A DNA stretch of 64,000 bases from Thermoanaerobaculia bacterium (GCA_963664405.1 OY761158.1:4256001-4320000); one strand, 5' to 3'. Counted from the stretch's first letter, positions 1 to 64,000 are shown. Notes: generated from the letters alone by a model not told the origin. Translations and numbers: made by a program.

Positions 1-243
1 CGCCAGCGTTTGTTTGCCGCAATCCAGCAGAAGGTCGACGGCCAGGAAGTCACGGCGGCGCTCGATGAAGAGCCCAAAGCGAAGATTATCGATCTCATGG
101 AGGCGCTCAAGGCCAGCCTCTCCGATGCGTCGGCCGAGTCCGGTGTAGAGGACAAAGGCGAGGAGAAGGGGCGCAAGCCGGCGCGCCGTTCTCCGAGGTC
201 GGCAAAGAAGGCCTCGCTTCGCAAGCGGGCGATTGCGAAATAG
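1..243 (+). CDS. ku: Ku protein (NHEJ), C-terminal part, truncated at window start
   Basis: AAIQQKVDGQEV...KIIDLMEALKASL followed by a basic K/R-rich tail, typical of the bacterial Ku C-terminus. Confidence 0.85.
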   Translation, partial: RQRLFAAIQQKVDGQEVTAALDEEPKAKIIDLMEALKASLSDASAESGVEDKGEEKGRKPARRSPRSAKKASLRKRAIAK

Positions 244-244
244 C

Positions 245-772
245 ATGGCGAGGCACGTGGAGTCCAGCCAGATCTCCTTGGACTTTTCGGTCCCGCGACC
301 GCTGGCGCAGGTGACCTCGCTGCTGGACCGAGCCGGCGACTTGGCCAAGGCCGAGGGCCCGATCTGGAGCGTGGCGGAGCGCTACGAGCGAGGCTGTGAG
401 CTCGAGCCCGAGTCAGAGCAGGCGGCTCGTGCCGCCTATCGAGAGGTTCTCGCAGTCGATCCGGGCCACATCGACGCGCTCCTCAATTTGGGCCGTCTGC
501 TCCACGAAGCCGGCGATCTACGCGAAGCGGAGAGGCACTATCTGCGCGCGCTCGAGGAGGACCCCAGTGAGGCGACAGCCGCGTTCAATCTCGGAGTCGT
601 TCTCGAGGATCTTGGTCGCGACGACGAAGCGCTTACGGCTTACGAGCAGGCGGTCGCCGCTGATCCGACGCTTTCCGATCCCTACCACAACGCAGTACGC
701 CTCTACGAGGCTCGCGGCGACAAAGCCGGCGCCGTTCGTCTGCTGAAGAGATTCCGAGGGCGAAACGAATGA
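245..772 (+). CDS. Tetratricopeptide repeat protein, coupled to ku
   Basis: TPR-like repeats (ALLNLGRLL, AAFNLGVVL, PYHNAVRLY); ATG 245 lies 1 nt after the ku stop. Confidence 0.85.
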   Translation: MARHVESSQISLDFSVPRPLAQVTSLLDRAGDLAKAEGPIWSVAERYERGCELEPESEQAARAAYREVLAVDPGHIDALLNLGRLLHEAGDLREAERHYLRALEEDPSEATAAFNLGVVLEDLGRDDEALTAYEQAVAADPTLSDPYHNAVRLYEARGDKAGAVRLLKRFRGRNE

Positions 773-1046
773 GGTCGGCGTTAGCTACGAGCGACCGATT
801 TGTACTGGACAAGGTGTCCAATCGGTGGCTAGACTACGGCGCGCTTTCCTATCAAGCGCCAATAGATGTTTCGAGGCCAATCGCGTTTCCAAGAAGCACA
901 AGAATGCGTCGAGTTTGAAACGTACGGCCTTTCGCCGCGGCCGGGGAAATCCCGGCTAGATAGAGCGGCGCACAAGCTCGGCCCTCCACGCTGTGTGAAG
1001 GGTCCAAGTCGGTGTGTCGCAAGCCTGTTTGAAAAGGAGGTTGAGC

Positions 1047-1580
1047 ATCAGCAAAGACAGACAGCCTAGCAAGCGGACCCGGATCAATCGCGAGATTCGA
1101 TCGAGTCCGATACGCCTGATCGACGCTGACGGAAGTCAGCTCGGAATCGTCCCGCTCGAAGACGCCATTCGCCGAGCCGAAGAACAGACGCTGGATCTGG
1201 TCGAGGTCGGTGCCGAAGCCGATCCGCCGGTCTGTCGCATCATGGATTGGGGAAAGGTCAAGTTCGATCGCGACAAGAAGGCGCGAGAGTCTCGCCGACG
1301 AGCGACAACGATCGAGGTCAAGGAGGTCAAGTATCGACCGACGATCGATACTCATGACTTCGAGATCAAGACCAAACGCGCCCATCGCTTCCTCAGCAAG
1401 GGGAAGAAGGTCAAGGTGACCGTCTTTTTTCGCTATCGCCAGCTGCGGCGTCCCGAGCTGGGTACCAAGATCCTCGACGACGTCACTGAGCGCCTCGCGG
1501 AAGTAGGCCACGTCGAGACCCGGACCCGCCTCGAGGGTCGGCAGATGACAATGATCGTGGCCCCTGTGGCGGCCAAGTAG
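1047..1580 (+). CDS. infC: Translation initiation factor IF-3, non-canonical ATC start
   Basis: RINREI..IRLID..G.QLGIV, DLVEV, PPVCRIMDWGK, VKEVKYRP motifs; AGGAGG (1035-1040) 6 nt before in-frame ATC 1047. Confidence 0.95.
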   Translation: MSKDRQPSKRTRINREIRSSPIRLIDADGSQLGIVPLEDAIRRAEEQTLDLVEVGAEADPPVCRIMDWGKVKFDRDKKARESRRRATTIEVKEVKYRPTIDTHDFEIKTKRAHRFLSKGKKVKVTVFFRYRQLRRPELGTKILDDVTERLAEVGHVETRTRLEGRQMTMIVAPVAAK

Positions 1581-1681
1581 ACACCTGTTCCTCTGCCGAT
1601 GGCGGGCCCGCCTGTCCACCCCAGGCTCCCGCCTGTCCATCGCGGAGCGGAACCTTTCCCGGGAAGAGCGGGAGCCAGGTG

Positions 1682-2446
1682 TTATCTCGGCGCCATACGA
1701 ATCGCGCCGTCGAGACGGATGACTTCTCCGTTGAGCATGGGATTTTCTACGATGGCTTTGGCGAGCATCGCGAACTCATTGGGTTGACCCAGGCGCGAGG
1801 GGAACGGCACCTGTGCGCCGAGCGAGATTTTTGCCTCCTCGGGAAGACCGGCAAGGAGTGGCGTCTCGAAAATACCGGGCGCAATCGTCATTACACGAAT
1901 GCTCAGAGCCGCGAGATCACGGGCGATCGGTAACGTCATGCCGACGATGCCCCCCTTCGATGCCGAGTAGGCTGCCTGCCCGATCTGACCGTCGAAGGCG
2001 GCAACCGACGCGGTATTGATGATCACTCCACGCTCTTCCCCTTCGGGCTCTTGCGCGGCCATGGCTTCGGCGGCGAGGCGGATGACGTTGAAGGTGCCGA
2101 GGAGGTTGATGCCGACTGTCCTCGTGAAGGCCGCCATGGAGTGGACGCCTCGCTTGCCGAAGGTCTTCTCGGCGGAGCCGATGCCGGCGCAGTTGATGGC
2201 GCCGTGGATCGAGCCGAAAGTGTCGATTGTCGACTTCAGTGCGGCCGCGACGTCTTCTTCGCTCTGAACATCGGCCTTGGCGAAGATCGCTCGCTCGCCG
2301 ATGTCCCCCGCGGCCTTGCTACCGGTGTCTGAGTTGATGTCGAGGAGGGTCACATTGGCGCCGCTGTCGACCAGCAAGCGCGCCGTCGCGAGCCCCAGGC
2401 CCGATCCTCCGCCGGTTATCATGAAGGTCCGATTTTGAATCTCCAA
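1682..2446 (-). CDS. SDR-family 3-hydroxyacyl-CoA dehydrogenase (HSD17B10/type II-like)
   Basis: [44 protein letters not shown]. Confidence 0.9.
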
Positions 2447-2470
2447 GTCGATTCTCCTTTTCTCTTCTTA

Positions 2471-4475
2471 GGGTCGGCGCGGAAATAAGTTTCCAGTATC
2501 TGGGGTGACCATACCACTGCCCCCTTCTTCAGCCACCGCATAATCCTCCGGTACGCGCCTTGTTTGCAAGGTTTAGAGCTAGCATAGCCCTGCCCGCATT
2601 TGGTATAGTTTCCCCTGTCACCTCTTTTGGAAGGGGAACTATACCAAATGGTACGAGCCGAAGATCGTGATGCAACAGTGCGCGAGCTCTTGATGAGCGA
2701 ACAGATGGCCACCATGGATGAGCTCAAGGACGCCATGGGAACCCGAGCCACCATGACGGTCTACCGTTCGCTGTCTCGATTGGGCTATTTGGCCAGCTAC
2801 TCGGATCGAGGGCGGTTCTATACCTTGAACGAGATTCCCGATTTCGACGATCTGGGTTTGTGGTCGTGCGGTTCGGCGAGGTTCAGTCGGCATGGCAGCC
2901 TCCTCGAAACTGCGGTGGCTGCCGTGGACCGGTCCGCTGCCGGCTATACGGCTTCTGAACTCGAGCTCCTGCTGCAGGTCGAGGTCAAGCACGCGATGTT
3001 GCACCTCGTTCGTCGCAAGAGAATCGTACGATCCAGAGTTGGGAAGAGGTTCGTATACTTGTGCTCGGAAACAGGGCGCCGTCGTCAGCAGAAGCTGATG
3101 CGCAACGAACGGCAGGCTCTCCAGGATGTAGCTGCCAGCCTCGTTCCAGAAGTGCTCCCCGAGGAGCTCAGGGCTGCCATCGTTTTATTCTTCAGCCTGC
3201 TAGACGAACGCCAGCGGCGGCTCTTCGCTGGCCTGGAAGCGACCAAGCTCGGGCATGGCGGCGACCGGAAGATCGCCGATCTTCTGGACCTGGACCCTCA
3301 TACAGTCGCAAAAGGACGTCGCGAGCTCTTCGGCGGCTCCGTGGAGCGCGGAAGAGTTCGAAGAGCAGGCGGTGGCAACCAACGAGTGGAAAAAAAACGC
3401 CCGAGATAGTCGATGGAATCCATTCCATACTCGAGGCCGATATAGCTGGTGATCCCATGTCATCAAAAAGATGGACGCACGAGACCGCTGCAAAGGTGGC
3501 CCAATGCCTTGCCGAACGCCTTGACATCATCGTATCGGCTACGGTGGTGCGTCGATTGCTCGCAGACCTGAACTATTCCCTCAAGAGCAATAGGAAATGT
3601 CTGTCTTCGGGGAACTCCCCAGATCGTGATGCACAGTTCAAGGCCATCAAGCGACTGCGCGAGGATTTCACAAGCGCTGGCGACCCGATCATCAGCGTCG
3701 ATACGAAGAAGAAGGAGCTGATCGGTCGGTTCAAGAACCAGGGACAGACATGGTGCCGCGAGGCCAAGCGGGTCAAGGATCACGACTTCCGGTCCGAAGC
3801 TCTCGCCATCGCCTCCCCCTATGGGATCTACGATCTTCAGAGGAACTTCGGCGTTCTCGTCCTCGGACAGTCGTCGGACACGCCGGAGTTCGCTGTCAAC
3901 AGCATCGCGACCTGGTGGCTCAAATACGGTCGATCTCACTATCCGGCGTCTCAGCGTCTCCTCATTCTTGCCGACAGCGGCGCAAGCAACGGCGCACGGC
4001 TTCGAGCCTGGAAGAAGTACCTCCAGGAGAAGCTCGTAGACAAGTGCGGCCTCATCATCACCGTCGCCCACTATCCAACTGGCACCAGTAAATGGAATCC
4101 CATCGAGCACAGGATGTTCAGCGAGATCAGCAAGAACTGGGCCGGAGTTCCTCTCGAGAGTTTCGAGATCCTCGTCAACCTCGTCCGCAACACGACGACA
4201 TCCACCGGACTGCGCGTCGAGCCGTGCCGTGATCAACGCCAATACCAGAAAGGAGTCAGGGTATCGGACAAGGAAATGCTGCAGCTCGCGGTGGCCAGGA
4301 GCGACTTCCTAGGAAAGTGGAACTACACCCTCTCGCCGAGACCGCGAACCGAGCAGGAAGAGCTTGCCCCACAGCCTGGGCTCAGCTCACCACCACCTCC
4401 AATGCAGCGACCGCCCTGTGGCGCCTCGGCCTCACACGCTCCGGCGATAATGTGAAGTTATTTCCGCGCCGACCC
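2471..4475 (+). mobile_element. ISAzo13-family insertion sequence, complete
   Basis: 18-bp perfect terminal IRs GGGTCGGCGCGGAAATAA / TTATTTCCGCGCCGACCC; 3-bp direct repeat TTA at 2468-2470 and 4476-4478; lower GC than flanks. Confidence 0.92.
2648..4455 (+). CDS. ISAzo13 DDE transposase in two ORFs joined by a probable -1 frameshift at A8 (3390-3397)
   Basis: ORF1 ends ...VEKKRPR*; the -1 frame continues KKTPEI..AGDPMS..WT, ISVDTKKKELIG, ADSGASN, HYPTGTSKWNPIEHRMFS. Confidence 0.88.
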
Positions 4476-4501
4476 TTAGTTGGGGGGCGTGATGATATCG
4501 G

Positions 4502-5431
4502 CTACCCCTCTCGTAGCCAATCGTCGATCAAGCGGCGGGCGATCGACAGCGGCGGGGGCAGCCTCACCTCACGGTCGAGGATCTGTTGCCGTGAGAACCA
4601 CCTGGCTTCCTCGAGCTCGCTCTCGTCGGCCCGCACTTCGCCGCGGCTTGCTCGAGCGTGGAAACCGAGCATCAGCGACGTAGGGAAGGGCCAGGGCTGG
4701 GAGGAGTGATACTCGCAGGCCTCTACCGCTACGCTGGCCTCTTCGGCCACTTCGCGACGGACCGCGTCTTCGAGACTCTCTCCAGGCTCGACGAAACCTG
4801 CCAGCGTCGAATAAACGCCGCGTGCCCAGGTTGCCTGCCTCCCGAGCAGACACCAGTCGCCGTCGGTGACCAGCATGATCACAGCGGGATCGGTCCGAGG
4901 GAAGATCTCCGCCGCGCATGACGAGCTCGAGCACCGCCGGAGGTGACCACTTTGCACCGAGTCAGTAGGCGCGCCGCAGACTCCGCAAAAGCGGTGACGC
5001 TGATGCCAGGTCATCATCGCCCTGGCGTAGGCGAGTAGCGCGCCGTCCCCGTGCTCGAGCAGGCCTCCGATCTGGCGTAGATCCGAGAACTCATTGTTGC
5101 TGTCGAGCCCGAGCTCGGCTAGAGGCTCGTCGAGCACAGAAACATCTGCCGCGAAACAGGCCTGCTCGCCCCTGTTTCCTAGGTAAACAAGGGTCCAAGC
5201 TCCACTGTCTAGAGAGTCGTGTCGCTCTCGCAGCTCGGCCATGGGCAAGAGCGCGGCGCAGGGTGGCTCTGAGCCGGTCTCATCCTCTTGCCGGATCAAG
5301 CTCCGTGATCGCCAGACGAAGGTGATCCGTGAGCCGGGGTCAGCCTTGGTGGTTCTGAGCCATGCCTCATCCAGCCGGAGGTGGGATTGCCGATCGAGGT
5401 CCGCGGAAGCGAACGAGTTCGGGGACCGCAC
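4502..5431 (-). CDS. nudC: NAD(H) pyrophosphatase NudC
   Basis: Zn ribbon FCGVCG, FPRTDPAVIM, Nudix box GFVEPGESLEDAVRREVAEE, SQPWPFP. Confidence 0.93.
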   Translation of the reverse strand: MRSPNSFASADLDRQSHLRLDEAWLRTTKADPGSRITFVWRSRSLIRQEDETGSEPPCAALLPMAELRERHDSLDSGAWTLVYLGNRGEQACFAADVSVLDEPLAELGLDSNNEFSDLRQIGGLLEHGDGALLAYARAMMTWHQRHRFCGVCGAPTDSVQSGHLRRCSSSSCAAEIFPRTDPAVIMLVTDGDWCLLGRQATWARGVYSTLAGFVEPGESLEDAVRREVAEEASVAVEACEYHSSQPWPFPTSLMLGFHARASRGEVRADESELEEARWFSRQQILDREVRLPPPLSIARRLIDDWLREG

Positions 5432-5436
5432 GAGTT

Positions 5437-6543
5437 TCAGTTGCTTCTGCGGTAGGCCATGGCTTCTGAGACTCGTTGCTTGCTGAGCTGGAGGGCGGCT
5501 TCTGCGGGAATCTGGCTATGGCGCCTAGCCAACTCCAGTACTTCTCGCGTGTTCTCGAGGATCTTTTCCTCGATGGCTTGAAAAGCCTGTGTCTGGGTGC
5601 CGCCGTGGTACTCCACCGAGGCGCAGATGACACCTCCGGCGTTGGCGACGAAATCGGGAACCGAGAGAATCCCGCGGTCGTGCAGGATGCGCTCGGCGCG
5701 GGGGGTGACCGGGATATTGGCTCCCTGCAGAATCATTCCGCAGTTGAGGCGTGGGGCGTTTGTCTCGTCGATTACGTCGGGTCTGGCGGCGGGGACGAAG
5801 ATGTCGCATTCGAGATCCAGAAACGCGTCGCGGTGCAGGATCTCGGCGCCGTCGTAGAGAGTGATGCGTCCGGTCTCTCGTTTGATCTCCACCAGGCGAT
5901 CGATGTCGAGGCCGCGGGGGCTATGGACGCAGCCGTCCAGATCGGCGGCCGTGGTGAGGATGGCGCCTTTCTCAGCCAGGAAGCGAGCCGTGTGCTGCCC
6001 GACATTGCCGAAACCTTGTATCGATACGCGACCGCCTTCGATCGAGACGTCGCAGAAGTCCTGAGCGACCTCACCGCATACCGCGAGGCCGAAGCCGGTG
6101 GCGCCAACTTGGTCGAGCGGAATGCCTCCCAGGACCTTGGATAGGCCGACCGACCGTCCGATCTCGTCGCGGATCCAGCCCATTGCGACTTCGTTGGTGC
6201 CGATGTCAGGCCCAGGGATGTAACCTTCCAGGGTCTTGATCGAGCGCGCGAACTGCCGAATAAGCGTCTCTTTGTTCGGGGCCGATGGGTCAGCCAAGAT
6301 GCCGGCCTTGCCGCCGCCGTGCGGTATGCCTGCGAGGGCGTTCTTCCACGTCATCGCCCGCGCCAGGCGAAAAACCTCCTCGCTACTGACGTCGGGCACC
6401 ATCCGGATGCCACCGATCGCTGGGCCCGCCGCGACATTGTCGATCACTACGATCGCCTTGAGGCCGGTCCTCGGCTCGTAGATGAAGATCGTCTTTTCGG
6501 GGCCGTACTCGTCGGCGTACTTGACGAAAATATTCTCAACCAT
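5437..6543 (-). CDS. Glu/Leu/Phe/Val dehydrogenase
   Basis: GPAIGGIR, LARAMTWKNA, GGGKAG, QGFGNVG, PDFVANAGGV. Confidence 0.92.
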   Translation of the reverse strand: MVENIFVKYADEYGPEKTIFIYEPRTGLKAIVVIDNVAAGPAIGGIRMVPDVSSEEVFRLARAMTWKNALAGIPHGGGKAGILADPSAPNKETLIRQFARSIKTLEGYIPGPDIGTNEVAMGWIRDEIGRSVGLSKVLGGIPLDQVGATGFGLAVCGEVAQDFCDVSIEGGRVSIQGFGNVGQHTARFLAEKGAILTTAADLDGCVHSPRGLDIDRLVEIKRETGRITLYDGAEILHRDAFLDLECDIFVPAARPDVIDETNAPRLNCGMILQGANIPVTPRAERILHDRGILSVPDFVANAGGVICASVEYHGGTQTQAFQAIEEKILENTREVLELARRHSQIPAEAALQLSKQRVSEAMAYRRSN

Positions 6544-6638
6544 GCGATAGCGGCCCTTCTGCCAGATTCAAGATCCTACCATCGCAGCTGGTGGCACCCG
6601 GGCTTGTCCGACGCGCCCGTCGCTTCTATGCTCTGGCG

Positions 6639-7928
6639 ATGAAGGACGCCGCCGAAGAGCTCAATTGCGACATTCGTGAGGGCGCGCCGGCGGTCTGGCG
6701 ATTGCTCTCTTCGCTTGGCCGTAGGGCGATCTACCCTCCAGACATTACTTTTCAGGCGGCCCAGGCCAGAGGCGCTCGTTACAACGCCAGTATCGGCCAG
6801 ATTACCAATGGCGCCGGAGCGGTTCTACCCGTTCCGTCTCTTCACGATCAGCTCGGTGGGTTGCGTGGTGATCGCGACGCAGCCCTTCTTTACTCGCCGA
6901 TCGAGGGAATGCCTGAGATGCGCCGCCTGTGGCGGGAGAGGCAGCGACGCGCCATCGAGAAGACGCCCTCCACCCTGCCGGTCGTGGTCGCGGGACTGAC
7001 TCATGGTCTCAGTCTCATCGCCGATCTCTTCTGTGAAGAGGGGCGTACGGTGGTCGCGCAGTCGCCCTGCTGGGGAAACTACAGACAGATTTTTTCTCTG
7101 CGGCGGGGAGCGAAGGTGGTGGCTGCGGAGGTGTTCGCGTCGGGAGCCTTTGACGCGGCCGCGATTCGCGACCGCCTCGCCGAGATTCCGCCGGGCGATC
7201 CGGCTGTGGTGATCTTGAATCTGCCCTCCAACCCCGTCGGCTACTCCCTGCGGGTCGACGAAAGACACGCTCTCGTGGAGATTCTCCTCGTCGCCGCTTC
7301 CGCGAGGCCCCTTCTCGTGGTCTGCGATGACGCCTACGCCGGTCTTGTCTACGAAGAGGGCATTCCGACTGCGTCACTGTTCTGGGAGTTGGCGGGTCGT
7401 CATCCGAACCTGGTGCCGGTCAAGGTCGATGGGGTGACCAAAGAGCTCGTCTTCTTCGGCGGGCGGGTGGCATTCGTGACTTTCGCGTTTGCTCCGGACT
7501 CCCCAGTCGCACTTGCGCTCGAGAGTAAGTTCAAGTGTCTATTGCGGGCGAGCATCGGGTCTTTGCCGTCGCTCAGTCAAGTGGCGATCACCTCTGCACT
7601 AGAGGCCCCCGAGCTCGATGCCGAGACCGACGCGGTACGGGCAGTGCTCGAGTCCCGCTACAGGGTATTGCGAGCCGCTCTCGATCAGGTACGGAGTGAT
7701 CTCGTTCGTCCTCTGCCCTTCAATTCCGGCTGCTTTGCCCTGCTCCCGCTGGCGGACGGGTTGGACCCCGAGACAGTGAGGGTGCATCTGCTCGAGGAGC
7801 ACGATACCGGGGTCATCGCGATTGCGCCCAACTACATCCGCCTCGCCTATTGCTCGCTGGCGGAAGAAGCGATCCCCGAAACGGTCCGCCGCGTCGCGGC
7901 AGGCCTGGAGGAATGTTTCAGCAGCTAG
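6639..7928 (+). CDS. PLP-dependent aminotransferase class I/II
   Basis: NLPSNPVGYS, CDDAY, KVDGVTKE..FGGRV motifs. Confidence 0.88.
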   Translation: MKDAAEELNCDIREGAPAVWRLLSSLGRRAIYPPDITFQAAQARGARYNASIGQITNGAGAVLPVPSLHDQLGGLRGDRDAALLYSPIEGMPEMRRLWRERQRRAIEKTPSTLPVVVAGLTHGLSLIADLFCEEGRTVVAQSPCWGNYRQIFSLRRGAKVVAAEVFASGAFDAAAIRDRLAEIPPGDPAVVILNLPSNPVGYSLRVDERHALVEILLVAASARPLLVVCDDAYAGLVYEEGIPTASLFWELAGRHPNLVPVKVDGVTKELVFFGGRVAFVTFAFAPDSPVALALESKFKCLLRASIGSLPSLSQVAITSALEAPELDAETDAVRAVLESRYRVLRAALDQVRSDLVRPLPFNSGCFALLPLADGLDPETVRVHLLEEHDTGVIAIAPNYIRLAYCSLAEEAIPETVRRVAAGLEECFSS

Positions 7929-8090
7929 TGCCGTGTCTCCGACATGGCTTACCAATATCTCGGCCCCTTTTGCCCGCTGCCGTCGTTGCGACTCGTCGAC
8001 ATATTCCCAATATGCCTGCCTCGTCGCTCCTTGACAGCGAACAAAATGACCTCGAGCTCTTGGCAAGCCATGTCGGAGACACAACACTAG
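7925..8090. repeat. Family A CTAG-bounded MITE-like structured element, copy A1
   Basis: IRs CTAGTGCCGTGTCTCCGACATGGCTT / AAGCCATGTCGGAGACACAACACTAG; core shared with 17860, 25877, 26039 and 51341; starts on the aminotransferase TAG. Confidence 0.9.
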
Positions 8091-8148
8091 CTCTTTGAAC
8101 CCCAAGATGTCTGGGTGGGAGCGTACGTCTGTGCGATCCCCGCCCAGA

Positions 8149-8808
8149 CTACGATACCGGGATCGAGTGCATCCCCGTCGCCTTCTCAGTGAGTGTGCGT
8201 AGCTCGTCGGCGATAGCGAGGCTGCTGCGCACGGCCGCGGAGGCGAGGTTCTGAAGCTCTTCGGTTAGTGCGTGCTTTTCCAACAGCTGGCGTCCCATCC
8301 GGTGATGCTGGATCTCTTCGGGGTGAATGATCTCTCGATAGAGACGTGCGGTCTCGAGATCTCCCACCGACTTGCAGAACTCGATGAATTGCGCGTTCCG
8401 AATCTCCGCAACGGCTTCTCGGGCGAAGGGACCCGCCGCCACTCGCTCGACCGTTGTCCGTAGACCACGAAGGTAATGGTAGAGCGGGCTGTAGCCCTCC
8501 GCCGCGGGGTCGTACTCGGACATGTCTTCACCGAGCTCGCCGAGGCGCTCGAGGATGAGGTTGTAATGTCTCATCTCGTCTCCGCATTGCTGAGCGAAGG
8601 TCATCTTCACGTCGATCTCCGGAGTGGTCGGCATCCAGTATCCGGCCAGCTCACTAGCCTCGATCTCGCTCTTCAGGGCGAATTTCAAGAGGGTGACCAC
8701 GTCCACCTGTCCGGACGATTCGGACTCGAGAGTCTGTTGCTCGCCGAGCTGAGAGAAGAGCTCGTCCATCAGCTCACGCAGGTGCTTGGCAAACTCGTAG
8801 CTATCCAC
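8149..8808 (-). CDS. Ferritin-like (di-iron four-helix bundle) protein
   Basis: E...DEMRH and E...EEIQH paired ExxH carboxylate/His pattern. Confidence 0.75.
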   Translation of the reverse strand: MDSYEFAKHLRELMDELFSQLGEQQTLESESSGQVDVVTLLKFALKSEIEASELAGYWMPTTPEIDVKMTFAQQCGDEMRHYNLILERLGELGEDMSEYDPAAEGYSPLYHYLRGLRTTVERVAAGPFAREAVAEIRNAQFIEFCKSVGDLETARLYREIIHPEEIQHHRMGRQLLEKHALTEELQNLASAAVRSSLAIADELRTLTEKATGMHSIPVS

Positions 8809-8906
8809 GTCGGCTTCCTCCGTCGAACGAGTCTAGCAGCCTCGTCGAGTTGAGCGGAGCTGAGTTTTCGCTCGGCGACGGCGGCAGAGCGGATAGACTG
8901 GGTTTC

Positions 8907-9782
8907 ATGTTGGCCTCATTCACTGCTGCCATGGCGCTCGCGCTGCTGTCCTCTGCGATGCAGCCGGTCAACACTGTGGATGGCCGCTACCACCTGCCCG
9001 AGAACATGCTCGCCGCGCAGGGCGAGGAGGCGATGGTCCGCTTCGTGCCGGGGACTCTCGACAGGGCGTCTCACCTCTTGCGCCGCTTGGATGTCCTCGT
9101 CATGGATCTTCGAGCGCGGATCAAGACTCCGACACCACTCATTGGCCTCATTCTTTCGAGAAGGCACTGGGAGGAGGCGGGATTCGAACTCCCTTATGGG
9201 CTCCCTGTCTTGATCGGGGCCGGCTCGATCGCGGTTCCGGCCGAAGGCGACGAAACGACGGCGAGGCGTTGGAAGACCTGGTTGGGGACCGATCTCCCAC
9301 CCGTAGCTGGCGTGCCGATGGTCGGAACTGCCGAGCACGCCTCTTCCCTGGTACTCGCCGATGTGCTGCTTCAGCGCGCCGTGTGCGCTTTCGTTCTTGG
9401 ACGCGTCACCTTTACGGGCTCGGAGCAGTGGATCCAGGCGCTCCTCAGTCAGTTTGCGGCCTACACGCTTTTCTCGCTGTACGAGCCCACCCGAGTGCCT
9501 GAGATCGAGATGGTTTACCAGCGACTGCTCCAGAATCTTCCGGTGCTTCTGGCGATCGAACGAGATCGTCCGCCTGGAGTCGAGCGTTGGCTCTTACGTG
9601 AAGCTCAATACTTTGAGGGTGCCTCCTTGATGTATGGGCAAGTCGGCGCCAAGGGCCTGGACCGTTTGATCAAGAAAGTTCGCAAGGAGAAGAGAGCGAT
9701 CACCCGAGAGACCCTGCTCGAGCTCCATCCGGAGCTCGAGCCATGGCTCGTCGAGGTGTCCGAGGACCTCGGCGTCTCCTGA
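8907..9782 (+). CDS. Hypothetical exported protein
   Basis: Long ORF with hydrophobic signal-like N-terminus (MLASFTAAMALALLSSA); no family recognised. Confidence 0.65.
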   Translation: MLASFTAAMALALLSSAMQPVNTVDGRYHLPENMLAAQGEEAMVRFVPGTLDRASHLLRRLDVLVMDLRARIKTPTPLIGLILSRRHWEEAGFELPYGLPVLIGAGSIAVPAEGDETTARRWKTWLGTDLPPVAGVPMVGTAEHASSLVLADVLLQRAVCAFVLGRVTFTGSEQWIQALLSQFAAYTLFSLYEPTRVPEIEMVYQRLLQNLPVLLAIERDRPPGVERWLLREAQYFEGASLMYGQVGAKGLDRLIKKVRKEKRAITRETLLELHPELEPWLVEVSEDLGVS

Positions 9783-9848
9783 CAACTCCACGCCCAGAGT
9801 GTGGGATAATCGGTCCTTCGCTCGCCGCGGCGGGAAGGTTTTTGTGAG

Positions 9849-10883
9849 ATGAATAGCCCGAGGCCCCAAGGACCGCGAGACGTCTTCGAGCGCCCCATTG
9901 ACGATCTTCGAATTTCGGTGATCGATCGGTGCAATTTCCGCTGTACTTTCTGTATGCCGGCGGGGCACACCTATTCATTTCTGCCCCGCGAAGAGCTCCT
10001 CAGCTTCGAGGAGATCACACGACTCGCCAGGGTGTTCTCGACCCTGGGAGTCAGGAAGCTACGACTCACGGGCGGCGAGCCGCTACTTCGTACTGAGATC
10101 GAAAAGCTGGTGAGAATGCTCTCGGAGATCCCGGACATAGACGATCTGGCTCTCACCACCAACGGCCTTCTTTTGGAGCGTAAGGCAGCGCAGTTGAAGG
10201 AGGCGGGGCTTCAGCGAGTCACGGTCAGCTTTCAATCGCTGGACGACGAGGTTTTCGGCCGGATCAACGGCCAGGGCTACCGCGTTAGCGACGTTCTCAG
10301 AGGAATCGACGCGGCAGCTCAGGCTGGGCTCGATCCGGTAAAGATCAATGTAGTCGTGATGAAGGACACCAATGACGGGGAGATACCCGACATCGCCCGC
10401 TTTTTCAAGGAGCGAGGCCACGAGGTGCGCTTTATCGAGTACATGGACGTTGGGACCCTCAACGATTGGGACCCTGACGGCGTGGTGCCGGCGCGGGAGA
10501 TCGTCAGACGGGTGGAGGAAGCCCTGCCGGTCGAAGCCGTCGGTCGCGACCGGGCGAGCGATGTGGCGACAAGATTCCGCTATCGAGATGGCGGTGGCCG
10601 GATGGGGGTGATCGCGTCGGTTAGCGAGCCTTTCTGTGGCGCATGTGCGAGGGGTCGCATTTCAGCCGACGGAAGCTTCTACACTTGCCTCTTCGCCGCC
10701 GCGGGCCACGATCTCAAGACGAGCTTGCGATCAGGAGCCAGCGACGAGGAGATTCGTGAGCTCATATGGGGTATCTGGTCTACTCGCGACGATCGGTATT
10801 CGGAGCTCCGCAGCGAGGCGATAAGCTCTCGAACTCCTCTTTCATCTAACCGAAAAGTGGAGATGTTCCGTATCGGTGGGTAG
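9849..10883 (+). CDS. moaA: GTP 3',8-cyclase MoaA
   Basis: LRISVIDRCNFRCTFCM radical-SAM motif, FCGACARGR..C second cluster, C-terminal IGG. Confidence 0.96.
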   Translation: MNSPRPQGPRDVFERPIDDLRISVIDRCNFRCTFCMPAGHTYSFLPREELLSFEEITRLARVFSTLGVRKLRLTGGEPLLRTEIEKLVRMLSEIPDIDDLALTTNGLLLERKAAQLKEAGLQRVTVSFQSLDDEVFGRINGQGYRVSDVLRGIDAAAQAGLDPVKINVVVMKDTNDGEIPDIARFFKERGHEVRFIEYMDVGTLNDWDPDGVVPAREIVRRVEEALPVEAVGRDRASDVATRFRYRDGGGRMGVIASVSEPFCGACARGRISADGSFYTCLFAAAGHDLKTSLRSGASDEEIRELIWGIWSTRDDRYSELRSEAISSRTPLSSNRKVEMFRIGG

Positions 10884-10983
10884 CGGCCTTGGAATCCGGT
10901 TTGCGGGGTAGACGAGATATGCTTCGAGTCGCCCAGGGCTGGCCGCGGGGCGTTCCACGATCTAGGGAAGAGGTATCGAGCAG

Positions 10984-12942
10984 GTGACGGATCAGATCGT
11001 CATGATTAGGGAGATTGGGGAGGCTCCTCTCGAGCCCGATCGGGTGGGAGAGGCTCTCGATCGGGCCAAGGAGCGCCTGGCATCTCTTCAGGAGGCCGAC
11101 GGCCATTGGTGTGCCGAGCTCGAAGGGGATTCGATCCTCGAGTCAGAGTATGCCCTGACGCTTTACTTTCTGGGTCGCGGTGACGGGCCGGAGCTTGGCC
11201 AGTTGGCCAACCATCTGCGAGCGCAGCGAGTTGCGGATGGGGCCTGGGGAAATTACCCCGGTGGCCCTCCGGAAGTGAGCACCTCGACCAAGGCGTACTT
11301 CGTCCTGAAGCTGGCTGGCGACGACCCCGAGGCTCCTCACATGTGCGAGGCTCGCGAGGCTATCCGTCGCCTGGGTGGTACCGGAGCCTGCAACTCCTAC
11401 ACCCGCCTGCTGCTCAGCATGTTCGGCGTCCTTAACTGGCGCGATGCCCCCGCGGTGCCTCCGGAGATCATCCTCTTGCCGCGATGGTTCTACTTCAATA
11501 TCTACGAGATGTCGGCTTGGTCGCGTGCGATCGTAGTGCCTCTCTCGATTATCTGGGCGCACAAGCCTCTTTGCCCGGTAGCTCCAGAGCATCACCTCGA
11601 TGAGCTCGTTGTAGCCTCTGCGGATATACCTGACGCGCCCCGCCTCGAGACGTGGCGCGAGAGGTTCTGGGGTCTCTTTTTTCGTGGCGTCGATGCCGCC
11701 CTGAAGGTGATCGACGATCTCGGCCTGGTACCGCTTCGCCGGATTGCTCTGAGGCGGGCCGAGGCCTGGGTAGTGGAGCGCTTGGAGGGTGGGGGTGGTC
11801 TCGGCGCTATTTTCCCTTCGATCATGAACACGATCCTCGCTTTGGTTTGTCAGGGTCGGTCGCAAGACGACCCCCTCGTCGCAGGTGAGCTCGAGGAATT
11901 GAAGGCGCTGGAGATCCTGGATGGTGACTGTCTACGCCTACAGCCGTGCTTGTCCCCGGTCTGGGATACCGCGCTGGCGATGAACGCCTTGGTGGCGGCC
12001 CGCTCGCCCGCCGAGGATCCGGCCCTGCAGCGGGCGGCAGCCTGGCTACTCGACAAGGAGGTACGTCGCGTCGGTGATTGGAAGCACAAGAATCCGAAGG
12101 GTCGCCCAGGGGGTTGGTTCTTCGAGTACTCCAACGAGTTTTACCCGGACTGTGACGACACTGCCGAGGTGATGATCGTTCTGTCGCAGGTAGCGATGGT
12201 CGACGGCGGTGACGAGGAGCGTCGGCGCGCCGCGTTGCAAAGAGCGCTGGCCTGGCAGCTCTCGATGCAGTGCCGGTCAGGCGGGTGGGGTGCTTTCGAC
12301 AAGGACTGTGATCATGAGGTCCTCGATCTGGTGCCGTTCGCCGATCACAACGCCATGCTCGACCCTCCGACCGTCGATGTCACGGCGCGCACCCTGGAGG
12401 CTCTGGTGAAGATGGGGCTCGATCCCTCTCATCCAGCGATCCGTAAGGGGGTTGCTTTCCTGTGGGCGGAGCAGGAGCCTGAAGGGTGCTGGTACGGACG
12501 CTGGGGAGCGAACTACGTCTATGGGACCTGGTTAGCTCTGAGCGGCCTTCGCCTCGTCGGCGAGGAGATGATGGATTTGCGGATGCGGCGCGCGGTGGAC
12601 TGGTTCCTCGACTGCCAGAACGACGATGGCGGCTGGGGCGAGTCGCTTCTTTCCTACTCCGACCCCGAGACCAAGGGCCGTGGGCCGACCACGGTCTCCC
12701 AAACGTCGTGGGCGCTCCTCGGGCTTCTCGCCGCCGCAGACCTAGGGAGTGCTCGCGTTCAGTCGGCTCTCGGTCGTGGAATCGACTTCTTGCTCTCGAC
12801 TCAAGGTGAGGACGGCGGTTGGTACGACGAATTCTGGACAGGGACCGGTTTCCCCAAGGTCTTTTATCTGCGCTATCACCTCTACCCCTGCTATTTCCCG
12901 CTGCAGGCCCTGGCTGCCTACCGGCGTGCCGTGGAGTTATAA
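10984..12942 (+). CDS. shc: Squalene-hopene cyclase
   Basis: Catalytic DCDDTAEV (DxDD), QW repeats, SPVWDTAL, GTGFPKVFYLRYHLY. Confidence 0.97.
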   Translation: MTDQIVMIREIGEAPLEPDRVGEALDRAKERLASLQEADGHWCAELEGDSILESEYALTLYFLGRGDGPELGQLANHLRAQRVADGAWGNYPGGPPEVSTSTKAYFVLKLAGDDPEAPHMCEAREAIRRLGGTGACNSYTRLLLSMFGVLNWRDAPAVPPEIILLPRWFYFNIYEMSAWSRAIVVPLSIIWAHKPLCPVAPEHHLDELVVASADIPDAPRLETWRERFWGLFFRGVDAALKVIDDLGLVPLRRIALRRAEAWVVERLEGGGGLGAIFPSIMNTILALVCQGRSQDDPLVAGELEELKALEILDGDCLRLQPCLSPVWDTALAMNALVAARSPAEDPALQRAAAWLLDKEVRRVGDWKHKNPKGRPGGWFFEYSNEFYPDCDDTAEVMIVLSQVAMVDGGDEERRRAALQRALAWQLSMQCRSGGWGAFDKDCDHEVLDLVPFADHNAMLDPPTVDVTARTLEALVKMGLDPSHPAIRKGVAFLWAEQEPEGCWYGRWGANYVYGTWLALSGLRLVGEEMMDLRMRRAVDWFLDCQNDDGGWGESLLSYSDPETKGRGPTTVSQTSWALLGLLAAADLGSARVQSALGRGIDFLLSTQGEDGGWYDEFWTGTGFPKVFYLRYHLYPCYFPLQALAAYRRAVEL

Positions 12943-12983
12943 GATGTCTCGGCGATAGCGCCGAGTGAGAAGGAACCAAGTCG

Positions 12984-13985
12984 ATGCGACACCCTCTGCA
13001 CATGATGACCGACATGATGAAGCTCGGACTGCGCAACGCTCTGAAGGGCAATAAGCGTTATCCCTACGTGCTCATGTTGGAGCCGCTCTACACCTGCAAC
13101 CTCGCATGTCTAGGGTGTGCCAAGGAGCGCCACACCGGAAAGCTGAAGGATCGCTTAGCGCTGGAGGAGTGTTTCGAGGCCGTTGAAGAGAGCGGCGCAC
13201 CGACGGTCTCCATCTGCGGCGGCGAGCCCACGATCTATCCGGAGCTTGCCGAGCTGATCGCCGGCATCATCGCCCGCAATCGCCACATCATCCTGTGCAC
13301 CAATGCCCTACTTCTGGACGAGAATCTATTCGGCAAGGTCGCCCCTCATAAGAGGCTGACGGTGAACGTTCACCTCGATGGACTTCAGGAGACTCACGAC
13401 TACGTATGCGCCCGAGAGGGTGTTTACACCAAGGCGTTGGAGATGATCAAAGAGTCCAAACGGCTCGGGTACCACACAACCACCAACACCACGATTTTCA
13501 AAGAGACCGAGATCGACGAGGTGGAGGAGCTGTGTCGTGTTCTTGCGGAGATCCCGGTCGATGGCATGCTCATCTCTCCCGGCTACCAGTACGAGTCGGT
13601 TGACGCGGATATGTTTCTGACCCGTCAGGATACTGAGAAGAAGTTCGAGCGAGTGCTCGAGATCGCGAAAAAGTACCGGGTCACCTCCACGCCGATGTTT
13701 CTCGAGTTCGCAGCCGGCAAGCGGGACTACGAGTGCTCGCCGTGGAGCACGGTTACCCGCACTCCCCTTGGATGGAAGGGCCCCTGCTATCTGATTGGCA
13801 AGCAGTACTCCGAGACTTGGGAAGAGTTTTGGAACGGTACCGATTGGTCGTATTGGGAGTCTCGTCAGGACGATCTCTGCCAGAATTGCTCCATGCACTC
13901 CGGTTTCGAGGCTTCGGTTGTGCGTAATCTGCACAAGAGCCCGCGCGACATGCTCCGCATGGCGAGCTGGTACCTCTCCGCCTAG
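12984..13985 (+). CDS. hpnH: Adenosylhopane synthase (radical SAM) HpnH
   Basis: LMLEPLYTCNLACLGC, GWKGPCYL, CQNCSMHSGFE; directly follows shc. Confidence 0.93.
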   Translation: MRHPLHMMTDMMKLGLRNALKGNKRYPYVLMLEPLYTCNLACLGCAKERHTGKLKDRLALEECFEAVEESGAPTVSICGGEPTIYPELAELIAGIIARNRHIILCTNALLLDENLFGKVAPHKRLTVNVHLDGLQETHDYVCAREGVYTKALEMIKESKRLGYHTTTNTTIFKETEIDEVEELCRVLAEIPVDGMLISPGYQYESVDADMFLTRQDTEKKFERVLEIAKKYRVTSTPMFLEFAAGKRDYECSPWSTVTRTPLGWKGPCYLIGKQYSETWEEFWNGTDWSYWESRQDDLCQNCSMHSGFEASVVRNLHKSPRDMLRMASWYLSA

Positions 13986-14130
13986 CCTAGGCTCCAGAAA
14001 TGATGGCTATCATTTCCTCCGCCTAGTTGTCTCTTGGCGCCGAGGACGGCGCACTTGGGCGTTGCTTCCTATTCGCTCACGGAAACGGCTCAGGACGAAT
14101 ACTCGGACACGCTCCTAGCCTCCAGAAATG

Positions 14131-15414
14131 GGCTCTTCAGGATTTCGTGTGGGTTGATCGTATGCTGCGAGTATGCGAGATCGAGAGCTTTACGCCCAGC
14201 TTCTTGGGATCGAGGAGCCGTGGCATGTGACAGATGTAGAGCTAGGTCCAGAGACGGTGGAAGTGCACTTGGAGAACGGGTCACGGAAGCTAGCGTGTCC
14301 GGAATGCGGAGCGGCGAGTCCGCGCTACGACACGCGTGAGCGCAAGTGGCGTCACCTCGACACGATGCAGTACATGACGGTTCTGGTCGCGGAGGTTCCT
14401 CGTGTGAAGTGCGGAGATCACGGCGTCCGTCAGGTTCGTGTGCCGTGGGCCGAGGTCGGCTCGGGCTTCACGGCACAGTTCGAGCGGCTGGCGATCGACT
14501 GGCTTGGAGAGTCGAATCTCTCGGCTGTTGCCCGGCTTCTGCGTTTGAGCTGGGATCAGATCGACGGGGTTCAGCAGCGTGCCGTGGGCCGAGGATTGGC
14601 CCGCAGAACGCTGCGCCCGACCCGCCATCTGGGTGTAGACGAGACGTCGTTTCAACGCCGGCACGAGTACGTCACGGTGGTCGTGGACAGCAGTCACGGG
14701 ACGGTGGTTCACGTCGCGGACGGTCGGGGTCGGGAAGCTCTAGGGAAGTTTTTGCAAGGTGCTCCAGCGTCGTGGCTTAGCCAGGTGGAGACGCTGGCGA
14801 TGGACATGTGGGGCCCCTACATCTCGGCGGCCAGCGAGCATCTCGACAAGCCGCTTGAGCGCATCGTCTTTGACAAGTTTCACGTCGCCAAGCTTCTGGG
14901 TGACGCCGTCGATCGTGTCCGTCGCCAGGAACATCGAGACCTTCGCTCGGATGGCGACGATCGGCTCAGTCGGACTCGCTACCTCTGGTTGCGCAATCCC
15001 GACCACATGACCTCGGAGCAGGAGCTTCGCTTCGAGGAGCTTCGCAATAGCGCACTGAAAACGGCACGGGCCTGGGCGATCAAGGAGCTGGCGATGACCG
15101 TGTGGGAGACCAGCGCCGCGGACGACGCCGAACAGGCCTGGGCCTCCTGGTACTCCTGGGCGATCCGTTCCCGCCTCGCTCCCATCAAGAAGGTGGCCAA
15201 AACCCTACGCCATTACCTGTGGGGCATCGTCAACGCCATGAAGACCGGCGTCACCAACGCCATGTCCGAGGGCCTCAACACCAAGATCCAGAACATCAAA
15301 AGAGCCGCGCGAGGATTCCGTAATCGGGAGCGATTCCGCAACGCCATCTACTTCCATCTTGGAGGGCTCGATCTCTACCCGAGGCCTGTTGCCCACACGA
15401 AATCCTGAAGAGCC
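14131..15414 (+). mobile_element. ISL3-family insertion sequence, complete
   Basis: 23-bp perfect IRs GGCTCTTCAGGATTTCGTGTGGG; 8-bp target duplication CAGAAATG (14123-14130 / 15415-15422). Confidence 0.96.
14173..15408 (+). CDS. ISL3 transposase
   Basis: CPECG zinc finger, WRHLD, GVDETS, MDMW, FDKFHV, TNAMSEGLNTKIQNIKRAARGFRN. Confidence 0.96.
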   Translation: MRDRELYAQLLGIEEPWHVTDVELGPETVEVHLENGSRKLACPECGAASPRYDTRERKWRHLDTMQYMTVLVAEVPRVKCGDHGVRQVRVPWAEVGSGFTAQFERLAIDWLGESNLSAVARLLRLSWDQIDGVQQRAVGRGLARRTLRPTRHLGVDETSFQRRHEYVTVVVDSSHGTVVHVADGRGREALGKFLQGAPASWLSQVETLAMDMWGPYISAASEHLDKPLERIVFDKFHVAKLLGDAVDRVRRQEHRDLRSDGDDRLSRTRYLWLRNPDHMTSEQELRFEELRNSALKTARAWAIKELAMTVWETSAADDAEQAWASWYSWAIRSRLAPIKKVAKTLRHYLWGIVNAMKTGVTNAMSEGLNTKIQNIKRAARGFRNRERFRNAIYFHLGGLDLYPRPVAHTKS

Positions 15415-16076
15415 CAGAAATGATGGCTATCATTTCCTCCGGCTAGTTTCTGTTTGGCGCCGAGGACGGCGCAGGTAGGCGTTGCTCCCTATTCGCTTCG
15501 GGTATCGGTGTCGTTTCAGGCTCCTAGCCCGAGAGGAAATGATGGCTATCATTTCCTCCGGCTAGTTTCTGTTTGGCGCCGAGGACGGCGCAGGTGGGTG
15601 TTGCTTCCTATTCGCTTCGGGTATCGGTGTCGTTTCAGGCTCCTAGCCCGAGAGGAAGTGATGGCTATCATTTCCTCCGGCTAGTTTCTGTTTGGCGCCG
15701 AGGACGGCGCAGGTGGGCGTTGCTCCCTATTCGCTTCGGGCATCGGGTGTCGTTTCAGGCTCCTAGCCCGAGAGGAAATGATGGCTATCATTTCCTCCGG
15801 CTAGTTTCTGTTTGGCGCCGAGGACGGCGCAGGTGGGTGTTGCTTCCTATTCACTTCGGGTATCGGGTGTCGTTTCAGGCTCCTAGCCTGAGAGGAAGTG
15901 ATGGCTATCATTTCCTCCGGCTAGTTTCTGTTTGGCGCCGAGGACGGCGCAGGTGGGCGTTGCTCCCTATTCGCTTCGGGTATCGGTGTCGTTCCCCAGG
16001 CTCCTAGCCCAAGAGGAAATGATGGCGCCGAGACGGCGCGTCCTCCGGGAGGGCGATCTGGGGTACCCTGAAGCTG

Positions 16077-17069
16077 ATGACGGCGCTGGTCACGGGTGGC
16101 ACCGGCTTTGTCGGCGCCCACTTGGTGCGTGCACTATTGGCTCGGGGCGAGCCTGTGCGCTGCCTGGTGCGCGAAGGAAGTCGGAGAGACAACCTGGCGG
16201 GGCTCGACGTCGAGTTGGTGGAAGGGGACTTGCGCGACTCTGCGTCTCTGGAGGCGGCTGTCGAGGGCTGTGACACCGTGTTTCACTGTGCCGCCGACTA
16301 TCGGCTTTACGTCAGGAACCCCGACGAGCTCTACGCAACGAACGTCGAAGGTACACGCAGTCTGTTGACGGCCGCTGATCGCGGAGGTGTCGCCCGAGTG
16401 GTTTACACCTCGAGTGTTGGCGCCTTGGGACTCGAGCGGAGTGCTGAGGCAGCCACCGAAGAGACCCCGGTCACGCTCGAGAGCATGGTCGGACATTACA
16501 AGAGGAGCAAATATCTGGCCGAGCGGGTCGCGGTCGAGTTTGCGGAGGGGGGCCTCCACGTGGTGATCGTCAATCCCTCCACTCCGGTGGGGGAGCTCGA
16601 TATCAAACCGACGCCGACGGGTCAGATGATCGTCGACTTCCTCAACCGCAAGATGCCGGCCTATGTCGATACCGGACTCAACCTGGTCGATGTTCGAGAT
16701 GTCGCCGAGGGCCACCTACTCGCGGCGGAGCGCGGCCGACCAGGGGAGCGATATATCCTCGGTAATCGCAACCTCAGCCTGCGCGAGATTCTGGTCTTGC
16801 TCTCTCGTCTGACCGGCCTACCGGCGCCACGACTCCGGGTACCGCATTGGCTGCCTCTTTCGTTCGCTCTTTTGGATACGGCGGTTGCGCGCCTCCGTGG
16901 TCGCGAGCCGCGGGTTGCCGTCGACAGCGTACGCATGTCACGGCACAAGATGTATTTCGATGCCTCCAAGGCGGTGGAGGAGCTCGGGTTCCGGCAGACG
17001 CCGGTTGAGGACGCGTTGGAGCGGGCGGTCAGCTGGTTTCGTGCCGGCGGCTACGCTCCCAGCCCGTGA
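16077..17069 (+). CDS. hpnA: Hopanoid-associated NAD-dependent epimerase/dehydratase HpnA
   Basis: TGGTGFVG, FHCAADYRL, HYKRSK, NPSTPVGELDIKPTPTG; hopanoid gene context. Confidence 0.9.
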   Translation: MTALVTGGTGFVGAHLVRALLARGEPVRCLVREGSRRDNLAGLDVELVEGDLRDSASLEAAVEGCDTVFHCAADYRLYVRNPDELYATNVEGTRSLLTAADRGGVARVVYTSSVGALGLERSAEAATEETPVTLESMVGHYKRSKYLAERVAVEFAEGGLHVVIVNPSTPVGELDIKPTPTGQMIVDFLNRKMPAYVDTGLNLVDVRDVAEGHLLAAERGRPGERYILGNRNLSLREILVLLSRLTGLPAPRLRVPHWLPLSFALLDTAVARLRGREPRVAVDSVRMSRHKMYFDASKAVEELGFRQTPVEDALERAVSWFRAGGYAPSP

Positions 17070-17863
17070 TCGGAGACTTCTGGGGTGATGACGGAGGGTT
17101 TGATCTCTTGAGCGCCGGCGCCGAGCTCGCGATCATTGCAGCGCAGCGGGAGGAGGTACAACCGCTCCTCGCTCGCCTGAGCTCGCGTCGCCGCGGTCAG
17201 CTCCAGAGTGTCCCCTACTGGACAGGCGGATTGGCCGGTACCGAGGTCCTGGTCGCGATCAGCGGAGTTGGGCAAGAGCGGGCCCGCATCGCTGCCGAGG
17301 AGCTGCTCTCCCAGTCGGTGCCTTTCTTGATGGTGGTCGGGGTGGCAGGCGCGTTGAGCCCAGAGCTCGAGATCGGGTGCATCCTGGCAGCCGAGGAAGT
17401 CTGGGCCGAGGGCGCCGCGGCGTTGGCGTGCGACAGGGAAATTCTCGCTCTTGCAAGTGCTCGTCCAAGAGTGCAGGTGGGCGCGATTCTCACCCTCGAC
17501 CACATCGTTGCCACAGTAGCTGAGCGCGCCTCCCTCCTTCGCTCCCTCGGCTCGCCCGCTGCGGCTGTTGCTGTGGACATGGAGTCCTGGGACTTCCTCG
17601 ACGTTGCCAAGCAGTGCGCCGTCCCCTGTACCGTGCTTCGCGCCATCAGTGACACTTCTCGCGAGAACCTCCCCACCTTCCTCGAGCGCGGCCGCAGGCC
17701 CGACGGCACCCTCAATCGGGGTCGCGTCGCGCTCTCGGCCCTGGCCCGGCCGGCCTCGATTCCCAGTCTGCTGGCACTCCGGCGACGTGTCCGTGTCGGT
17801 GCCGAGGATCTGGCCGAGTTGGTGGAGAATCTGGCCCCCTCGGCCGCGGCGGTTGCTCCCTAG
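17066..17863 (+). CDS. hpnG: Nucleoside phosphorylase, HpnG-like (adenosylhopane nucleosidase)
   Basis: SGVG, GVAGAL, AVDMES, LRAISD phosphorylase motifs; overlaps the hpnA stop. Confidence 0.78.
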   Translation: MIGDFWGDDGGFDLLSAGAELAIIAAQREEVQPLLARLSSRRRGQLQSVPYWTGGLAGTEVLVAISGVGQERARIAAEELLSQSVPFLMVVGVAGALSPELEIGCILAAEEVWAEGAAALACDREILALASARPRVQVGAILTLDHIVATVAERASLLRSLGSPAAAVAVDMESWDFLDVAKQCAVPCTVLRAISDTSRENLPTFLERGRRPDGTLNRGRVALSALARPASIPSLLALRRRVRVGAEDLAELVENLAPSAAAVAP

Positions 17864-18025
17864 ACCAGCGTTTCCAAAGCTCGCGTACATATCTCGGCCC
17901 CTTCTGCCCGCTGGCGGCGTTACGCCTCCTCGATATATTGCCCAATATGCCTGCGTCGGCGCGCCTAGCCAGCGAACAGAATGACCTCGAGCTATGCAAC
18001 CCGAACTTTGGAAGCGCTGGTCTAG
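17860..18025. repeat. Family A element, copy A2
   Basis: IRs CTAGACCAGCGTTTCCAAAG / CTTTGGAAGCGCTGGTCTAG; starts on the hpnG TAG. Confidence 0.92.
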
Positions 18026-18154
18026 CTCCGCCGAGGGAGATTTGGGGGGAGGTTCCTGCTTGCCTGGTAGCATCTCGGCTCGGACCGCAATCACCAAACC
18101 TGCGCTCGGGCCGAACCGGCACCTTGGCCTTGACGGAAGAATGGGAGTAAGACT

Positions 18155-18985
18155 TTGAGCGAGATTCTCTACCAGGTGAGCGACCCGGTCGCCACCATTA
18201 CTCTCAACCGGCCAGAGCGATTGAATGCGCTGAGCTACTCGTTGCTCGCCGATTTACGCGAAGCGGTCGATCAAGCGGCCACGGACCCAGAGGTAGTCGG
18301 AATCGTCATTACCGGCGCCGGTCGGGGGTTCTGTGCCGGCCTCGATACCGACGCACTGGCTGCAGTCGCCAAATCTGGTGGCAGCCAGAGTAGCGCTCCG
18401 ACGGAGGGGCGCAAAGGGCTCTTTTCCTACCTTTGCGAGGTCCCCAAGCCGGTCCTTGCCGCCGTCAACGGTGTGGCGGCGGGAGGCGGCTACGTCTTGG
18501 CCACGATGTGCGACCTGCGTATCGGTGGCCCCGGCGCCCGGTTCACCAGTGTCTTCTCGAAGCGGGGCTTGGTAGCGGAGCACGGAGTCACTTGGACCAC
18601 TCCAAGACTGGTGGGCCTGGGGCGTGCTCTCGATCTGCTCTGGACCTCGCGGATGGTCGATGCGCAAGAGGCCTATCGGATCGGGCTTCTGGAGTTCCTT
18701 GCCGAGGACCCGGTGGCTGAGGCTCGTGATTACATTGTTGCCTTGGCCGAAACGGTGTCCCCCACTTCAATCGCGGATACTAAGCGGATGGTGTGGGATC
18801 ACGCTGGGCTCGACGTCGATACCTCGCTCGACGATGCTTTCGAGGTGGTGCAGTCGCAGTTCGATCGCCCCGATATCGCCGAGGGTGTCCATTCGTTTCT
18901 CGAGAAACGCCCGGCCTCGTTCCCTCGTCTGGGCTCGCCGGAGGCTCATCCGCCTCATCCCGGCCGTCGCCGGGGGACGCCTTGA
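18155..18985 (+). CDS. Enoyl-CoA hydratase/isomerase (crotonase) family protein
   Basis: ITLNRPERLNAL, GRGFCAGLD, AVNGVAAGGG. Confidence 0.9.
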   Translation: MSEILYQVSDPVATITLNRPERLNALSYSLLADLREAVDQAATDPEVVGIVITGAGRGFCAGLDTDALAAVAKSGGSQSSAPTEGRKGLFSYLCEVPKPVLAAVNGVAAGGGYVLATMCDLRIGGPGARFTSVFSKRGLVAEHGVTWTTPRLVGLGRALDLLWTSRMVDAQEAYRIGLLEFLAEDPVAEARDYIVALAETVSPTSIADTKRMVWDHAGLDVDTSLDDAFEVVQSQFDRPDIAEGVHSFLEKRPASFPRLGSPEAHPPHPGRRRGTP

Positions 18986-19024
18986 TTTGACTTGATTCGG
19001 GCTTTCACGCAGACTGTCTGCCGC

Positions 19025-20080
19025 ATGTCGAGAGCCGGCTCAAGCACCCTTGAGAGCTCCGACGAGTTGCTCTTGAGAGACCGCAAGGCCGAGCACATCC
19101 GCCTCGCTCTCGAGCGTCGGATGCAGCTCGAGGCTCACTTTTTCGAGGATTATCACTTCGAGCATCAGGCTCTGCCTGAGCTGGATTTTGCAGACATCGA
19201 TACCTCGGTCGAGTTTCTCGGTAAGACCCTCCATGCGCCGCTGCTGATCTCCTGCATGACCGGTGGCACCGAGTCCGCAGGAGGAATCAATCAGAACTTG
19301 GCGGAGGCGGCCGAGCGGGTTGGTGTTGCCTTGGGAGTGGGCTCCCAACGCAAGGCACTCGAGGATCCTGACAGCGCTGCGAGCTTTGCCGTGCGTCCCC
19401 TGGCGCCAACGATCCCGCTTCTCGCCAACCTAGGAGCAGTCCAGCTGAACTACGGATACGGTGTCGATGAGTGCCGCCGGGCGGTGGAGATGATCGATGC
19501 CGATGCGCTGGTGTTCCATCTCAATCCGTTGCAGGAAGCGATCCAGCCCGAGGGCCAGGTCAACTTCAGCAATCTGCTGCCGCAAATGGCCGAGGTGACC
19601 GACCAGCTGGGCGTGCCGGTCATCGCCAAAGAGATCGGCTGTGGAATATCAGCCCAGACGGCTCGCGAACTCGCCCGTATCGGCATTCGCATCATCGATA
19701 CCGCGGGAGTCGGCGGCACCAGTTGGGCGAGGATCGAGGCGCAACGCGCGGGAGACCTCGAGATCGGCGAGACATTTGCCGATTGGGGTATTCCGACCCC
19801 GGAGTCGATCCGTCAGCTGGCGGAGCTTCCAGGTGTCTCTGTGATCGGCAGCGGTGGCTTGGGTAGTGGCATTGACGCGGCCAAGGCGCTCGCGCTGGGC
19901 GCCGACATGGCCGGGATGGCTTTTCCCTTTCTCGCCGCCGCCACCGAGTCGGCGGACGCGGTCGAGGAGAAGATCCGAAAGACTATTCGAGAACTGAAGA
20001 TCGTGATGTTCTGTCTCGGCGTCCGTGAAATCTCGGGACTGCGCGGAGTCGAGCTAAAACGAGAGAATAGATCCCGATGA
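19025..20080 (+). CDS. fni: Type 2 isopentenyl-diphosphate delta-isomerase
   Basis: RKAEHI, MTGG, GSQR, HLNPLQE, KEIGCG, GGTSW, WGIPT. Confidence 0.95.
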   Translation: MSRAGSSTLESSDELLLRDRKAEHIRLALERRMQLEAHFFEDYHFEHQALPELDFADIDTSVEFLGKTLHAPLLISCMTGGTESAGGINQNLAEAAERVGVALGVGSQRKALEDPDSAASFAVRPLAPTIPLLANLGAVQLNYGYGVDECRRAVEMIDADALVFHLNPLQEAIQPEGQVNFSNLLPQMAEVTDQLGVPVIAKEIGCGISAQTARELARIGIRIIDTAGVGGTSWARIEAQRAGDLEIGETFADWGIPTPESIRQLAELPGVSVIGSGGLGSGIDAAKALALGADMAGMAFPFLAAATESADAVEEKIRKTIRELKIVMFCLGVREISGLRGVELKRENRSR

Positions 20081-21324
20081 GCAATACCAAGTCTGCGCCG
20101 GACCTCGTAGAGGAGCTCTCCACCGGCCGAATCGGCTTCCATCAGCTGCCTGGTGAGCTCGACGTCGAGAGCGCCGCCGAGCTACGGCGCCGCTCTCTCG
20201 AAGAGACCACAGGCGCTCGGCTGGAGCACATCTCTCACTACAGCTTCGACATCGAAAGAGCTGCGAGTCGTAACTGCGAGAATCTAATTGGCGTTGCACA
20301 GATTCCGATGGGTATTGTCGGTCCTGTTCGGGTCCGTGGCGAGCACATCGACGAGGAAGTGGCGGTGCCTTTGGCGACGACCGAGGGTGCGCTTCTGGCC
20401 AGCGTCAACCGCGGCTGCGCTGCGATCCGTCGCGCCGGCGGAGCCGTGGTTCAGGTCGAAGACGTTGGCATGACTCGAGCGCCGGTATTCCGGACCGAGA
20501 ATCTTTCTGAGACGCGCTCCTTTCTCAACTGGGTTCGCTCTCACGAGGAAGAGATGAGAGAACTGGCGCCGGGCACGAGTCGCTTCTTGCGCCTGGTGGA
20601 GATCCGAACCCAGGCGATCGCTACCACGGTTTTTATTCGCTTTCGATTCGAGACCGGGGATGCGATGGGGATGAATATGGTCACCATCGCCTGTGATCGC
20701 TTGGTGAGCGAACTGATAACCCCCCAGACCGGTGTGCCTTGTATCGCTCTTTCGGGGAACCTCTGCGTCGACAAGAAGCCATCGGCGGTCGGTTTTCAGG
20801 AGGGGCGCGGCAAACGTATTCGGGTCGAGGTAGAGCTCGGTCCTGAGGTTCTCGGCCGTACCCTGAAATCGAATGCCGAGGCACTGGTGGAGGTGCAATA
20901 CCGTAAGAACTTGTTGGGCTCGATCATGGCTGGGTCGATGGGCTACAACGCCCAGGTCGCCAACGTTCTCTCGGCTCTCTTCATCGCTACCGGGCAAGAC
21001 CTCGCGCATGTCGTCGAAGGCTCGATGTCGGTGACCACCATCGAGCGTCGTGGCGACGGTGTTCTCTTTTCGGTCTACCTTCCCGACGTTCCTCTCGCGG
21101 CGATCGGAGGCGGTACCGGTCTCGCGACCCAGCAAGAGGCTCTTGCCATCATGGGCATCCGACCCGACCCGACCCGACCAGGCGCCGCGGTGCTCAAATT
21201 CGCTGAGATCGTCGGCGCGGTGGTGCTGGCAGGCGAAGTTTCGCTGATGGCGGCCTTCACGTCTCAGGATCTCGCCAGCGCCCACGAGAAACTAGCGCGC
21301 GGGGGCGAGAAGCCAGGAGCTTGA
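20077..21324 (+). CDS. hmgA: Class I (NADPH) HMG-CoA reductase
   Basis: CENLIG, ATTEGAL, GDAMGMNM, SGNLCVDKK, GQDLAHVVE, GGGT. Confidence 0.93.
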   Translation: MSNTKSAPDLVEELSTGRIGFHQLPGELDVESAAELRRRSLEETTGARLEHISHYSFDIERAASRNCENLIGVAQIPMGIVGPVRVRGEHIDEEVAVPLATTEGALLASVNRGCAAIRRAGGAVVQVEDVGMTRAPVFRTENLSETRSFLNWVRSHEEEMRELAPGTSRFLRLVEIRTQAIATTVFIRFRFETGDAMGMNMVTIACDRLVSELITPQTGVPCIALSGNLCVDKKPSAVGFQEGRGKRIRVEVELGPEVLGRTLKSNAEALVEVQYRKNLLGSIMAGSMGYNAQVANVLSALFIATGQDLAHVVEGSMSVTTIERRGDGVLFSVYLPDVPLAAIGGGTGLATQQEALAIMGIRPDPTRPGAAVLKFAEIVGAVVLAGEVSLMAAFTSQDLASAHEKLARGGEKPGA

Positions 21325-22415
21325 GCTCGATCGAGACCTCTGCTCCGGGCAAGATCATCCTTGCCGGCGAGCATTCCGCCGTCTACGGTCGTCCCGCCTT
21401 GGTTGCGGCGCTGAACCTTCGCCTGCGCGTCATCCTCGAAGAAAGGCGCGAGCCCGGTGTCGCGGTCATCTTGCCCGAGCTCGGCTACCAAGGCGAGGTG
21501 TCCTGCCCTGATCTGCGAGAGTATGCCGGGGCGGTTCGTCGCCGCTGGCTCGACTTCGAGCGCGATCCTTCACCGGCTGCTTTTCACCGCTTGCGAGGGC
21601 GGGATCCGGCGCACTTGGTCAAGGTCGCGCTGGGCGAGATCTTGGCTGGTGCACCCCAGGCGGATCCGGGCTGGCGGCTGAGCGTGGATTCGGATCTCTC
21701 GGTCGGGTGCGGTATGGGCAGCTCGGCTGCGCTGGCTGCAGCGGTGACTCTTGCGGCTCTCCTGGCCCTGGGTGTCGAAGTCTCCTCTGACCAATTGGGC
21801 GACCTCGTGCTCGATGCTGAGCGGCGTCAGCACGGTTCTCCCTCCGGGGTCGACGGGGCGGTGGTGCTGCGCGGAGGAGTCGTCTGGGCGGAGCGGCGAG
21901 AAAGTGGCGAGCTCGATCTCGAAGACGTGGACGCGGGCGCCGCAGGCGTCTTGGGCGACCTGGTCATTGTCAATACCGGCGCCCCGGCTCAGACGACCGG
22001 AGAAGTGGTGGCGTCGGTGCGCGAGCTCCATGACCGGGATCCCGCAGTTTTCGCTGCCACTCTCGACCGTCTCGAAGAGGCTGCCAGAGAGCTGCGTCGG
22101 GGTCTCGAGCAGAACCAGGGGAGCACGGTCGCGGCCGCGCTGACCGAGGCAGAGAGGGGACTCGAGACCCTCGGCGTGGTGCCGGCCGAGGTGATCGAGA
22201 GGATCCGGCGAGTCGAGGGTGCGGGAGGCGCTGCTAAGGTGTCTGGCGCGGGGGCCATTGCCGGTTCTGGTGCTGGATGTCTGGTGGTCTATCATCCTGA
22301 CCCGAGCGCGGATCTCGGCGGTCTACTGCCGGGCGCCGGCGTAGTGCCGGCGGCGCTGGGAGCCGCCGGAGCCGCCGCACTTGGAGCTATCGGGGTCAGT
22401 GGGGGTCTTTCATGA
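21321..22415 (+). CDS. mvk: Mevalonate kinase
   Basis: APGKIILAGEHSAVYG, GCGMGSSAA, HGSPSGVD, KVSGAG. Confidence 0.9.
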   Translation: MSSIETSAPGKIILAGEHSAVYGRPALVAALNLRLRVILEERREPGVAVILPELGYQGEVSCPDLREYAGAVRRRWLDFERDPSPAAFHRLRGRDPAHLVKVALGEILAGAPQADPGWRLSVDSDLSVGCGMGSSAALAAAVTLAALLALGVEVSSDQLGDLVLDAERRQHGSPSGVDGAVVLRGGVVWAERRESGELDLEDVDAGAAGVLGDLVIVNTGAPAQTTGEVVASVRELHDRDPAVFAATLDRLEEAARELRRGLEQNQGSTVAAALTEAERGLETLGVVPAEVIERIRRVEGAGGAAKVSGAGAIAGSGAGCLVVYHPDPSADLGGLLPGAGVVPAALGAAGAAALGAIGVSGGLS

Positions 22416-23413
22416 AGGTCAGTATCGAAGCACCTTCGAATATCGCTTTTATAAAGTACTGGGGGGCGAAGGACCTGGAGCGCGCGATCCCGTGGCACCC
22501 CTCTATTTCGATGAGTCTCGACCGCTGCCGTTCACAGTGTTCGGTGGAGTTCCTCGACGGGGCCGAGGGCGAAGATGAGGTCTGGTTGGCCGACGGTAGC
22601 GGCAGGCTGGAGGACCCCGGGCCCGCGTTCCGTGCCCGAGCACTGGCGCATCTCGACCGATTGCGAGTCTATTGCCGCAGAAGAGGTCGCTTTGTGGTCG
22701 GAACTCGGAACACCTTTCCCAGTGCCGCCGGCATCGCCTCTTCGGCATCCGGCTTCGCGGCTCTGACGATTGCGGCGCTTGGCGCTATGGAGCACCCCGC
22801 TGACGAAAGAGAGTTGTCGATCCTGGCGCGGCGAAGCGGCTCAGGGTCGGCCGCTCGATCGGTTCTGGGAGGCTTTGTCGAGTGGCCCAAGGGCGAGGCC
22901 GAGGAGGACTGCTTCGCCGTCTCGCTGGCGGGCGCCGAGCACTGGGATCTCTGCGATGTGGTCGCGGTCGTCGAGAGCGGGCCGAAGAAGGTCTCTTCTC
23001 TGGAAGGCCATGCGCGGGCAAGTACGAGCCCCTACTACGAGCGTCGCCGCGAGCTGGTGGTGGGGCGGCTGGAGCGGACTCGGGAGGCCCTGTGTCGACG
23101 AGACTTCCAGCTGCTTGGCAGCACCCTGGAAGAGGACAGCATCGACATGCATCTCATCATGATGTCTTCCTCGCCGCCGATCTTCTATTGGAGCCCAGCG
23201 ACCTTGCGGGTTCTGGAGCGGGTACGGAGCCTGCGCGATGAGGGCGTCCCGGCCTTCGCGACAAACGACGCGGGCGCCAACGTTCACGTCATCTGTGCCA
23301 GCTTGGACGAAGCGGCCGTAGCGGCGGCGCTCGCCGCTCTGCCCGGTGTAGAGCGCACCATCCGAGATCGGGTGGGGCAGGGACCGCGACCGCTCGAAAC
23401 TCCTCTCATCTAG
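22412..23413 (+). CDS. mvaD: (Di)phosphomevalonate decarboxylase, probably the mevalonate-5-phosphate type
   Basis: APSNIAFIKYWG, GIASSASG, RRSGSGSAARS, DAGANVH. Confidence 0.9.
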   Translation: MKVSIEAPSNIAFIKYWGAKDLERAIPWHPSISMSLDRCRSQCSVEFLDGAEGEDEVWLADGSGRLEDPGPAFRARALAHLDRLRVYCRRRGRFVVGTRNTFPSAAGIASSASGFAALTIAALGAMEHPADERELSILARRSGSGSAARSVLGGFVEWPKGEAEEDCFAVSLAGAEHWDLCDVVAVVESGPKKVSSLEGHARASTSPYYERRRELVVGRLERTREALCRRDFQLLGSTLEEDSIDMHLIMMSSSPPIFYWSPATLRVLERVRSLRDEGVPAFATNDAGANVHVICASLDEAAVAAALAALPGVERTIRDRVGQGPRPLETPLI

Positions 23414-23422
23414 AGATCACTT

Positions 23423-24220
23423 GTGGCCATCGTCGTCAAGCTGGGCGGAAGCCTGATCACCGACAAGTCGCGTCCGTCGGCCCTACGCCGTGACGTTCTC
23501 GGTCGAATTGTGGAAGAGATCGCCGCCGCGCTGCCGCGGATGAAAGAAGGGTTGATCTTGTCCCATGGCAGCGGCTCCTTTGGTCACGTCGCGGCGGCTG
23601 CACATCGGATTCAGGAGGGTGTCTCCGAAGAGTCTCAGCTAATCGGAGTCGCTGAGACTCAATTCCAGGCTCATGGCCTGCATCGTCTCGTTGTCGAGGC
23701 ACTTTGCAACGCCGGGGTTGCGGCCTTTTCACTGGCCCCATCCAGTTTTCTGGTCGCCGAGGGCGGCATTCCGACGGCGCCGTCGGTCGAACCGCTTCTG
23801 CTCGCGCTCGAGCTCGGTTTGGTGCCCGTTATCTTTGGCGATGTCGTCATGGACCGAGGGCGGGGAGCTTCGATCAGCTCGACAGAGGCGGTCATCGGCG
23901 CCTTGGAGGCGCCTCTTCGCGATGCGGGTCGAGCGATGAGTCTGGTGCTCTGGGCGGGAGCGACGGAAGGCGTGCTTGACCGCAGCGGTGACACAGTCCG
24001 TGCTCTTCACTCCGCTAACCTCGACGAAGTGCTGGCCAGTGCCCAGGGTGCAGCCGGCGAGGACGTGACCGGAGGCATGCGTCTTCGGATCGAAAGCGCA
24101 TGGCGGCTGGCACTGTGTGGAGTGCCTTCTTTGATCCTCAACGGGCTTCGTCCGGGTCGACTGGAGAGTGCTCTGGCTGGAGAGGCCGTTCCCGGAACTC
24201 GTGTCGAGACGCCATCATGA
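23423..24220 (+). CDS. ipk: Isopentenyl phosphate kinase
   Basis: VKLGGSLITDK, HGSGSFGH (IPK signature His), DVTGGM; inside the mevalonate operon. Confidence 0.9.
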   Translation: MAIVVKLGGSLITDKSRPSALRRDVLGRIVEEIAAALPRMKEGLILSHGSGSFGHVAAAAHRIQEGVSEESQLIGVAETQFQAHGLHRLVVEALCNAGVAAFSLAPSSFLVAEGGIPTAPSVEPLLLALELGLVPVIFGDVVMDRGRGASISSTEAVIGALEAPLRDAGRAMSLVLWAGATEGVLDRSGDTVRALHSANLDEVLASAQGAAGEDVTGGMRLRIESAWRLALCGVPSLILNGLRPGRLESALAGEAVPGTRVETPS

Positions 24221-25176
24221 GTGCGACCCGAGACGCGATCGTACTGGTAGACTCCCGATCTCATTCGATGGCCGATCTCGACGACCTCCTGGTCAGCACC
24301 AGCCGTACTTTTGCGGTCTCGATCCCGCTGTTGCCCGAGCCGACGCGCCGGGAGGTGACGATTGCCTATCTGCTGTTTCGCATCGCGGACACCTTCGAGG
24401 ATGCGTCGCATTGGCCTCGAGAGAGTCGCATCGAGGCACTGAGAAGCTTTGTCGAGCTACTCGACTCGAGCGATTCCGAGGCAATGGCGGAGGCAGCTCG
24501 GGGTTGGGTGGATATGGGGCCGTCAGCTCATGAGGGCTACGTCGATCTCCTCGGTGCACTGCCCGAGGTTCTTGGCGCCTTTCATGAGCTGGCGGAGGCG
24601 GCCCAGGCCACGATCCATGACCACACCGTGCGGACCGCACTCGGCATGGCGGACTTCGTCGCCCGCACTTCAGAAGACGGAGTTCTTCTACTTCGCGACC
24701 TCAAAGACCTTCAGGGCTATTGCTACGTGGTCGCCGGCATTGTTGGTGAGATGCTCACTTCTCTTTTTGTTCGCGATCGGCTGAGCCTCGCTTCCGCCGG
24801 CGGCTACCTCGAGGCTCGCGCGGCGCGATTCGGTGAGGCGCTCCAGCTGGTGAACATCCTCAAAGATTCGGCCGATGACTTGCTCGAAGGGCGTAGCTAT
24901 CTGCCTGCCGGAGTCGATCGTCTAGAGGTCTTTCGCCTTGCGAGAGAAGACCTGGAGGCCGCGACCGAATATGTCCGCGCGCTTCAGCGAGCCGGTGCCC
25001 CCAGGGGTTTCGTCGCCTTCACCGCTCTCCCGGTGCTGCTTGCCCGCGCAACTCTGGATCGCGTCGAGGAGGCCGGCCCCGGCGCCAAGCTTAGTCGGCC
25101 GGAAGTCGCCGTCATCGTGCAACAGATGAACCAAGACCTGGATCATGATCGTCCAGCGATAGAGGAGATGAAGTGA
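24217..25176 (+). CDS. Squalene synthase (single-enzyme farnesyl-diphosphate farnesyltransferase type)
   Basis: SRTFAVSI, YLLFRIADTFED, YCYVVAGIVGEML, LQLVNILKD, EGRSYLP. Confidence 0.85.
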   Translation: MSATRDAIVLVDSRSHSMADLDDLLVSTSRTFAVSIPLLPEPTRREVTIAYLLFRIADTFEDASHWPRESRIEALRSFVELLDSSDSEAMAEAARGWVDMGPSAHEGYVDLLGALPEVLGAFHELAEAAQATIHDHTVRTALGMADFVARTSEDGVLLLRDLKDLQGYCYVVAGIVGEMLTSLFVRDRLSLASAGGYLEARAARFGEALQLVNILKDSADDLLEGRSYLPAGVDRLEVFRLAREDLEAATEYVRALQRAGAPRGFVAFTALPVLLARATLDRVEEAGPGAKLSRPEVAVIVQQMNQDLDHDRPAIEEMK

Positions 25177-25880
25177 GTTCGAGTCCGCGCCCCGAGTTTC
25201 TCTACCTCGGTCACTCCACCGTTCAATGCACTCTTCCGGGTGGGGAAGTCGTGCTGATCGATCCCTGGGTCGGCCAGAATCCGGCCTGCCCGCCAGAGCT
25301 CGAGAATCTCGAGCGCATCGATGCAATGCTGATCACTCATGCCCACTTCGACCACATTGGTGACGCGGTCGAGTTGGCGAAGAAGCATCGCCCAAAGAAA
25401 GTGGTTGCCTGCTATGAGGTCTGTGAGTGGCTGGAGTCGCAGGGTGTGGAGAACTGTGCCGGAATGAACCTTGGCGGTTCTCAGGACGTGCTCGGCGCGC
25501 GTGTGACCATGGTACGTGCCGATCATTCGTCGGGGGGTGGCGCCGTCGGCTATGGTGCTGTTGCGTCCGGCTACATTGTTCGTCTTCCGGAGGGCTACAC
25601 CTTCTATCATGCCGGCGACACGGCCCTGTTCTCGGACATGGAGCTCTTCGCCGAGCTCTATCGCCCCGAGTTGGCCTTCCTCCCCATTGGCGATCTGTTC
25701 ACCATGGACCCCGAACAGGCCGCTCTCGCCTGCCGGCTACTCGGTGTTTCGGTCGTGATCCCGGTGCACCACAGCACCTTTCCACTTCTGACCGGAACGC
25801 CCGAGCAGCTCGTTTCGTGCCTTCAAGACCGCGGTATCAACGCCAAGGTGGTGGCTCTGAGGCCCGGCGACACCTACTAG
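25173..25880 (+). CDS. Metallo-beta-lactamase fold metal-dependent hydrolase (UPF0173-like)
   Basis: YLGHS, THAHFDH, YHAGDT, LPIGD, IPVHH. Confidence 0.88.
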   Translation: MSSSPRPEFLYLGHSTVQCTLPGGEVVLIDPWVGQNPACPPELENLERIDAMLITHAHFDHIGDAVELAKKHRPKKVVACYEVCEWLESQGVENCAGMNLGGSQDVLGARVTMVRADHSSGGGAVGYGAVASGYIVRLPEGYTFYHAGDTALFSDMELFAELYRPELAFLPIGDLFTMDPEQAALACRLLGVSVVIPVHHSTFPLLTGTPEQLVSCLQDRGINAKVVALRPGDTY

Positions 25881-26042
25881 ACCAGCGTTTCCAAAGTTCG
25901 CGCACATATCTCGGGCCCTTCTGCCCGCTGGCGTCGTTTCGCCTCCTCGACATATTTCCCAATATGCCTGCGTCAGCGCGCCTAGCCAGCGAACAGAATG
26001 ACCTCGAGCTATGCGGCACGAACTTTGGAAACGCTGGTCTAG
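25877..26042. repeat. Family A element, copy A3
   Basis: 24-bp perfect IR CTAGACCAGCGTTTCCAAAGTTCG; starts on the hydrolase TAG. Confidence 0.93.
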
Positions 26043-26207
26043 TGGACCGTAACACTCGAACGTTTAGTGGCTGAGTGAGTCATTCGTGGTCGAGATCAAG
26101 GCGCGCTGACGCAGGCATAGCCGGGGACTATGTCGAGGAAGCGTAACGCAGAGATCGGCCGCGAGGGCCGCTCAGGCGCTAAACGTTTGGGTGTTACGGT
26201 CTACTAG
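26039..26207. repeat. Family A element, copy A4 (inverted, different IRs, shares its CTAG with A3)
   Basis: IRs CTAGTGGACCGTAACACTCGAACGTTTAG / CTAAACGTTTGGGTGTTACGGTCTACTAG; core AAGGCGCGCTGACGCAGGCATAG..CTATGTCGAGGAAGCGTAACGC. Confidence 0.85.
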
Positions 26208-26237
26208 CCGGTCCACGCCCTGTGAGACAATGGGCTC

Positions 26238-26906
26238 GTGCCTACAAGCACGGTAGAGGACTATTTGAAGTGCATCCTCGCTCAGCAAGAGCGGGACCCG
26301 GGGACGTTGGTCACCATGGGGCAGATCGGTTCCGCCTTGGGCGTCGCGCCGGGTACGGTGACGGCGATGGTGAAGACTCTCGCCGAGAGCGGCCTCTTGT
26401 CCTACGAGCCCTACTCGGGCGTTCGTCTGAACGAAGCAGGAGAGAGTCTGGCCGCTCACGTCTTGAGACGTCACCGTCTGATCGAGCTCTTCCTGGTCGA
26501 GAAGATGGGGCTCGACTGGAGCGAGGTTCACGAAGAGGCGGAGCTGCTCGAGCACGCGGTGTCGGAGAGGCTGATAGACCGGATCGACGAGATGCTCGGA
26601 GGGCCCGCGGTCGACCCCCACGGAGACCCGATCCCTAACCGGGCAGGCGAGATTGCCTCCACCGCGGCGACCAGCCTTCTGGCGTGCGCCGAGAAGCAGC
26701 CGCAGACGGTTGTGCGAGTGGGCGACCAGAGCGCTGAGTTTCTGCGCCTCCTCGAGGATAGAGGGCTGGTCCCTGGTAGCCGGATCGTGGTCGACTCGCG
26801 CAGCGAAGCGGCCGACAATGTCGAGCTCTCGAACAGCGAGGGGACACAGGTCAGCCTAGGCTTCCGTGCCGCTTCGAAAGTCTTCGTGCGCCCCTCACAG
26901 CCCTAG
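26238..26906 (+). CDS. DtxR/MntR-family metal-dependent transcriptional regulator
   Basis: EDYLKCI, HTH, RRHRLIELFL, HEEAELLEHAVS, DPHGDPIP, FeoA-like C-terminus. Confidence 0.93.
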   Translation: MPTSTVEDYLKCILAQQERDPGTLVTMGQIGSALGVAPGTVTAMVKTLAESGLLSYEPYSGVRLNEAGESLAAHVLRRHRLIELFLVEKMGLDWSEVHEEAELLEHAVSERLIDRIDEMLGGPAVDPHGDPIPNRAGEIASTAATSLLACAEKQPQTVVRVGDQSAEFLRLLEDRGLVPGSRIVVDSRSEAADNVELSNSEGTQVSLGFRAASKVFVRPSQP

Positions 26907-27248
26907 GCTCCAGAAATGATGGCTATCATTTCCTCCGCCTAGTTGTCTTTTGGCGCCGAGGACGGCGCACTCAGGCGTTGCTTCCTATTCGCTCCGGGAA
27001 ACGGCTCTGGCCGAATACTCGGACACGCTCCTAGCTTTCAGAAATGATGAATATCATTTCCGAAAGCTAGTTTCTGTTTGGCGCCGAGGACGGCGCACTT
27101 AGGCGTTGCTTCTTATTCGCTCTGGGAAACGGCTCTGTCGAGTACTCGGACACGCTCCTAGCCCTGGAAAACGCGCCTTCGGCCCGTTTTCCGGCCCATC
27201 CCCGCCTGAGAACTACTCGCCTGTCCGAATTCTCGGACAGGCTCCTAG
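26903..27248 (+). repeat. Family B array B2: two full units plus remnants
   Basis: CTAG at 26903, 27031, 27158 and 27245; same hairpin and GGCGCCGAGGACGGCGCACT core; units end TCGGACACGCTCCTAG. Confidence 0.9.
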
Positions 27249-28163
27249 CCTTGCGCTGACCAGGAGCCTGGCTCTCGTCCATGGCCCCAGGCGAGGTGGC
27301 TGCGCTTCCAAAGGCCCAGCCTCGACCCTCTTCGCCACCTCGAGAGCGGCTGCGAGCAGAAAGCGAGCGGCCGGCCGAAATCTCGACGGAAGCTCCCCGA
27401 GCTCTGGGTGACTCGCAACCGTCCTTCGGATGCCTTGGCTCACCTCGATGAGAGCTTGGCCGGAGGGCTCGGTCGAAGCCGTCGGCTCCTCTCGCGGGGC
27501 AAGCAGCGAGTGGGTTTGCGCAAGAGCTAAGGCGATCTCCTCGAGTGATGGATCGAGAGCTCCGAAGAGAGCCTGCGCTCCAGCCTGGAAGAGGCGTACC
27601 AGCTCCTCTTCGCCCGTGGCGGCGCCGCGGGTGGAGTCGGCCGAGATCCGCATACGGGCGATCGAGGCGAGCTCGTCGAAGGCCTCGCGGGGCCAGGGTC
27701 GCTCTCGTTCCAGCGCGGCCATCGCGACGAAGATCGGTTGGCCCGGAGGCTGGCCGTCGAAAGACTGCTCGAGTGCGTACTGCCAGCGATTGATCTGGGC
27801 GAGACGCTCGCCCTCGAGACCGGGGTCGTTGGCGAAGTCGAGAAGGGTTCTCGTCCAGGCCAGAAGGGCGCGTACTCGCAAACGCTCGGTGTTAGGTAGC
27901 AGCAGCAGTGCTGGTGCCAGGTCTTGGAGCAGATGACGGCTGATCTCGCCGCATACGGCGCGGGCCCGCGCGAGATCGAAGTCGTCAGTGGGGGGCTGCA
28001 GCTGGTCGAAGCGAGAATGTTCGCTTCCCTGCGGCGGCAGAGGTCCGGCAATCGGTCTCTGCGGAGGAGCGTCGGTGGTCTCGCCCAAGAGTGAGACGAA
28101 ACGCTCAGGGCGTGCTGGGACCTTGCCTCTCGGCGCTCCCGAATCGGATCCCTGATCGCTCAT
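27213..28163 (-). CDS. Degenerate squalene/phytoene synthase-family protein
   Basis: N-terminal helix pattern (ALLLLP...RALLAWTRTLLDFAND, PIFVAM) resembles HpnC/HpnD/CrtB, but the DDxxD motifs are lost; 3' end runs into repeat B2. Confidence 0.6.
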   Translation of the reverse strand: MSDQGSDSGAPRGKVPARPERFVSLLGETTDAPPQRPIAGPLPPQGSEHSRFDQLQPPTDDFDLARARAVCGEISRHLLQDLAPALLLLPNTERLRVRALLAWTRTLLDFANDPGLEGERLAQINRWQYALEQSFDGQPPGQPIFVAMAALERERPWPREAFDELASIARMRISADSTRGAATGEEELVRLFQAGAQALFGALDPSLEEIALALAQTHSLLAPREEPTASTEPSGQALIEVSQGIRRTVASHPELGELPSRFRPAARFLLAAALEVAKRVEAGPLEAQPPRLGPWTRARLLVSARLGACPRIRTGE

Positions 28164-28209
28164 GATGTTTGTTGGGGCCGCTTTCTTGTTGAGTCGAGCC
28201 AAATCTAAG

Positions 28210-28224
28210 TGCACTATAAGTGCA
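28210..28224 (+). promoter_or_regulatory. Probable vapBC operator palindrome overlapping the -10 region
   Basis: TGCAC-TATAA-GTGCA abutting the vapB ATG. Confidence 0.5.
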
Positions 28225-28454
28225 TGGCAGTGAAAACGATCACTATCGACCTAGAGGCCTACGAGCTTCTCGCCCGACGGAAGCGGAAGGGCCAGTCTTT
28301 TTCCAAGGTGATCAAGGAACACTTCGGATCGCCAACCGGTGGCGATCTGATGACTATCGTCGACCGACTTGCCGTTGAAGAGACGGCTTTGGATGCCATG
28401 GACGAGATCATCGCGCGCCGACGCGAAGACCCCGCTCGATCCGCGGATCTGTGA
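28224..28454 (+). CDS. vapB: VapB-type antitoxin (KTITI..EAYE.L..K...SFS.VI family)
   Basis: [30 protein letters not shown]; GTGA overlap with the downstream PIN gene. Confidence 0.85.
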
Positions 28455-28855
28455 TCCATCTCGACACCAGCTTCATCGTCGATCTTGTGCGCGAGGCACA
28501 GCGTGGCGAAGGAGGCCCAGAGACTCGTCTGCTGCGCAGGCTCGAGAGCGAAGAGCTAGCCATAAGTACCTTTGTGCTCTGCGAGCTGAGGGCGGGGGCC
28601 GAGATGGCCCGAAACCCCATCTCCGAGCATGAGACGGTCGACCTGATTGAAGAGACGCTCTCGGTTGCGTCAGCCGACGTCTCCACGGCTGTGCACTACG
28701 GCCACAGTCTTGCGCTCCTCCGGCGACGAGGAGAGGTCATTGCGACAATGGACCTGCTGATTGCGTCAGTGAGCTTGGCGGCGGGAGCGTCTCTTGTCAC
28801 CCGCAATCGAAAGCACTTCGATCGCGTGCCTGGCCTGAAGTTGATCGACTACTGA
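28451..28855 (+). CDS. vapC: VapC PIN-domain toxin
   Basis: [34 protein letters not shown]. Confidence 0.92.
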
Positions 28856-28960
28856 TCCGCTCGGAGCCTGCGCGGCAGGAAACGAAACCGGGGACGCGGT
28901 GCCGCGGCTCGGTACGCTGCGACGGCCGGCTCTAAGGCTTGCAGAATCGGTCTTTACCGT

Positions 28961-29558
28961 TACCCGAAGCGAATAGGAAGCAATGCCCAAGTGCGCCGTC
29001 CTCGGCGCCAAACAGCAACGAGCCGGAGGAAGTGATACCCATCACTTGTGTAGGCGAGCGCCGTCCTCGGCGCCAGACAGCAGCCTAGCCGCAGGAGATG
29101 ATAGCGATCATTTCCGTAGGCTAGGGGACGAAAAGCGAATAGGAAGCAATGCCCAAGTGCGCCGTCCTCGGCGCCAGACGGTAACCTAGCCGCAGGAAAT
29201 GATAGCGATCATTTCCGTAGGGTAGGGCCGAAGCGGTTTCCCGGAGCGAATAGGAAGCAATGCCCAAGTGCGCCGTCCTCGGCGCCAGACGGTAACCTAG
29301 CCGCAGGAGATGATAGCGATCATTTCCGTAGGGTAGGGCCGAAGCGGTTTCCCGGAGCGAATAGGAAGCAATGCCCAAGTGCGCCGTCCTCGGCGCCAGA
29401 CGGTAACCTAGCCGCAGGAGATGATAGCGATCATTTCCGTAGGGTAGGGCCGAAGCGGTTTCCCGGAGCGAATAGGAAGCAATGCCCAAGTGCGCCGTCC
29501 TCGGCGCCAGACGGTAACCTAGCCGCAGGAAATGATAGCGATCATTTCCGTAGGCTAG
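28961..29558 (-). repeat. Family B array B3: three near-identical 111-bp units plus three shorter or degenerate units, on the minus strand
   Basis: Repeated GCGAATAGGAAGCAATGCCCAAGTGCGCCGTCCTCGGCGCCAGACGGTAACCTAGCCGCAGGA(A/G)ATGATAGCGATCATTTCC. Confidence 0.93.
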
Positions 29559-29650
29559 GGACGAATCTCGTAGTAGGCGTTGAAGATGTCTCCCTCGTAG
29601 TCGATCTGCCGGAAGCGGCTGAAGTCGGCGAGCGCCGCTACCTGGCCGCC
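29555..29650 (-). pseudogene. 3' remnant of a probable class I SAM methyltransferase gene
   Basis: Minus-strand translation ...VAALADFSRFRQIDYEGDIFNAYYEIRP* resembles methyltransferase C-termini; its TAG is the boundary of array B3. Confidence 0.5.
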
Positions 29651-29715
29651 CACCCTTTGCCGGGGCCGAAGGCCGACTTTCATCAGCCGAACGCCTTCCC
29701 GCTTCTCCCGTCCGA

Positions 29716-30807
29716 CTAAGAGACCAGTCCCTGAGCGCGTGCGGCTTCCTCGCGAACCAGCTCGGGCGCGCCAAGTAGTTGGCGATTGAAGCCGATGCGC
29801 TTGAACCAGTAGTGAAGCCCGAGAAGATCGGTAAATCCCATGCCGCCGTGCACTTCCGTTGCGGTGCGCGCGACGAACTGGCCCACTTCGGCTAGATGCG
29901 CCTTGGCGTGACAGATCATGAGCCGCGCTTCTTCGGGGATCGCGGTCACGGAGTGCGCGGCATACCAGATCAGCGAGCGACAGGGCTCGAGCTCGGCTGC
30001 CATCTCAGAGCACATATGTTTGACTGCTTGGAACGATCCGATGGGCCGATTAAACTGTCGTCGCTCCTTGGCGTAGGCGACAGATTGGTTGAGCATCGCC
30101 TGGGCGGCGCCCAAGGTGTCGGCGGCGAGCATGAGACGGCCCGCATCGATGGTTGCGAGCAGGGGCTCCCGGTTCTCGACCGAGCCTGGAAGCACCTCGG
30201 CGGAGGTCAAATCGAGTGAGATCTCCGCAACGGATCGAGTGCGATCGACGGTGTTGAGCTTTTTGCGATCGAGGCCCTCGGCGTCACCGGCAACCAGATG
30301 GAGGGCGCCGGTCACATCGGCGATCACGTAGGCGTCGGCTTCCATCGCTTCCAACACGAACATGGCGGTGCCGTCGAGGTTGCCGTCCGACGCGCTTATG
30401 CCGTTGCCCGTCCGACGGGCGATCTGCTCGGTGACTCCGACCGCAAGGGTCTTCTCGCCGGATGCCAGCTTGGGAAGCCACTCTGTCTTTTGAGCGTCGC
30501 TGCCACCGGCCAAGAGAGCGGTCGGGGCCATGACAGAGGTTGCGGCGAACGGAACCGGAGCGACGGCGTAACCGAGGGTCTCGGCGACCAAGGCCGCTTC
30601 GAGAAAGCCCAGCCCGACTCCGCCGAATTCTTCGGGGATGAGAATGCCGGGAATCTCCAGGTCGCGAGCGCTCTGGTAAACGTCGTCTGCGATCGTTTCT
30701 TCTGCGTCAGCGACCTCACGCACGCGCTCCAGGGGGCACTGCGACTGAAGGAAGCGGGCGACACTCTGCTGCAGCATCTGCTGCGCTGGATCTAGTAGGA
30801 ATTCCAT
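29716..30807 (-). CDS. Acyl-CoA dehydrogenase, short partner subunit
   Basis: YAKERRQFNRPIGSFQAVKH, VHGGMGFT. Confidence 0.92.
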   Translation of the reverse strand: MEFLLDPAQQMLQQSVARFLQSQCPLERVREVADAEETIADDVYQSARDLEIPGILIPEEFGGVGLGFLEAALVAETLGYAVAPVPFAATSVMAPTALLAGGSDAQKTEWLPKLASGEKTLAVGVTEQIARRTGNGISASDGNLDGTAMFVLEAMEADAYVIADVTGALHLVAGDAEGLDRKKLNTVDRTRSVAEISLDLTSAEVLPGSVENREPLLATIDAGRLMLAADTLGAAQAMLNQSVAYAKERRQFNRPIGSFQAVKHMCSEMAAELEPCRSLIWYAAHSVTAIPEEARLMICHAKAHLAEVGQFVARTATEVHGGMGFTDLLGLHYWFKRIGFNRQLLGAPELVREEAARAQGLVS

Positions 30808-30829
30808 GTTGAGGTCCTAGTACAGGACA

Positions 30830-32014
30830 CTAGATGGGGTGCTCGAACTTGGGCTCTTTCGGCAGTCCCAAGACCCGCTCGCCGATGAGGTTCTTTTGGA
30901 TCTGGGCGGTACCGCCACCGATGATCAGCCCCAGATCCATCATGTAACGGTGCTGCCACAATCCGTTGTCGCGGAGGTGAGGGCTGTTGTCGTAGAGGAT
31001 GCCGATCTCGCCCAGGACATCGATCGCCAGTCCCGCGACCTGGTGATTGAGCTCGCAGCCTTGCAGTTTGACGATCCAGCGCGCCAGGCCGGGGTCCTCG
31101 CCTTTGATCTCGTGTGACAGACAGCGCATCCCGTTGAACTTCATCGACAGAATTCTCCCTTGGAGTGCCATTGCGCGGTCGCGATAGCTCGGAATGTCGA
31201 TGATTCGCTCGCCGTTGATGGTCTCTTCTTTCATCAAGTCGAGAACATATCCGAAGCGCTTCTCCGCTTCGTCGGGGTCGCCGAGCCCGCCACGCTCGTG
31301 TTTCAAGGTGGCATTGGCTACGTACCAGCCCTCGCCGCGCTTGCCGACGATCGAGGTGATTGGTACTCGGCAATCGGTGAAGAAGACCTCGTTGAATTGC
31401 GAGTCGCCGGTCATCTGCTTGAGCGGCCGGACCTCGATTCCCGGGGTGTCCATCGAGATGAGGAGGTAGCTGATGCCCTGATGCTTGGGTAGATCGGGCT
31501 CGGTGCGCACCAAGCAGAACATCCATTCGGCAGTCTTGGCACCGGAGGTCCAGATCTTGGAGCCATTGATGACGAACTCGTCGCCGTCGACATGAGCCCG
31601 GGTCTGCAGAGACGCCAGGTCTGAGCCCGAGCCCGGCTCTGAATAGCCCTGACACCAGCTGATCTCTCCGCGGACGCTCGGACCGACAAAGAACTGTCGC
31701 TGCTCTTCGGTACCGAGCTCGAGAAGAACTGGAACGATTCGGTCGTCGCCGCTGTGGCCGGACGGAACCCTGGCGTGTGCGAATTCTTCGGCAAGGATGC
31801 GCGATCTGAGAATGTCGGGCTCGAGTCCTGCTCCACCATATTTTTTTGGAACCGTGCATGCGGCATATCCGTGCTCGATGAGCAGCTGCTGCCACTCGCG
31901 AGCGGACATCGTTCTGCGCTCGCCGTTCGCCGGTGCCTTGGCTTTGTTCTGCTCCAAGAATGCACGTACTTCGGCGCGATAGTCCTCGTACTCTTCGCTG
32001 TAGGCGAGATCCAT
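30830..32014 (-). CDS. Acyl-CoA dehydrogenase, catalytic subunit
   Basis: WCQGYSEPGSGSDLASL, NGSKIWTS, FNEVFF, LKHER, IGGGTAQIQKN. Confidence 0.93.
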   Translation of the reverse strand: MDLAYSEEYEDYRAEVRAFLEQNKAKAPANGERRTMSAREWQQLLIEHGYAACTVPKKYGGAGLEPDILRSRILAEEFAHARVPSGHSGDDRIVPVLLELGTEEQRQFFVGPSVRGEISWCQGYSEPGSGSDLASLQTRAHVDGDEFVINGSKIWTSGAKTAEWMFCLVRTEPDLPKHQGISYLLISMDTPGIEVRPLKQMTGDSQFNEVFFTDCRVPITSIVGKRGEGWYVANATLKHERGGLGDPDEAEKRFGYVLDLMKEETINGERIIDIPSYRDRAMALQGRILSMKFNGMRCLSHEIKGEDPGLARWIVKLQGCELNHQVAGLAIDVLGEIGILYDNSPHLRDNGLWQHRYMMDLGLIIGGGTAQIQKNLIGERVLGLPKEPKFEHPI

Positions 32015-32110
32015 GGTGACTCCAGGGGTTGGTCTCGATGAAGGGCTGGATCCTACTACGGCTGCTGTCTTTCTTTTTGGTTCGCCCAACGACTACGATA
32101 GGCAGCCACG

Positions 32111-32785
32111 ATGGAAGCTCTAATCAGGGCGATACTCGAGGATGACCGTTCGAGGGCGAGGAAGTTACTCGAATCCGAGGCTGGGCTCGCCAACGGGATC
32201 TTCGAGGATGCCATGCCGTGCCTGGAGTTTGGCCACTGGATCTATGCCGGAGACACGGCACTCCATCTCGCGGCCGCCGGCCATCGGACTGAGATCGTGG
32301 CGCTGCTGCTGGAGGCCGGCGCCGACCCGAATGCGGAAGGAGCTCATCGCGACGCGAGGCCTCTCCACTACGCGTCGGATGGAAACCCCAATCTCGCCTC
32401 CTGGAGCGCGAGGCGACAACTGAGGACGATCGAGCTCTTGATCGATTCCGCTGCAGAGCTTGGCGCGCGGGATAAGAACGGCGCCACCGCCCTTCACCGT
32501 GCCGTTCGGACTCGATGCGCCTCGGCGGTGGGTTGTCTGCTCGACGCCGGGGCTGATCCCGAGATCAGAAACCGCCCGGGCGCGACCTCCTTTCATCTCG
32601 CGGTTCGGAACACCGGTCGTGGCGGAACGGGCACCGAGACGGTGAAGGAGGCCCAGAGAGCGATCATCGACGCCTTTCTCTCGAGAGGGATCGAGCCCAC
32701 TCTCGAAGACGCGCATGGCAGGTCGGTCCTCGACTGGGCTCAGAGTCCGTGGATCCGTGAAGCTCTTGCTGGGAGCTCCGGGTGA
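32111..32785 (+). CDS. Ankyrin repeat protein
   Basis: GDTALHLAA, RPLHYA, GATALHRAV, GATSFHLAV. Confidence 0.9.
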   Translation: MEALIRAILEDDRSRARKLLESEAGLANGIFEDAMPCLEFGHWIYAGDTALHLAAAGHRTEIVALLLEAGADPNAEGAHRDARPLHYASDGNPNLASWSARRQLRTIELLIDSAAELGARDKNGATALHRAVRTRCASAVGCLLDAGADPEIRNRPGATSFHLAVRNTGRGGTGTETVKEAQRAIIDAFLSRGIEPTLEDAHGRSVLDWAQSPWIREALAGSSG

Positions 32786-33807
32786 CGGAACGTGTGCTCG
32801 AGATCGGTGGTCATGCCGCAGGCTTCTGCGGCAGGCTCTTCGTTCAATCAGGCGCAGATGTCGTACGCGTCGAGACCGCACCGGTGCCGAGTTACGTGAG
32901 CGATGCCGCGATGGAGTTGTATCTGCATGCCGGCAAGCGGCGGGTTCGGACCGCCAATCAAGCCCTGATCGCGGATCTGGCCGCCAAGGCTGATGTCGTC
33001 GTTGCCGAGGCGGGTACGTCTGCTGCCCTCGACGACCTGGGGATCGACGATTGGGCAGCGCCGGTCAAGGCCGCCATAACCCCTTTCGGCCGGACCGGGC
33101 CCAAGCGCGATTGGCAGGCAACGTCAAACACCCTGCTCGCAATGGGCGGGTACACCTACATCATGGGTGATCCGGGGCGGGCGCCGCTCACTCTGCCCGG
33201 CCACTACCTGGAGTTCCAGAGCGGCGCCTTGGCCTACACCGCGGCCAATGCCGCTCGGCTCGCCGGCGAGCCGAGCTCGATCGACATCGCCATGCTCGAT
33301 ACCTTGATGGCGCTCTCTCAGTTCACTACCGTGCTGTGGCATTGCGCGGGCGAGATCCGTTCTCGCCATGGCAGCGACTACTGGTCGGTAGTGCCGACGA
33401 CCCAGTTCCGCTGCGTGGATGGTTGGGTCTATGTCAACATCCCGCCGCTTTTCTGGGAGGCTTTCGCGGCCTTTCTGGAGCAGCCCGAGTTGCTGGCAGA
33501 CGAGCGCTTCACGACCAATCCCCTTCGTATGGAGAACCGGGAGCCTCTCCACGAGATCGTCGCTGCCAAGTTGAGCTCCATGACCAAGGCCGAGATCGAA
33601 TCGAGAGCCGAGGAGTGCCGGATTCCAGCGGGTGTGGTCAAGACCATGGAGGAGGTGCTCGCCGATCCCCATCTCGCCGAGCGCGACTTCTGGCAGGAGG
33701 TCGAAGGGCCGCTGTGCACCGTGCGCTCGCCACGCCCAGCCTGGTTCTTCCACGGCGAATCCGGGCCCGCTCAGAAGCTCCACACCCCGGAGGTCATCGA
33801 TGGCTGA
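32782..33807 (+). CDS. Family III CoA-transferase (CaiB/BaiF), subunit 1
   Basis: GADVVRVE, ITPFGRTGP, DPHLAERDF. Confidence 0.88.
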   Translation: MTERVLEIGGHAAGFCGRLFVQSGADVVRVETAPVPSYVSDAAMELYLHAGKRRVRTANQALIADLAAKADVVVAEAGTSAALDDLGIDDWAAPVKAAITPFGRTGPKRDWQATSNTLLAMGGYTYIMGDPGRAPLTLPGHYLEFQSGALAYTAANAARLAGEPSSIDIAMLDTLMALSQFTTVLWHCAGEIRSRHGSDYWSVVPTTQFRCVDGWVYVNIPPLFWEAFAAFLEQPELLADERFTTNPLRMENREPLHEIVAAKLSSMTKAEIESRAEECRIPAGVVKTMEEVLADPHLAERDFWQEVEGPLCTVRSPRPAWFFHGESGPAQKLHTPEVIDG

Positions 33808-35029
33808 AGGGCCGCTGGCGGGTATCCGGATTCTCGATCTCACCCATGTCTGGGCAGGCCCGCTGGCTACGCGGGTGCTGGCGGATCTGGGCGCGACGGT
33901 GGTGAAAGTCGAGTCGCCCCGCGGACGAGGAACGGGAGATCCGACCCAGCTCAATCCCATCGGTGGCTGGATCGGCGGAGAGATGCCTGCCGAGCCCTGG
34001 AACGCCAACGCCGTCTTCCTCAAGCTGCAGCGCAATAAGCAGAGCCTGGCGATCGATCTCAAGTCCGAGGCCGGCCGGGAGGTGTTTCTGCGGCTGGTCG
34101 GTCTCGCCGACGTGGTGATCGAGAATTTCAGTGCCCGAGCGATGCCGTCGCTGAGGCTCGGCTACGAGGAGCTGGCAGCGGCGAACCCCGAGATCATCTA
34201 TGTGACCATGCCGGGGTTCGGCACCTTCGGTGCCTATCATCAGCGCGTCGCCTTCGGTCCCATCGTCGAGGCTATGAGCGGTTTGACCCATGCGATGGGC
34301 TACGGACCCGACGAGCCTCGCAACTCGGCGATGGGGCTGGTCGACCCTACCTGCGCTACCAACGCGACAGCGGCGGTGGTGACCGCCTTGCGACGAAGGC
34401 AGGAGACAGGTGAGGGCGCGAAGGTCGAGCTGACGTTGCATGAGGCCGGCGTGTCCTACTGCGGCCCCTGGCTCATCGAAGAGCAGCTCCAGGGAGGGGT
34501 GGAGCGGGTTGGCAATCGACACCCTCAGATGGCGCCCCACGGGGTTTATCGGTGTGAGGGGGAAGATGAGTGGATCGCCCTGGCGTGCCGCGACGACGCC
34601 GACTGGCAGGCGCTTTGTGAGCTCATCGACCTCGATCCAGGGGCCAAAGCGGATCTTGCCGCTCGGAAGGCAAGAGAAGATGAGATCGAGGCGGCTATCG
34701 CCTCCTGGACCTGCGAGAGAAGCCGTGCGATGGCGGTGGCTGCCCTGCAAGATGCCGGCATTCCCGCCGGCCCCGTCAATACGACGCCTGATATGACAGC
34801 CGATCCACATGTGCGGGCTCGCGGTTTCTTCGTACCGCTGGAAGCCGGCGGCATCCCCGTGCCGGGGAACCCGATCAAGATGACAGGCATTTCCAGCTCG
34901 GATTGGACGCCCGCGCCCGTCATGGGCGCCCATAACCGCGCGGTGCTACGGGAGTGGTTGCTTCTCGGCGAGTCCGAGATCGAGGCCCTGGAAGAGGCTG
35001 GTGTTCTGGTCGATCGACCGCCGGAATAG
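33800..35029 (+). CDS. Family III CoA-transferase (CaiB/BaiF), subunit 2
   Basis: PLAGIRILDLTHVWAGP, RNKQSLAIDLK, DVVIENF, APHGVYRC. Confidence 0.92.
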   Translation: MAEGPLAGIRILDLTHVWAGPLATRVLADLGATVVKVESPRGRGTGDPTQLNPIGGWIGGEMPAEPWNANAVFLKLQRNKQSLAIDLKSEAGREVFLRLVGLADVVIENFSARAMPSLRLGYEELAAANPEIIYVTMPGFGTFGAYHQRVAFGPIVEAMSGLTHAMGYGPDEPRNSAMGLVDPTCATNATAAVVTALRRRQETGEGAKVELTLHEAGVSYCGPWLIEEQLQGGVERVGNRHPQMAPHGVYRCEGEDEWIALACRDDADWQALCELIDLDPGAKADLAARKAREDEIEAAIASWTCERSRAMAVAALQDAGIPAGPVNTTPDMTADPHVRARGFFVPLEAGGIPVPGNPIKMTGISSSDWTPAPVMGAHNRAVLREWLLLGESEIEALEEAGVLVDRPPE

Positions 35030-35031
35030 GC

Positions 35032-35814
35032 TCAGACCAGGCGCAGACGCATCCCGCAGAGGGTGACGAGATCGTCGCCGCTTCGGCAGCCGGCCGCCTC
35101 GGCATTGGCGAGGGCCCGGGCTCGGTCGGTGATATGGATGTCGAGCCCGCCGAGACCAACGGGACGGCCGTCGCGTAGGGGCACGAAGCGGAGCGTCGAA
35201 TCGGCGAGCGCCAGCGCTGGGTTGCCGTTATCGTCGACCGCCACCGCCTCGTCGAGAACCTCGCCCCACCGTGCGGCGAGCGTGGCAGGGTCCGGGGTCT
35301 GGATCTCGGCGGCGGCGATGCCGTTGACGATCTCGGTGTGCTTGCAGCGCTGCCAGTCGGCGCCGGCCGGCCACCACTCGCCGCCGAGGCGATCTTCGTC
35401 CTCGTTCCAGCGAATCTCGGCGATGGCGCCGGGGACGTCCTTGGGGTGGAGCTGCATTCCCATCCCGTGCTCGGCGCGCCCCGGTTCGGCGACCAGGCGG
35501 ATGCCGAGATCCGCGATTCGCTCTTGGTAGGAGGCGTAGGCCTGCTGGGGAACTTGCATGATGACCATGTAGCCGCCGTCGCCGCCGCGGCGCTTCAGGT
35601 AACGGCCGCCGGCGGTGTCGTGCTCGCCCGGCAGCGGCGATACGGTCTCGAGCAACTGGTCACCGAAGGGGATGAGGATGTTGCGGAGCCCATGGCGGCC
35701 CACGCCCGGGTCGCGGTAGCAGACCTCAACTCCGAAGACCGATTCGCACTGCTCTTGGATGCGGTCGAGGTCGTGGGCGACGAGGCAGATCTGGCGGATG
35801 CGGATGTGTGACAT
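35032..35814 (-). CDS. VOC/glyoxalase-like protein
   Basis: RQICLVA, RDPGVG..GLRN, TAGGRYL.RRGGDGGYMVI, QLHPKD. Confidence 0.75.
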   Translation of the reverse strand: MSHIRIRQICLVAHDLDRIQEQCESVFGVEVCYRDPGVGRHGLRNILIPFGDQLLETVSPLPGEHDTAGGRYLKRRGGDGGYMVIMQVPQQAYASYQERIADLGIRLVAEPGRAEHGMGMQLHPKDVPGAIAEIRWNEDEDRLGGEWWPAGADWQRCKHTEIVNGIAAAEIQTPDPATLAARWGEVLDEAVAVDDNGNPALALADSTLRFVPLRDGRPVGLGGLDIHITDRARALANAEAAGCRSGDDLVTLCGMRLRLV

Positions 35815-35973
35815 GAGGGAGTCTGCCTGACCAGTGTGACGAAACTAAATTGTCTCGGGTACGTGATAAGAATACAGAATTGTAGGTCTTCCTCCAAGAT
35901 GCTGCGTCCGCCCCTCGCGTCCAAGGCTAGCCCCTTCAAGGATTTAGGAGAGTCAGGGGTAGCCGCTCGTCGC

Positions 35974-35989
35974 TGGCATCGAGATTGCT
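35974..35989 (+). promoter_or_regulatory. Putative sigma54 (-24/-12) promoter
   Basis: TGGCATCGAGATTGCT, exact GG-N10-GC spacing, upstream of the SDR pseudogene and acetolactate synthase. Confidence 0.65.
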
Positions 35990-36065
35990 CTTTTCTAACC
36001 GCCAGAGAGGCTGCCGTTGCTGTGGAGCGAGGCCCCGACCGACGCGCCCCATTTAGGAGAAAGCA

Positions 36066-36389
36066 ATGACCACAAGCGCCACAGCTGCCTTCTTCGCAGA
36101 GGGAGCAGATCTCAGCTCAGTTCGCGATCCCTTCGACCTCAGCGGACGGGTCGCCGTCGTCACCGGCGGCGGTCGCGGGCTTGGAGAGGCGATGTCTCTC
36201 GGCTTGGCTTCTGCGGGCGCCAGCGTCGTCGTCAGCAGTCGGACCGAACCTCAGGTGGCGGCAGTCCGCGACCGAATCCGTGGTCGACCCGAAGAGCTCA
36301 CCGGCGCCGTAATTTTTCTCGCCAGTGATGCTTCGAGCTTTTTCACCGGCCCCGTGCTCAGAGTCGACGGTGGCTGGAACGCCTGGTAG
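36066..36389 (+). pseudogene. SDR oxidoreductase with a large internal deletion
   Basis: N-terminal [10 protein letters not shown] fused directly to C-terminal [30 protein letters not shown]; catalytic YxxxK region missing. Confidence 0.85.
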
Positions 36390-36420
36390 GCGGTCGGCGC
36401 CGACTCAAGGGAGGACCATC

Positions 36421-38079
36421 ATGAATTGCAGCGAGCTACTGGTGCAGTGTCTCGAGAACGAAGGAGTGGAGTACATCTTCGGTGTGCCGGGAGAGGAAAA
36501 CCTCGATTTGATGGATGCCCTGTCGCGGAGCGAGCAGATCACCTTCATTACCACTCGCCACGAGCAGGGCGCCGCCTTCATGGCCAACGTCTATGGCCGA
36601 CTCTCGACCTTTCCCGGCGTCTGCCTCGCTACGCTCGGCCCGGGCGCCACGAATCTGGTGACGGGGATTGCCGACGCCTTTCTCGACCGAGCGCCGCTGG
36701 TTGCTATCACCGGCCAGGGACCTCTTGGCAGCGGCATCAAGGAGTCGCACCAGGTTCTCGATATCGGCCGCCTGCTCGAGCCGATAACGCGCTGGAACGC
36801 GACGATCGAGCAGCCGAAGCTCGTGCCGGAGGTGGTGCGCAAGGCATTCCGTCTGGCGCGCCTCGAGAAGCCGAGCGCGACCCACCTGGAGCTCCCGGAG
36901 GATGTAGCGGGGATGGACGTGGAGGCCTCGCCGATGAGGGTCCAACGGACGAGCTATCCCCAGGCTCTGCCGGAAGCTCTCGAGCTCGCACAGGACTTGA
37001 TCCGGGCCGCGGAGAGGCCTGTCATCCTTGCCGGCAATGGAATTGTGAGACGGCACGCCGCCGGCCGGCAGACCGCTCGCCGTCTACGCTCCATCGCCCA
37101 CAGATTGAATCTGCCGGTGGTGCCGACCTTCATGGCCAAGGGTGTCATCGACTATCGGGATGAGCTCGCCCAGCCGGCCGCAGGACTCCGCAGCAAGTCG
37201 GCCCCAGACGATGCGCTCGACCTAGCCGACGTCATCATCGCAGTGGGGTACGACCTGGTGGAGTGGGCGCCGAAGTCTTGGAATCGGAGCAACGACAAGA
37301 CCATCATCCACGTCGACAGCAACCCCGCCGAGATCGACGATCACTACATACCCGCAGTCGAAGTCGTGGGTGAGATCGGCACGAGCCTCGCCGTTCTGGA
37401 GGGAGCCGTCGAGCACGGACGCGAGCCGTGGCTCGACGGCTCCCATCGAGAGGCGGTTCTCGAGGTGTTGGAGAGCCATCGCAGCAACGACTCGTTCCCG
37501 CTGAAGCCCCAGCGTGTGGTGGCGGATCTCAGGACCGCCCTTGGCGATGACGACATCCTGATCTCCGACGTCGGAGCACACAAGCTCTGGTTGGCGACAC
37601 TCTTTCCCGCCGTAACCCCCAACAGCGTCATCATTGCCAATGGGCTGGCGTCGATGGGAATCGCCCTGCCCGGGGCTTTGGCGGCAAAGCTGGTGCATCC
37701 TGAGCGCCGTGTGGTGGCGGTCAGCGGCGATGGCGGATTCCTGATGAATTCCCAGGAGCTCGAGACCGCAAAGCGCGTCGGCACGCCCTTCGTCACGGTG
37801 GTCTGGAGAGACGATCGATACGGTGTGATCGCCCTCAATCAGGAACGACGATTCGGCAGCGCGTTCGCTACCGACTTCGGGAACCCCGACCTGGTCAAGT
37901 ACGCCGAGGCCTTTGGCCTGCCCGGTTTCCGCGTCGAGAGCGCCGCCGACTTGCTGCCGACTCTCCGTCGAGCTCTGGATTGTGATGTTCCGAGCCTGGT
38001 CGAGGTCCCGGTGGATCCCGCCAGCCACCACGAGCTCGGCCGGCTCGGCGCCCTCGCCGAGAGCAGCCCTTCGTTCTAG
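36421..38079 (+). CDS. Acetolactate synthase-like ThDP enzyme, large subunit
   Basis: FGVPGEEN, RHEQGAAFMA, TLGPGATN, DVGAHK, GDGGFLMNSQE. Confidence 0.92.
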   Translation: MNCSELLVQCLENEGVEYIFGVPGEENLDLMDALSRSEQITFITTRHEQGAAFMANVYGRLSTFPGVCLATLGPGATNLVTGIADAFLDRAPLVAITGQGPLGSGIKESHQVLDIGRLLEPITRWNATIEQPKLVPEVVRKAFRLARLEKPSATHLELPEDVAGMDVEASPMRVQRTSYPQALPEALELAQDLIRAAERPVILAGNGIVRRHAAGRQTARRLRSIAHRLNLPVVPTFMAKGVIDYRDELAQPAAGLRSKSAPDDALDLADVIIAVGYDLVEWAPKSWNRSNDKTIIHVDSNPAEIDDHYIPAVEVVGEIGTSLAVLEGAVEHGREPWLDGSHREAVLEVLESHRSNDSFPLKPQRVVADLRTALGDDDILISDVGAHKLWLATLFPAVTPNSVIIANGLASMGIALPGALAAKLVHPERRVVAVSGDGGFLMNSQELETAKRVGTPFVTVVWRDDRYGVIALNQERRFGSAFATDFGNPDLVKYAEAFGLPGFRVESAADLLPTLRRALDCDVPSLVEVPVDPASHHELGRLGALAESSPSF

Positions 38080-38197
38080 CGGTCGGAAGCGGGTCGCAGC
38101 GGACTCCTGGCCCGCAGGACAGGATCTTCCTCTTGTGAGCGAGAATAGAAGTACGATGGAGATCGTCAGCCTGGTCTCCCGAGCCCCCGAGCGGACG

Positions 38198-39642
38198 ATG
38201 AAGGCGTTTACCCACCTGCTTCCGTTCCTCCTTCTTACGGGGCTCGGAGCGACTCAGGCCGCCGAGAGGCCGCATATCGTCGTCTACCTCTCCGACGACC
38301 ACTCGCAGTTCGACTCCAGTCTCTACGGAGACGCGAGCATCCCGACGCCGAGCTTCGAGCAGCTGGCCGCCGACGGGATGACTTTCACCCACGCCTTCGT
38401 GGCCTCGCCCTCTTGCGCACCGAGCCGGGCCGCGATGTTGACTGGGATGATGCCTGCACGCAACGGGGCCGAGGGCAATCACACCTATCCACCGCAGGGG
38501 ACGCACTCTCTTGTAAGCGACCTCCAGGCACTCGGCTACGAAGTAGCTGCCTTCGGCAAAGTTGCGCATGGGCCGAGTGCGAAGCAGTACGGCTTCGATC
38601 ATATCGACAGGGGTACGGAGTACGCGCAGCTGCGCGCCAACGTGGCGAGCTTCCTCGAAGAGCGAGAGTCGGATCGGCCCCTCTGTCTCTTCGCCGGTAT
38701 TAGCAATCCGCACGTGCCGTGGCCGGAGAGCGATGCCTTCGATGCGGACGAGGTCACTCTCCCGCCGGTCCATCTCGACACTCCGGCGACGCGTGATCAC
38801 CGCGCCTGGTACAGCGCCGAGATCGCCCAGCTCGACCGCCTCCTCGGTGAGCTGCGCGAGATGGCGGCGAAGCATCTCGGTGACAACACGCTCTTCGTGC
38901 ATACCAGCGACCACGGCTCGCAGTGGGCCTTCGGCAAGTGGACGCTCTACGACTACGGGATCCGGGTGCCCTTCATCGCCGCCTGGCCGGGGGTGATCGA
39001 GGCCGGGTCGCGCTCGGACGCGATGGTGAGCTGGATCGACCTCGTGCCGACCCTGCTCGAGCTCTCCGGGGGCGAGGCTCCCACGGACCTCGATGGCCTC
39101 TCGTTCGCCGCGGTCCTGCGTGGAGAGAGCAAGGCACACAGAGATCGAATCTCACCACTCAGACGGGAGACAAGACGATGAATGTCTACCCGATCCGCTC
39201 GGTGCGGACCCGAGAGTGGAAGCTGATTCACAACCTCCGTCCCGAGCTGGCCTTCACCAACCACTCGGATCTCTTACGCAAGCCGGGGGCCGGAGCCTTC
39301 TGGGGCGAGTGGGTAGAACTGGCGAAGACCGACGCGCGGGCGAAGAGGATCGTCGATCGCTACTACCGGCGGCCGGAATTCGAGCTCTACCGAGTTGGAG
39401 AAGACAAGTGGGAAGAGAGCAACCTGGCGGAGGATCCGGAGCACGCCGCCTTAGTGTCGAGGCTGAAGGCGGAGCTTGCGGGATGGATGAAGGAGCAGGG
39501 CGACACGACGAGGCTGATCGACGAGCCGCGACCGCTGAACCGGCCCGAAACCTGGCACCCCGACTACTTCGTACAGCCCGCAGCCACTGCGGATGTGCCT
39601 TCGTGGACGGCGACCGCGCTAAGCAGGAGACAGGGCGGCTAA
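38198..39642 (+). pseudogene. Sulfatase with a 1-nt frameshift near 39152
   Basis: SDDH, SPSCAPSRAAMLTG (CxPxR), TSDHG, GKWTLYD; reading continues in another frame as TTQTGD..YPIRSVRT..ELY. Confidence 0.85.
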
Positions 39643-40529
39643 AACAGGGGGACTCCGGCGACCTTCAGCTGACAGCGATAGAGATGCTCTGAGGAGGTGA
39701 GATAAAAAGTCAGCAGATCGTCCCCGCCCCAGGTGAAGTTGGCGCAGAAGGCCGGGGTTCGGATGAGGCCGAGACAGGTGCCGGCGGACGGCTCATAGAC
39801 ATGGACACCGCCGGGACCGGCGCAGAAGACGTGGCCCGTCGAGGCCACTTTGAGACCGTCGGGCGCGCCCGCGCCTTCTCCGCTCGAGTTGGCGAAGACG
39901 TCGCCGCCGCTCAGTGATCCGTCGTCGGCGACCAGGAACTTGCGGATGTGCATTCTTGGCGTGTCGGCGACATAGAGCTCGCGATGATCGACCGTGAAGG
40001 CGAGCCCGTTCGGTTGCTCGAAATCGCTCGACAGGAGCGTCAGCTCGCCGCTCTGCGCGCCGATCTTGTAGACCCCCCGGAAATCGAGCTCGAGGTCGCG
40101 CTCGATTCCGGTCTTGGGACCGCGGCCGTAGGTCGGATCGGTGAAGAAGATGTCGCCGTTCTCTCGCACTACGATGTCGTTGGGACTGTTGAGCTCTTTA
40201 CCTTCGTAGTGGGAAGCGAGGATCGTTCGTGAGCCGTCGGGCTCTTCGCGAGTCACCCGCGAGGTTCCGTGCTCGCAGGAGAGAATCCTTCCTTGGCGAT
40301 CGTAGGTGTTGCCGTTGGTGAGCTCGCTCGGCTCTCGATGGAGAGATAGGCCCTCGACTTCGCTCCAGCGGTGCATCCGGTTGGACGGAATGTCGCTGAA
40401 GATGAGGTGCTTCTCACGAGGATGCCAGATCGGACCCTCGGTGAAGCGAAAGCCGTCGGCCAGAATCTCGAGCTCCAGGCTCTCATCGACGATGTTCAGA
40501 AAGCGAGGATCGCGGATCTCTATAGACAT
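39639..40529 (-). CDS. SMP-30/gluconolactonase family protein
   Basis: FTEGPIW, LNSPND, QPNGLAF, PDGLKV. Confidence 0.92.
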   Translation of the reverse strand: MSIEIRDPRFLNIVDESLELEILADGFRFTEGPIWHPREKHLIFSDIPSNRMHRWSEVEGLSLHREPSELTNGNTYDRQGRILSCEHGTSRVTREEPDGSRTILASHYEGKELNSPNDIVVRENGDIFFTDPTYGRGPKTGIERDLELDFRGVYKIGAQSGELTLLSSDFEQPNGLAFTVDHRELYVADTPRMHIRKFLVADDGSLSGGDVFANSSGEGAGAPDGLKVASTGHVFCAGPGGVHVYEPSAGTCLGLIRTPAFCANFTWGGDDLLTFYLTSSEHLYRCQLKVAGVPLF

Positions 40530-40539
40530 GCAACCGATC

Positions 40540-40687
40540 CTATCTTGAGAGCGTGCAGTGCTCCGTGGCTAAGAGACGCTCGAGATAGGCCTGCAGGTTG
40601 GCGAAATCGTCGAGAAGCCTCTGTTCCCGAGCCCAGCTCACCGTATAGCCGGTCGATGATGTCGGTCACCGTGAAGCGCTCCACTTC
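40540..40687 (-). pseudogene. 3' remnant of a glutathione S-transferase gene
   Basis: Minus strand FTVTDII / GYTVSWAREQRLLDDFANLQAYLERLLATEHCTLSR* with a frameshift; resembles the GST C-terminal domain. Confidence 0.6.
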
Positions 40688-40713
40688 TCAGAGCTTGCCG
40701 GAACGGAGATCCA

Positions 40714-41466
40714 TCACGGAATCCCGACCATCTCGGTTCGCGCCCTCAGGACGAGCATCTTCGTGGCGTCGACCCACTCTTCCATTCCATCGGGCTCGAT
40801 GACGCTTCGATACTTCCTCCAGCCGCTCTCGTCCGGAAAGTAGAGCTCCGCGATCCCGGCATAGGGCTCGATCTCGGGCTCGAGGCTGTGGCCGACGACG
40901 TAGCGGAATCCACCGACTTCCTCCATCACCGAGCGGACATTTGGAACATGAACGCGCAGCCAGTGGTCGTAGAAGGCGTCGTAGTCACAACGCTCCTTGG
41001 CGCCGACCAGAAAGCTCACTTTGAAGAAACCCGAGCGGGTGCAAGGGAAGGGCGGGTTGAGGGTCAGCGGCTCCACCGGCAGATGGCGAGAACCGTCGAG
41101 GATCACGTACTCCTTCGTTGCCCATGGCATGTACGGCTCCGCCTTCTGCTGGAAGGTGTCCGTGGGGGTGGTCCCCTGGGGCACCTCGGGTCTCGGGAGC
41201 GGTCTGTCGAACCACAGCTGCGCGACTCCGTCCCAGGGATGCGAGCCGTCCTTGTCGGCGTCGAAGAGGGTGGCGATGTAGCGGCGAGCGTGCGATTTTC
41301 CCTGCTCAGCGCGGTCGAGCTGATCGCGGATCACCGCCGCCATGTGATTGGCGAACCAGTGCATGATGAGCTCTTCTCGGGTGGTCGAAGGCCGGCACCG
41401 GATGAGATAGAGCATCCTGGCACCGGGGGTTGCTTCGGGAAGGGGAGGGGGTGTGGTCGTATCCAT
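40714..41466 (-). CDS. Tandem EthD-domain protein
   Basis: Two repeats of HW...H..V ... (W/Y)(D/A)G(V/I)A(Q/E)L(W/Y)F. Confidence 0.75.
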   Translation of the reverse strand: MDTTTPPPLPEATPGARMLYLIRCRPSTTREELIMHWFANHMAAVIRDQLDRAEQGKSHARRYIATLFDADKDGSHPWDGVAQLWFDRPLPRPEVPQGTTPTDTFQQKAEPYMPWATKEYVILDGSRHLPVEPLTLNPPFPCTRSGFFKVSFLVGAKERCDYDAFYDHWLRVHVPNVRSVMEEVGGFRYVVGHSLEPEIEPYAGIAELYFPDESGWRKYRSVIEPDGMEEWVDATKMLVLRARTEMVGIP

Positions 41467-41472
41467 TTTGGG

Positions 41473-42996
41473 TCACTCCGGCTGCAGCTCGGCGAGGTCG
41501 AGGGTGTTGGCGCCGTCGATGATCTTGGCGAAGGCTCGCGCGACCGCTTCGATGCCGGCGGCGGGCACCAGAGGCGGGATGTCGCCGTCGGTGTGCTTGT
41601 GCTCCGGCGAGCGGATCAGCTGCACCGAAGGCGCTTCTTTGTCGATCGCCATCATCTCGCCGGTCGCCCGCCCGTCCATCGCGCCGATCACCGTTACGCC
41701 GAAGGTGTTGTATGCATCCAGGGTGATGTCGAGCAGGCGCTGGCTGCCGTTGACCCACCAACGTCGTGGCGACACGGTGTTGGTGAGACGCAGCTCGGTG
41801 TTGAAGGCGACGAACTGTGTCGGAGCGATGTGCTCGCAGTTGATCATCAGGGCCGTCTTCTCGAGCATGCCTTGGTCCCGCAGGTGGACGGCATTTGGGG
41901 AGCCGACATGATGGCCGGCGGTGCCGATGAAGGTGATGGTGCGACGCCTTTGCTTGCGGGGCAGCTGCGCGAAGTGCTCGGCCAGCCCGATCATCACCGC
42001 CATCCCGGATGCGTTGTCGAGGGCGGCGTCGTAGAAACCGTCCATGTGGGCCATTACGTAGATGGTCTCGTCGCTCATGCCCGGTAGGGTTCCGTAGATG
42101 CTCTGGCTGGTGAGACCCTCGCGGATCTCGGCGTCGATCTTCGCCGAGACGGTCACCGGCTCGCCGGTCGCCACCAGGTCGCGCAGCCTACGGCCGTCCT
42201 CGAAGCCCATGAAGAACCCGGGCGTTGCGACTGGCTCACTGACATAGCGTGACGTCCCGTCGGGGTTGCGCACCATCTGAAACGCTCTGGTGCTCTGCCA
42301 CACCGCAAGGTTGCCGCCGTAGCCCCAGATGCCAATGATGAGAGCCGCCCCGGCTTCCTGCGCACGAATCGTCGCGCCCTCCCAGGAGGCCGAGTTGCCC
42401 ATCTGTCCGGGGGCGAGCATGGTGTGGATGATGACCGCCTTTCCGGCCACCTCGCGCCCCGCGAAGTCGGCGGCGGTGCCGAGCCCGACCCAGACTGCCT
42501 CGGCCTCGATCCCGTCGAGCGAAGGTGACCTGGTGGCAGGATTCGCCGAGACGAAGCTGAGCTCCTGACCGCTCCCGTTTGCGGTCAGCCGCCAGTCGAC
42601 CGGGAACCACTGGGGTCCCAGGTCGAAGTCGACTCGATGGATGTTCTCCATTTCGAGACGACGAAAGTGCTTCTCGGTCCAGTCGGCGGCCATGACCTCG
42701 TACTCGGTGCCAGAGATCCGGCCCCAGTAGCGATTACCATCGTCCCGACTGCGCCGGGAGATGGCAACCACCTCGTTGAGCCAAGTCTTCAGGCGTCGGC
42801 CGTCGATGCGCGCATAGATCTGATCCGGACCCGAGAGCGCACGACGCAGATGGTCGTACGCCTCTTCTCGCACGTTCCCCGTGGCGTCCACCAGTGGCTG
42901 CGGTTGCGCATGGGTCGAGACGCCGAGCCCCGTCGCCACAAGCGCCGCCAGCGTGCTCCCCAGCCGGCGGTGCCCGCGTCTTTTGCTCGTCATCAT
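41473..42996 (-). CDS. Exported M28-family peptidase with PA domain
   Basis: Signal peptide; MAHMDG, ALDNASG, GHH, INCEH, HT..D. Confidence 0.8.
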   Translation of the reverse strand: MMTSKRRGHRRLGSTLAALVATGLGVSTHAQPQPLVDATGNVREEAYDHLRRALSGPDQIYARIDGRRLKTWLNEVVAISRRSRDDGNRYWGRISGTEYEVMAADWTEKHFRRLEMENIHRVDFDLGPQWFPVDWRLTANGSGQELSFVSANPATRSPSLDGIEAEAVWVGLGTAADFAGREVAGKAVIIHTMLAPGQMGNSASWEGATIRAQEAGAALIIGIWGYGGNLAVWQSTRAFQMVRNPDGTSRYVSEPVATPGFFMGFEDGRRLRDLVATGEPVTVSAKIDAEIREGLTSQSIYGTLPGMSDETIYVMAHMDGFYDAALDNASGMAVMIGLAEHFAQLPRKQRRRTITFIGTAGHHVGSPNAVHLRDQGMLEKTALMINCEHIAPTQFVAFNTELRLTNTVSPRRWWVNGSQRLLDITLDAYNTFGVTVIGAMDGRATGEMMAIDKEAPSVQLIRSPEHKHTDGDIPPLVPAAGIEAVARAFAKIIDGANTLDLAELQPE

Positions 42997-43080
42997 TGGC
43001 TCCCCTTTGCTGCCGCCGAATTACTGTCGGATCTTGCCCGAATATACTAGTGGACATCACCCATATCCGAGGGAGCAAGA

Positions 43081-43956
43081 ATGAAACTCGAACGCCTGGC
43101 CACGCTGGTTTTTGTGATGATCGCGGTTTCGCCCACTCTAGGTGCGCCGGCTCGTTCGCAACAGAGCGCCCCCTCGCTCGACGCTCTCGACGGCGTTGTG
43201 GCGACTCGCGACTTAGACTACTTGGCCGGCACCGACTACGCCGAGGATAAGGACAAGCTGGATATCTTCATGCCCAAGGGCGTAGCGGGTGCACCCGTCG
43301 TCGTCTTTTTCCATGGTGGTGCGCTGATGAACGGGAGCAAAGCCCAGGGCGAGCTCCTGGCGAGGCGATTGGTGCCGAAGGGAGTGGGCGTCGCCTCAGC
43401 CAACTACCGGCTCTCGCCCGGGGTGATGCATCCCGCGCACATCCAGGACGCCGCGGCCGCATTCGCCTGGGTCACCAACAACATCGCCCGTTTCGGCGGC
43501 GACTCCGATCGCGTCTACCTCTCGGGTCACTCCGCGGGGGCGTATCTGGCCGCTCTCTTGGCAATCGATCCGGCGCACCTCGCGGCCCACGATCTCGGGC
43601 TGGACGCGATTCGAGGCACCATCCCGATCAGCCCCTTCCTCTACGTCGAAGAGACCGCCAAGGAGCGGGACAAGAGCGTCTGGGGTGAGGATCCCCAGGC
43701 ATGGCTCAAGGCGTCGGTCACGCCCCACATCGGAGGCGGCAAGGGGCGACTGCTCCTCATCTACGCCGACGCCGACGACGATTGGCGCAAGCGGCAGAAC
43801 GAGACCTTCACCAAGTCGATGCGCGCGGCGGGGAACAGCGACATTCGCGCAGTGGAAGTGCCGAAGCGCAACCACGGCTCGCTGATGACCAAGATCAACG
43901 AGGCCGACGACCAGATCGTTGGTCTCGCACTGAGGTTCATCAAAGGGTCTGAGTAG
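43081..43956 (+). CDS. Exported alpha/beta hydrolase (carboxylesterase-like)
   Basis: FHGGA, NYRLSP, GHSAG nucleophile motif. Confidence 0.9.
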   Translation: MKLERLATLVFVMIAVSPTLGAPARSQQSAPSLDALDGVVATRDLDYLAGTDYAEDKDKLDIFMPKGVAGAPVVVFFHGGALMNGSKAQGELLARRLVPKGVGVASANYRLSPGVMHPAHIQDAAAAFAWVTNNIARFGGDSDRVYLSGHSAGAYLAALLAIDPAHLAAHDLGLDAIRGTIPISPFLYVEETAKERDKSVWGEDPQAWLKASVTPHIGGGKGRLLLIYADADDDWRKRQNETFTKSMRAAGNSDIRAVEVPKRNHGSLMTKINEADDQIVGLALRFIKGSE

Positions 43957-43965
43957 AGGGCTTCT

Positions 43966-44484
43966 CTGAAGTACGCGCGAATCGAATGTGAGCGTCGCTT
44001 TCTGGTTCGTGCGATGCCGGCGGAGCCGGATCTCGAGTCGGGGTTCCGAGAGATTCGAGATCTCTACATCGAAGGGACTCACCTTCGGCTTCGAGAGGTC
44101 CGCGCTGCTGACGGATCGCCGGAGCGGTTCAAGCTCACCCAGAAGCTTGGGACCGACTCAGCTCTCGCCACCCAGATCACCAATCTCTACGTCAGCGAGG
44201 CTGAGCACGCGCTGCTTGCTCAGCTACCGGGACGCACTCTCTTGAAGCGTCGTTACTCTTTCGAGTGCGCGAGTGCCCGCTTTGGAATCGACCGGTTTCT
44301 CGGGCAGCTCGAGGGACTGATCCTCGCCGAAGTCGAAGGTAGCTCAGCCGCCGAGCTCGCGGCCATTCCGTCCCCACCTTTCGCTCACTGTGAGGTCACG
44401 GACAGCCCGGCATTCACCGGTGGTGAGCTCGCATACGCAGAACCGGCGGACGTTCTAGCGTTGATGGCACGACTGCTGGGCTAG
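43966..44484 (+). CDS. CYTH-domain protein, probable CTG start
   Basis: KYARIECERRFLV (ExER motif) lies upstream of ATG 44014; LRLR, KRRY, LAEVE, EVT. Confidence 0.75.
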   Translation: MKYARIECERRFLVRAMPAEPDLESGFREIRDLYIEGTHLRLREVRAADGSPERFKLTQKLGTDSALATQITNLYVSEAEHALLAQLPGRTLLKRRYSFECASARFGIDRFLGQLEGLILAEVEGSSAAELAAIPSPPFAHCEVTDSPAFTGGELAYAEPADVLALMARLLG

Positions 44485-44497
44485 AGCAAGACGGTAC

Positions 44498-45685
44498 TCA
44501 AGCAAGCAAAAGCAAGAGCTCACGCTGGGGCTCCGCTCCGCTGATCTCCGCCCGCTCCGGGGTGAGTACCACATTGATCTCGCTCCGCACCCCGAAGTCC
44601 CCGGGAAAGTAGATTCCAGGCTCGATCGAGAAACCGGTCATCGACTGCAGGCGGCGATCGTCGTGGGTCTCGAGGTCGTCCATGTTCGCCCCCTGGCCGT
44701 GATCGCTGATGCCGATCGAGTGACCGGTGCGATGGATGAAGTACTCGCCATAGCCCTCCGACTCGATGATTCCGCGCGCCGCGTTGTCGACTTCATAACC
44801 GTGGATGGCCTGCGCCGGATAGCGCGAAGAGATCAACTGAAAGGCAGCGTCGCGCGCCCGCGCAACGATCCCGAAGATCTCCCGCTGGCGAGCGGTGGCC
44901 TCGGCCGCGCAAACTCCGCACCAGGTGATGTCGGCATAGACGCTGCGGGCCTCGCGCTCTTTGGCCCACAGGTCGATGAGGAGAAAATCCCCCTTCTCGA
45001 TCATCGAGCTCGCGTCGGCCGTCGGTTGGTAGTGAGGGTCGGCACTGTGAGCGTTGACCGCAACGATCGGGGACGACTCGGCCCACAGGCCGGCGCGCTC
45101 GAAACCTTCGAGGATGAATAACTGCACTTCGTACTCGCTGATCTTGGTGCTGTCGCTGAGGGCGTTGCCGACGCGATTCATGGCTGCTCGTGCGAGCTCG
45201 TGTAGGACCTTGCAAGTGCTTTGGTGGCCTGCGAGCTGATCTTCGTCCCAGGAGGCCGCGAAAAGCTGGATCAGCTCCGCCGAAGAGACGAGCTCGATGC
45301 CGTCTTCGCGCAGCAGTTCGGCGGTTCCCGCATCGAGGCGAGACACCGTTGGAAGTTGGTTTCCTGGGCTGTACTGAGCGGCCAACCTCTTCATTCCTGC
45401 GACGAGCTCGGCGAGAGCGGATCGATGCTCTTTCCAGGTGAGATAGCGGGCTTTGGTACCGGGAAGCAGGTCGAGCATCCCCGGCTCGAGGCGATGCACG
45501 AGCCGCCGCGGCTCTCCGACTGCCGGGACCAGGTAGTAGCAGCGACGAGTGACGAGGTGATCGCCGACGAGGTCCAGAAGCTCGAGACTCACCGGGTCGT
45601 TGTGCTGAAAGCAGGCGAAGAGCCAACCGTCGAGCCCCTCTTTGCGGAGCGCCTCCTGGATGGCTTCGATGCGATCGGCGATCAT
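44498..45685 (-). CDS. M24-family (Xaa-Pro) aminopeptidase
   Basis: DPHY, IDLWAK, YADITW, FIHRTGHSIG, FSIEPGIY, GVRSE. Confidence 0.92.
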   Translation of the reverse strand: MIADRIEAIQEALRKEGLDGWLFACFQHNDPVSLELLDLVGDHLVTRRCYYLVPAVGEPRRLVHRLEPGMLDLLPGTKARYLTWKEHRSALAELVAGMKRLAAQYSPGNQLPTVSRLDAGTAELLREDGIELVSSAELIQLFAASWDEDQLAGHQSTCKVLHELARAAMNRVGNALSDSTKISEYEVQLFILEGFERAGLWAESSPIVAVNAHSADPHYQPTADASSMIEKGDFLLIDLWAKEREARSVYADITWCGVCAAEATARQREIFGIVARARDAAFQLISSRYPAQAIHGYEVDNAARGIIESEGYGEYFIHRTGHSIGISDHGQGANMDDLETHDDRRLQSMTGFSIEPGIYFPGDFGVRSEINVVLTPERAEISGAEPQRELLLLLA

Positions 45686-45704
45686 GTCTCTTTCACGCTA
45701 CTCG

Positions 45705-47087
45705 TCATTGGAAGGATCGACCGCCGATGACCGCCCAGATGACCCAGCCGATCGCGACCGGGCTGACCACGCGTAGGAGAAAACGCCACAGCGGGTACAA
45801 ATTGAAAGAGCCGTGCCCCTCTTCGAGCTCTTCTCGGGTGAGCTTGGCGCTCAAGAACCAGCCGGTGAAAATGGCAATGAGGAATCCGCCCACTGGGAGG
45901 ATCCAGTTGGAGGCTAGATAGTCGAGAGTGTTGAAAACGCCGCCGTTCAGTACCTGGCTGAGGAAAGGGCTGGCACCGAGGCTGAGCGCGGCAGGCACTC
46001 CGACCAGAAAGATGCCGACACCGATGAGAAGAGTCGCCCGCTTCCTTGTCCAATGTCTGATGTCGATGAAATAGGAGACAACGACCTCGAGTATGGAAAT
46101 GGTGGAGGTGAGCGCCGCGAACGAGACCAAAAGATAGAAGAGCGGGGCGAGCACACTTCCGAACGGCAGAGCGTAGAACATGCGCGGGAGAGTCGTGAAC
46201 AGGATTGTCGCGCTCTTCGAAAAGGTGTCGGCGCGAGCCGCTTCCGGAACGCTGAAGATGATCGAGAACATGATGATGCAGGCTGACATCCCCATCGCGG
46301 TGTCGAGGATGCAGACGGTGGCCGCAGCCCGCGGGATGGACTGCTTGCGGGAAATGTAGGAGCCGTAGGTGATCATTGCTCCCATCCCCAGAGACAGGGT
46401 AAAAAAGGCGTGGCCGACGGCTTCGAGAACATTCGAGGCCGAGATCGGGCTGATGTGGAAGAGAAAGCGGAGGGCTTCTCCGAACCCGGGAGCGAAGAAC
46501 GAGTTCACCACCAGCAGGGCGACAATGCCCCCCAGGATGGGCATCAAGGTCTTGGTGACGCGTTCGATGCCGGCGCGGACGCCGAGAACGACGACTCCCA
46601 TCGTTGCAGCCATGAAGAAGGCGTGGAAACCGAGTTGGAGCGGGGTGTTGACGAGGAACTGGCCGAAGTCCTCCCCGAGATTGTCGGCGATCTGGTCGGT
46701 GAAGCCGGTCATCGACCACAACAGGCAGCGTCCGAAGTAGTAGACCGTCCAGCCGGCGATCACCGAGTAGTAGGAGAGGATGACTCCACCACCGAGTACC
46801 CCGAACCACCCCACGATCGACCAGGCCCTCCCACCGGGGAGACCTTGGCTTAGCTTGGTGAACGCACCGACGGGACTCAGCTGCGTATGGCGGCCGATCA
46901 GAATCTCGGCGAACATGATCGGTGCGCCGATGAGAAGCACCGCGGCGAGGTAGATGAGGACGAAGCTGCCGCCCTCGTTCTCGTAGGTGATGTAAGGGAA
47001 CTTCCAAATATTGCCCAGGCCGATGGCCGAGCCGGCGGCGGCCAAGACGAATCCCACACGCCCGAAGGTCCCTCTTTGCTCAGCCAT
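45705..47087 (-). CDS. Sodium-dependent transporter (NSS/SNF family)
   Basis: GSAIGLGNIWKFPY, AFFTLSLG, AALTSTISILE. Confidence 0.94.
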   Translation of the reverse strand: MAEQRGTFGRVGFVLAAAGSAIGLGNIWKFPYITYENEGGSFVLIYLAAVLLIGAPIMFAEILIGRHTQLSPVGAFTKLSQGLPGGRAWSIVGWFGVLGGGVILSYYSVIAGWTVYYFGRCLLWSMTGFTDQIADNLGEDFGQFLVNTPLQLGFHAFFMAATMGVVVLGVRAGIERVTKTLMPILGGIVALLVVNSFFAPGFGEALRFLFHISPISASNVLEAVGHAFFTLSLGMGAMITYGSYISRKQSIPRAAATVCILDTAMGMSACIIMFSIIFSVPEAARADTFSKSATILFTTLPRMFYALPFGSVLAPLFYLLVSFAALTSTISILEVVVSYFIDIRHWTRKRATLLIGVGIFLVGVPAALSLGASPFLSQVLNGGVFNTLDYLASNWILPVGGFLIAIFTGWFLSAKLTREELEEGHGSFNLYPLWRFLLRVVSPVAIGWVIWAVIGGRSFQ

Positions 47088-47095
47088 TTAGCGTG

Positions 47096-50000
47096 TCAGT
47101 CGCCTATGTTCACAGGTGCGGCGAGGGACTCTAGCACGGCGCTACGGGGTCGACCTGGCGTCGGGCTTTCGACTTTGCGAGTGAGCCATTCCTGGCGGTA
47201 GCGGCGCAGCTCCGGGGTCTCAGGATAGGTAGTTCCCGCCGGATAGGGGTAGCTCCCCATGGCGCGGAACGGCAGCGGCTCCATTTGGTCCGCCTCCCAG
47301 GTATTGCGGTCGGCGTCCTTGTTCCAACCGTGACTCTCGAGGAAGACGGTACGGCGCCAACCCGTAGCGAGCGGCGGAAGCTCGGCGGTGTCGAAGCGGA
47401 GGCTGAGCTCGTCTCCAGCGGCGAGGATCACCTGTCGGTCGTCGTCGTCGATGAGAAGCTCCCGAACGTCACCGTAGCGAGTGTAGTTGCCCTCGAGGGC
47501 GAGCCAAGGACTCTGGCTCGAGACCCTGGTGTAGTCGAAGCCGTGGGGCGCGTTAGGGGCCGTACGAGTCAGCGAAGAGAAGCCTCGGAAGTGGAGATCC
47601 GCCCGCGTTGGGTCGAGGCGCGCTATGACCTTCGCACCCTCGTCTCGAGGCGCGGTGCTCCAGGCGATCCGGTCCCAGTGCAGCCAGCGCGAGGTGACGA
47701 TGCGGAGCTGGTGCACGTTGGGAGGTAGGGGCGGGGTGTCGATCACCATCGTCTTTGTTTTTCCGGCCGGATGACCCATCTTTGGCATCAGTACTTTCCA
47801 ACCCGCCTCGGTCTTCATCTCGAGACGAGTGAGAATCGGTTTGCGCTGGCGCTGATCGATCGCCAGATTGAGGCTGGCGTCGGCGGGGAAGATCCAGCCG
47901 TCGAGTAGAAGTCGCACCGAGCCGGCCGGTGCCGCTCCGAGGTCGAGGGTGAAGGTCCACGGTTTTCGCGCTACGCCCTGATAGGCACCGATGCCGTAGC
48001 CGTCGGCGTAGACCTCGTCGCGATCGCGAACGAGGGTGGTGACGTCTTCCCCTTGCCCGTCCCAGGCGGCTTTCAGGGGGCGTACCCTAGCGGTCGCGAG
48101 AACCCGATCTTCGACAGATTCGCCCGGGATGATGCGCAAGCTGGAGGCAACCTCGAGCTCCGCTGGATGGTCGACGACCCAGAGCCGAGTGAGGTCGAAG
48201 AATGCCGCCTCCCAGAGCTCCTCTGTGATGCGTAGATCGTAGCTCCCATCCCGCTCGCTCGCTCCGTCAACACGCACGAGCTCGGTCATGTCGTAGCCCG
48301 CCCAGACTCCCTCCGCAACCGGCATACCCAAGGGGGCCCCCCACAGAAGATCTGTGACAAAGCGGACCCCCTCGCCGGTCTCGGTGTAGAGGAAGGGGCA
48401 GCTTCCTTTCAACACCTGCTCCTCGACGATGCGCTGCTCCTCACAGGGCCTGATGCGGTTCTGGGGAACGCCATTGGTCCACGTTACTCGGAGCAGGTCG
48501 GGGCAGTCGATCTCGCCCAGCCCGATGTGGCTGACTTCGGAAGTGACCTCGCGGTACTGATAGGCATCGCCGGCAAAGATCTCCAGCTGAGCGCCGAGGC
48601 CGAGGAGGTTGTTTTTGCCGTTGCCTTTGTCCAGCCCGACCAACGAGACTTCCAGCCAGCGGTTCTGGTTACCGCCGAAGTTCTCCAGCCGGTAGAGCCC
48701 GCCGGGGCCGGTGACCACCAGGTCGATGTCGCCGTCGAGGTCGAGATCACCGGCGCCGAGGCCGAGGATCTCTCCTTGTATGGGGTTCTCGAGGGTGGTG
48801 CGCAGAAAGATCCCTTCCTTGGGCTGGGTGAGAACGATGAGCCCCTCCGGCCCGGCGGCTACGATGTCCATGCGGCCGTCGTTGTCGGCGTCGATGTCCA
48901 GGAGCGTGTTGAAAACGCTGGTGCGTGGAATATCCCCTCTCACCTCCCACGGCTCGAAACGGTGGCCTCGATTGCGCCAGAAGCGGAGCCCCGTGCTGGC
49001 GCTGACCAGATCGGGTAGGCCGTCGTTATCGAGATCGACGCTGAGCAGGTCGTGAGCGGTGCCGATCTGGTCCAAGCCGGCAGCTGTGGTGCGGTCCGCG
49101 AAGCGCCCTTGGCGTAGGTTGTCGAGAAAGAAGGCGCCCTCTTCCGCGACACCGTAGAGATCGAGATCGCCATCGCGGTCGAGGTCGCTGGCGCTGAGCT
49201 TCTTGATGGCGGTAGGACCAACGCTGGTGAGCACTCCGGGCCCCAGGGGCTGCAGCGGGCCTTCGAGTGCGTTGCGGAAGAGCTCGATTCCCGAAGTGGC
49301 CGAGCTTGCCGCTGCGAGGTCCAGATCACCTTCGCTGTCGTAGTCGAAGGCGGCCAGCACGTGGGCCTCGGCGCCCTCGGCGAAGAAGGCCTCGGTCGCC
49401 TCCTCGAATCCTCCCTGGCTGTTTCCCTTCCATACCTCGAGCCTTTCACCGTAGCCCACGAGATCGATCGCGCCGTCGTTATCGAGATCGATGGCTTGGA
49501 GACCGGTAACAGCTCTGGCAGAGAGAGTGGAGCTGACGGCGTGCTGATCTCGCGACAGCCTCAACTCGAGTACGCTCCGGTCCCCTGTCGAGATACGAGC
49601 GATGTCCGGCCGGCTGTCAGCGTCTAGGTCCGCTACTACCAAGGCTCGCCCGGAGCCCGCAGTGGGGTCGAGCGTCGAGCCGCGAAAGCGAATCGCCGAC
49701 GCGGCGCCAAAGGTTCGTCGCTCGGGCTCGTCCACGAAGCGTGCCACCGGAACGCCCTGAATGCCGGTAGTGAGCTCGCGCAGGCTGTTCTGGAACATCG
49801 CTTCTTGCTTGAGCACGTTCTCGACAATGAAGGCGGGACGGCCTGCTGCCTCTAGGTCGTTGCGCTCCAGAGCCTCGAGAACGAGCGCCACTTGCTGCTG
49901 AGGAAGACCGGGGGTCCGCCAGACCAGCTCGCGCACTCGAAGAAACGAGCGTGTGGCGAGCGCTCGGTCGTTGTTGGCGACGGCGTACTGGCCCAACTTC

Positions 50001-50506
50001 AGCAGCACATAGAGATTCTCAGGTCGGAGATCAGCCAGACTCAAGAGGACGCGATTCGCCTGCCTCTCGGCTTCGTCTCCGCGCATCGCCGTCGCTTGGC
50101 GATAGAGGGCATGTGCGATCTCCAGATCGTCCGGGTCGGCATCGTGCGCTGCGCTAAGAGTGGCGAGAGCCTCCTCCCTGGCGCCACCCCAGACAAAGAT
50201 CTCACCTTTGATCGCCAGTAGGTCGGCTCGACCGGGGGCGAGCTCGAGGGCGCGATCGATGGCCGCCTCGCCTTCGTCGAGCTGCTGTCGACGCAACAGG
50301 GCGATCGCCAGGTTCGCATGTCCCAAGGGTTCTTCGGGGAGGAGCTCGACCAGGCGGCGGTAGTGCTCCTCCGCTGCCGCCGGTCGCTCGTTCTCGAGCT
50401 CGGCAAGTCCGAGGTTGCGAAGCTCGAGGGCCTCGGGGGGAGGGACTGCTGCGGAGCTCGCAGCGAACGAGGCCACGAGCAGCATGGCAAGAATGGGCCG
50501 AAGCAT
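47096..50506 (-). CDS. Large exported TPR + FG-GAP/VCBS + ASPIC/UnbV (CRTAC1-like) protein
   Basis: N-terminal TPRs, many DLDxDGxxDL repeats, [28 protein letters not shown]. Confidence 0.88.
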
Positions 50507-50554
50507 GGCACGATCTTACCTCCGAGCAGTCCTCCAGGAGATCGACCCCGACTC

Positions 50555-51325
50555 ATGTTCGAACGCTTCTTCCAATTGCAGTCAAACGGCACCAGCGTCG
50601 GCCGCGAGGTCAGAGCGGGTATTAACCACCTTTCTGACCATGGCCTACATTCTCTTTGTCAATCCGCAGATTCTGGCCGATGCAGGAATGCCAGCCGAGG
50701 ATGTCGCGGTTGCGACAGCGCTGGCCGCGGCGGTCGGGACGGCGATCATGGGTCTGGTGGCCCGCTATCCCTTCGCGTTGGCGCCGGGAATGGGTTTGAA
50801 CTCCTACTTTGCTTACGGTGTGGTCGGTGGACTGGGGGTGAGTTGACAAGTAGCTCTTGGCGCTGTCTTCGTAGAGGGCGTTCTGTTCATGCTGCTCTCC
50901 CTCGGTGGCTTCCGGCGGAGGCTTCTCGCCGCGGTTCCGATGAGCTTGAAACAGGCGGCGATGGTCGGCATAGGCCTCTTTCTCGCCTTCATCGGCTTAC
51001 GCAACGGAGGCATCGTCGAGGCCGATCCTGCCACCATCGTCCGCCTCGGTGATCCGACCTCCGGAGAGTTGTGCTGACTCTGTGTGGTCTTCTGGCGGTG
51101 GCGGTTCTAGTCGCGCGTAGAGTTCCCGGTGCGATCTTGCTCGGCATGATCGGGGCTGCGTGCGTCGGTTGGGGAACCGGTCTTTCGCCCGCTCCGGCGG
51201 GTCTTCTTTCGCGTCCACAGCTACCTCAGACAACCTTCTTTGCCCTCGACTTTCAAGATCTGGCCAGCGGAGCTTTGGTTGTGGCTGTGCTCGCCTTTCT
51301 CTTCTGTCTCTATCTCAAACCCTAG
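50555..51325 (+). pseudogene. NCS2/AzgA-family purine permease pseudogene
   Basis: [29 protein letters not shown]; frameshift ~50624, TGA at 50844 in place of Trp, frameshift ~51070, 3' half lost next to element A5. Confidence 0.88.
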
Positions 51326-51340
51326 ACCCGCGTATCCGAA

Positions 51341-51507
51341 CTAGACCAGCGTTTCCAAAGTCGCGCTACAATAGCTCGCGGTCATTCTGTTCGCTGGCAA
51401 GGCGCGCCGACGTAGGCATATTGGGGAATATGTCGAGGAGGCGCAACGCCGCCAGCGGGGCAGAACGGGCCGAGATATGTAGCGCTACTTTGGAAACGCT
51501 GGTCTAG
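51341..51507. repeat. Family A element, copy A5 (inverted relative to A1-A3)
   Basis: IRs CTAGACCAGCGTTTCCAAAGT / ACTTTGGAAACGCTGGTCTAG; right CTAG is the TAG stop of the minus-strand DUF983 gene. Confidence 0.92.
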
Positions 51508-51875
51508 CCTTCGCCGTCATTGCAGCTGGCCCTGACGCCGTCGGGCCAGGTATCGAGGGCGATCGCAAGGCCTTGGCGGTTGGGCGTCGTTGCGATGAGA
51601 GGGACGACAAGGGCGATGAAGGCCAGGATACGGGCAGCCTTGCCCGCCGGTGCGAAGCCGAAGAAGAGGATGACGATGGGAATCACGACGAAGACCCGAT
51701 CGAGCACCACCCAGAACCCCCAGGTGTCGCCGCCACTTTCTTCGAAGCGAAGATCGCACTCCGGGCATGCCTCCTTCGCGTTCATCCAGCGCTCGAAGAT
51801 GACGCTGCCGCCACAGCGCGGGCAGCGCCGGAGCAGGCCTCTCCACATTGCTACTCGTGGGCTCGGAGGCGTCAC
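51504..51875 (-). CDS. DUF983-family membrane protein
   Basis: RGLLRRCPRCG..IF...CPECDLRFE followed by two hydrophobic segments; GTGA overlap with the selB stop. Confidence 0.75.
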   Translation of the reverse strand: MTPPSPRVAMWRGLLRRCPRCGGSVIFERWMNAKEACPECDLRFEESGGDTWGFWVVLDRVFVVIPIVILFFGFAPAGKAARILAFIALVVPLIATTPNRQGLAIALDTWPDGVRASCNDGEG

Positions 51876-53809
51876 TTTCGGATCACTTCGCGAGCGTCTC
51901 CGTCTCGTCGCGTTTGCCCTGTCTGGTCGAGATGCTCGAGAAGCGGGATCGCCCACTTCCGAGTGAGTCCGAAGCGGTCCTTGAACTCACCTACGGTGAA
52001 GCGGGTCCAATCGCTGTTGGCGAGATCACCGCCGAGGCGGTCCAGCTGGCTCTGCGCCAGAAAGAGTCCCTGCGGAAGGCGAGCGATGCGTTTGCGCTGG
52101 TGGAGGTAGCGAAGCACGCCGTCGAAGATGCTCTTCTTTGCCCCCAGGGCGGCGCAGATCTCTGGGGGCGAGGGCGGTGTCAATCCTCCCTCGTCCAGCC
52201 GCTGCAGAATGCGCTCGGCGAGCTGCGACTCTTCAGTGGTCAGCTCCTCACCACGGCCGGGTAGGTTGACCATGTCTTGGTGAATCGTGAGCACACCATG
52301 GCTCTGCAACCAGTCGAGATAGACCTCGGCGAGGGGGAGGGCCGCCGGCGGGAGGATGCGTCGTACCGCCTCTGCCTTGGGCATTCCGCTGGCCAGCCGT
52401 TCTTTCTTGAAGTAGCTGTGTAGAACGCTCTTGGCGCGGCGGGAGACCTTGGAATAGGCCGCGGCCGAGATCCACATCGGCTCCCTGCCTCGTGGCGGCG
52501 TATGGAGCAGGCTTCCTTCACCGTGCGCAGCGGCGAGAGTGTCAGCAACATCCGCCTCGGGGGTGCCGAGGCGGCGCGCCAGCGTGGCGGCGGCGACTCC
52601 CGCCTCTCCCGCTGCCCTGACCCAGAAGAGGATGGCTTCGTCGGAGCCCTTCTGGAGTGACTCGAGGGCGGCACTGAGCTTCGGCCCGCGATACCGCGCC
52701 CATTCGGGGTCGAGGATCGTTCCGCCGCCAAGCGTGGTTTGCGGAGAGGGCCTACGCACCACGAAGCGGTCGCCGCGAGCTGCCACCACCGGCGCCAGCA
52801 GACGAATCTCGACCGCGGCTGAAGCTCCTGGGACCAGCTCGGTTGGCGCCAGCGGTCGGAGCTTGCCGAGCACTTCGCCGGAGTAGAGGTGGAAGCGCAC
52901 TTCACGAAAGCCCTTGATGGTCTGAGGGGCGTCGTCGAGAAGGCGCATGTGGGCGAGCAAACTGGTGGTGGTGCAGTATGAGGAAGATGTGACCAGCTGC
53001 GCCCCTCGATCCACTTGCTCCAGAGACGCTCCCGATAGCTGGAGGGCGGTGCGCTCGCCGGCTTCCGCTTGATCGCGGTCGACGCCGTGCACCTGCACGC
53101 TGCGGACCCGAACCTGACCGCCCGAAGGGAGAAGCTCTAGGTGGCTCTGCGGCCGGATTCGGCCGGCTACCAGAGTGCCCGTGACCAGCACCCCGAGGCC
53201 GCGGAGATGGAAAGCTCTGTCGATCGGCAGTCGCGAAGGTCTGAGGCCTCGGTCGAGCGGGCGCTCCACCTCCCTGGCGAGTTGCAGGAGAGTCTCTTTC
53301 AGCTCCGAGACGCCGTCGCCACGGGTGCTCGATACACGCACAATGGGGACGCCTTCGAAGCTCGAGCCCTCCAGGGCCTCGGTGAGCTCGAGTGTCGCGA
53401 GATCGAGGAGATCGGGGTCGACGAGATCGATCTTGGTGAGGGCTACCAGGCCTGCCGGGATCTCGAGCAGACTGCAGATGGCGAGATGCTCTCGGGTCTG
53501 GGGCATGATGCCCTCGTCCGCGGCCACTACCAGCACCATCAGATCGATACCCCCGAGGCCGGCGAGGGCGTTGTGGACGAAGCGTTCGTGCCCGGGAACG
53601 TCGACGAAGCCGAGCTGGAGGTCGTCGTCTTCGAGATGGGCAAAACCGAGGTCGATGGTAATGCCTCGATTCTTCTCCTCCTCCCAGCGGTCGCAGTCGA
53701 TGCCGGTGAGGGCCTTCACCAGGGCCGTCTTGCCGTGATCGATATGACCGGCGGTACCGACTACGACGCGTCGGCGGGGAACGGGTGGGTCGGACTGTGG
53801 ATCAGCCAC
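51872..53809 (-). CDS. selB: Selenocysteine-specific elongation factor SelB
   Basis: GTAGHIDHGKT, RGITIDLGFA, DVPGHERF, C-terminal winged-helix FKDRFGLTRKWAIPLLEHLD. Confidence 0.95.
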   Translation of the reverse strand: MADPQSDPPVPRRRVVVGTAGHIDHGKTALVKALTGIDCDRWEEEKNRGITIDLGFAHLEDDDLQLGFVDVPGHERFVHNALAGLGGIDLMVLVVAADEGIMPQTREHLAICSLLEIPAGLVALTKIDLVDPDLLDLATLELTEALEGSSFEGVPIVRVSSTRGDGVSELKETLLQLAREVERPLDRGLRPSRLPIDRAFHLRGLGVLVTGTLVAGRIRPQSHLELLPSGGQVRVRSVQVHGVDRDQAEAGERTALQLSGASLEQVDRGAQLVTSSSYCTTTSLLAHMRLLDDAPQTIKGFREVRFHLYSGEVLGKLRPLAPTELVPGASAAVEIRLLAPVVAARGDRFVVRRPSPQTTLGGGTILDPEWARYRGPKLSAALESLQKGSDEAILFWVRAAGEAGVAAATLARRLGTPEADVADTLAAAHGEGSLLHTPPRGREPMWISAAAYSKVSRRAKSVLHSYFKKERLASGMPKAEAVRRILPPAALPLAEVYLDWLQSHGVLTIHQDMVNLPGRGEELTTEESQLAERILQRLDEGGLTPPSPPEICAALGAKKSIFDGVLRYLHQRKRIARLPQGLFLAQSQLDRLGGDLANSDWTRFTVGEFKDRFGLTRKWAIPLLEHLDQTGQTRRDGDAREVIRK

Positions 53810-54260
53810 TCTTGGGGCTGAGGATCTCGCGCGCCAGGCGATTGATAGTGGCGCCATCGGCGGAGCCCGCGAGCCGAGCCATCATTTCTTTCATGATCAC
53901 CCCGATGGCTCCCGGTCCCTCGAGATTCTTTTCGTCGACCAGTGCCTGGATGCCCTTTCGAATCTCGTCCTCGTCGGCAGCGGGCGGCAGGTAGCCCTCG
54001 AGGATCGCGATCTCGGCGAGCTCTTTGTCGACCAGCTCTGGGCGAGAGCCGTCGCGATACATCTGTGCGGCTTCGCGCCTCTGCTTGATGGCTTTCTGGA
54101 CCAGCGACAGGAGCTCCGTCTGCCCCACCTCGCGCCCCAGCTCGAGGCTCTTGTTCTTGACTTCAGACAGAAGCAGGCGGTTTGTGCGTAGCCGGTCTTT
54201 GTCGCCGCTACGTAGAGCATCCTTGATCTCTGTGTGCAGAATTTCCTGGGGCGACGCCAT
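53802..54260 (-). CDS. GatB/YqeY domain protein
   Basis: IKDALRSGDK, KQRREAA.MY, E.AILEGYLP, GVIMK. Confidence 0.9.
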   Translation of the reverse strand: MASPQEILHTEIKDALRSGDKDRLRTNRLLLSEVKNKSLELGREVGQTELLSLVQKAIKQRREAAQMYRDGSRPELVDKELAEIAILEGYLPPAADEDEIRKGIQALVDEKNLEGPGAIGVIMKEMMARLAGSADGATINRLAREILSPKSG

Positions 54261-54379
54261 CGTCCTCGCATTATACGGCCGGCGCCGCAGCGCTTCACCC
54301 GATTACCCCTGCACCTCTTTCGTGCCCTCATCCCGCGCTGCTACCCTAAGGTGCGCCGAACAGCATCTGGGGGACTGAC

Positions 54380-54971
54380 GTGCAGAAGCGAGCCACTACT
54401 TCGTATCCCGTCCACGAGCTCATTGGCTCGCGCTGGAGCCCGCGTGCCTTCTCGAATCGAGAAGTCGAGGACGAAATATTGGGAAGCCTCTTTGAGGCCG
54501 CCCGCTGGGCACCCTCCTGCTTCAACGAGCAACCCTGGTCATTCCTTGCTGCGACTTCCGCCCAGGGGCAACCATCGAGCCGTTGGCGTCTTGTCTGATG
54601 GAAGGAAATGTGTGGGCGAAGGCCGCGCTTGTCCTGGTGCTCTCGGTTGCAAAGCTCACCTTCGCGCATAACGGGAAACCCAATCGGCACGCGCTTCACG
54701 ACGTGGGGCTCGCGGTCGAGAACCTCGTGCTCCAGGGCACCGCCCTGGGGCTCTTCGTCCACCAGATGGCTGGCTTCGACCAAGAGCGCGCGCGTGACGC
54801 CATGGGAATACCCGAAGGTCATGACCCCGTAGCGATGCTTGCATCGGCTATCCAGGGGATTCCAAGGAGCTGTCCGACAAGTTCCGGGAGCGTGAGCTTG
54901 CGCCGAGGCAGCGAAAGGAGCTCAGCTCATTCGTCTTCGGCGCTGGATGGGATTCGAGCTTTCTATCGTGA
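54380..54971 (+). pseudogene. Nitroreductase with two frameshifts (~54570, ~54842)
   Basis: [22 protein letters not shown]; HDVGLA, HQMAGFD; third frame IGYPGD...ERELAPRQRKEL. Confidence 0.85.
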
Positions 54972-54990
54972 GCTCCGAGAACCGCCGGTC

Positions 54991-56346
54991 TTATCGATCT
55001 ACGGTGATGCCGTAAGCTTTCATCTTGCGGTACAGGTGGCTGCGCTCGATACCGAGACTCGCGGCGGCCCTCGACACGTTGCCACCCTGTTCGCGGAGCT
55101 TTCGTCGGATGTAGGCGGTCTCGAAGTGTTCGCGGGCCGCCTTGAGCGGTCCTAGCTCACCGTCCATGACAGCGGCCGGCTCGTTGCTCTGACTCAGGCC
55201 GGGGGGAAGGTCAGCGGCTTGAATGACGTCCCCTTCGACCATGATCATCATGCGCTCCACAACGTTTCGTAGCTCGCGCACGTTGCCGGGCCAGGCGTAG
55301 CTCTCGAGCGTCTTTTTGGCCTCTGCCGACATCGTCTTGGGCCTGCGCCCCAGCTCGCGGGCGAACTGGTCGACGAAATGCGCCGTTATGAGCCCGATAT
55401 CTTCTCGGCGTTGGCGCAGAGCCGGGACATGGATCGGAATCACTGCCAACCGGAAGTAGAGATCCTCTCGGAAGCGGTTTTCTCGGATCTCTTCCTCGAG
55501 GTTCTTGTTGGTGGCGGCCAGAACACGAACATCGACCTCGATTAGGTCGGTGCCGCCGACGCGTTGGAAACGCTGCTCTTCGAGAGCGCGAAGCACCTTC
55601 GCTTGGGTCAGCATCGACATGTCGCCGATCTCATCGAGAAACAGGGTGCCCCCGTCGGCTTGCTCGAAACGCCCGCGGCGCTCGGAGCTGGCGCCGGTAA
55701 ACGACCCCTTCATGTGTCCGAAGAGCTCGCTCTCGATGAGCTCCTCCGGTATGGCAGCGCAGTTGACCTCGATGAAGGCCTTGTTGCGGCGTTGCGAAAA
55801 GCTGTGGATCTGTCGCGCCACCAGCTCCTTACCGGTGCCGTTCTCACCGTGTATCAGTATGCGACTGTCAGCACTTGCCGCCATCCGAAGCTCTTCTTTG
55901 AGGCCTCTCATCACTTCGCTCTCACCGACCATCATCTCGCCGTGATCGAGTCTCTCGGCCAGATGGCGAAGCTCTCGAGCGAGGCGGGATCGCTCGAGTG
56001 CGTTTTGAACTGTCACCAGCACTCGTGACAGGGCAAGCGGCTTCTCCAAGAAGTCATAGGCGCCGAGGTGTAGCGCCTTTACCGCGGTATCGATATTGGC
56101 GTGGCCGGAGATGATGAGAACCGGTATCTCGGGGTTGTCTCGGCGCAGATCGGCAAGAAGATCGAGGCCGTCACCGTCGGGCAGCCAGAGATCGACAATG
56201 GCCAGGTCAAAGAGGCCCTTCTCGAGAGTCGCCCGAGCCTCCTCGATACTGCCGGCTGTAGTCGTTCGGTAGCCTTCGTCGCCGAGGATCTCGCTCAGAG
56301 TCGAGCGGATCCCCGCTTCGTCGTCGACGATGAGTAGGTGCTCCAC
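54991..56346 (-). CDS. ntrX: Sigma54-dependent response regulator, NtrX-like
   Basis: Receiver domain DLWLP, GENGTGKE, ELFGHMKGSFTGA, FLDEIGD, WPGNVREL, Fis-type HTH. Confidence 0.9.
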   Translation of the reverse strand: MEHLLIVDDEAGIRSTLSEILGDEGYRTTTAGSIEEARATLEKGLFDLAIVDLWLPDGDGLDLLADLRRDNPEIPVLIISGHANIDTAVKALHLGAYDFLEKPLALSRVLVTVQNALERSRLARELRHLAERLDHGEMMVGESEVMRGLKEELRMAASADSRILIHGENGTGKELVARQIHSFSQRRNKAFIEVNCAAIPEELIESELFGHMKGSFTGASSERRGRFEQADGGTLFLDEIGDMSMLTQAKVLRALEEQRFQRVGGTDLIEVDVRVLAATNKNLEEEIRENRFREDLYFRLAVIPIHVPALRQRREDIGLITAHFVDQFARELGRRPKTMSAEAKKTLESYAWPGNVRELRNVVERMMIMVEGDVIQAADLPPGLSQSNEPAAVMDGELGPLKAAREHFETAYIRRKLREQGGNVSRAAASLGIERSHLYRKMKAYGITVDR

Positions 56347-56351
56347 TTCCC

Positions 56352-58619
56352 CTACTCCTGAGGCAGCTCGATCGTAAAGACAGTACCGTTGGGCTCGTTG
56401 TCTTCGACGCGGATGGTGCCGTTGTGGTCTCGGATCACCCGATGGACGATTGCCAGACCCAGGCCTGTGCCGCGTCCCTTGGTGGAGTAGTAGGGCAGGA
56501 AAAGCTTCTCTTTGGCATCAGCCGGAATTCCTGGCCCAGTGTCTGCGACTTGCAGCAGTACTGATCCGTTGTCCCGTTCGGCGTTTACCGTGACCGAGCC
56601 GGTCGACGGAGTCGCGTCGACAGCGTTGTCGAGAAGATTGATCAGAACACCTCGGATCTGCTCTTTGTCGAAACTCGCCTCGCGCACTTCCGGGGCGACA
56701 GAGTAGCCGAGGTCGAGGCCCGGTTTGATATCTCGATACAACTTCAGGGTCTCCTCGAATAGCTCCGCGAGATCGACCTCGGTCGGCTCGGGCCTCGGCA
56801 TCCGGGCAAAGCGGGAGAACTCGTCGACCATCTGCTTCATCGTCCCGACTTCACGCACGATCGTCTCCACACCGTCCTCCAGCGCCTTGCCGAACTCGCC
56901 GTCCTTTTCGCGATACTTCTTTCGCATTCGCTCCGCTGAAAGGCGAATGGGAGTCAGGGGGTTTTTGATCTCGTGCGCGATTCTGCGTGCTGCTTCGTTC
57001 CATGTGGCCAGTTTCTGCGCTTGGATGAGCTCGGTGAGATCTTCGAGAACGATGACGTGTCCTGTTACTTCTCCCGAAGAGTCCTTCAGCGGCGTGAAGC
57101 CGGCCTCGAAGGTCTTCCAAGTTCCGCCAAGGCGCAACTGAACCTCATGATGTGTCTTCCCCTTAGGGTCGCGATAAAGCGCCAGGAGCTTGCCGCGCTC
57201 GCTGTCCTTCCACACTCCTTCGAGCTCTCTGCCCAGCACTTCGTCTTCGCTTTGACGAAGCATATTCAGTGCCGTGTCGTTGCAGGTCGACACCCTGCCG
57301 CCGGCGTCGACAGAGAGCACGCCCGCGGCAACATTCTTGAGCACGGCGGAGATCAGGCTACGCTCCTCGTCGAGTCTCTCGTTGCTCATCACGAGCTCGT
57401 CGTTCTTTGCCTCGAGGAGCTCGTGACCGTGGCTGATCTGGCTGGTCATCCGATTGAAGGATTCCACCAGAACACCGAGCTCGTCGTCGGCGGCGACATC
57501 GACATAGTGATCAAGATCTCCTTCGGCCACGCGTCGGGTTCCCTCCGCCAAGGCCTGAATGGGAATGGTTACTCTGCGGGCGAGGTAGAGGCCGACCCAG
57601 GAAGAGATCAGCAGAATGACGAGGGTGACCATGAGAATGAGGAGCATATAGCTGGCCTTGAGATCGGGCTTCTGCACTTCGAGTTGGCGGTAGTCCTGGT
57701 AGGCCTGGACCAGGGCCTCGCTCGAGCCGGCAAGCTCGGCGTCGAGGATGGTGCCGGCTACGACGACGCTCGCGGGTGAGCCCTCCTGGCGAATGGAGCT
57801 TGCTGCCAAGAGGAAGTGTTGTTCCTGATCTCGTGGCGCCAGAACTCGAAACGCCTTGCCGTCGCGAACCGCATTCAAGAGGAAGGCGGAGCCGGGCTCG
57901 GGAGGTCTGACGGAGCCGGCACGGGGGTCGAGAGCGGCATGGATGAACTCTGTCTCGCGATAAACGAGAACGATGTCGAGAGACTCCTCCAGCAACCCTT
58001 GTTTGAGGATGTCTCCGAGGTGAGATCGCTGGTCGGGTGCCTGAAGATCGATGTTCTCGATCTTCTTGACCAGCAGGTCGGCGGCGCGCTGGTTGGAGGT
58101 CTGGATTCGCTCGGTGAGTGCCTGGGAGACCTTGTTGCCGTGGTCGAGGACCGCAACCACCGGGGTGCGGAAGAGGTTCTCGACCGACCCCTGGATGAGC
58201 TCGTTTGCGTAGGCGAAGAGTAGGAGCACCGGGAGCAGGGAGAGAGCGATGTAGGTCGCGACCAGCTTGGTCTTGAATTTGGAACCGAGAGTGCGTCGCT
58301 GCCGCTCGACAAAGAGCTTGAGAAGGTTGCGCAGCAGCACGAACAGGACTGCGAGTACCAGGACGACGTTGATGTACCGCAGCACGAAGAGGAGCAGACC
58401 GTTGGTGACGAGATTGGGCGGTAGCTCCTGGCTGCGCAAGATGAAGTAATACGCGAGGGTGAAGAAGAGCAGCGCACCGGCGAGAACGCCGAAAATCGAG
58501 CGGTTGTCGCGACTGCGTTGTCGCAGCCTCTCGACCAGGCCGACGCTCCCCGCCCGGACCTCGTCCAGACGGATCGACGGCGGAGTCCTTGAGGCGGTGA
58601 CTTTCTTTTCCGTCGACAT
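56352..58619 (-). CDS. ntrY: Sensor histidine kinase, NtrY-like (HAMP-PAS-HisKA)
   Basis: ATWNEAARRIAHEIKNPLTPIRLSAER, NLLDNA, GTGLGL. Confidence 0.92.
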   Translation of the reverse strand: MSTEKKVTASRTPPSIRLDEVRAGSVGLVERLRQRSRDNRSIFGVLAGALLFFTLAYYFILRSQELPPNLVTNGLLLFVLRYINVVLVLAVLFVLLRNLLKLFVERQRRTLGSKFKTKLVATYIALSLLPVLLLFAYANELIQGSVENLFRTPVVAVLDHGNKVSQALTERIQTSNQRAADLLVKKIENIDLQAPDQRSHLGDILKQGLLEESLDIVLVYRETEFIHAALDPRAGSVRPPEPGSAFLLNAVRDGKAFRVLAPRDQEQHFLLAASSIRQEGSPASVVVAGTILDAELAGSSEALVQAYQDYRQLEVQKPDLKASYMLLILMVTLVILLISSWVGLYLARRVTIPIQALAEGTRRVAEGDLDHYVDVAADDELGVLVESFNRMTSQISHGHELLEAKNDELVMSNERLDEERSLISAVLKNVAAGVLSVDAGGRVSTCNDTALNMLRQSEDEVLGRELEGVWKDSERGKLLALYRDPKGKTHHEVQLRLGGTWKTFEAGFTPLKDSSGEVTGHVIVLEDLTELIQAQKLATWNEAARRIAHEIKNPLTPIRLSAERMRKKYREKDGEFGKALEDGVETIVREVGTMKQMVDEFSRFARMPRPEPTEVDLAELFEETLKLYRDIKPGLDLGYSVAPEVREASFDKEQIRGVLINLLDNAVDATPSTGSVTVNAERDNGSVLLQVADTGPGIPADAKEKLFLPYYSTKGRGTGLGLAIVHRVIRDHNGTIRVEDNEPNGTVFTIELPQE

Positions 58620-58639
58620 TGGACTGGCTTGCGGCCTCG

Positions 58640-59185
58640 CTAAGGACTTACGCTCTCTACGTCACGCATACGCATGCGTGCCCAGTTGGTGGTGATGCGG
58701 TTGGGAAAGAGAAGAAGGAAGTGCTTGGATCCCAACTCGCCTCGGACCATGAGCTGAGTACGGGGATGGATCTCTTCTTCCAGCTCGAAGGCTGGCAGCT
58801 GGCGAACCGTGGTCATCGTTCTTTCCAGCTCGTCGAGGCCGGTGACCACTCGGGAGTCGATGAGGCCGCCATCGAGTTTGGTGTTCACCAGGTATTCGCG
58901 CGTTACAGCGTTATACAGGGCGACGATCTGGAGGGTGGTGCGGTCGAAGATCTTGTCGAACCACCACAGCCGAGGACGCTGAATCTGAAGGGTGTACTCG
59001 AGCTCAGTGGGAAGGCCGGACTCGAGTCTCTCCCGCATCTCTTCGTCAAAGGCGTTCTGCAGCTCGAAGCTGAGGAGTATTCGCCTGCCGTCCTGCTGAG
59101 CTCTGAGGCTCTCTATGCGCGCCGGATCACCTCCGGCTGCAAGCAGCAGAAAGGCCGCGAGCGCAACTGTCGTGAATCTCACCAC
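58640..59185 (-). CDS. DUF4390-family exported protein
   Basis: Signal peptide, LESGLP, WWFDK, YNAVTREY; position upstream of ntrY. Confidence 0.75.
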   Translation of the reverse strand: MVRFTTVALAAFLLLAAGGDPARIESLRAQQDGRRILLSFELQNAFDEEMRERLESGLPTELEYTLQIQRPRLWWFDKIFDRTTLQIVALYNAVTREYLVNTKLDGGLIDSRVVTGLDELERTMTTVRQLPAFELEEEIHPRTQLMVRGELGSKHFLLLFPNRITTNWARMRMRDVESVSP

Positions 59186-59243
59186 TGAGATTGTAGCGCT
59201 CTAGGGCCCTGGCGCGCCCAAGGGGGCGAAAGGGTTCGGCAGT

Positions 59244-60185
59244 CTATGCGTCGGCTGACAGCCCGCGCGAGGTCTGGGGGGCGGGAGCCGGAAGCGGCTG
59301 GCGAAGAGGCATGGTCTTCCCTGCCATCCACGTCCAGCAGTCGGGGCTGTCACGAAGTGCCTCGAGCAGGGCGAAGTGAAGCGCGTGCCCTCCTCGCTCG
59401 ACTTCGAAGTGCCCCCAGATAGGGGCTCCGAGGAGGGCGAGGTCACCGATGACGTCCAAGGCCTTATGCCGCACCGGCTCATCGCTGAATCGCAGTTCGG
59501 TGTTGATCGGTCCATTCTCGTCGAAGACGACGCAATTCCCTTCGTTTCCGCCGAGGCCCAGACCCTGCTGATGCATCCGCTGAACGTCACGAAGCAGAGC
59601 GAAAGTGCGTGCCGGCGCAAGCTCACGCTCGAAGTTGTCGCGTCGCAGCTCGACATCGACTCGCTGAGCGCCGATCGCCGACTCTCCGAAATCGATGCCG
59701 TATGTGACCCGAAGACCGGGGTAGGGGGCAACTCGGATCGTCCGACCGTCTCCTTCATCGACTTCGACGGGCGAGGTGATCGCCATGATCTTACGCAGGG
59801 CCTTTTGTTGGCGCACACCGGCCGCCGCCAGGAGTCTGCAATAGGGGAGCGCGGAGCCGTCGAGGATTGGAACTTCGGGCCCGTTCAGCTCGATCGTGAG
59901 GTTGTCGATCCCGAGCACCTGGATGGCGGCCATCAGATGCTCGACGGTTGAAATCTGGACGTCGTCGCGCCCGAGGGTCGTGGCAAGCTCCAGCGAGCTG
60001 ATGTGGCCGGCAAGTGCAGGCACTTCTACCCCGCAGTCGACGCGGCGGAAGTGGATTCCGCTGCCGCTCGGGGCTGGATGTAGTTGGAGTTGGACGTCGG
60101 TGCCGGTATGGATACCGACACCGTCGATGCCGACCGAGCGTGCAATGGTCTTCTGAATGAAGAAGTCGTCTGGCTTCTTGATCAT
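59244..60185 (-). CDS. lpxC: UDP-3-O-acyl-N-acetylglucosamine deacetylase
   Basis: QKTI..G.GIHTG, STVEHLMAA, EVPILDGS, APARTF, RHKALDVIGDL, GGHALH. Confidence 0.96.
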   Translation of the reverse strand: MIKKPDDFFIQKTIARSVGIDGVGIHTGTDVQLQLHPAPSGSGIHFRRVDCGVEVPALAGHISSLELATTLGRDDVQISTVEHLMAAIQVLGIDNLTIELNGPEVPILDGSALPYCRLLAAAGVRQQKALRKIMAITSPVEVDEGDGRTIRVAPYPGLRVTYGIDFGESAIGAQRVDVELRRDNFERELAPARTFALLRDVQRMHQQGLGLGGNEGNCVVFDENGPINTELRFSDEPVRHKALDVIGDLALLGAPIWGHFEVERGGHALHFALLEALRDSPDCWTWMAGKTMPLRQPLPAPAPQTSRGLSADA

Positions 60186-60199
60186 TGAAACTGGAGAGG

Positions 60200-60216
60200 A
60201 GCACACTCCGTGCCAA
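60200..60216 (-). promoter_or_regulatory. Putative sigma54 promoter of lpxC
   Basis: Minus strand TTGGCACGGAGTGTGCT with GG-N10-GC spacing. Confidence 0.65.
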
Positions 60217-60311
60217 CTGGAGAGCGATTAGCGAATCTTGTATAAACGTTGGAAACAGGAAGTTTATGCTACCATCACCGGCCTTCCGGGCTGTCTCTGA
60301 CGGGGCCGAAT

Positions 60312-60349
60312 GTTGTAAAAAAGATACACTCATGCGTCTTTTTTGCAAC
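60312..60349. promoter_or_regulatory. AT-rich inverted repeat, candidate enhancer (UAS)
   Basis: GTTGTAAAAAAGA-N12-TCTTTTTTGCAAC about 100-130 bp upstream of the sigma54 site. Confidence 0.5.
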
Positions 60350-60393
60350 GGAAAGCGCGCTCTGGGCGAGGCGGAGCATGGATAAGCAAGGCG

Positions 60394-60873
60394 ATGGCAC
60401 ATCCGAGTAATAACACGTCCGAGGCCAAGGTCCTGGCCCAGAACCGGCGGGCGCGACACGATTATCACCTGCTCGAGACCCTCGAGGCCGGACTCGTTCT
60501 CGTCGGCACTGAGGTGAAGTCGGCTCGCGCTGGAAAAGTTCAGCTCAAGGATGCCTTCGTCGAGATCCGTGGCGGCGAGGCCCATCTGCTGCGGGCGCAC
60601 ATCAGCCCGTATGAGCATGGCAATCGTCAGAACCACGATCCCGAGCGCCGCCGAAAGCTGCTCTTGCGGCGGCGTGAGATCGATCGGCTCCAGGGCAAGG
60701 TTCAGGCGGGCGGCTTGACGGTCGTGCCGCTGCGGATCTTGGCGCGTGGATCGTGGATCAAGGTAGAGATCGCGCTCGCGCAGGGAAAGAAGCTCTACGA
60801 CAAGCGAGAAAGCGAAAAACGAAAGGAGCAGCAGCGAGAGATGGATCAGGCGATCAAACAGGGAGCCTGGTAG
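60394..60873 (+). CDS. smpB: SsrA-binding protein SmpB
   Basis: NRRARHDY, EAGLVLVGTEVKS, HISPY, RKLLL, GKKLYDKRE. Confidence 0.96.
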   Translation: MAHPSNNTSEAKVLAQNRRARHDYHLLETLEAGLVLVGTEVKSARAGKVQLKDAFVEIRGGEAHLLRAHISPYEHGNRQNHDPERRRKLLLRRREIDRLQGKVQAGGLTVVPLRILARGSWIKVEIALAQGKKLYDKRESEKRKEQQREMDQAIKQGAW

Positions 60874-60889
60874 AGTACCGCCTCCTGAG

Positions 60890-63790
60890 ATGGACTGGAT
60901 CGACGTTCGCGGCGCCCGCCAGCACAACCTCAAAAACCTGAGCCTCCGCATCCCACGGGATCGCCTCGTGGTGATCACCGGTGTTTCGGGCTCCGGCAAG
61001 TCTTCACTTGCCTTCGACACTCTCTTCGCCGAGGGCCAGCGGCGTTATGTGGAGTCGCTGTCGGCGTACGCAAGACAGTTCCTTACTCAGGTGGACAAGC
61101 CCGACGTCGATTCGATCGAGGGCCTTTCGCCGGCGATCTCGATCGAGCAGAAGTCGGTCTCGAAGAATCCGCGATCGACGGTCGGGACTGTGACCGAGAT
61201 CCAAGACTACCTTCGCTTGCTCTTCGCCTCGGTCGGTCGCCCCTACTGTCCGGAATGCGGCAAGCCGATTCGCCCACAAAGTGTGCAGCAGATGGTCGAT
61301 CGCATTCTTTCTCTGGCCGAGGGGACTCGCATGAGTCTCTTAGCGCCCTATGTGCGCGGCAAGAAGGGAGAATACAAACGCCAGCTGGCACAGATGGCGC
61401 GCGAAGGGTTCCTTCGCGCTCGCATCGACGGCGAGATGGTCGAGCTTTCGGACGAGCTCCCATCTCTCGTGAAACAGCACAAGCACACGATCGAGATCGT
61501 CGTCGACCGACTGGTCATCAAGGACGGAATCCACAAGCGGGTCACTGACTCCTTGGAGACAGCCCTGCGTGTGGGCCAGGGTCTTGCCATTGTCGCGGCC
61601 GCGGGTCGCCCGGAGGAGACTCTGTCCCAGCACTACTCATGTACCGACTGTGGTGCGGGCCCGACCGAGATCACTCCGCGGCTTTTCTCCTTCAACAGCC
61701 CCTACGGTGCCTGCGCTGAATGCTCCGGCCTTGGCTCGCTGCGTAGAGTCGACGAGGCGAAGTTGATTGCAGATCCAGAGGTGTCGGTCGAGCAGGGGGC
61801 TCTCGCACCGTGGCGGGCAGGGGCCAAGTCGTCTTGGCGCCTTGGCATGATTCGGACTCTCGCCGAGGCAATGGATTTCACGCTGACCACGCCCTGGAAG
61901 GAGATTCCGGAAGAGGGGCGCTTAGCGATCCTTCATGGCAGCAGTAACCGTGAGCTCGAGTTCCGGGTCGGCGGCAAGCGCAGCTCCTATACCTGGAAGG
62001 GCAAGTACGAGGGCGTGATCCCGATGCTCGAGCGGCGCTACCGCGAAACGGAGTCGGCCGGTGTCCGCGCGGAGATCGAGAAGTACATGGCGGTACGCCG
62101 GTGTCCCAGTTGCCGTGGCCGGCGGCTGCGCAAAGAGGCGCTGGCGGTCAAGGTCGGCGGAAGCTCGATTGACGAGCTCACCGGGGTGCCGGTTGCTGAG
62201 CTGCGCAGCACTGTCGAAGGCCTCGAGCTCGGCGCGAAGGAGCGCCTCATCGCCGAGAAGATCCTCCAGGAGATTCTCGACCGTTTACGCTTTCTCGATG
62301 ACGTAGGCGTGGGCTACCTCACCCTGGATCGATCCTCCGCGACGCTTTCAGGAGGCGAGAGCCAGCGCATCAGGTTGGCTACGCAGATCGGCAGCAAATT
62401 GATGGGAGTGCTCTATGTGCTCGACGAGCCTTCGATCGGTCTTCATCAGAGAGACAACGAGCGCTTGCTCAACACTCTTCGTGGGATGCGGGATCTCGGG
62501 AACTCGGTGCTCGTGGTGGAGCACGACGAAGAAACGATTCGCAGTGCCGATTGGGTGATCGACCTCGGTCCGGGCGCTGGCGTGCACGGCGGTGAGGTGG
62601 TTGGAGAGGGCTCGGTTGCTGATCTCGCAGCGAGTCCGCGGTCCCTCACATCGAAGTATCTTCGTGGAGAGTTGCGGGTACCGGTATCGGCTAAGCGTCG
62701 CAAGGGGAACGGAGAGGTCCTGAGGATAGAAGGTGCTCGGCACAACAATCTGCGCGACTTGGACGTCGAGATCCCCCTTGGCACCTTCACCGTGGTCACA
62801 GGTGTCTCAGGTTCGGGCAAGAGTAGCTTGGTACACGACGTTCTCTATCGGGGTCTGGCTCGCCACTTCTATAGAGCCGAAGAACCGGCCGGCGAGCACG
62901 AGGCGATCGTCGGGTTGGAGCACATCGACAAAGTCATCGCGATCGACCAGAGTCCGATCGGCCGCACTCCACGCTCCAACCCTGCTACCTACACCAAAGT
63001 CTTCTCCCACATCCGCAGCCTGATGGCCAAGATCCCGGAGGCTCAGGCCCGTGGATATGGACCGGGTCGCTTCTCTTTCAATGTCAAGGGCGGTCGCTGT
63101 GAGGCTTGTGCCGGGGACGGTCGGATCAAGATCGAGATGCACTTTCTGCCCGACATCTACGTCGAGTGCGAGGTCTGCGGCGGGCGGCGTTATGAGAGGG
63201 AGACGCTGGCGGTAACTTTCAAGGGACTCAACATTGCGGACATTCTCGAGCTCAGCGTCGAGGAGGCACGTGAGTTTTTTCGCCATGTGCCCCCGATCGA
63301 GAGGGTGCTCAAGACTCTCGACGAGGTCGGCCTCGGTTACCTGCATCTGGGGCAGCCGGCTACGACGCTCTCCGGTGGAGAGGCGCAGCGGGTGAAGCTC
63401 TCCACCGAGCTTTGCAAACGCTCGACGGGTCGAACCCTTTATCTGCTCGACGAGCCGACGACGGGTCTTCACTTCGATGACGTGCGTCGGTTGCTCGAGC
63501 TTCTTCATCGACTCGTCGACATGGGCAACACCGTAGTGGTCGTAGAGCACAACCTAGAGGTAATCAAGACTGCGGACTGGGTCTTGGATCTCGGGCCTGA
63601 AGGGGGTGAGGACGGGGGGCGCCTGGTCGTTGCGGGCCCGCCCGAGGCTGTGGCCAGGTCCAAGAAGAGTCACACCGGCAGCTACCTCGGCCCCGCGCTT
63701 GCCGCGGCGAAGAAGGCCGGCTCGAGTAGCCGCGGCGCGCGCGCGAAGAAGGCACCGCGCCGCCGCCGTTCAGCGCCCGCTCGCGCCTGA
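60890..63790 (+). CDS. uvrA: Excinuclease ABC subunit A
   Basis: GARQHNLKN, two GVSGSGKSSL Walker A motifs, LSGGE signatures, Zn fingers. Confidence 0.97.
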   Translation: MDWIDVRGARQHNLKNLSLRIPRDRLVVITGVSGSGKSSLAFDTLFAEGQRRYVESLSAYARQFLTQVDKPDVDSIEGLSPAISIEQKSVSKNPRSTVGTVTEIQDYLRLLFASVGRPYCPECGKPIRPQSVQQMVDRILSLAEGTRMSLLAPYVRGKKGEYKRQLAQMAREGFLRARIDGEMVELSDELPSLVKQHKHTIEIVVDRLVIKDGIHKRVTDSLETALRVGQGLAIVAAAGRPEETLSQHYSCTDCGAGPTEITPRLFSFNSPYGACAECSGLGSLRRVDEAKLIADPEVSVEQGALAPWRAGAKSSWRLGMIRTLAEAMDFTLTTPWKEIPEEGRLAILHGSSNRELEFRVGGKRSSYTWKGKYEGVIPMLERRYRETESAGVRAEIEKYMAVRRCPSCRGRRLRKEALAVKVGGSSIDELTGVPVAELRSTVEGLELGAKERLIAEKILQEILDRLRFLDDVGVGYLTLDRSSATLSGGESQRIRLATQIGSKLMGVLYVLDEPSIGLHQRDNERLLNTLRGMRDLGNSVLVVEHDEETIRSADWVIDLGPGAGVHGGEVVGEGSVADLAASPRSLTSKYLRGELRVPVSAKRRKGNGEVLRIEGARHNNLRDLDVEIPLGTFTVVTGVSGSGKSSLVHDVLYRGLARHFYRAEEPAGEHEAIVGLEHIDKVIAIDQSPIGRTPRSNPATYTKVFSHIRSLMAKIPEAQARGYGPGRFSFNVKGGRCEACAGDGRIKIEMHFLPDIYVECEVCGGRRYERETLAVTFKGLNIADILELSVEEAREFFRHVPPIERVLKTLDEVGLGYLHLGQPATTLSGGEAQRVKLSTELCKRSTGRTLYLLDEPTTGLHFDDVRRLLELLHRLVDMGNTVVVVEHNLEVIKTADWVLDLGPEGGEDGGRLVVAGPPEAVARSKKSHTGSYLGPALAAAKKAGSSSRGARAKKAPRRRRSAPARA

Positions 63791-63812
63791 GTCGCTCCGT
63801 TAGAATAGGGCT

Positions 63813-64000
63813 GTGGTACAGCCTGGAGTAGACTTAACCGTCAATCGGCGGCGATTGCAGCTCGAGACCCTCTACGATCTGCTGGTCGCTCTTCATGGCC
63901 ATAGCTCCGAGGAAGAGCAGATCGAGGACCTGCTCCAACGCGTGTGTGCGGTTCTCGACCCGGCCGCGGCTGCGGTAGTGACCCGGGACCCTCAGGGGGG
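63813..64000 (+). CDS. 5' part of a probable signalling protein (GAF-like start), truncated at window end
   Basis: Open frame VVQPGVDLTVNRRRLQLETLYDLLVALHG...; TAGAAT 6 nt before GTG. Confidence 0.45.
   Translation, partial: MVQPGVDLTVNRRRLQLETLYDLLVALHGHSSEEEQIEDLLQRVCAVLDPAAAAVVTRDPQG

Follow-up and report, generated by a model that had tools for sequence, protein, structure and literature searches.

Our analysis of the window (the whole 64,000-nucleotide stretch of DNA studied here) and of the 6.78 Mb Acidobacteriota genome to which it belongs shows that a single short hairpin core is carried within many different sets of terminal repeats. The stems of this core drift by compensation and its loops are fixed, and it is near certain that it is a conserved, portable module.

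The window contains five CTAG-bounded elements of 166–169 bp, and the coordinates, end sequences and core strings reported for them in a preliminary description all match the DNA (strand is assigned below to the cores and not to the elements as wholes). Element A1 (7925..8090, 166 bp) has a shell of type S4a, with ends TAGTGYYGTGTCTCCGACATGG and CTAG at both termini, and near-identical copies of it are present at other loci of the genome. Its core hairpin occupies 7972..8043 on the minus strand, which is the purine-rich one (nhmmer match 7982-8033, minus; extent by alignment); it folds as P1-P2-P3 and has the G-C variant at the pair adjoining the tandem G.A. A2 (17860..18025, 166 bp) has an S1 shell with ends TAGACCAGCGTTTCCAAAG and a minus-strand core at 17906..17978 (nhmmer 17916-17968, minus; covariance model match G000:C1:4273906-4273978). 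A3 (25877..26042, 166 bp) is also an S1 element, with a minus-strand core at 25923..25995 (nhmmer 25933-25985, minus; covariance model match 4281923-4281995), and it abuts A4, a single CTAG at 26039-26042 serving as the right end of A3 and the left end of A4. A4 (26039..26207, 169 bp; shell S2, ends TAGTGGACCGTAACACTCG) has nothing in common with S1 beyond the core and a few bases next to it; its core lies on the plus strand at 26087..26159 (nhmmer 26097-26149, plus; alignment) and its stems are P1 GAGATC/GAGATC with a central tandem G.A, P2 GCGCT/AGCGT and P3 GCATAG/CTATGT. A5 (51341..51507, 167 bp) belongs to a sub-lineage of S1, is oriented opposite to A2 and A3, has at least five copies at 100% identity in the genome, and carries its core on the plus strand at 51388..51460 (nhmmer 51398-51450, plus; covariance model match 4307388-4307460). 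The inverted repeats of the five had been called unrelated; three distinct sets are indeed real, but they are not wholly unrelated, as they have in common the CTAG/TA target and, by eye, a loose TAG-N3-CCYGT-like start. Identity between the sets over the terminal 30 nt is 0.61-0.65, near the shuffled baseline of 0.56 +/- 0.05, and the cores of different elements are 0.78 identical (baseline 0.60 +/- 0.03).

These five elements are members of a family of about 250 genomic copies, far larger than was first noted. An nhmmer search of the genome with a core profile finds 248 core copies, 125 on the plus and 123 on the minus strand, five of them within the window. The elements are non-coding and 163-167 bp long (176-178 bp in a long form), and in most copies at least 15 of the 20 terminal bases are complementary, the terminal inverted repeats falling into eight types. 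Intact copies have C-TAG...CTA-G flanks in 159 of 175 cases, and identical S1 copies are found at separate loci in groups of 5, 5 and 3. The window elements are MITEs (non-autonomous transposons) with TA within CTAG as their insertion site, duplications of TA and of CTAG being indistinguishable from sequence alone. At least eight shells surround the one 60-73 nt core in this genome (S1, 129 copies; S2, 33; S3, 22; S4a, 16; S4b, 11; S7, 7; S5, 5; S6, 1). Shells S1, S4a and S4b have about 105 internal bp in common, with sharp breaks about 28-31 nt from each end.

On its purine-rich strand the core is an irregular hairpin, P1-P2-P3, whose parts are, in order, P1, N-AGGC opposite AAC-G-MM, P2, a tandem G.A, a covarying C-G pair, GNA opposite GA, P3 and the loop; the purine-rich internal loops (AGGC, GA, GNA/GA, GA and AAC-G) are near-invariant. 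Among 31 representative cores 90.4% of the cells pair (79.9% in shuffles), double changes are found in 10 of 24 pairs, and the covariation score is 0.26, compared with 0.088 in shuffled alignments (0 of 500 reach 0.26) and 0.03-0.08 when the partners are slid. A set of 29 distinct rows from 29 genomes has double changes in 20 of 24 pairs and a covariation score of 0.625 (0.179 shuffled, at most 0.086 slid), and 71 distinct sequences again have them in 20 of 24, with a score of 0.434 against 0.122. RNAalifold, applied to a MAFFT alignment with the predefined structure not used, predicts 22 pairs, 18 of which are compensated. Compensatory change in the stems, claimed earlier from the five window copies, is thus confirmed and includes the C-G/G-C swap adjoining the tandem G.A, which is split 24:7. 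The accompanying claim that loop motifs are near-fixed while stems covary also holds over the 29 genomes, where conservation is 0.88 in internal-loop columns and 0.70 in paired columns; the loop value is inflated because the 29-genome and 71-sequence sets were gathered with a model or pattern built from the core, and in the 71-sequence set the loop blocks are fixed by the search pattern itself.

The folding of the core is strand-specific. On the purine-rich strand G.T cells outnumber A.C cells by 86:11, 44:6 and 119:28. Whole elements folded as RNA are 14-37 kcal/mol more stable on this strand in all seven shell families tested, and the purine strand of the core is also the more stable one in other genomes (21 of 21 cases as RNA, 19 of 21 as DNA). 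The at least eight shells, the covariation in three data sets and by RNAalifold, and this strand asymmetry together uphold the idea of a structured core under selection in interchangeable end sets.

The core is present in 38 of 61 related genomes and in 42 of 151 genomes of the phylum, and there are at least 116 pattern matches to it in public genomes. Among metagenome-assembled genomes (MAGs), whose labels may be wrong, it has 8 copies in a Brocadiaceae, 54 in a Geobacteraceae, 5 in a Gemmatimonadetes, 5 in a Syntrophales and 15 in a Gemmatimonadota genome. Further shells and MITE architectures surround it in other genomes; these are TWA-flanked and 124-270 bp long, and include elements of 124 bp and 168 bp and a Y-shaped element of about 194 bp. 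Sister elements elsewhere start GGGCCYGT and are flanked by TAA or TTA. A GGSCYNGT-type start together with a 3-bp TWA duplication is the defining motif of PIF/Harbinger-IS5 (Tourist-like) MITEs; it is present in families L137, L146 and L160 and absent from the CTAG-flanked copies of the window. The core has been reused with two kinds of target duplication, and across bacteria labelled, perhaps in part wrongly, as at least four or five phyla.

The preliminary description had these elements mobilised by several IS630-like end types. That is not supported: there are only two IS630-family genes in the genome, their ends match no shell, and no core lies inside them. Nor could the inverted-repeat types be matched to full-length transposases: shell ends are never found 0.8-2.5 kb apart around a transposase gene. 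Shell ends are located almost solely around cores genome-wide, and the only mid-size pairs of them are S1 copies split by unrelated insertions. The best end match in the genome is between the N1 element, which is nested in some copies (below), and an IS1182-family IS; the latter was rejected as parent of the shells, its ends resembling those of N1 only. The G046 IS was rejected as an autonomous parent as well, the MITE merely adjoining it at a common CTAG and the ends of the IS being only loosely like S1. No DDE_Tnp_4 gene is present in this genome. Of 60 relatives, 37 have the core and 23 lack it; DDE_3 genes are present in 11 of the former and 10 of the latter, and co-occurrence of the core with DDE_3, IS1182-like or Y1_Tnp genes is absent or weak in these relatives. 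A REPIN/RAYT system is not supported either: no Y1_Tnp gene was found in the high-copy genomes G004, G030, G051 and G024, and 8 of the 37 relatives that carry the core gave none, among them genomes with 35, 78 and at least 80 matches.

The core likewise lies outside the families described in Rfam 15: over the whole window no family reaches the gathering threshold, and at E up to 1-10 the matches in 22 stretches are chance-level noise, the best having 28 bits against a threshold of 149. A kink-turn consists of a C-stem, a 3-nt bulge and then tandem G.A/A.G directly abutting the stems. By inspection of the alignments, Watson-Crick pairs adjoin the tandem G.A of the core on either side, one of them covarying, and the side opposite the AAC bulge is a fixed C-G pair and not G.A, so this reading was rejected. 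Readings of the core as attC-like or SRP-like were also rejected by inspection.

How, then, might the core act? The explanation that we favor, to which we give about an even chance, is that it acts in cis as a strand-specific module and is selected through the spread of the elements. Selection would act on which elements spread and not on each inserted copy, as is suggested by three results given below, namely the roughly uniform private mutations, the unbiased orientation to genes and the lack of sigma-70-like promoters and intrinsic terminators; the core would therefore most likely be a cis-acting structure that promotes mobilisation or amplification, regardless of which transposase reads the ends. 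In the form that we prefer, the G-rich strand would fold as single-stranded DNA at the replication fork, the whole element folding into a rod some 80 bp long that ends in the core, and there a conserved host or transposon factor might recognise the purine loops. Taken alone, this single-stranded DNA form is tentative and clearly less probable than the general explanation; DDE cut-and-paste transposition is not known to require a single-stranded stage, which counts against it, and an RNA form of the same fold ranks a close second. With respect to replication, the purine strand is on the leading-strand template in 150 copies and not in 98 (p about 0.001; 148 and 100 with the origin placed at dnaA), and five of six shell families lean in the same direction. 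This bias is modest and comes from one genome, whose origin was set by GC skew or by dnaA; loss of foldable copies would explain its direction as well as a positive role would.

The core could instead work as RNA, whether as a hairpin bound by a protein, as a signal for processing or as a small ribozyme, transcribed by read-through or from its own promoter and serving either the host or the element. Its G.U-rich pairing, tandem G.A and fixed AAC bulge are typical of RNA motifs. The two strands differ widely in RNA folding energy (for S1, whole elements have -109 kcal/mol on the purine strand and -85 on the other), and intergenic copies are over-represented between convergent genes (71 of 207, compared with 722 of 3481 spacers genome-wide). 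However, in this one genome, with genes called by a crude ORF/GC3 caller, copies have no orientation bias relative to genes (55 same and 49 opposite in tandem spacers, 21 and 20 inside ORFs), scans of three elements found 0 sigma-70-like promoters and 0 intrinsic terminators, and the lack of any Rfam family even at the relaxed E-values above also argues against an RNA role. Nor are private mutations clearly depleted in the core: among 129 S1 copies there are 18 private substitutions in 62 core sites and 41 in 102 shell sites, where a uniform distribution would place 22.3 in the core. Private mutations are thus roughly uniform over core and shell, in a test whose 59 substitutions in total give it low power and in which the depletion of about 30% in the core may be real. 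In public RNA runs three short contigs touch the window in one metatranscriptome and none does in a second possible RNA run; the contigs show neither strand nor ends. On balance we think it unlikely that the core works in this way.

Somewhat less likely still is that the core has no function of its own. All of the elements would then descend from one ancestral foldback MITE, the cores being alike through recent horizontal spread, gene conversion from copy to copy and hairpin-templated repair, and the ends having been replaced to suit the transposases available. Core variants are indeed reticulate among shells: one S2 copy carries an S1-type core, the same 13-14 nt long core variant occurs in S1, S2, S3 and S5, and a single chimeric copy has the left end of S4b and the right end of S2. 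The uniform private mutations and the unbiased orientation to genes are also as this history would have them. On the other hand, unpaired loop columns are more conserved than stems across the 29 genomes, and the compensated stem differences include transversions. Repair from a hairpin template would remove the asymmetries of the G.A and bulge positions, which are in fact conserved, and would not yield the great excess of G.T over A.C on one fixed strand, and the same core sits in architectures with differing target duplications.

It is quite improbable that the core serves as a landing pad, with insertions drawn to a REP-like hairpin and different IS ends assembled around it as a result. Insertions into cores do occur: in two cases an IS91-like transposase gene and a tyrosine recombinase gene lie in the hairpin loop, an IS21-like element sits inside another copy, 12 copies have the N1 element nested at the CTAG in their 5' arm, and two further cores are truncated at the loop. 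Yet there is no naked core in the genome, 247 of 248 being inside a named shell and the remaining one having degenerate S3-like flanks; all shells keep the same end-to-core distance and overall length (163-167 bp), and the subterminal sequence is partly common to them. Finally, it is very improbable that the conserved blocks serve in duplex form, bound by a bending or nucleoid protein that aids end pairing of so short an element (the DNA persistence length is close to its 165 bp). IHF sites have been reported in Correia and ERIC-type elements (PMC2229807), but free compensatory change in the stems and the G.T/A.C asymmetry point to intrastrand pairing, and the blocks are not palindromic half-sites.

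We return to the cis-acting module selected for element spread. MITEs are usually held to need their terminal repeats alone, the interior being filler; in these elements it is the interior that is conserved, and it recurs with many end types and two kinds of target duplication. The core is thus a testable candidate for a second cis-acting sequence that MITEs need in order to spread, or alternatively for a structured RNA not described before. A covariance model of it should aid repeat annotation in Acidobacteriota and other bacteria of soil and sediment, at hundreds of repeats per genome. In its boldest version, which we consider doubtful, the core would be a portable mobilisation module of a new kind, a strand-specific structure read by a putative conserved protein, or a small catalytic RNA, that makes any pair of ends highly proliferative. 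Were this true, it would explain why unrelated MITE lineages in several phyla kept or captured the core, and bacterial MITEs would owe their success to a second cis element as well as to the terminal repeats.

A description of the core is absent from the literature searched, including the accessible parts of PMC11602168, PMC10969869 and PMC3184786; the supplementary lists of a 2024 MITE census could contain these elements. The Geobacter uraniireducens MITE Chunjie resembles them in being a Geobacter element with a very stable fold, and was rejected as the same element: as described in a review it is A+T-rich with 21-bp terminal inverted repeats and 9-bp direct repeats (PMC3184786), unlike the Geobacteraceae elements here, which are TA-flanked and carry the core. 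The Correia/NEMIS, ERIC, BOX and BIME repeats are, like these elements, intergenic and hairpin-folding, and BOX and BIME are modular mosaics, but each is confined to a genus or family. Stable folds at the RNA level have been described for bacterial MITEs, and in the accessible parts of the same sources no covarying core with fixed loops under varied terminal repeats across phyla is described for repeats of the Correia/ERIC/BOX/BIME type (PMC3184786, PMC10969869). REP/REPIN elements, mobilised by RAYT (Y1) transposases, are similar in that their hairpins are strand-specific, their copies are numerous and enriched between convergent genes, and their partner can occur without flanking copies of the repeat; the elements here differ in having terminal inverted repeats and TA/CTAG or TWA flanks. 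Tourist-type (PIF/Harbinger-IS5) MITEs are resembled by the TWA-flanked sister elements elsewhere and by the CCYGT-like start common to the shells of this genome; however, the window elements are flanked by TA within CTAG (as are most intact copies), the genome lacks DDE_Tnp_4, and to our knowledge a conserved structured core is no part of the Tourist definition. RUP of Streptococcus pneumoniae and other TA-inserting MITEs ascribed to IS630 are also small, with terminal inverted repeats, insertion at TA, many copies and a long foldback. What defines such families is the match of their ends to a resident IS630 element, whereas the shells here match none of the resident IS and conservation lies in the centre, which is common to at least eight end types.

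Each of the five elements in the window carries a core that forms a portable and strand-specific hairpin. Its stems covary, its purine loops are fixed, and it recurs inside many different terminal-repeat sets and in more than one phylum. The sequence of each element reads CTAG to CTAG (positions 7925–8090, 17860–18025, 25877–26042, 26039–26207 and 51341–51507), and alignment of their purine-rich strands makes visible the common middle and three differing sets of ends that a preliminary description had reported. The third and fourth elements, which have different shell types (a shell is the set of terminal repeats around the core), adjoin with one CTAG in common (26039–26042), as would follow if insertion regenerated the target on both sides of the element. 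A MITE and an IS630-like element likewise adjoin at one common CTAG in another genome, G046 (loci L078 and L079). A search with an nhmmer core profile found no core copies in the window beyond these five.

The genome is a single contig (G000:C1) of 6.78 Mb with a G+C content of about 62%. The five elements as BLASTN queries identify 284 merged loci in it, 189 of which are 160–189 bp long, and three rounds of search with the nhmmer core profile find 248 cores, split 125:123 between the two strands. With shell classes assigned by end motif, the cores that have a named shell at both ends are divided among S1 (129), S2 (33), S3 (22), S4a (16), S4b (11), S7 (7), S5 (5) and S6 (1); a few copies have a shell at one side only. 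Intact copies are 163–167 bp in length (176–178 bp in a long form), and 159 of 175 have C-TAG...CTA-G flanks. Identical S1 copies are present at separate loci in groups of five, five and three, which indicates recent spread.

The core fold consists, in order, of helix P1; N-AGGC opposite AAC-G-MM; helix P2 (5 bp); tandem G.A/A.G; one Watson-Crick pair; GNA opposite GA; helix P3 (7–8 bp, including a G.U that hardly varies); and a loop, in many cases rich in G. The compensatory stem changes proposed from the window alone are borne out in three alignments, all of which score above shuffled and slid controls. Among 31 representatives from this genome 90.4% of cells are paired (79.9% shuffled), double changes occur at 10 of 24 pairs, and the covariation score is 0.26 (0.088 shuffled, reached by 0 of 500 shuffles; 0.03–0.08 slid). 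The best matches from 29 other genomes give 88.5% (62.5% shuffled), 20 of 24 pairs and 0.625 (0.179 shuffled, at most 0.086 slid), and 71 distinct public-genome sequences give 89.9% (68.9% shuffled), 20 of 24 pairs and 0.434 (0.122 shuffled, at most 0.079 slid); these last two alignments were fitted to our structure model and their sequences ascertained by model or pattern. MAFFT and RNAalifold, run on 34 sequences with no structure supplied, predict the same three helices with compensated changes in 18 of 22 pairs. The swap between C-G and G-C beside the tandem G.A also holds (24:7 in this genome, 17:10 in relatives), as does the near-fixity of the loop motifs: in the 29 genomes the frequency of the commonest base averages 0.88 over the columns of internal loops and bulges and 0.70 over paired columns, a gap that may really be smaller since ascertainment by model favours conserved loops. 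Comparison with Rfam, also proposed in the preliminary description, shows the core to be absent there.

In all three alignments the purine-rich strand has more G.T than A.C cells, with ratios of 86:11, 44:6 and 119:28 (in the order given above; 71 G.T cells of the third were set by the search pattern). Transitions are as likely to make G.T on one strand as A.C on the other, and copies lie in both orientations, so this fixed excess is a sign that one of the strands is under selection. In all seven shell families the purine strand of the whole element is the more stable, by 14–37 kcal/mol as RNA and 7–17 kcal/mol as DNA, and for the core alone the same preference holds in 21 of 21 other genomes when folded as RNA and in 19 of 21 when folded as DNA. 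Copies with the purine strand on the leading-strand template outnumber the others 150 to 98 (p ~0.001) if the origin is placed at the GC-skew minimum and 148 to 100 if at dnaA, both placements being approximate, and the same lean is seen in five of six shell families. The GC-skew minimum is at about 2.74 Mb, dnaA at 3.418 Mb and the maximum at the contig end; it looks as though the replichores are unequal or the intervening region has been rearranged.

We favour a single-stranded DNA form of the core. The G-rich strand, once exposed as single-stranded DNA, would fold the whole element into a rod with the core at its tip, the loops of the folded core would be read by a conserved putative factor, and preferential excision or loss of copies whose foldable strand is on the lagging-strand template would account for their relative rarity. 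The main rival is that the core acts as RNA, the form in which the strand difference in stability is the larger. With respect to genes (5392, called approximately by our crude ORF/GC3 caller), cores in tandem spacers are oriented 55 with and 49 against, those inside ORFs 21:20, and convergent spacers hold 71 and divergent spacers 32; scans of three elements gave no sigma-70-like promoter or intrinsic terminator. The 129 S1 copies have 18 private substitutions across 62 core sites and 41 across 102 shell sites (an even distribution predicts 22.3 in the core, with low power). Inserted copies therefore decay about evenly, which fits selection on which elements multiply and not on each copy, and we infer that the core has been kept because elements carrying it spread better.

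When the consensus sequences of seven shell families are compared, identity is 0.61–0.65 over the terminal 30 nt (0.56 ± 0.05 when shuffled, same aligner) and 0.78 in the core (baseline 0.60 ± 0.03). The end sets do differ, as the preliminary description said, but they are not wholly unrelated, since by eye they have in common the target and a loose TAG-N3-CCYGT-like start. About 105 internal bp are common to S1, S4a and S4b, and the similarity stops sharply about 28–31 nt from each end, which in these sequences looks like end replacement and not gradual drift. Core variants are reticulate among shells: one S2 copy has an S1-type core, the tip GCATAG/CTATGT is present in S2, S1 and S7, and a long core variant with 13–14 additional nt (GGGGRCGCCYAGYC-like) in the 3' arm of P2 is found in about 30 S1, two S2, two S3 and three S5 copies (examples from the four families are at G000:C1 369624, 1755309, 87554 and 1787394). 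The additional nucleotides may be an optional extra stem or a mark of exchange between cores. A single chimera (L036, G000:C1:3688766) has an S4b left end, an S2 right end and an S2-type core. Neutral descent with gene conversion accounts for the reticulation, but it does not explain all, as it leaves both the greater conservation of loops than stems and the one-sided G.T excess unexplained.

Several copies have themselves received insertions. In two 2704 bp composites (L001 1–3001, G000:C1:6272300–6275300; L002, G000:C1:6758700–6761700) the S1 core hairpin loop is interrupted by about 2.5 kb of inserted DNA with genes for a 299-aa tyrosine recombinase (Phage_integrase) and a 398-aa IS91-type protein (Y2_Tnp and Zn_Tnp_IS91). 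Another S1 copy (L003, G000:C1:6281500–6285500) contains an element assigned as IS21-like by ORF size and order (IstA-like 523 aa, IstB-like 269 aa). A further twelve S1 copies, additional to the 129 above and 242 or 255 bp long, have about 78 extra nt (N1, starting TAGGAGCCTGCGAAGCAGG) at the CTAG of the core 5' arm (for example G000:C1 481085–481340, 657301–657543 and 6423888–6424130), and this composite seems to have multiplied as such. A landing-pad origin of the core fits insertions inside cores and so fits in part, but no naked core exists; the one core of 248 without a recognisable named shell has degenerate, S3-like flanks.

The suggestion that IS630-like elements mobilise these MITEs is not upheld. 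The ends of the two IS630-family genes in the genome match no shell and neither contains a core, and among 60 relatives DDE_3 is found in 11 of 37 core-bearing and 10 of 23 core-free genomes. Shell ends almost always adjoin a core (287 of 305 S1 end motifs), and none flank a transposase gene in the genome; no DDE_Tnp_4 gene is present in it either. An IS1182-family IS (L199, G000:C1:377802–381284, and seven more copies; 1562 bp, 439-aa transposase, 363 bits versus a cut-off of 270) has CTAG flanks, a target common to it and the MITEs. Its ends, CTAG-GAGTCTGCGCGGCAG, resemble the nested N1 element and are unlike S1–S7, so it was rejected as their source. IS1182-model matches occur in 19 of 37 core-bearing and 6 of 23 core-free relatives; G005 and G055, with 40 and 72 core matches, have neither these nor DDE_3. 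Eight of the 37 core-bearing relatives gave no Y1_Tnp match, among them genomes in which the core matches number 35, 78 and at least 80. In the source genome 13 weak Y1_Tnp matches (E 1e-9 to 1e-6) in open frames of about 300–440 aa (for example at G000:C1 6395600, 2208475 and 412965) may represent relatives of the RAYT or IS200 type.

A covariance-model search of 61 genomes from the same family and order (this one included) detects the core in 38, which represent 21 of 34 genera and 9 of 12 families, and several of these genomes have at least 80 scored matches each. Of 151 genomes sampled evenly across the phylum 42 contain it, from 33 of 106 genera (E ≤ 1e-5; 41 of 150 without the unpublished genome G108). 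A strict pattern of 23 fixed bases and two variable gaps matches at least 116 stretches in the public genome collection, where about one is expected by chance (rough arithmetic, uniform base composition). By record title, the MAGs among the matches listed are Acidobacteriota, Thermoanaerobaculia and Terriglobia, and also Brocadiaceae, Geobacteraceae, Syntrophales/Syntrophus, 'Deltaproteobacteria' and Gemmatimonadota. Five genomes with titles outside Acidobacteriota have 8, 54, 5, 5 and 15 matches dispersed across many contigs, which makes a single mis-binned contig unlikely. Elements in the MAGs matched by the strict pattern include one of 124 bp and one of 168 bp (starting GGGCCTGT), both with TTA flanks, a Y-shaped one of about 194 bp with TAA flanks, and others of 159–162 bp with TA flanks.

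In the literature searched we found no published description of the core. The elements agree with most of the definition of a bacterial MITE, the exception being that the genome has no matching full-length IS. Unlike RUP, Correia, ERIC, BOX and Tourist-like elements and REPINs, their conserved unit is an internal structured module, and this module is common to lineages with differing ends and target duplications.
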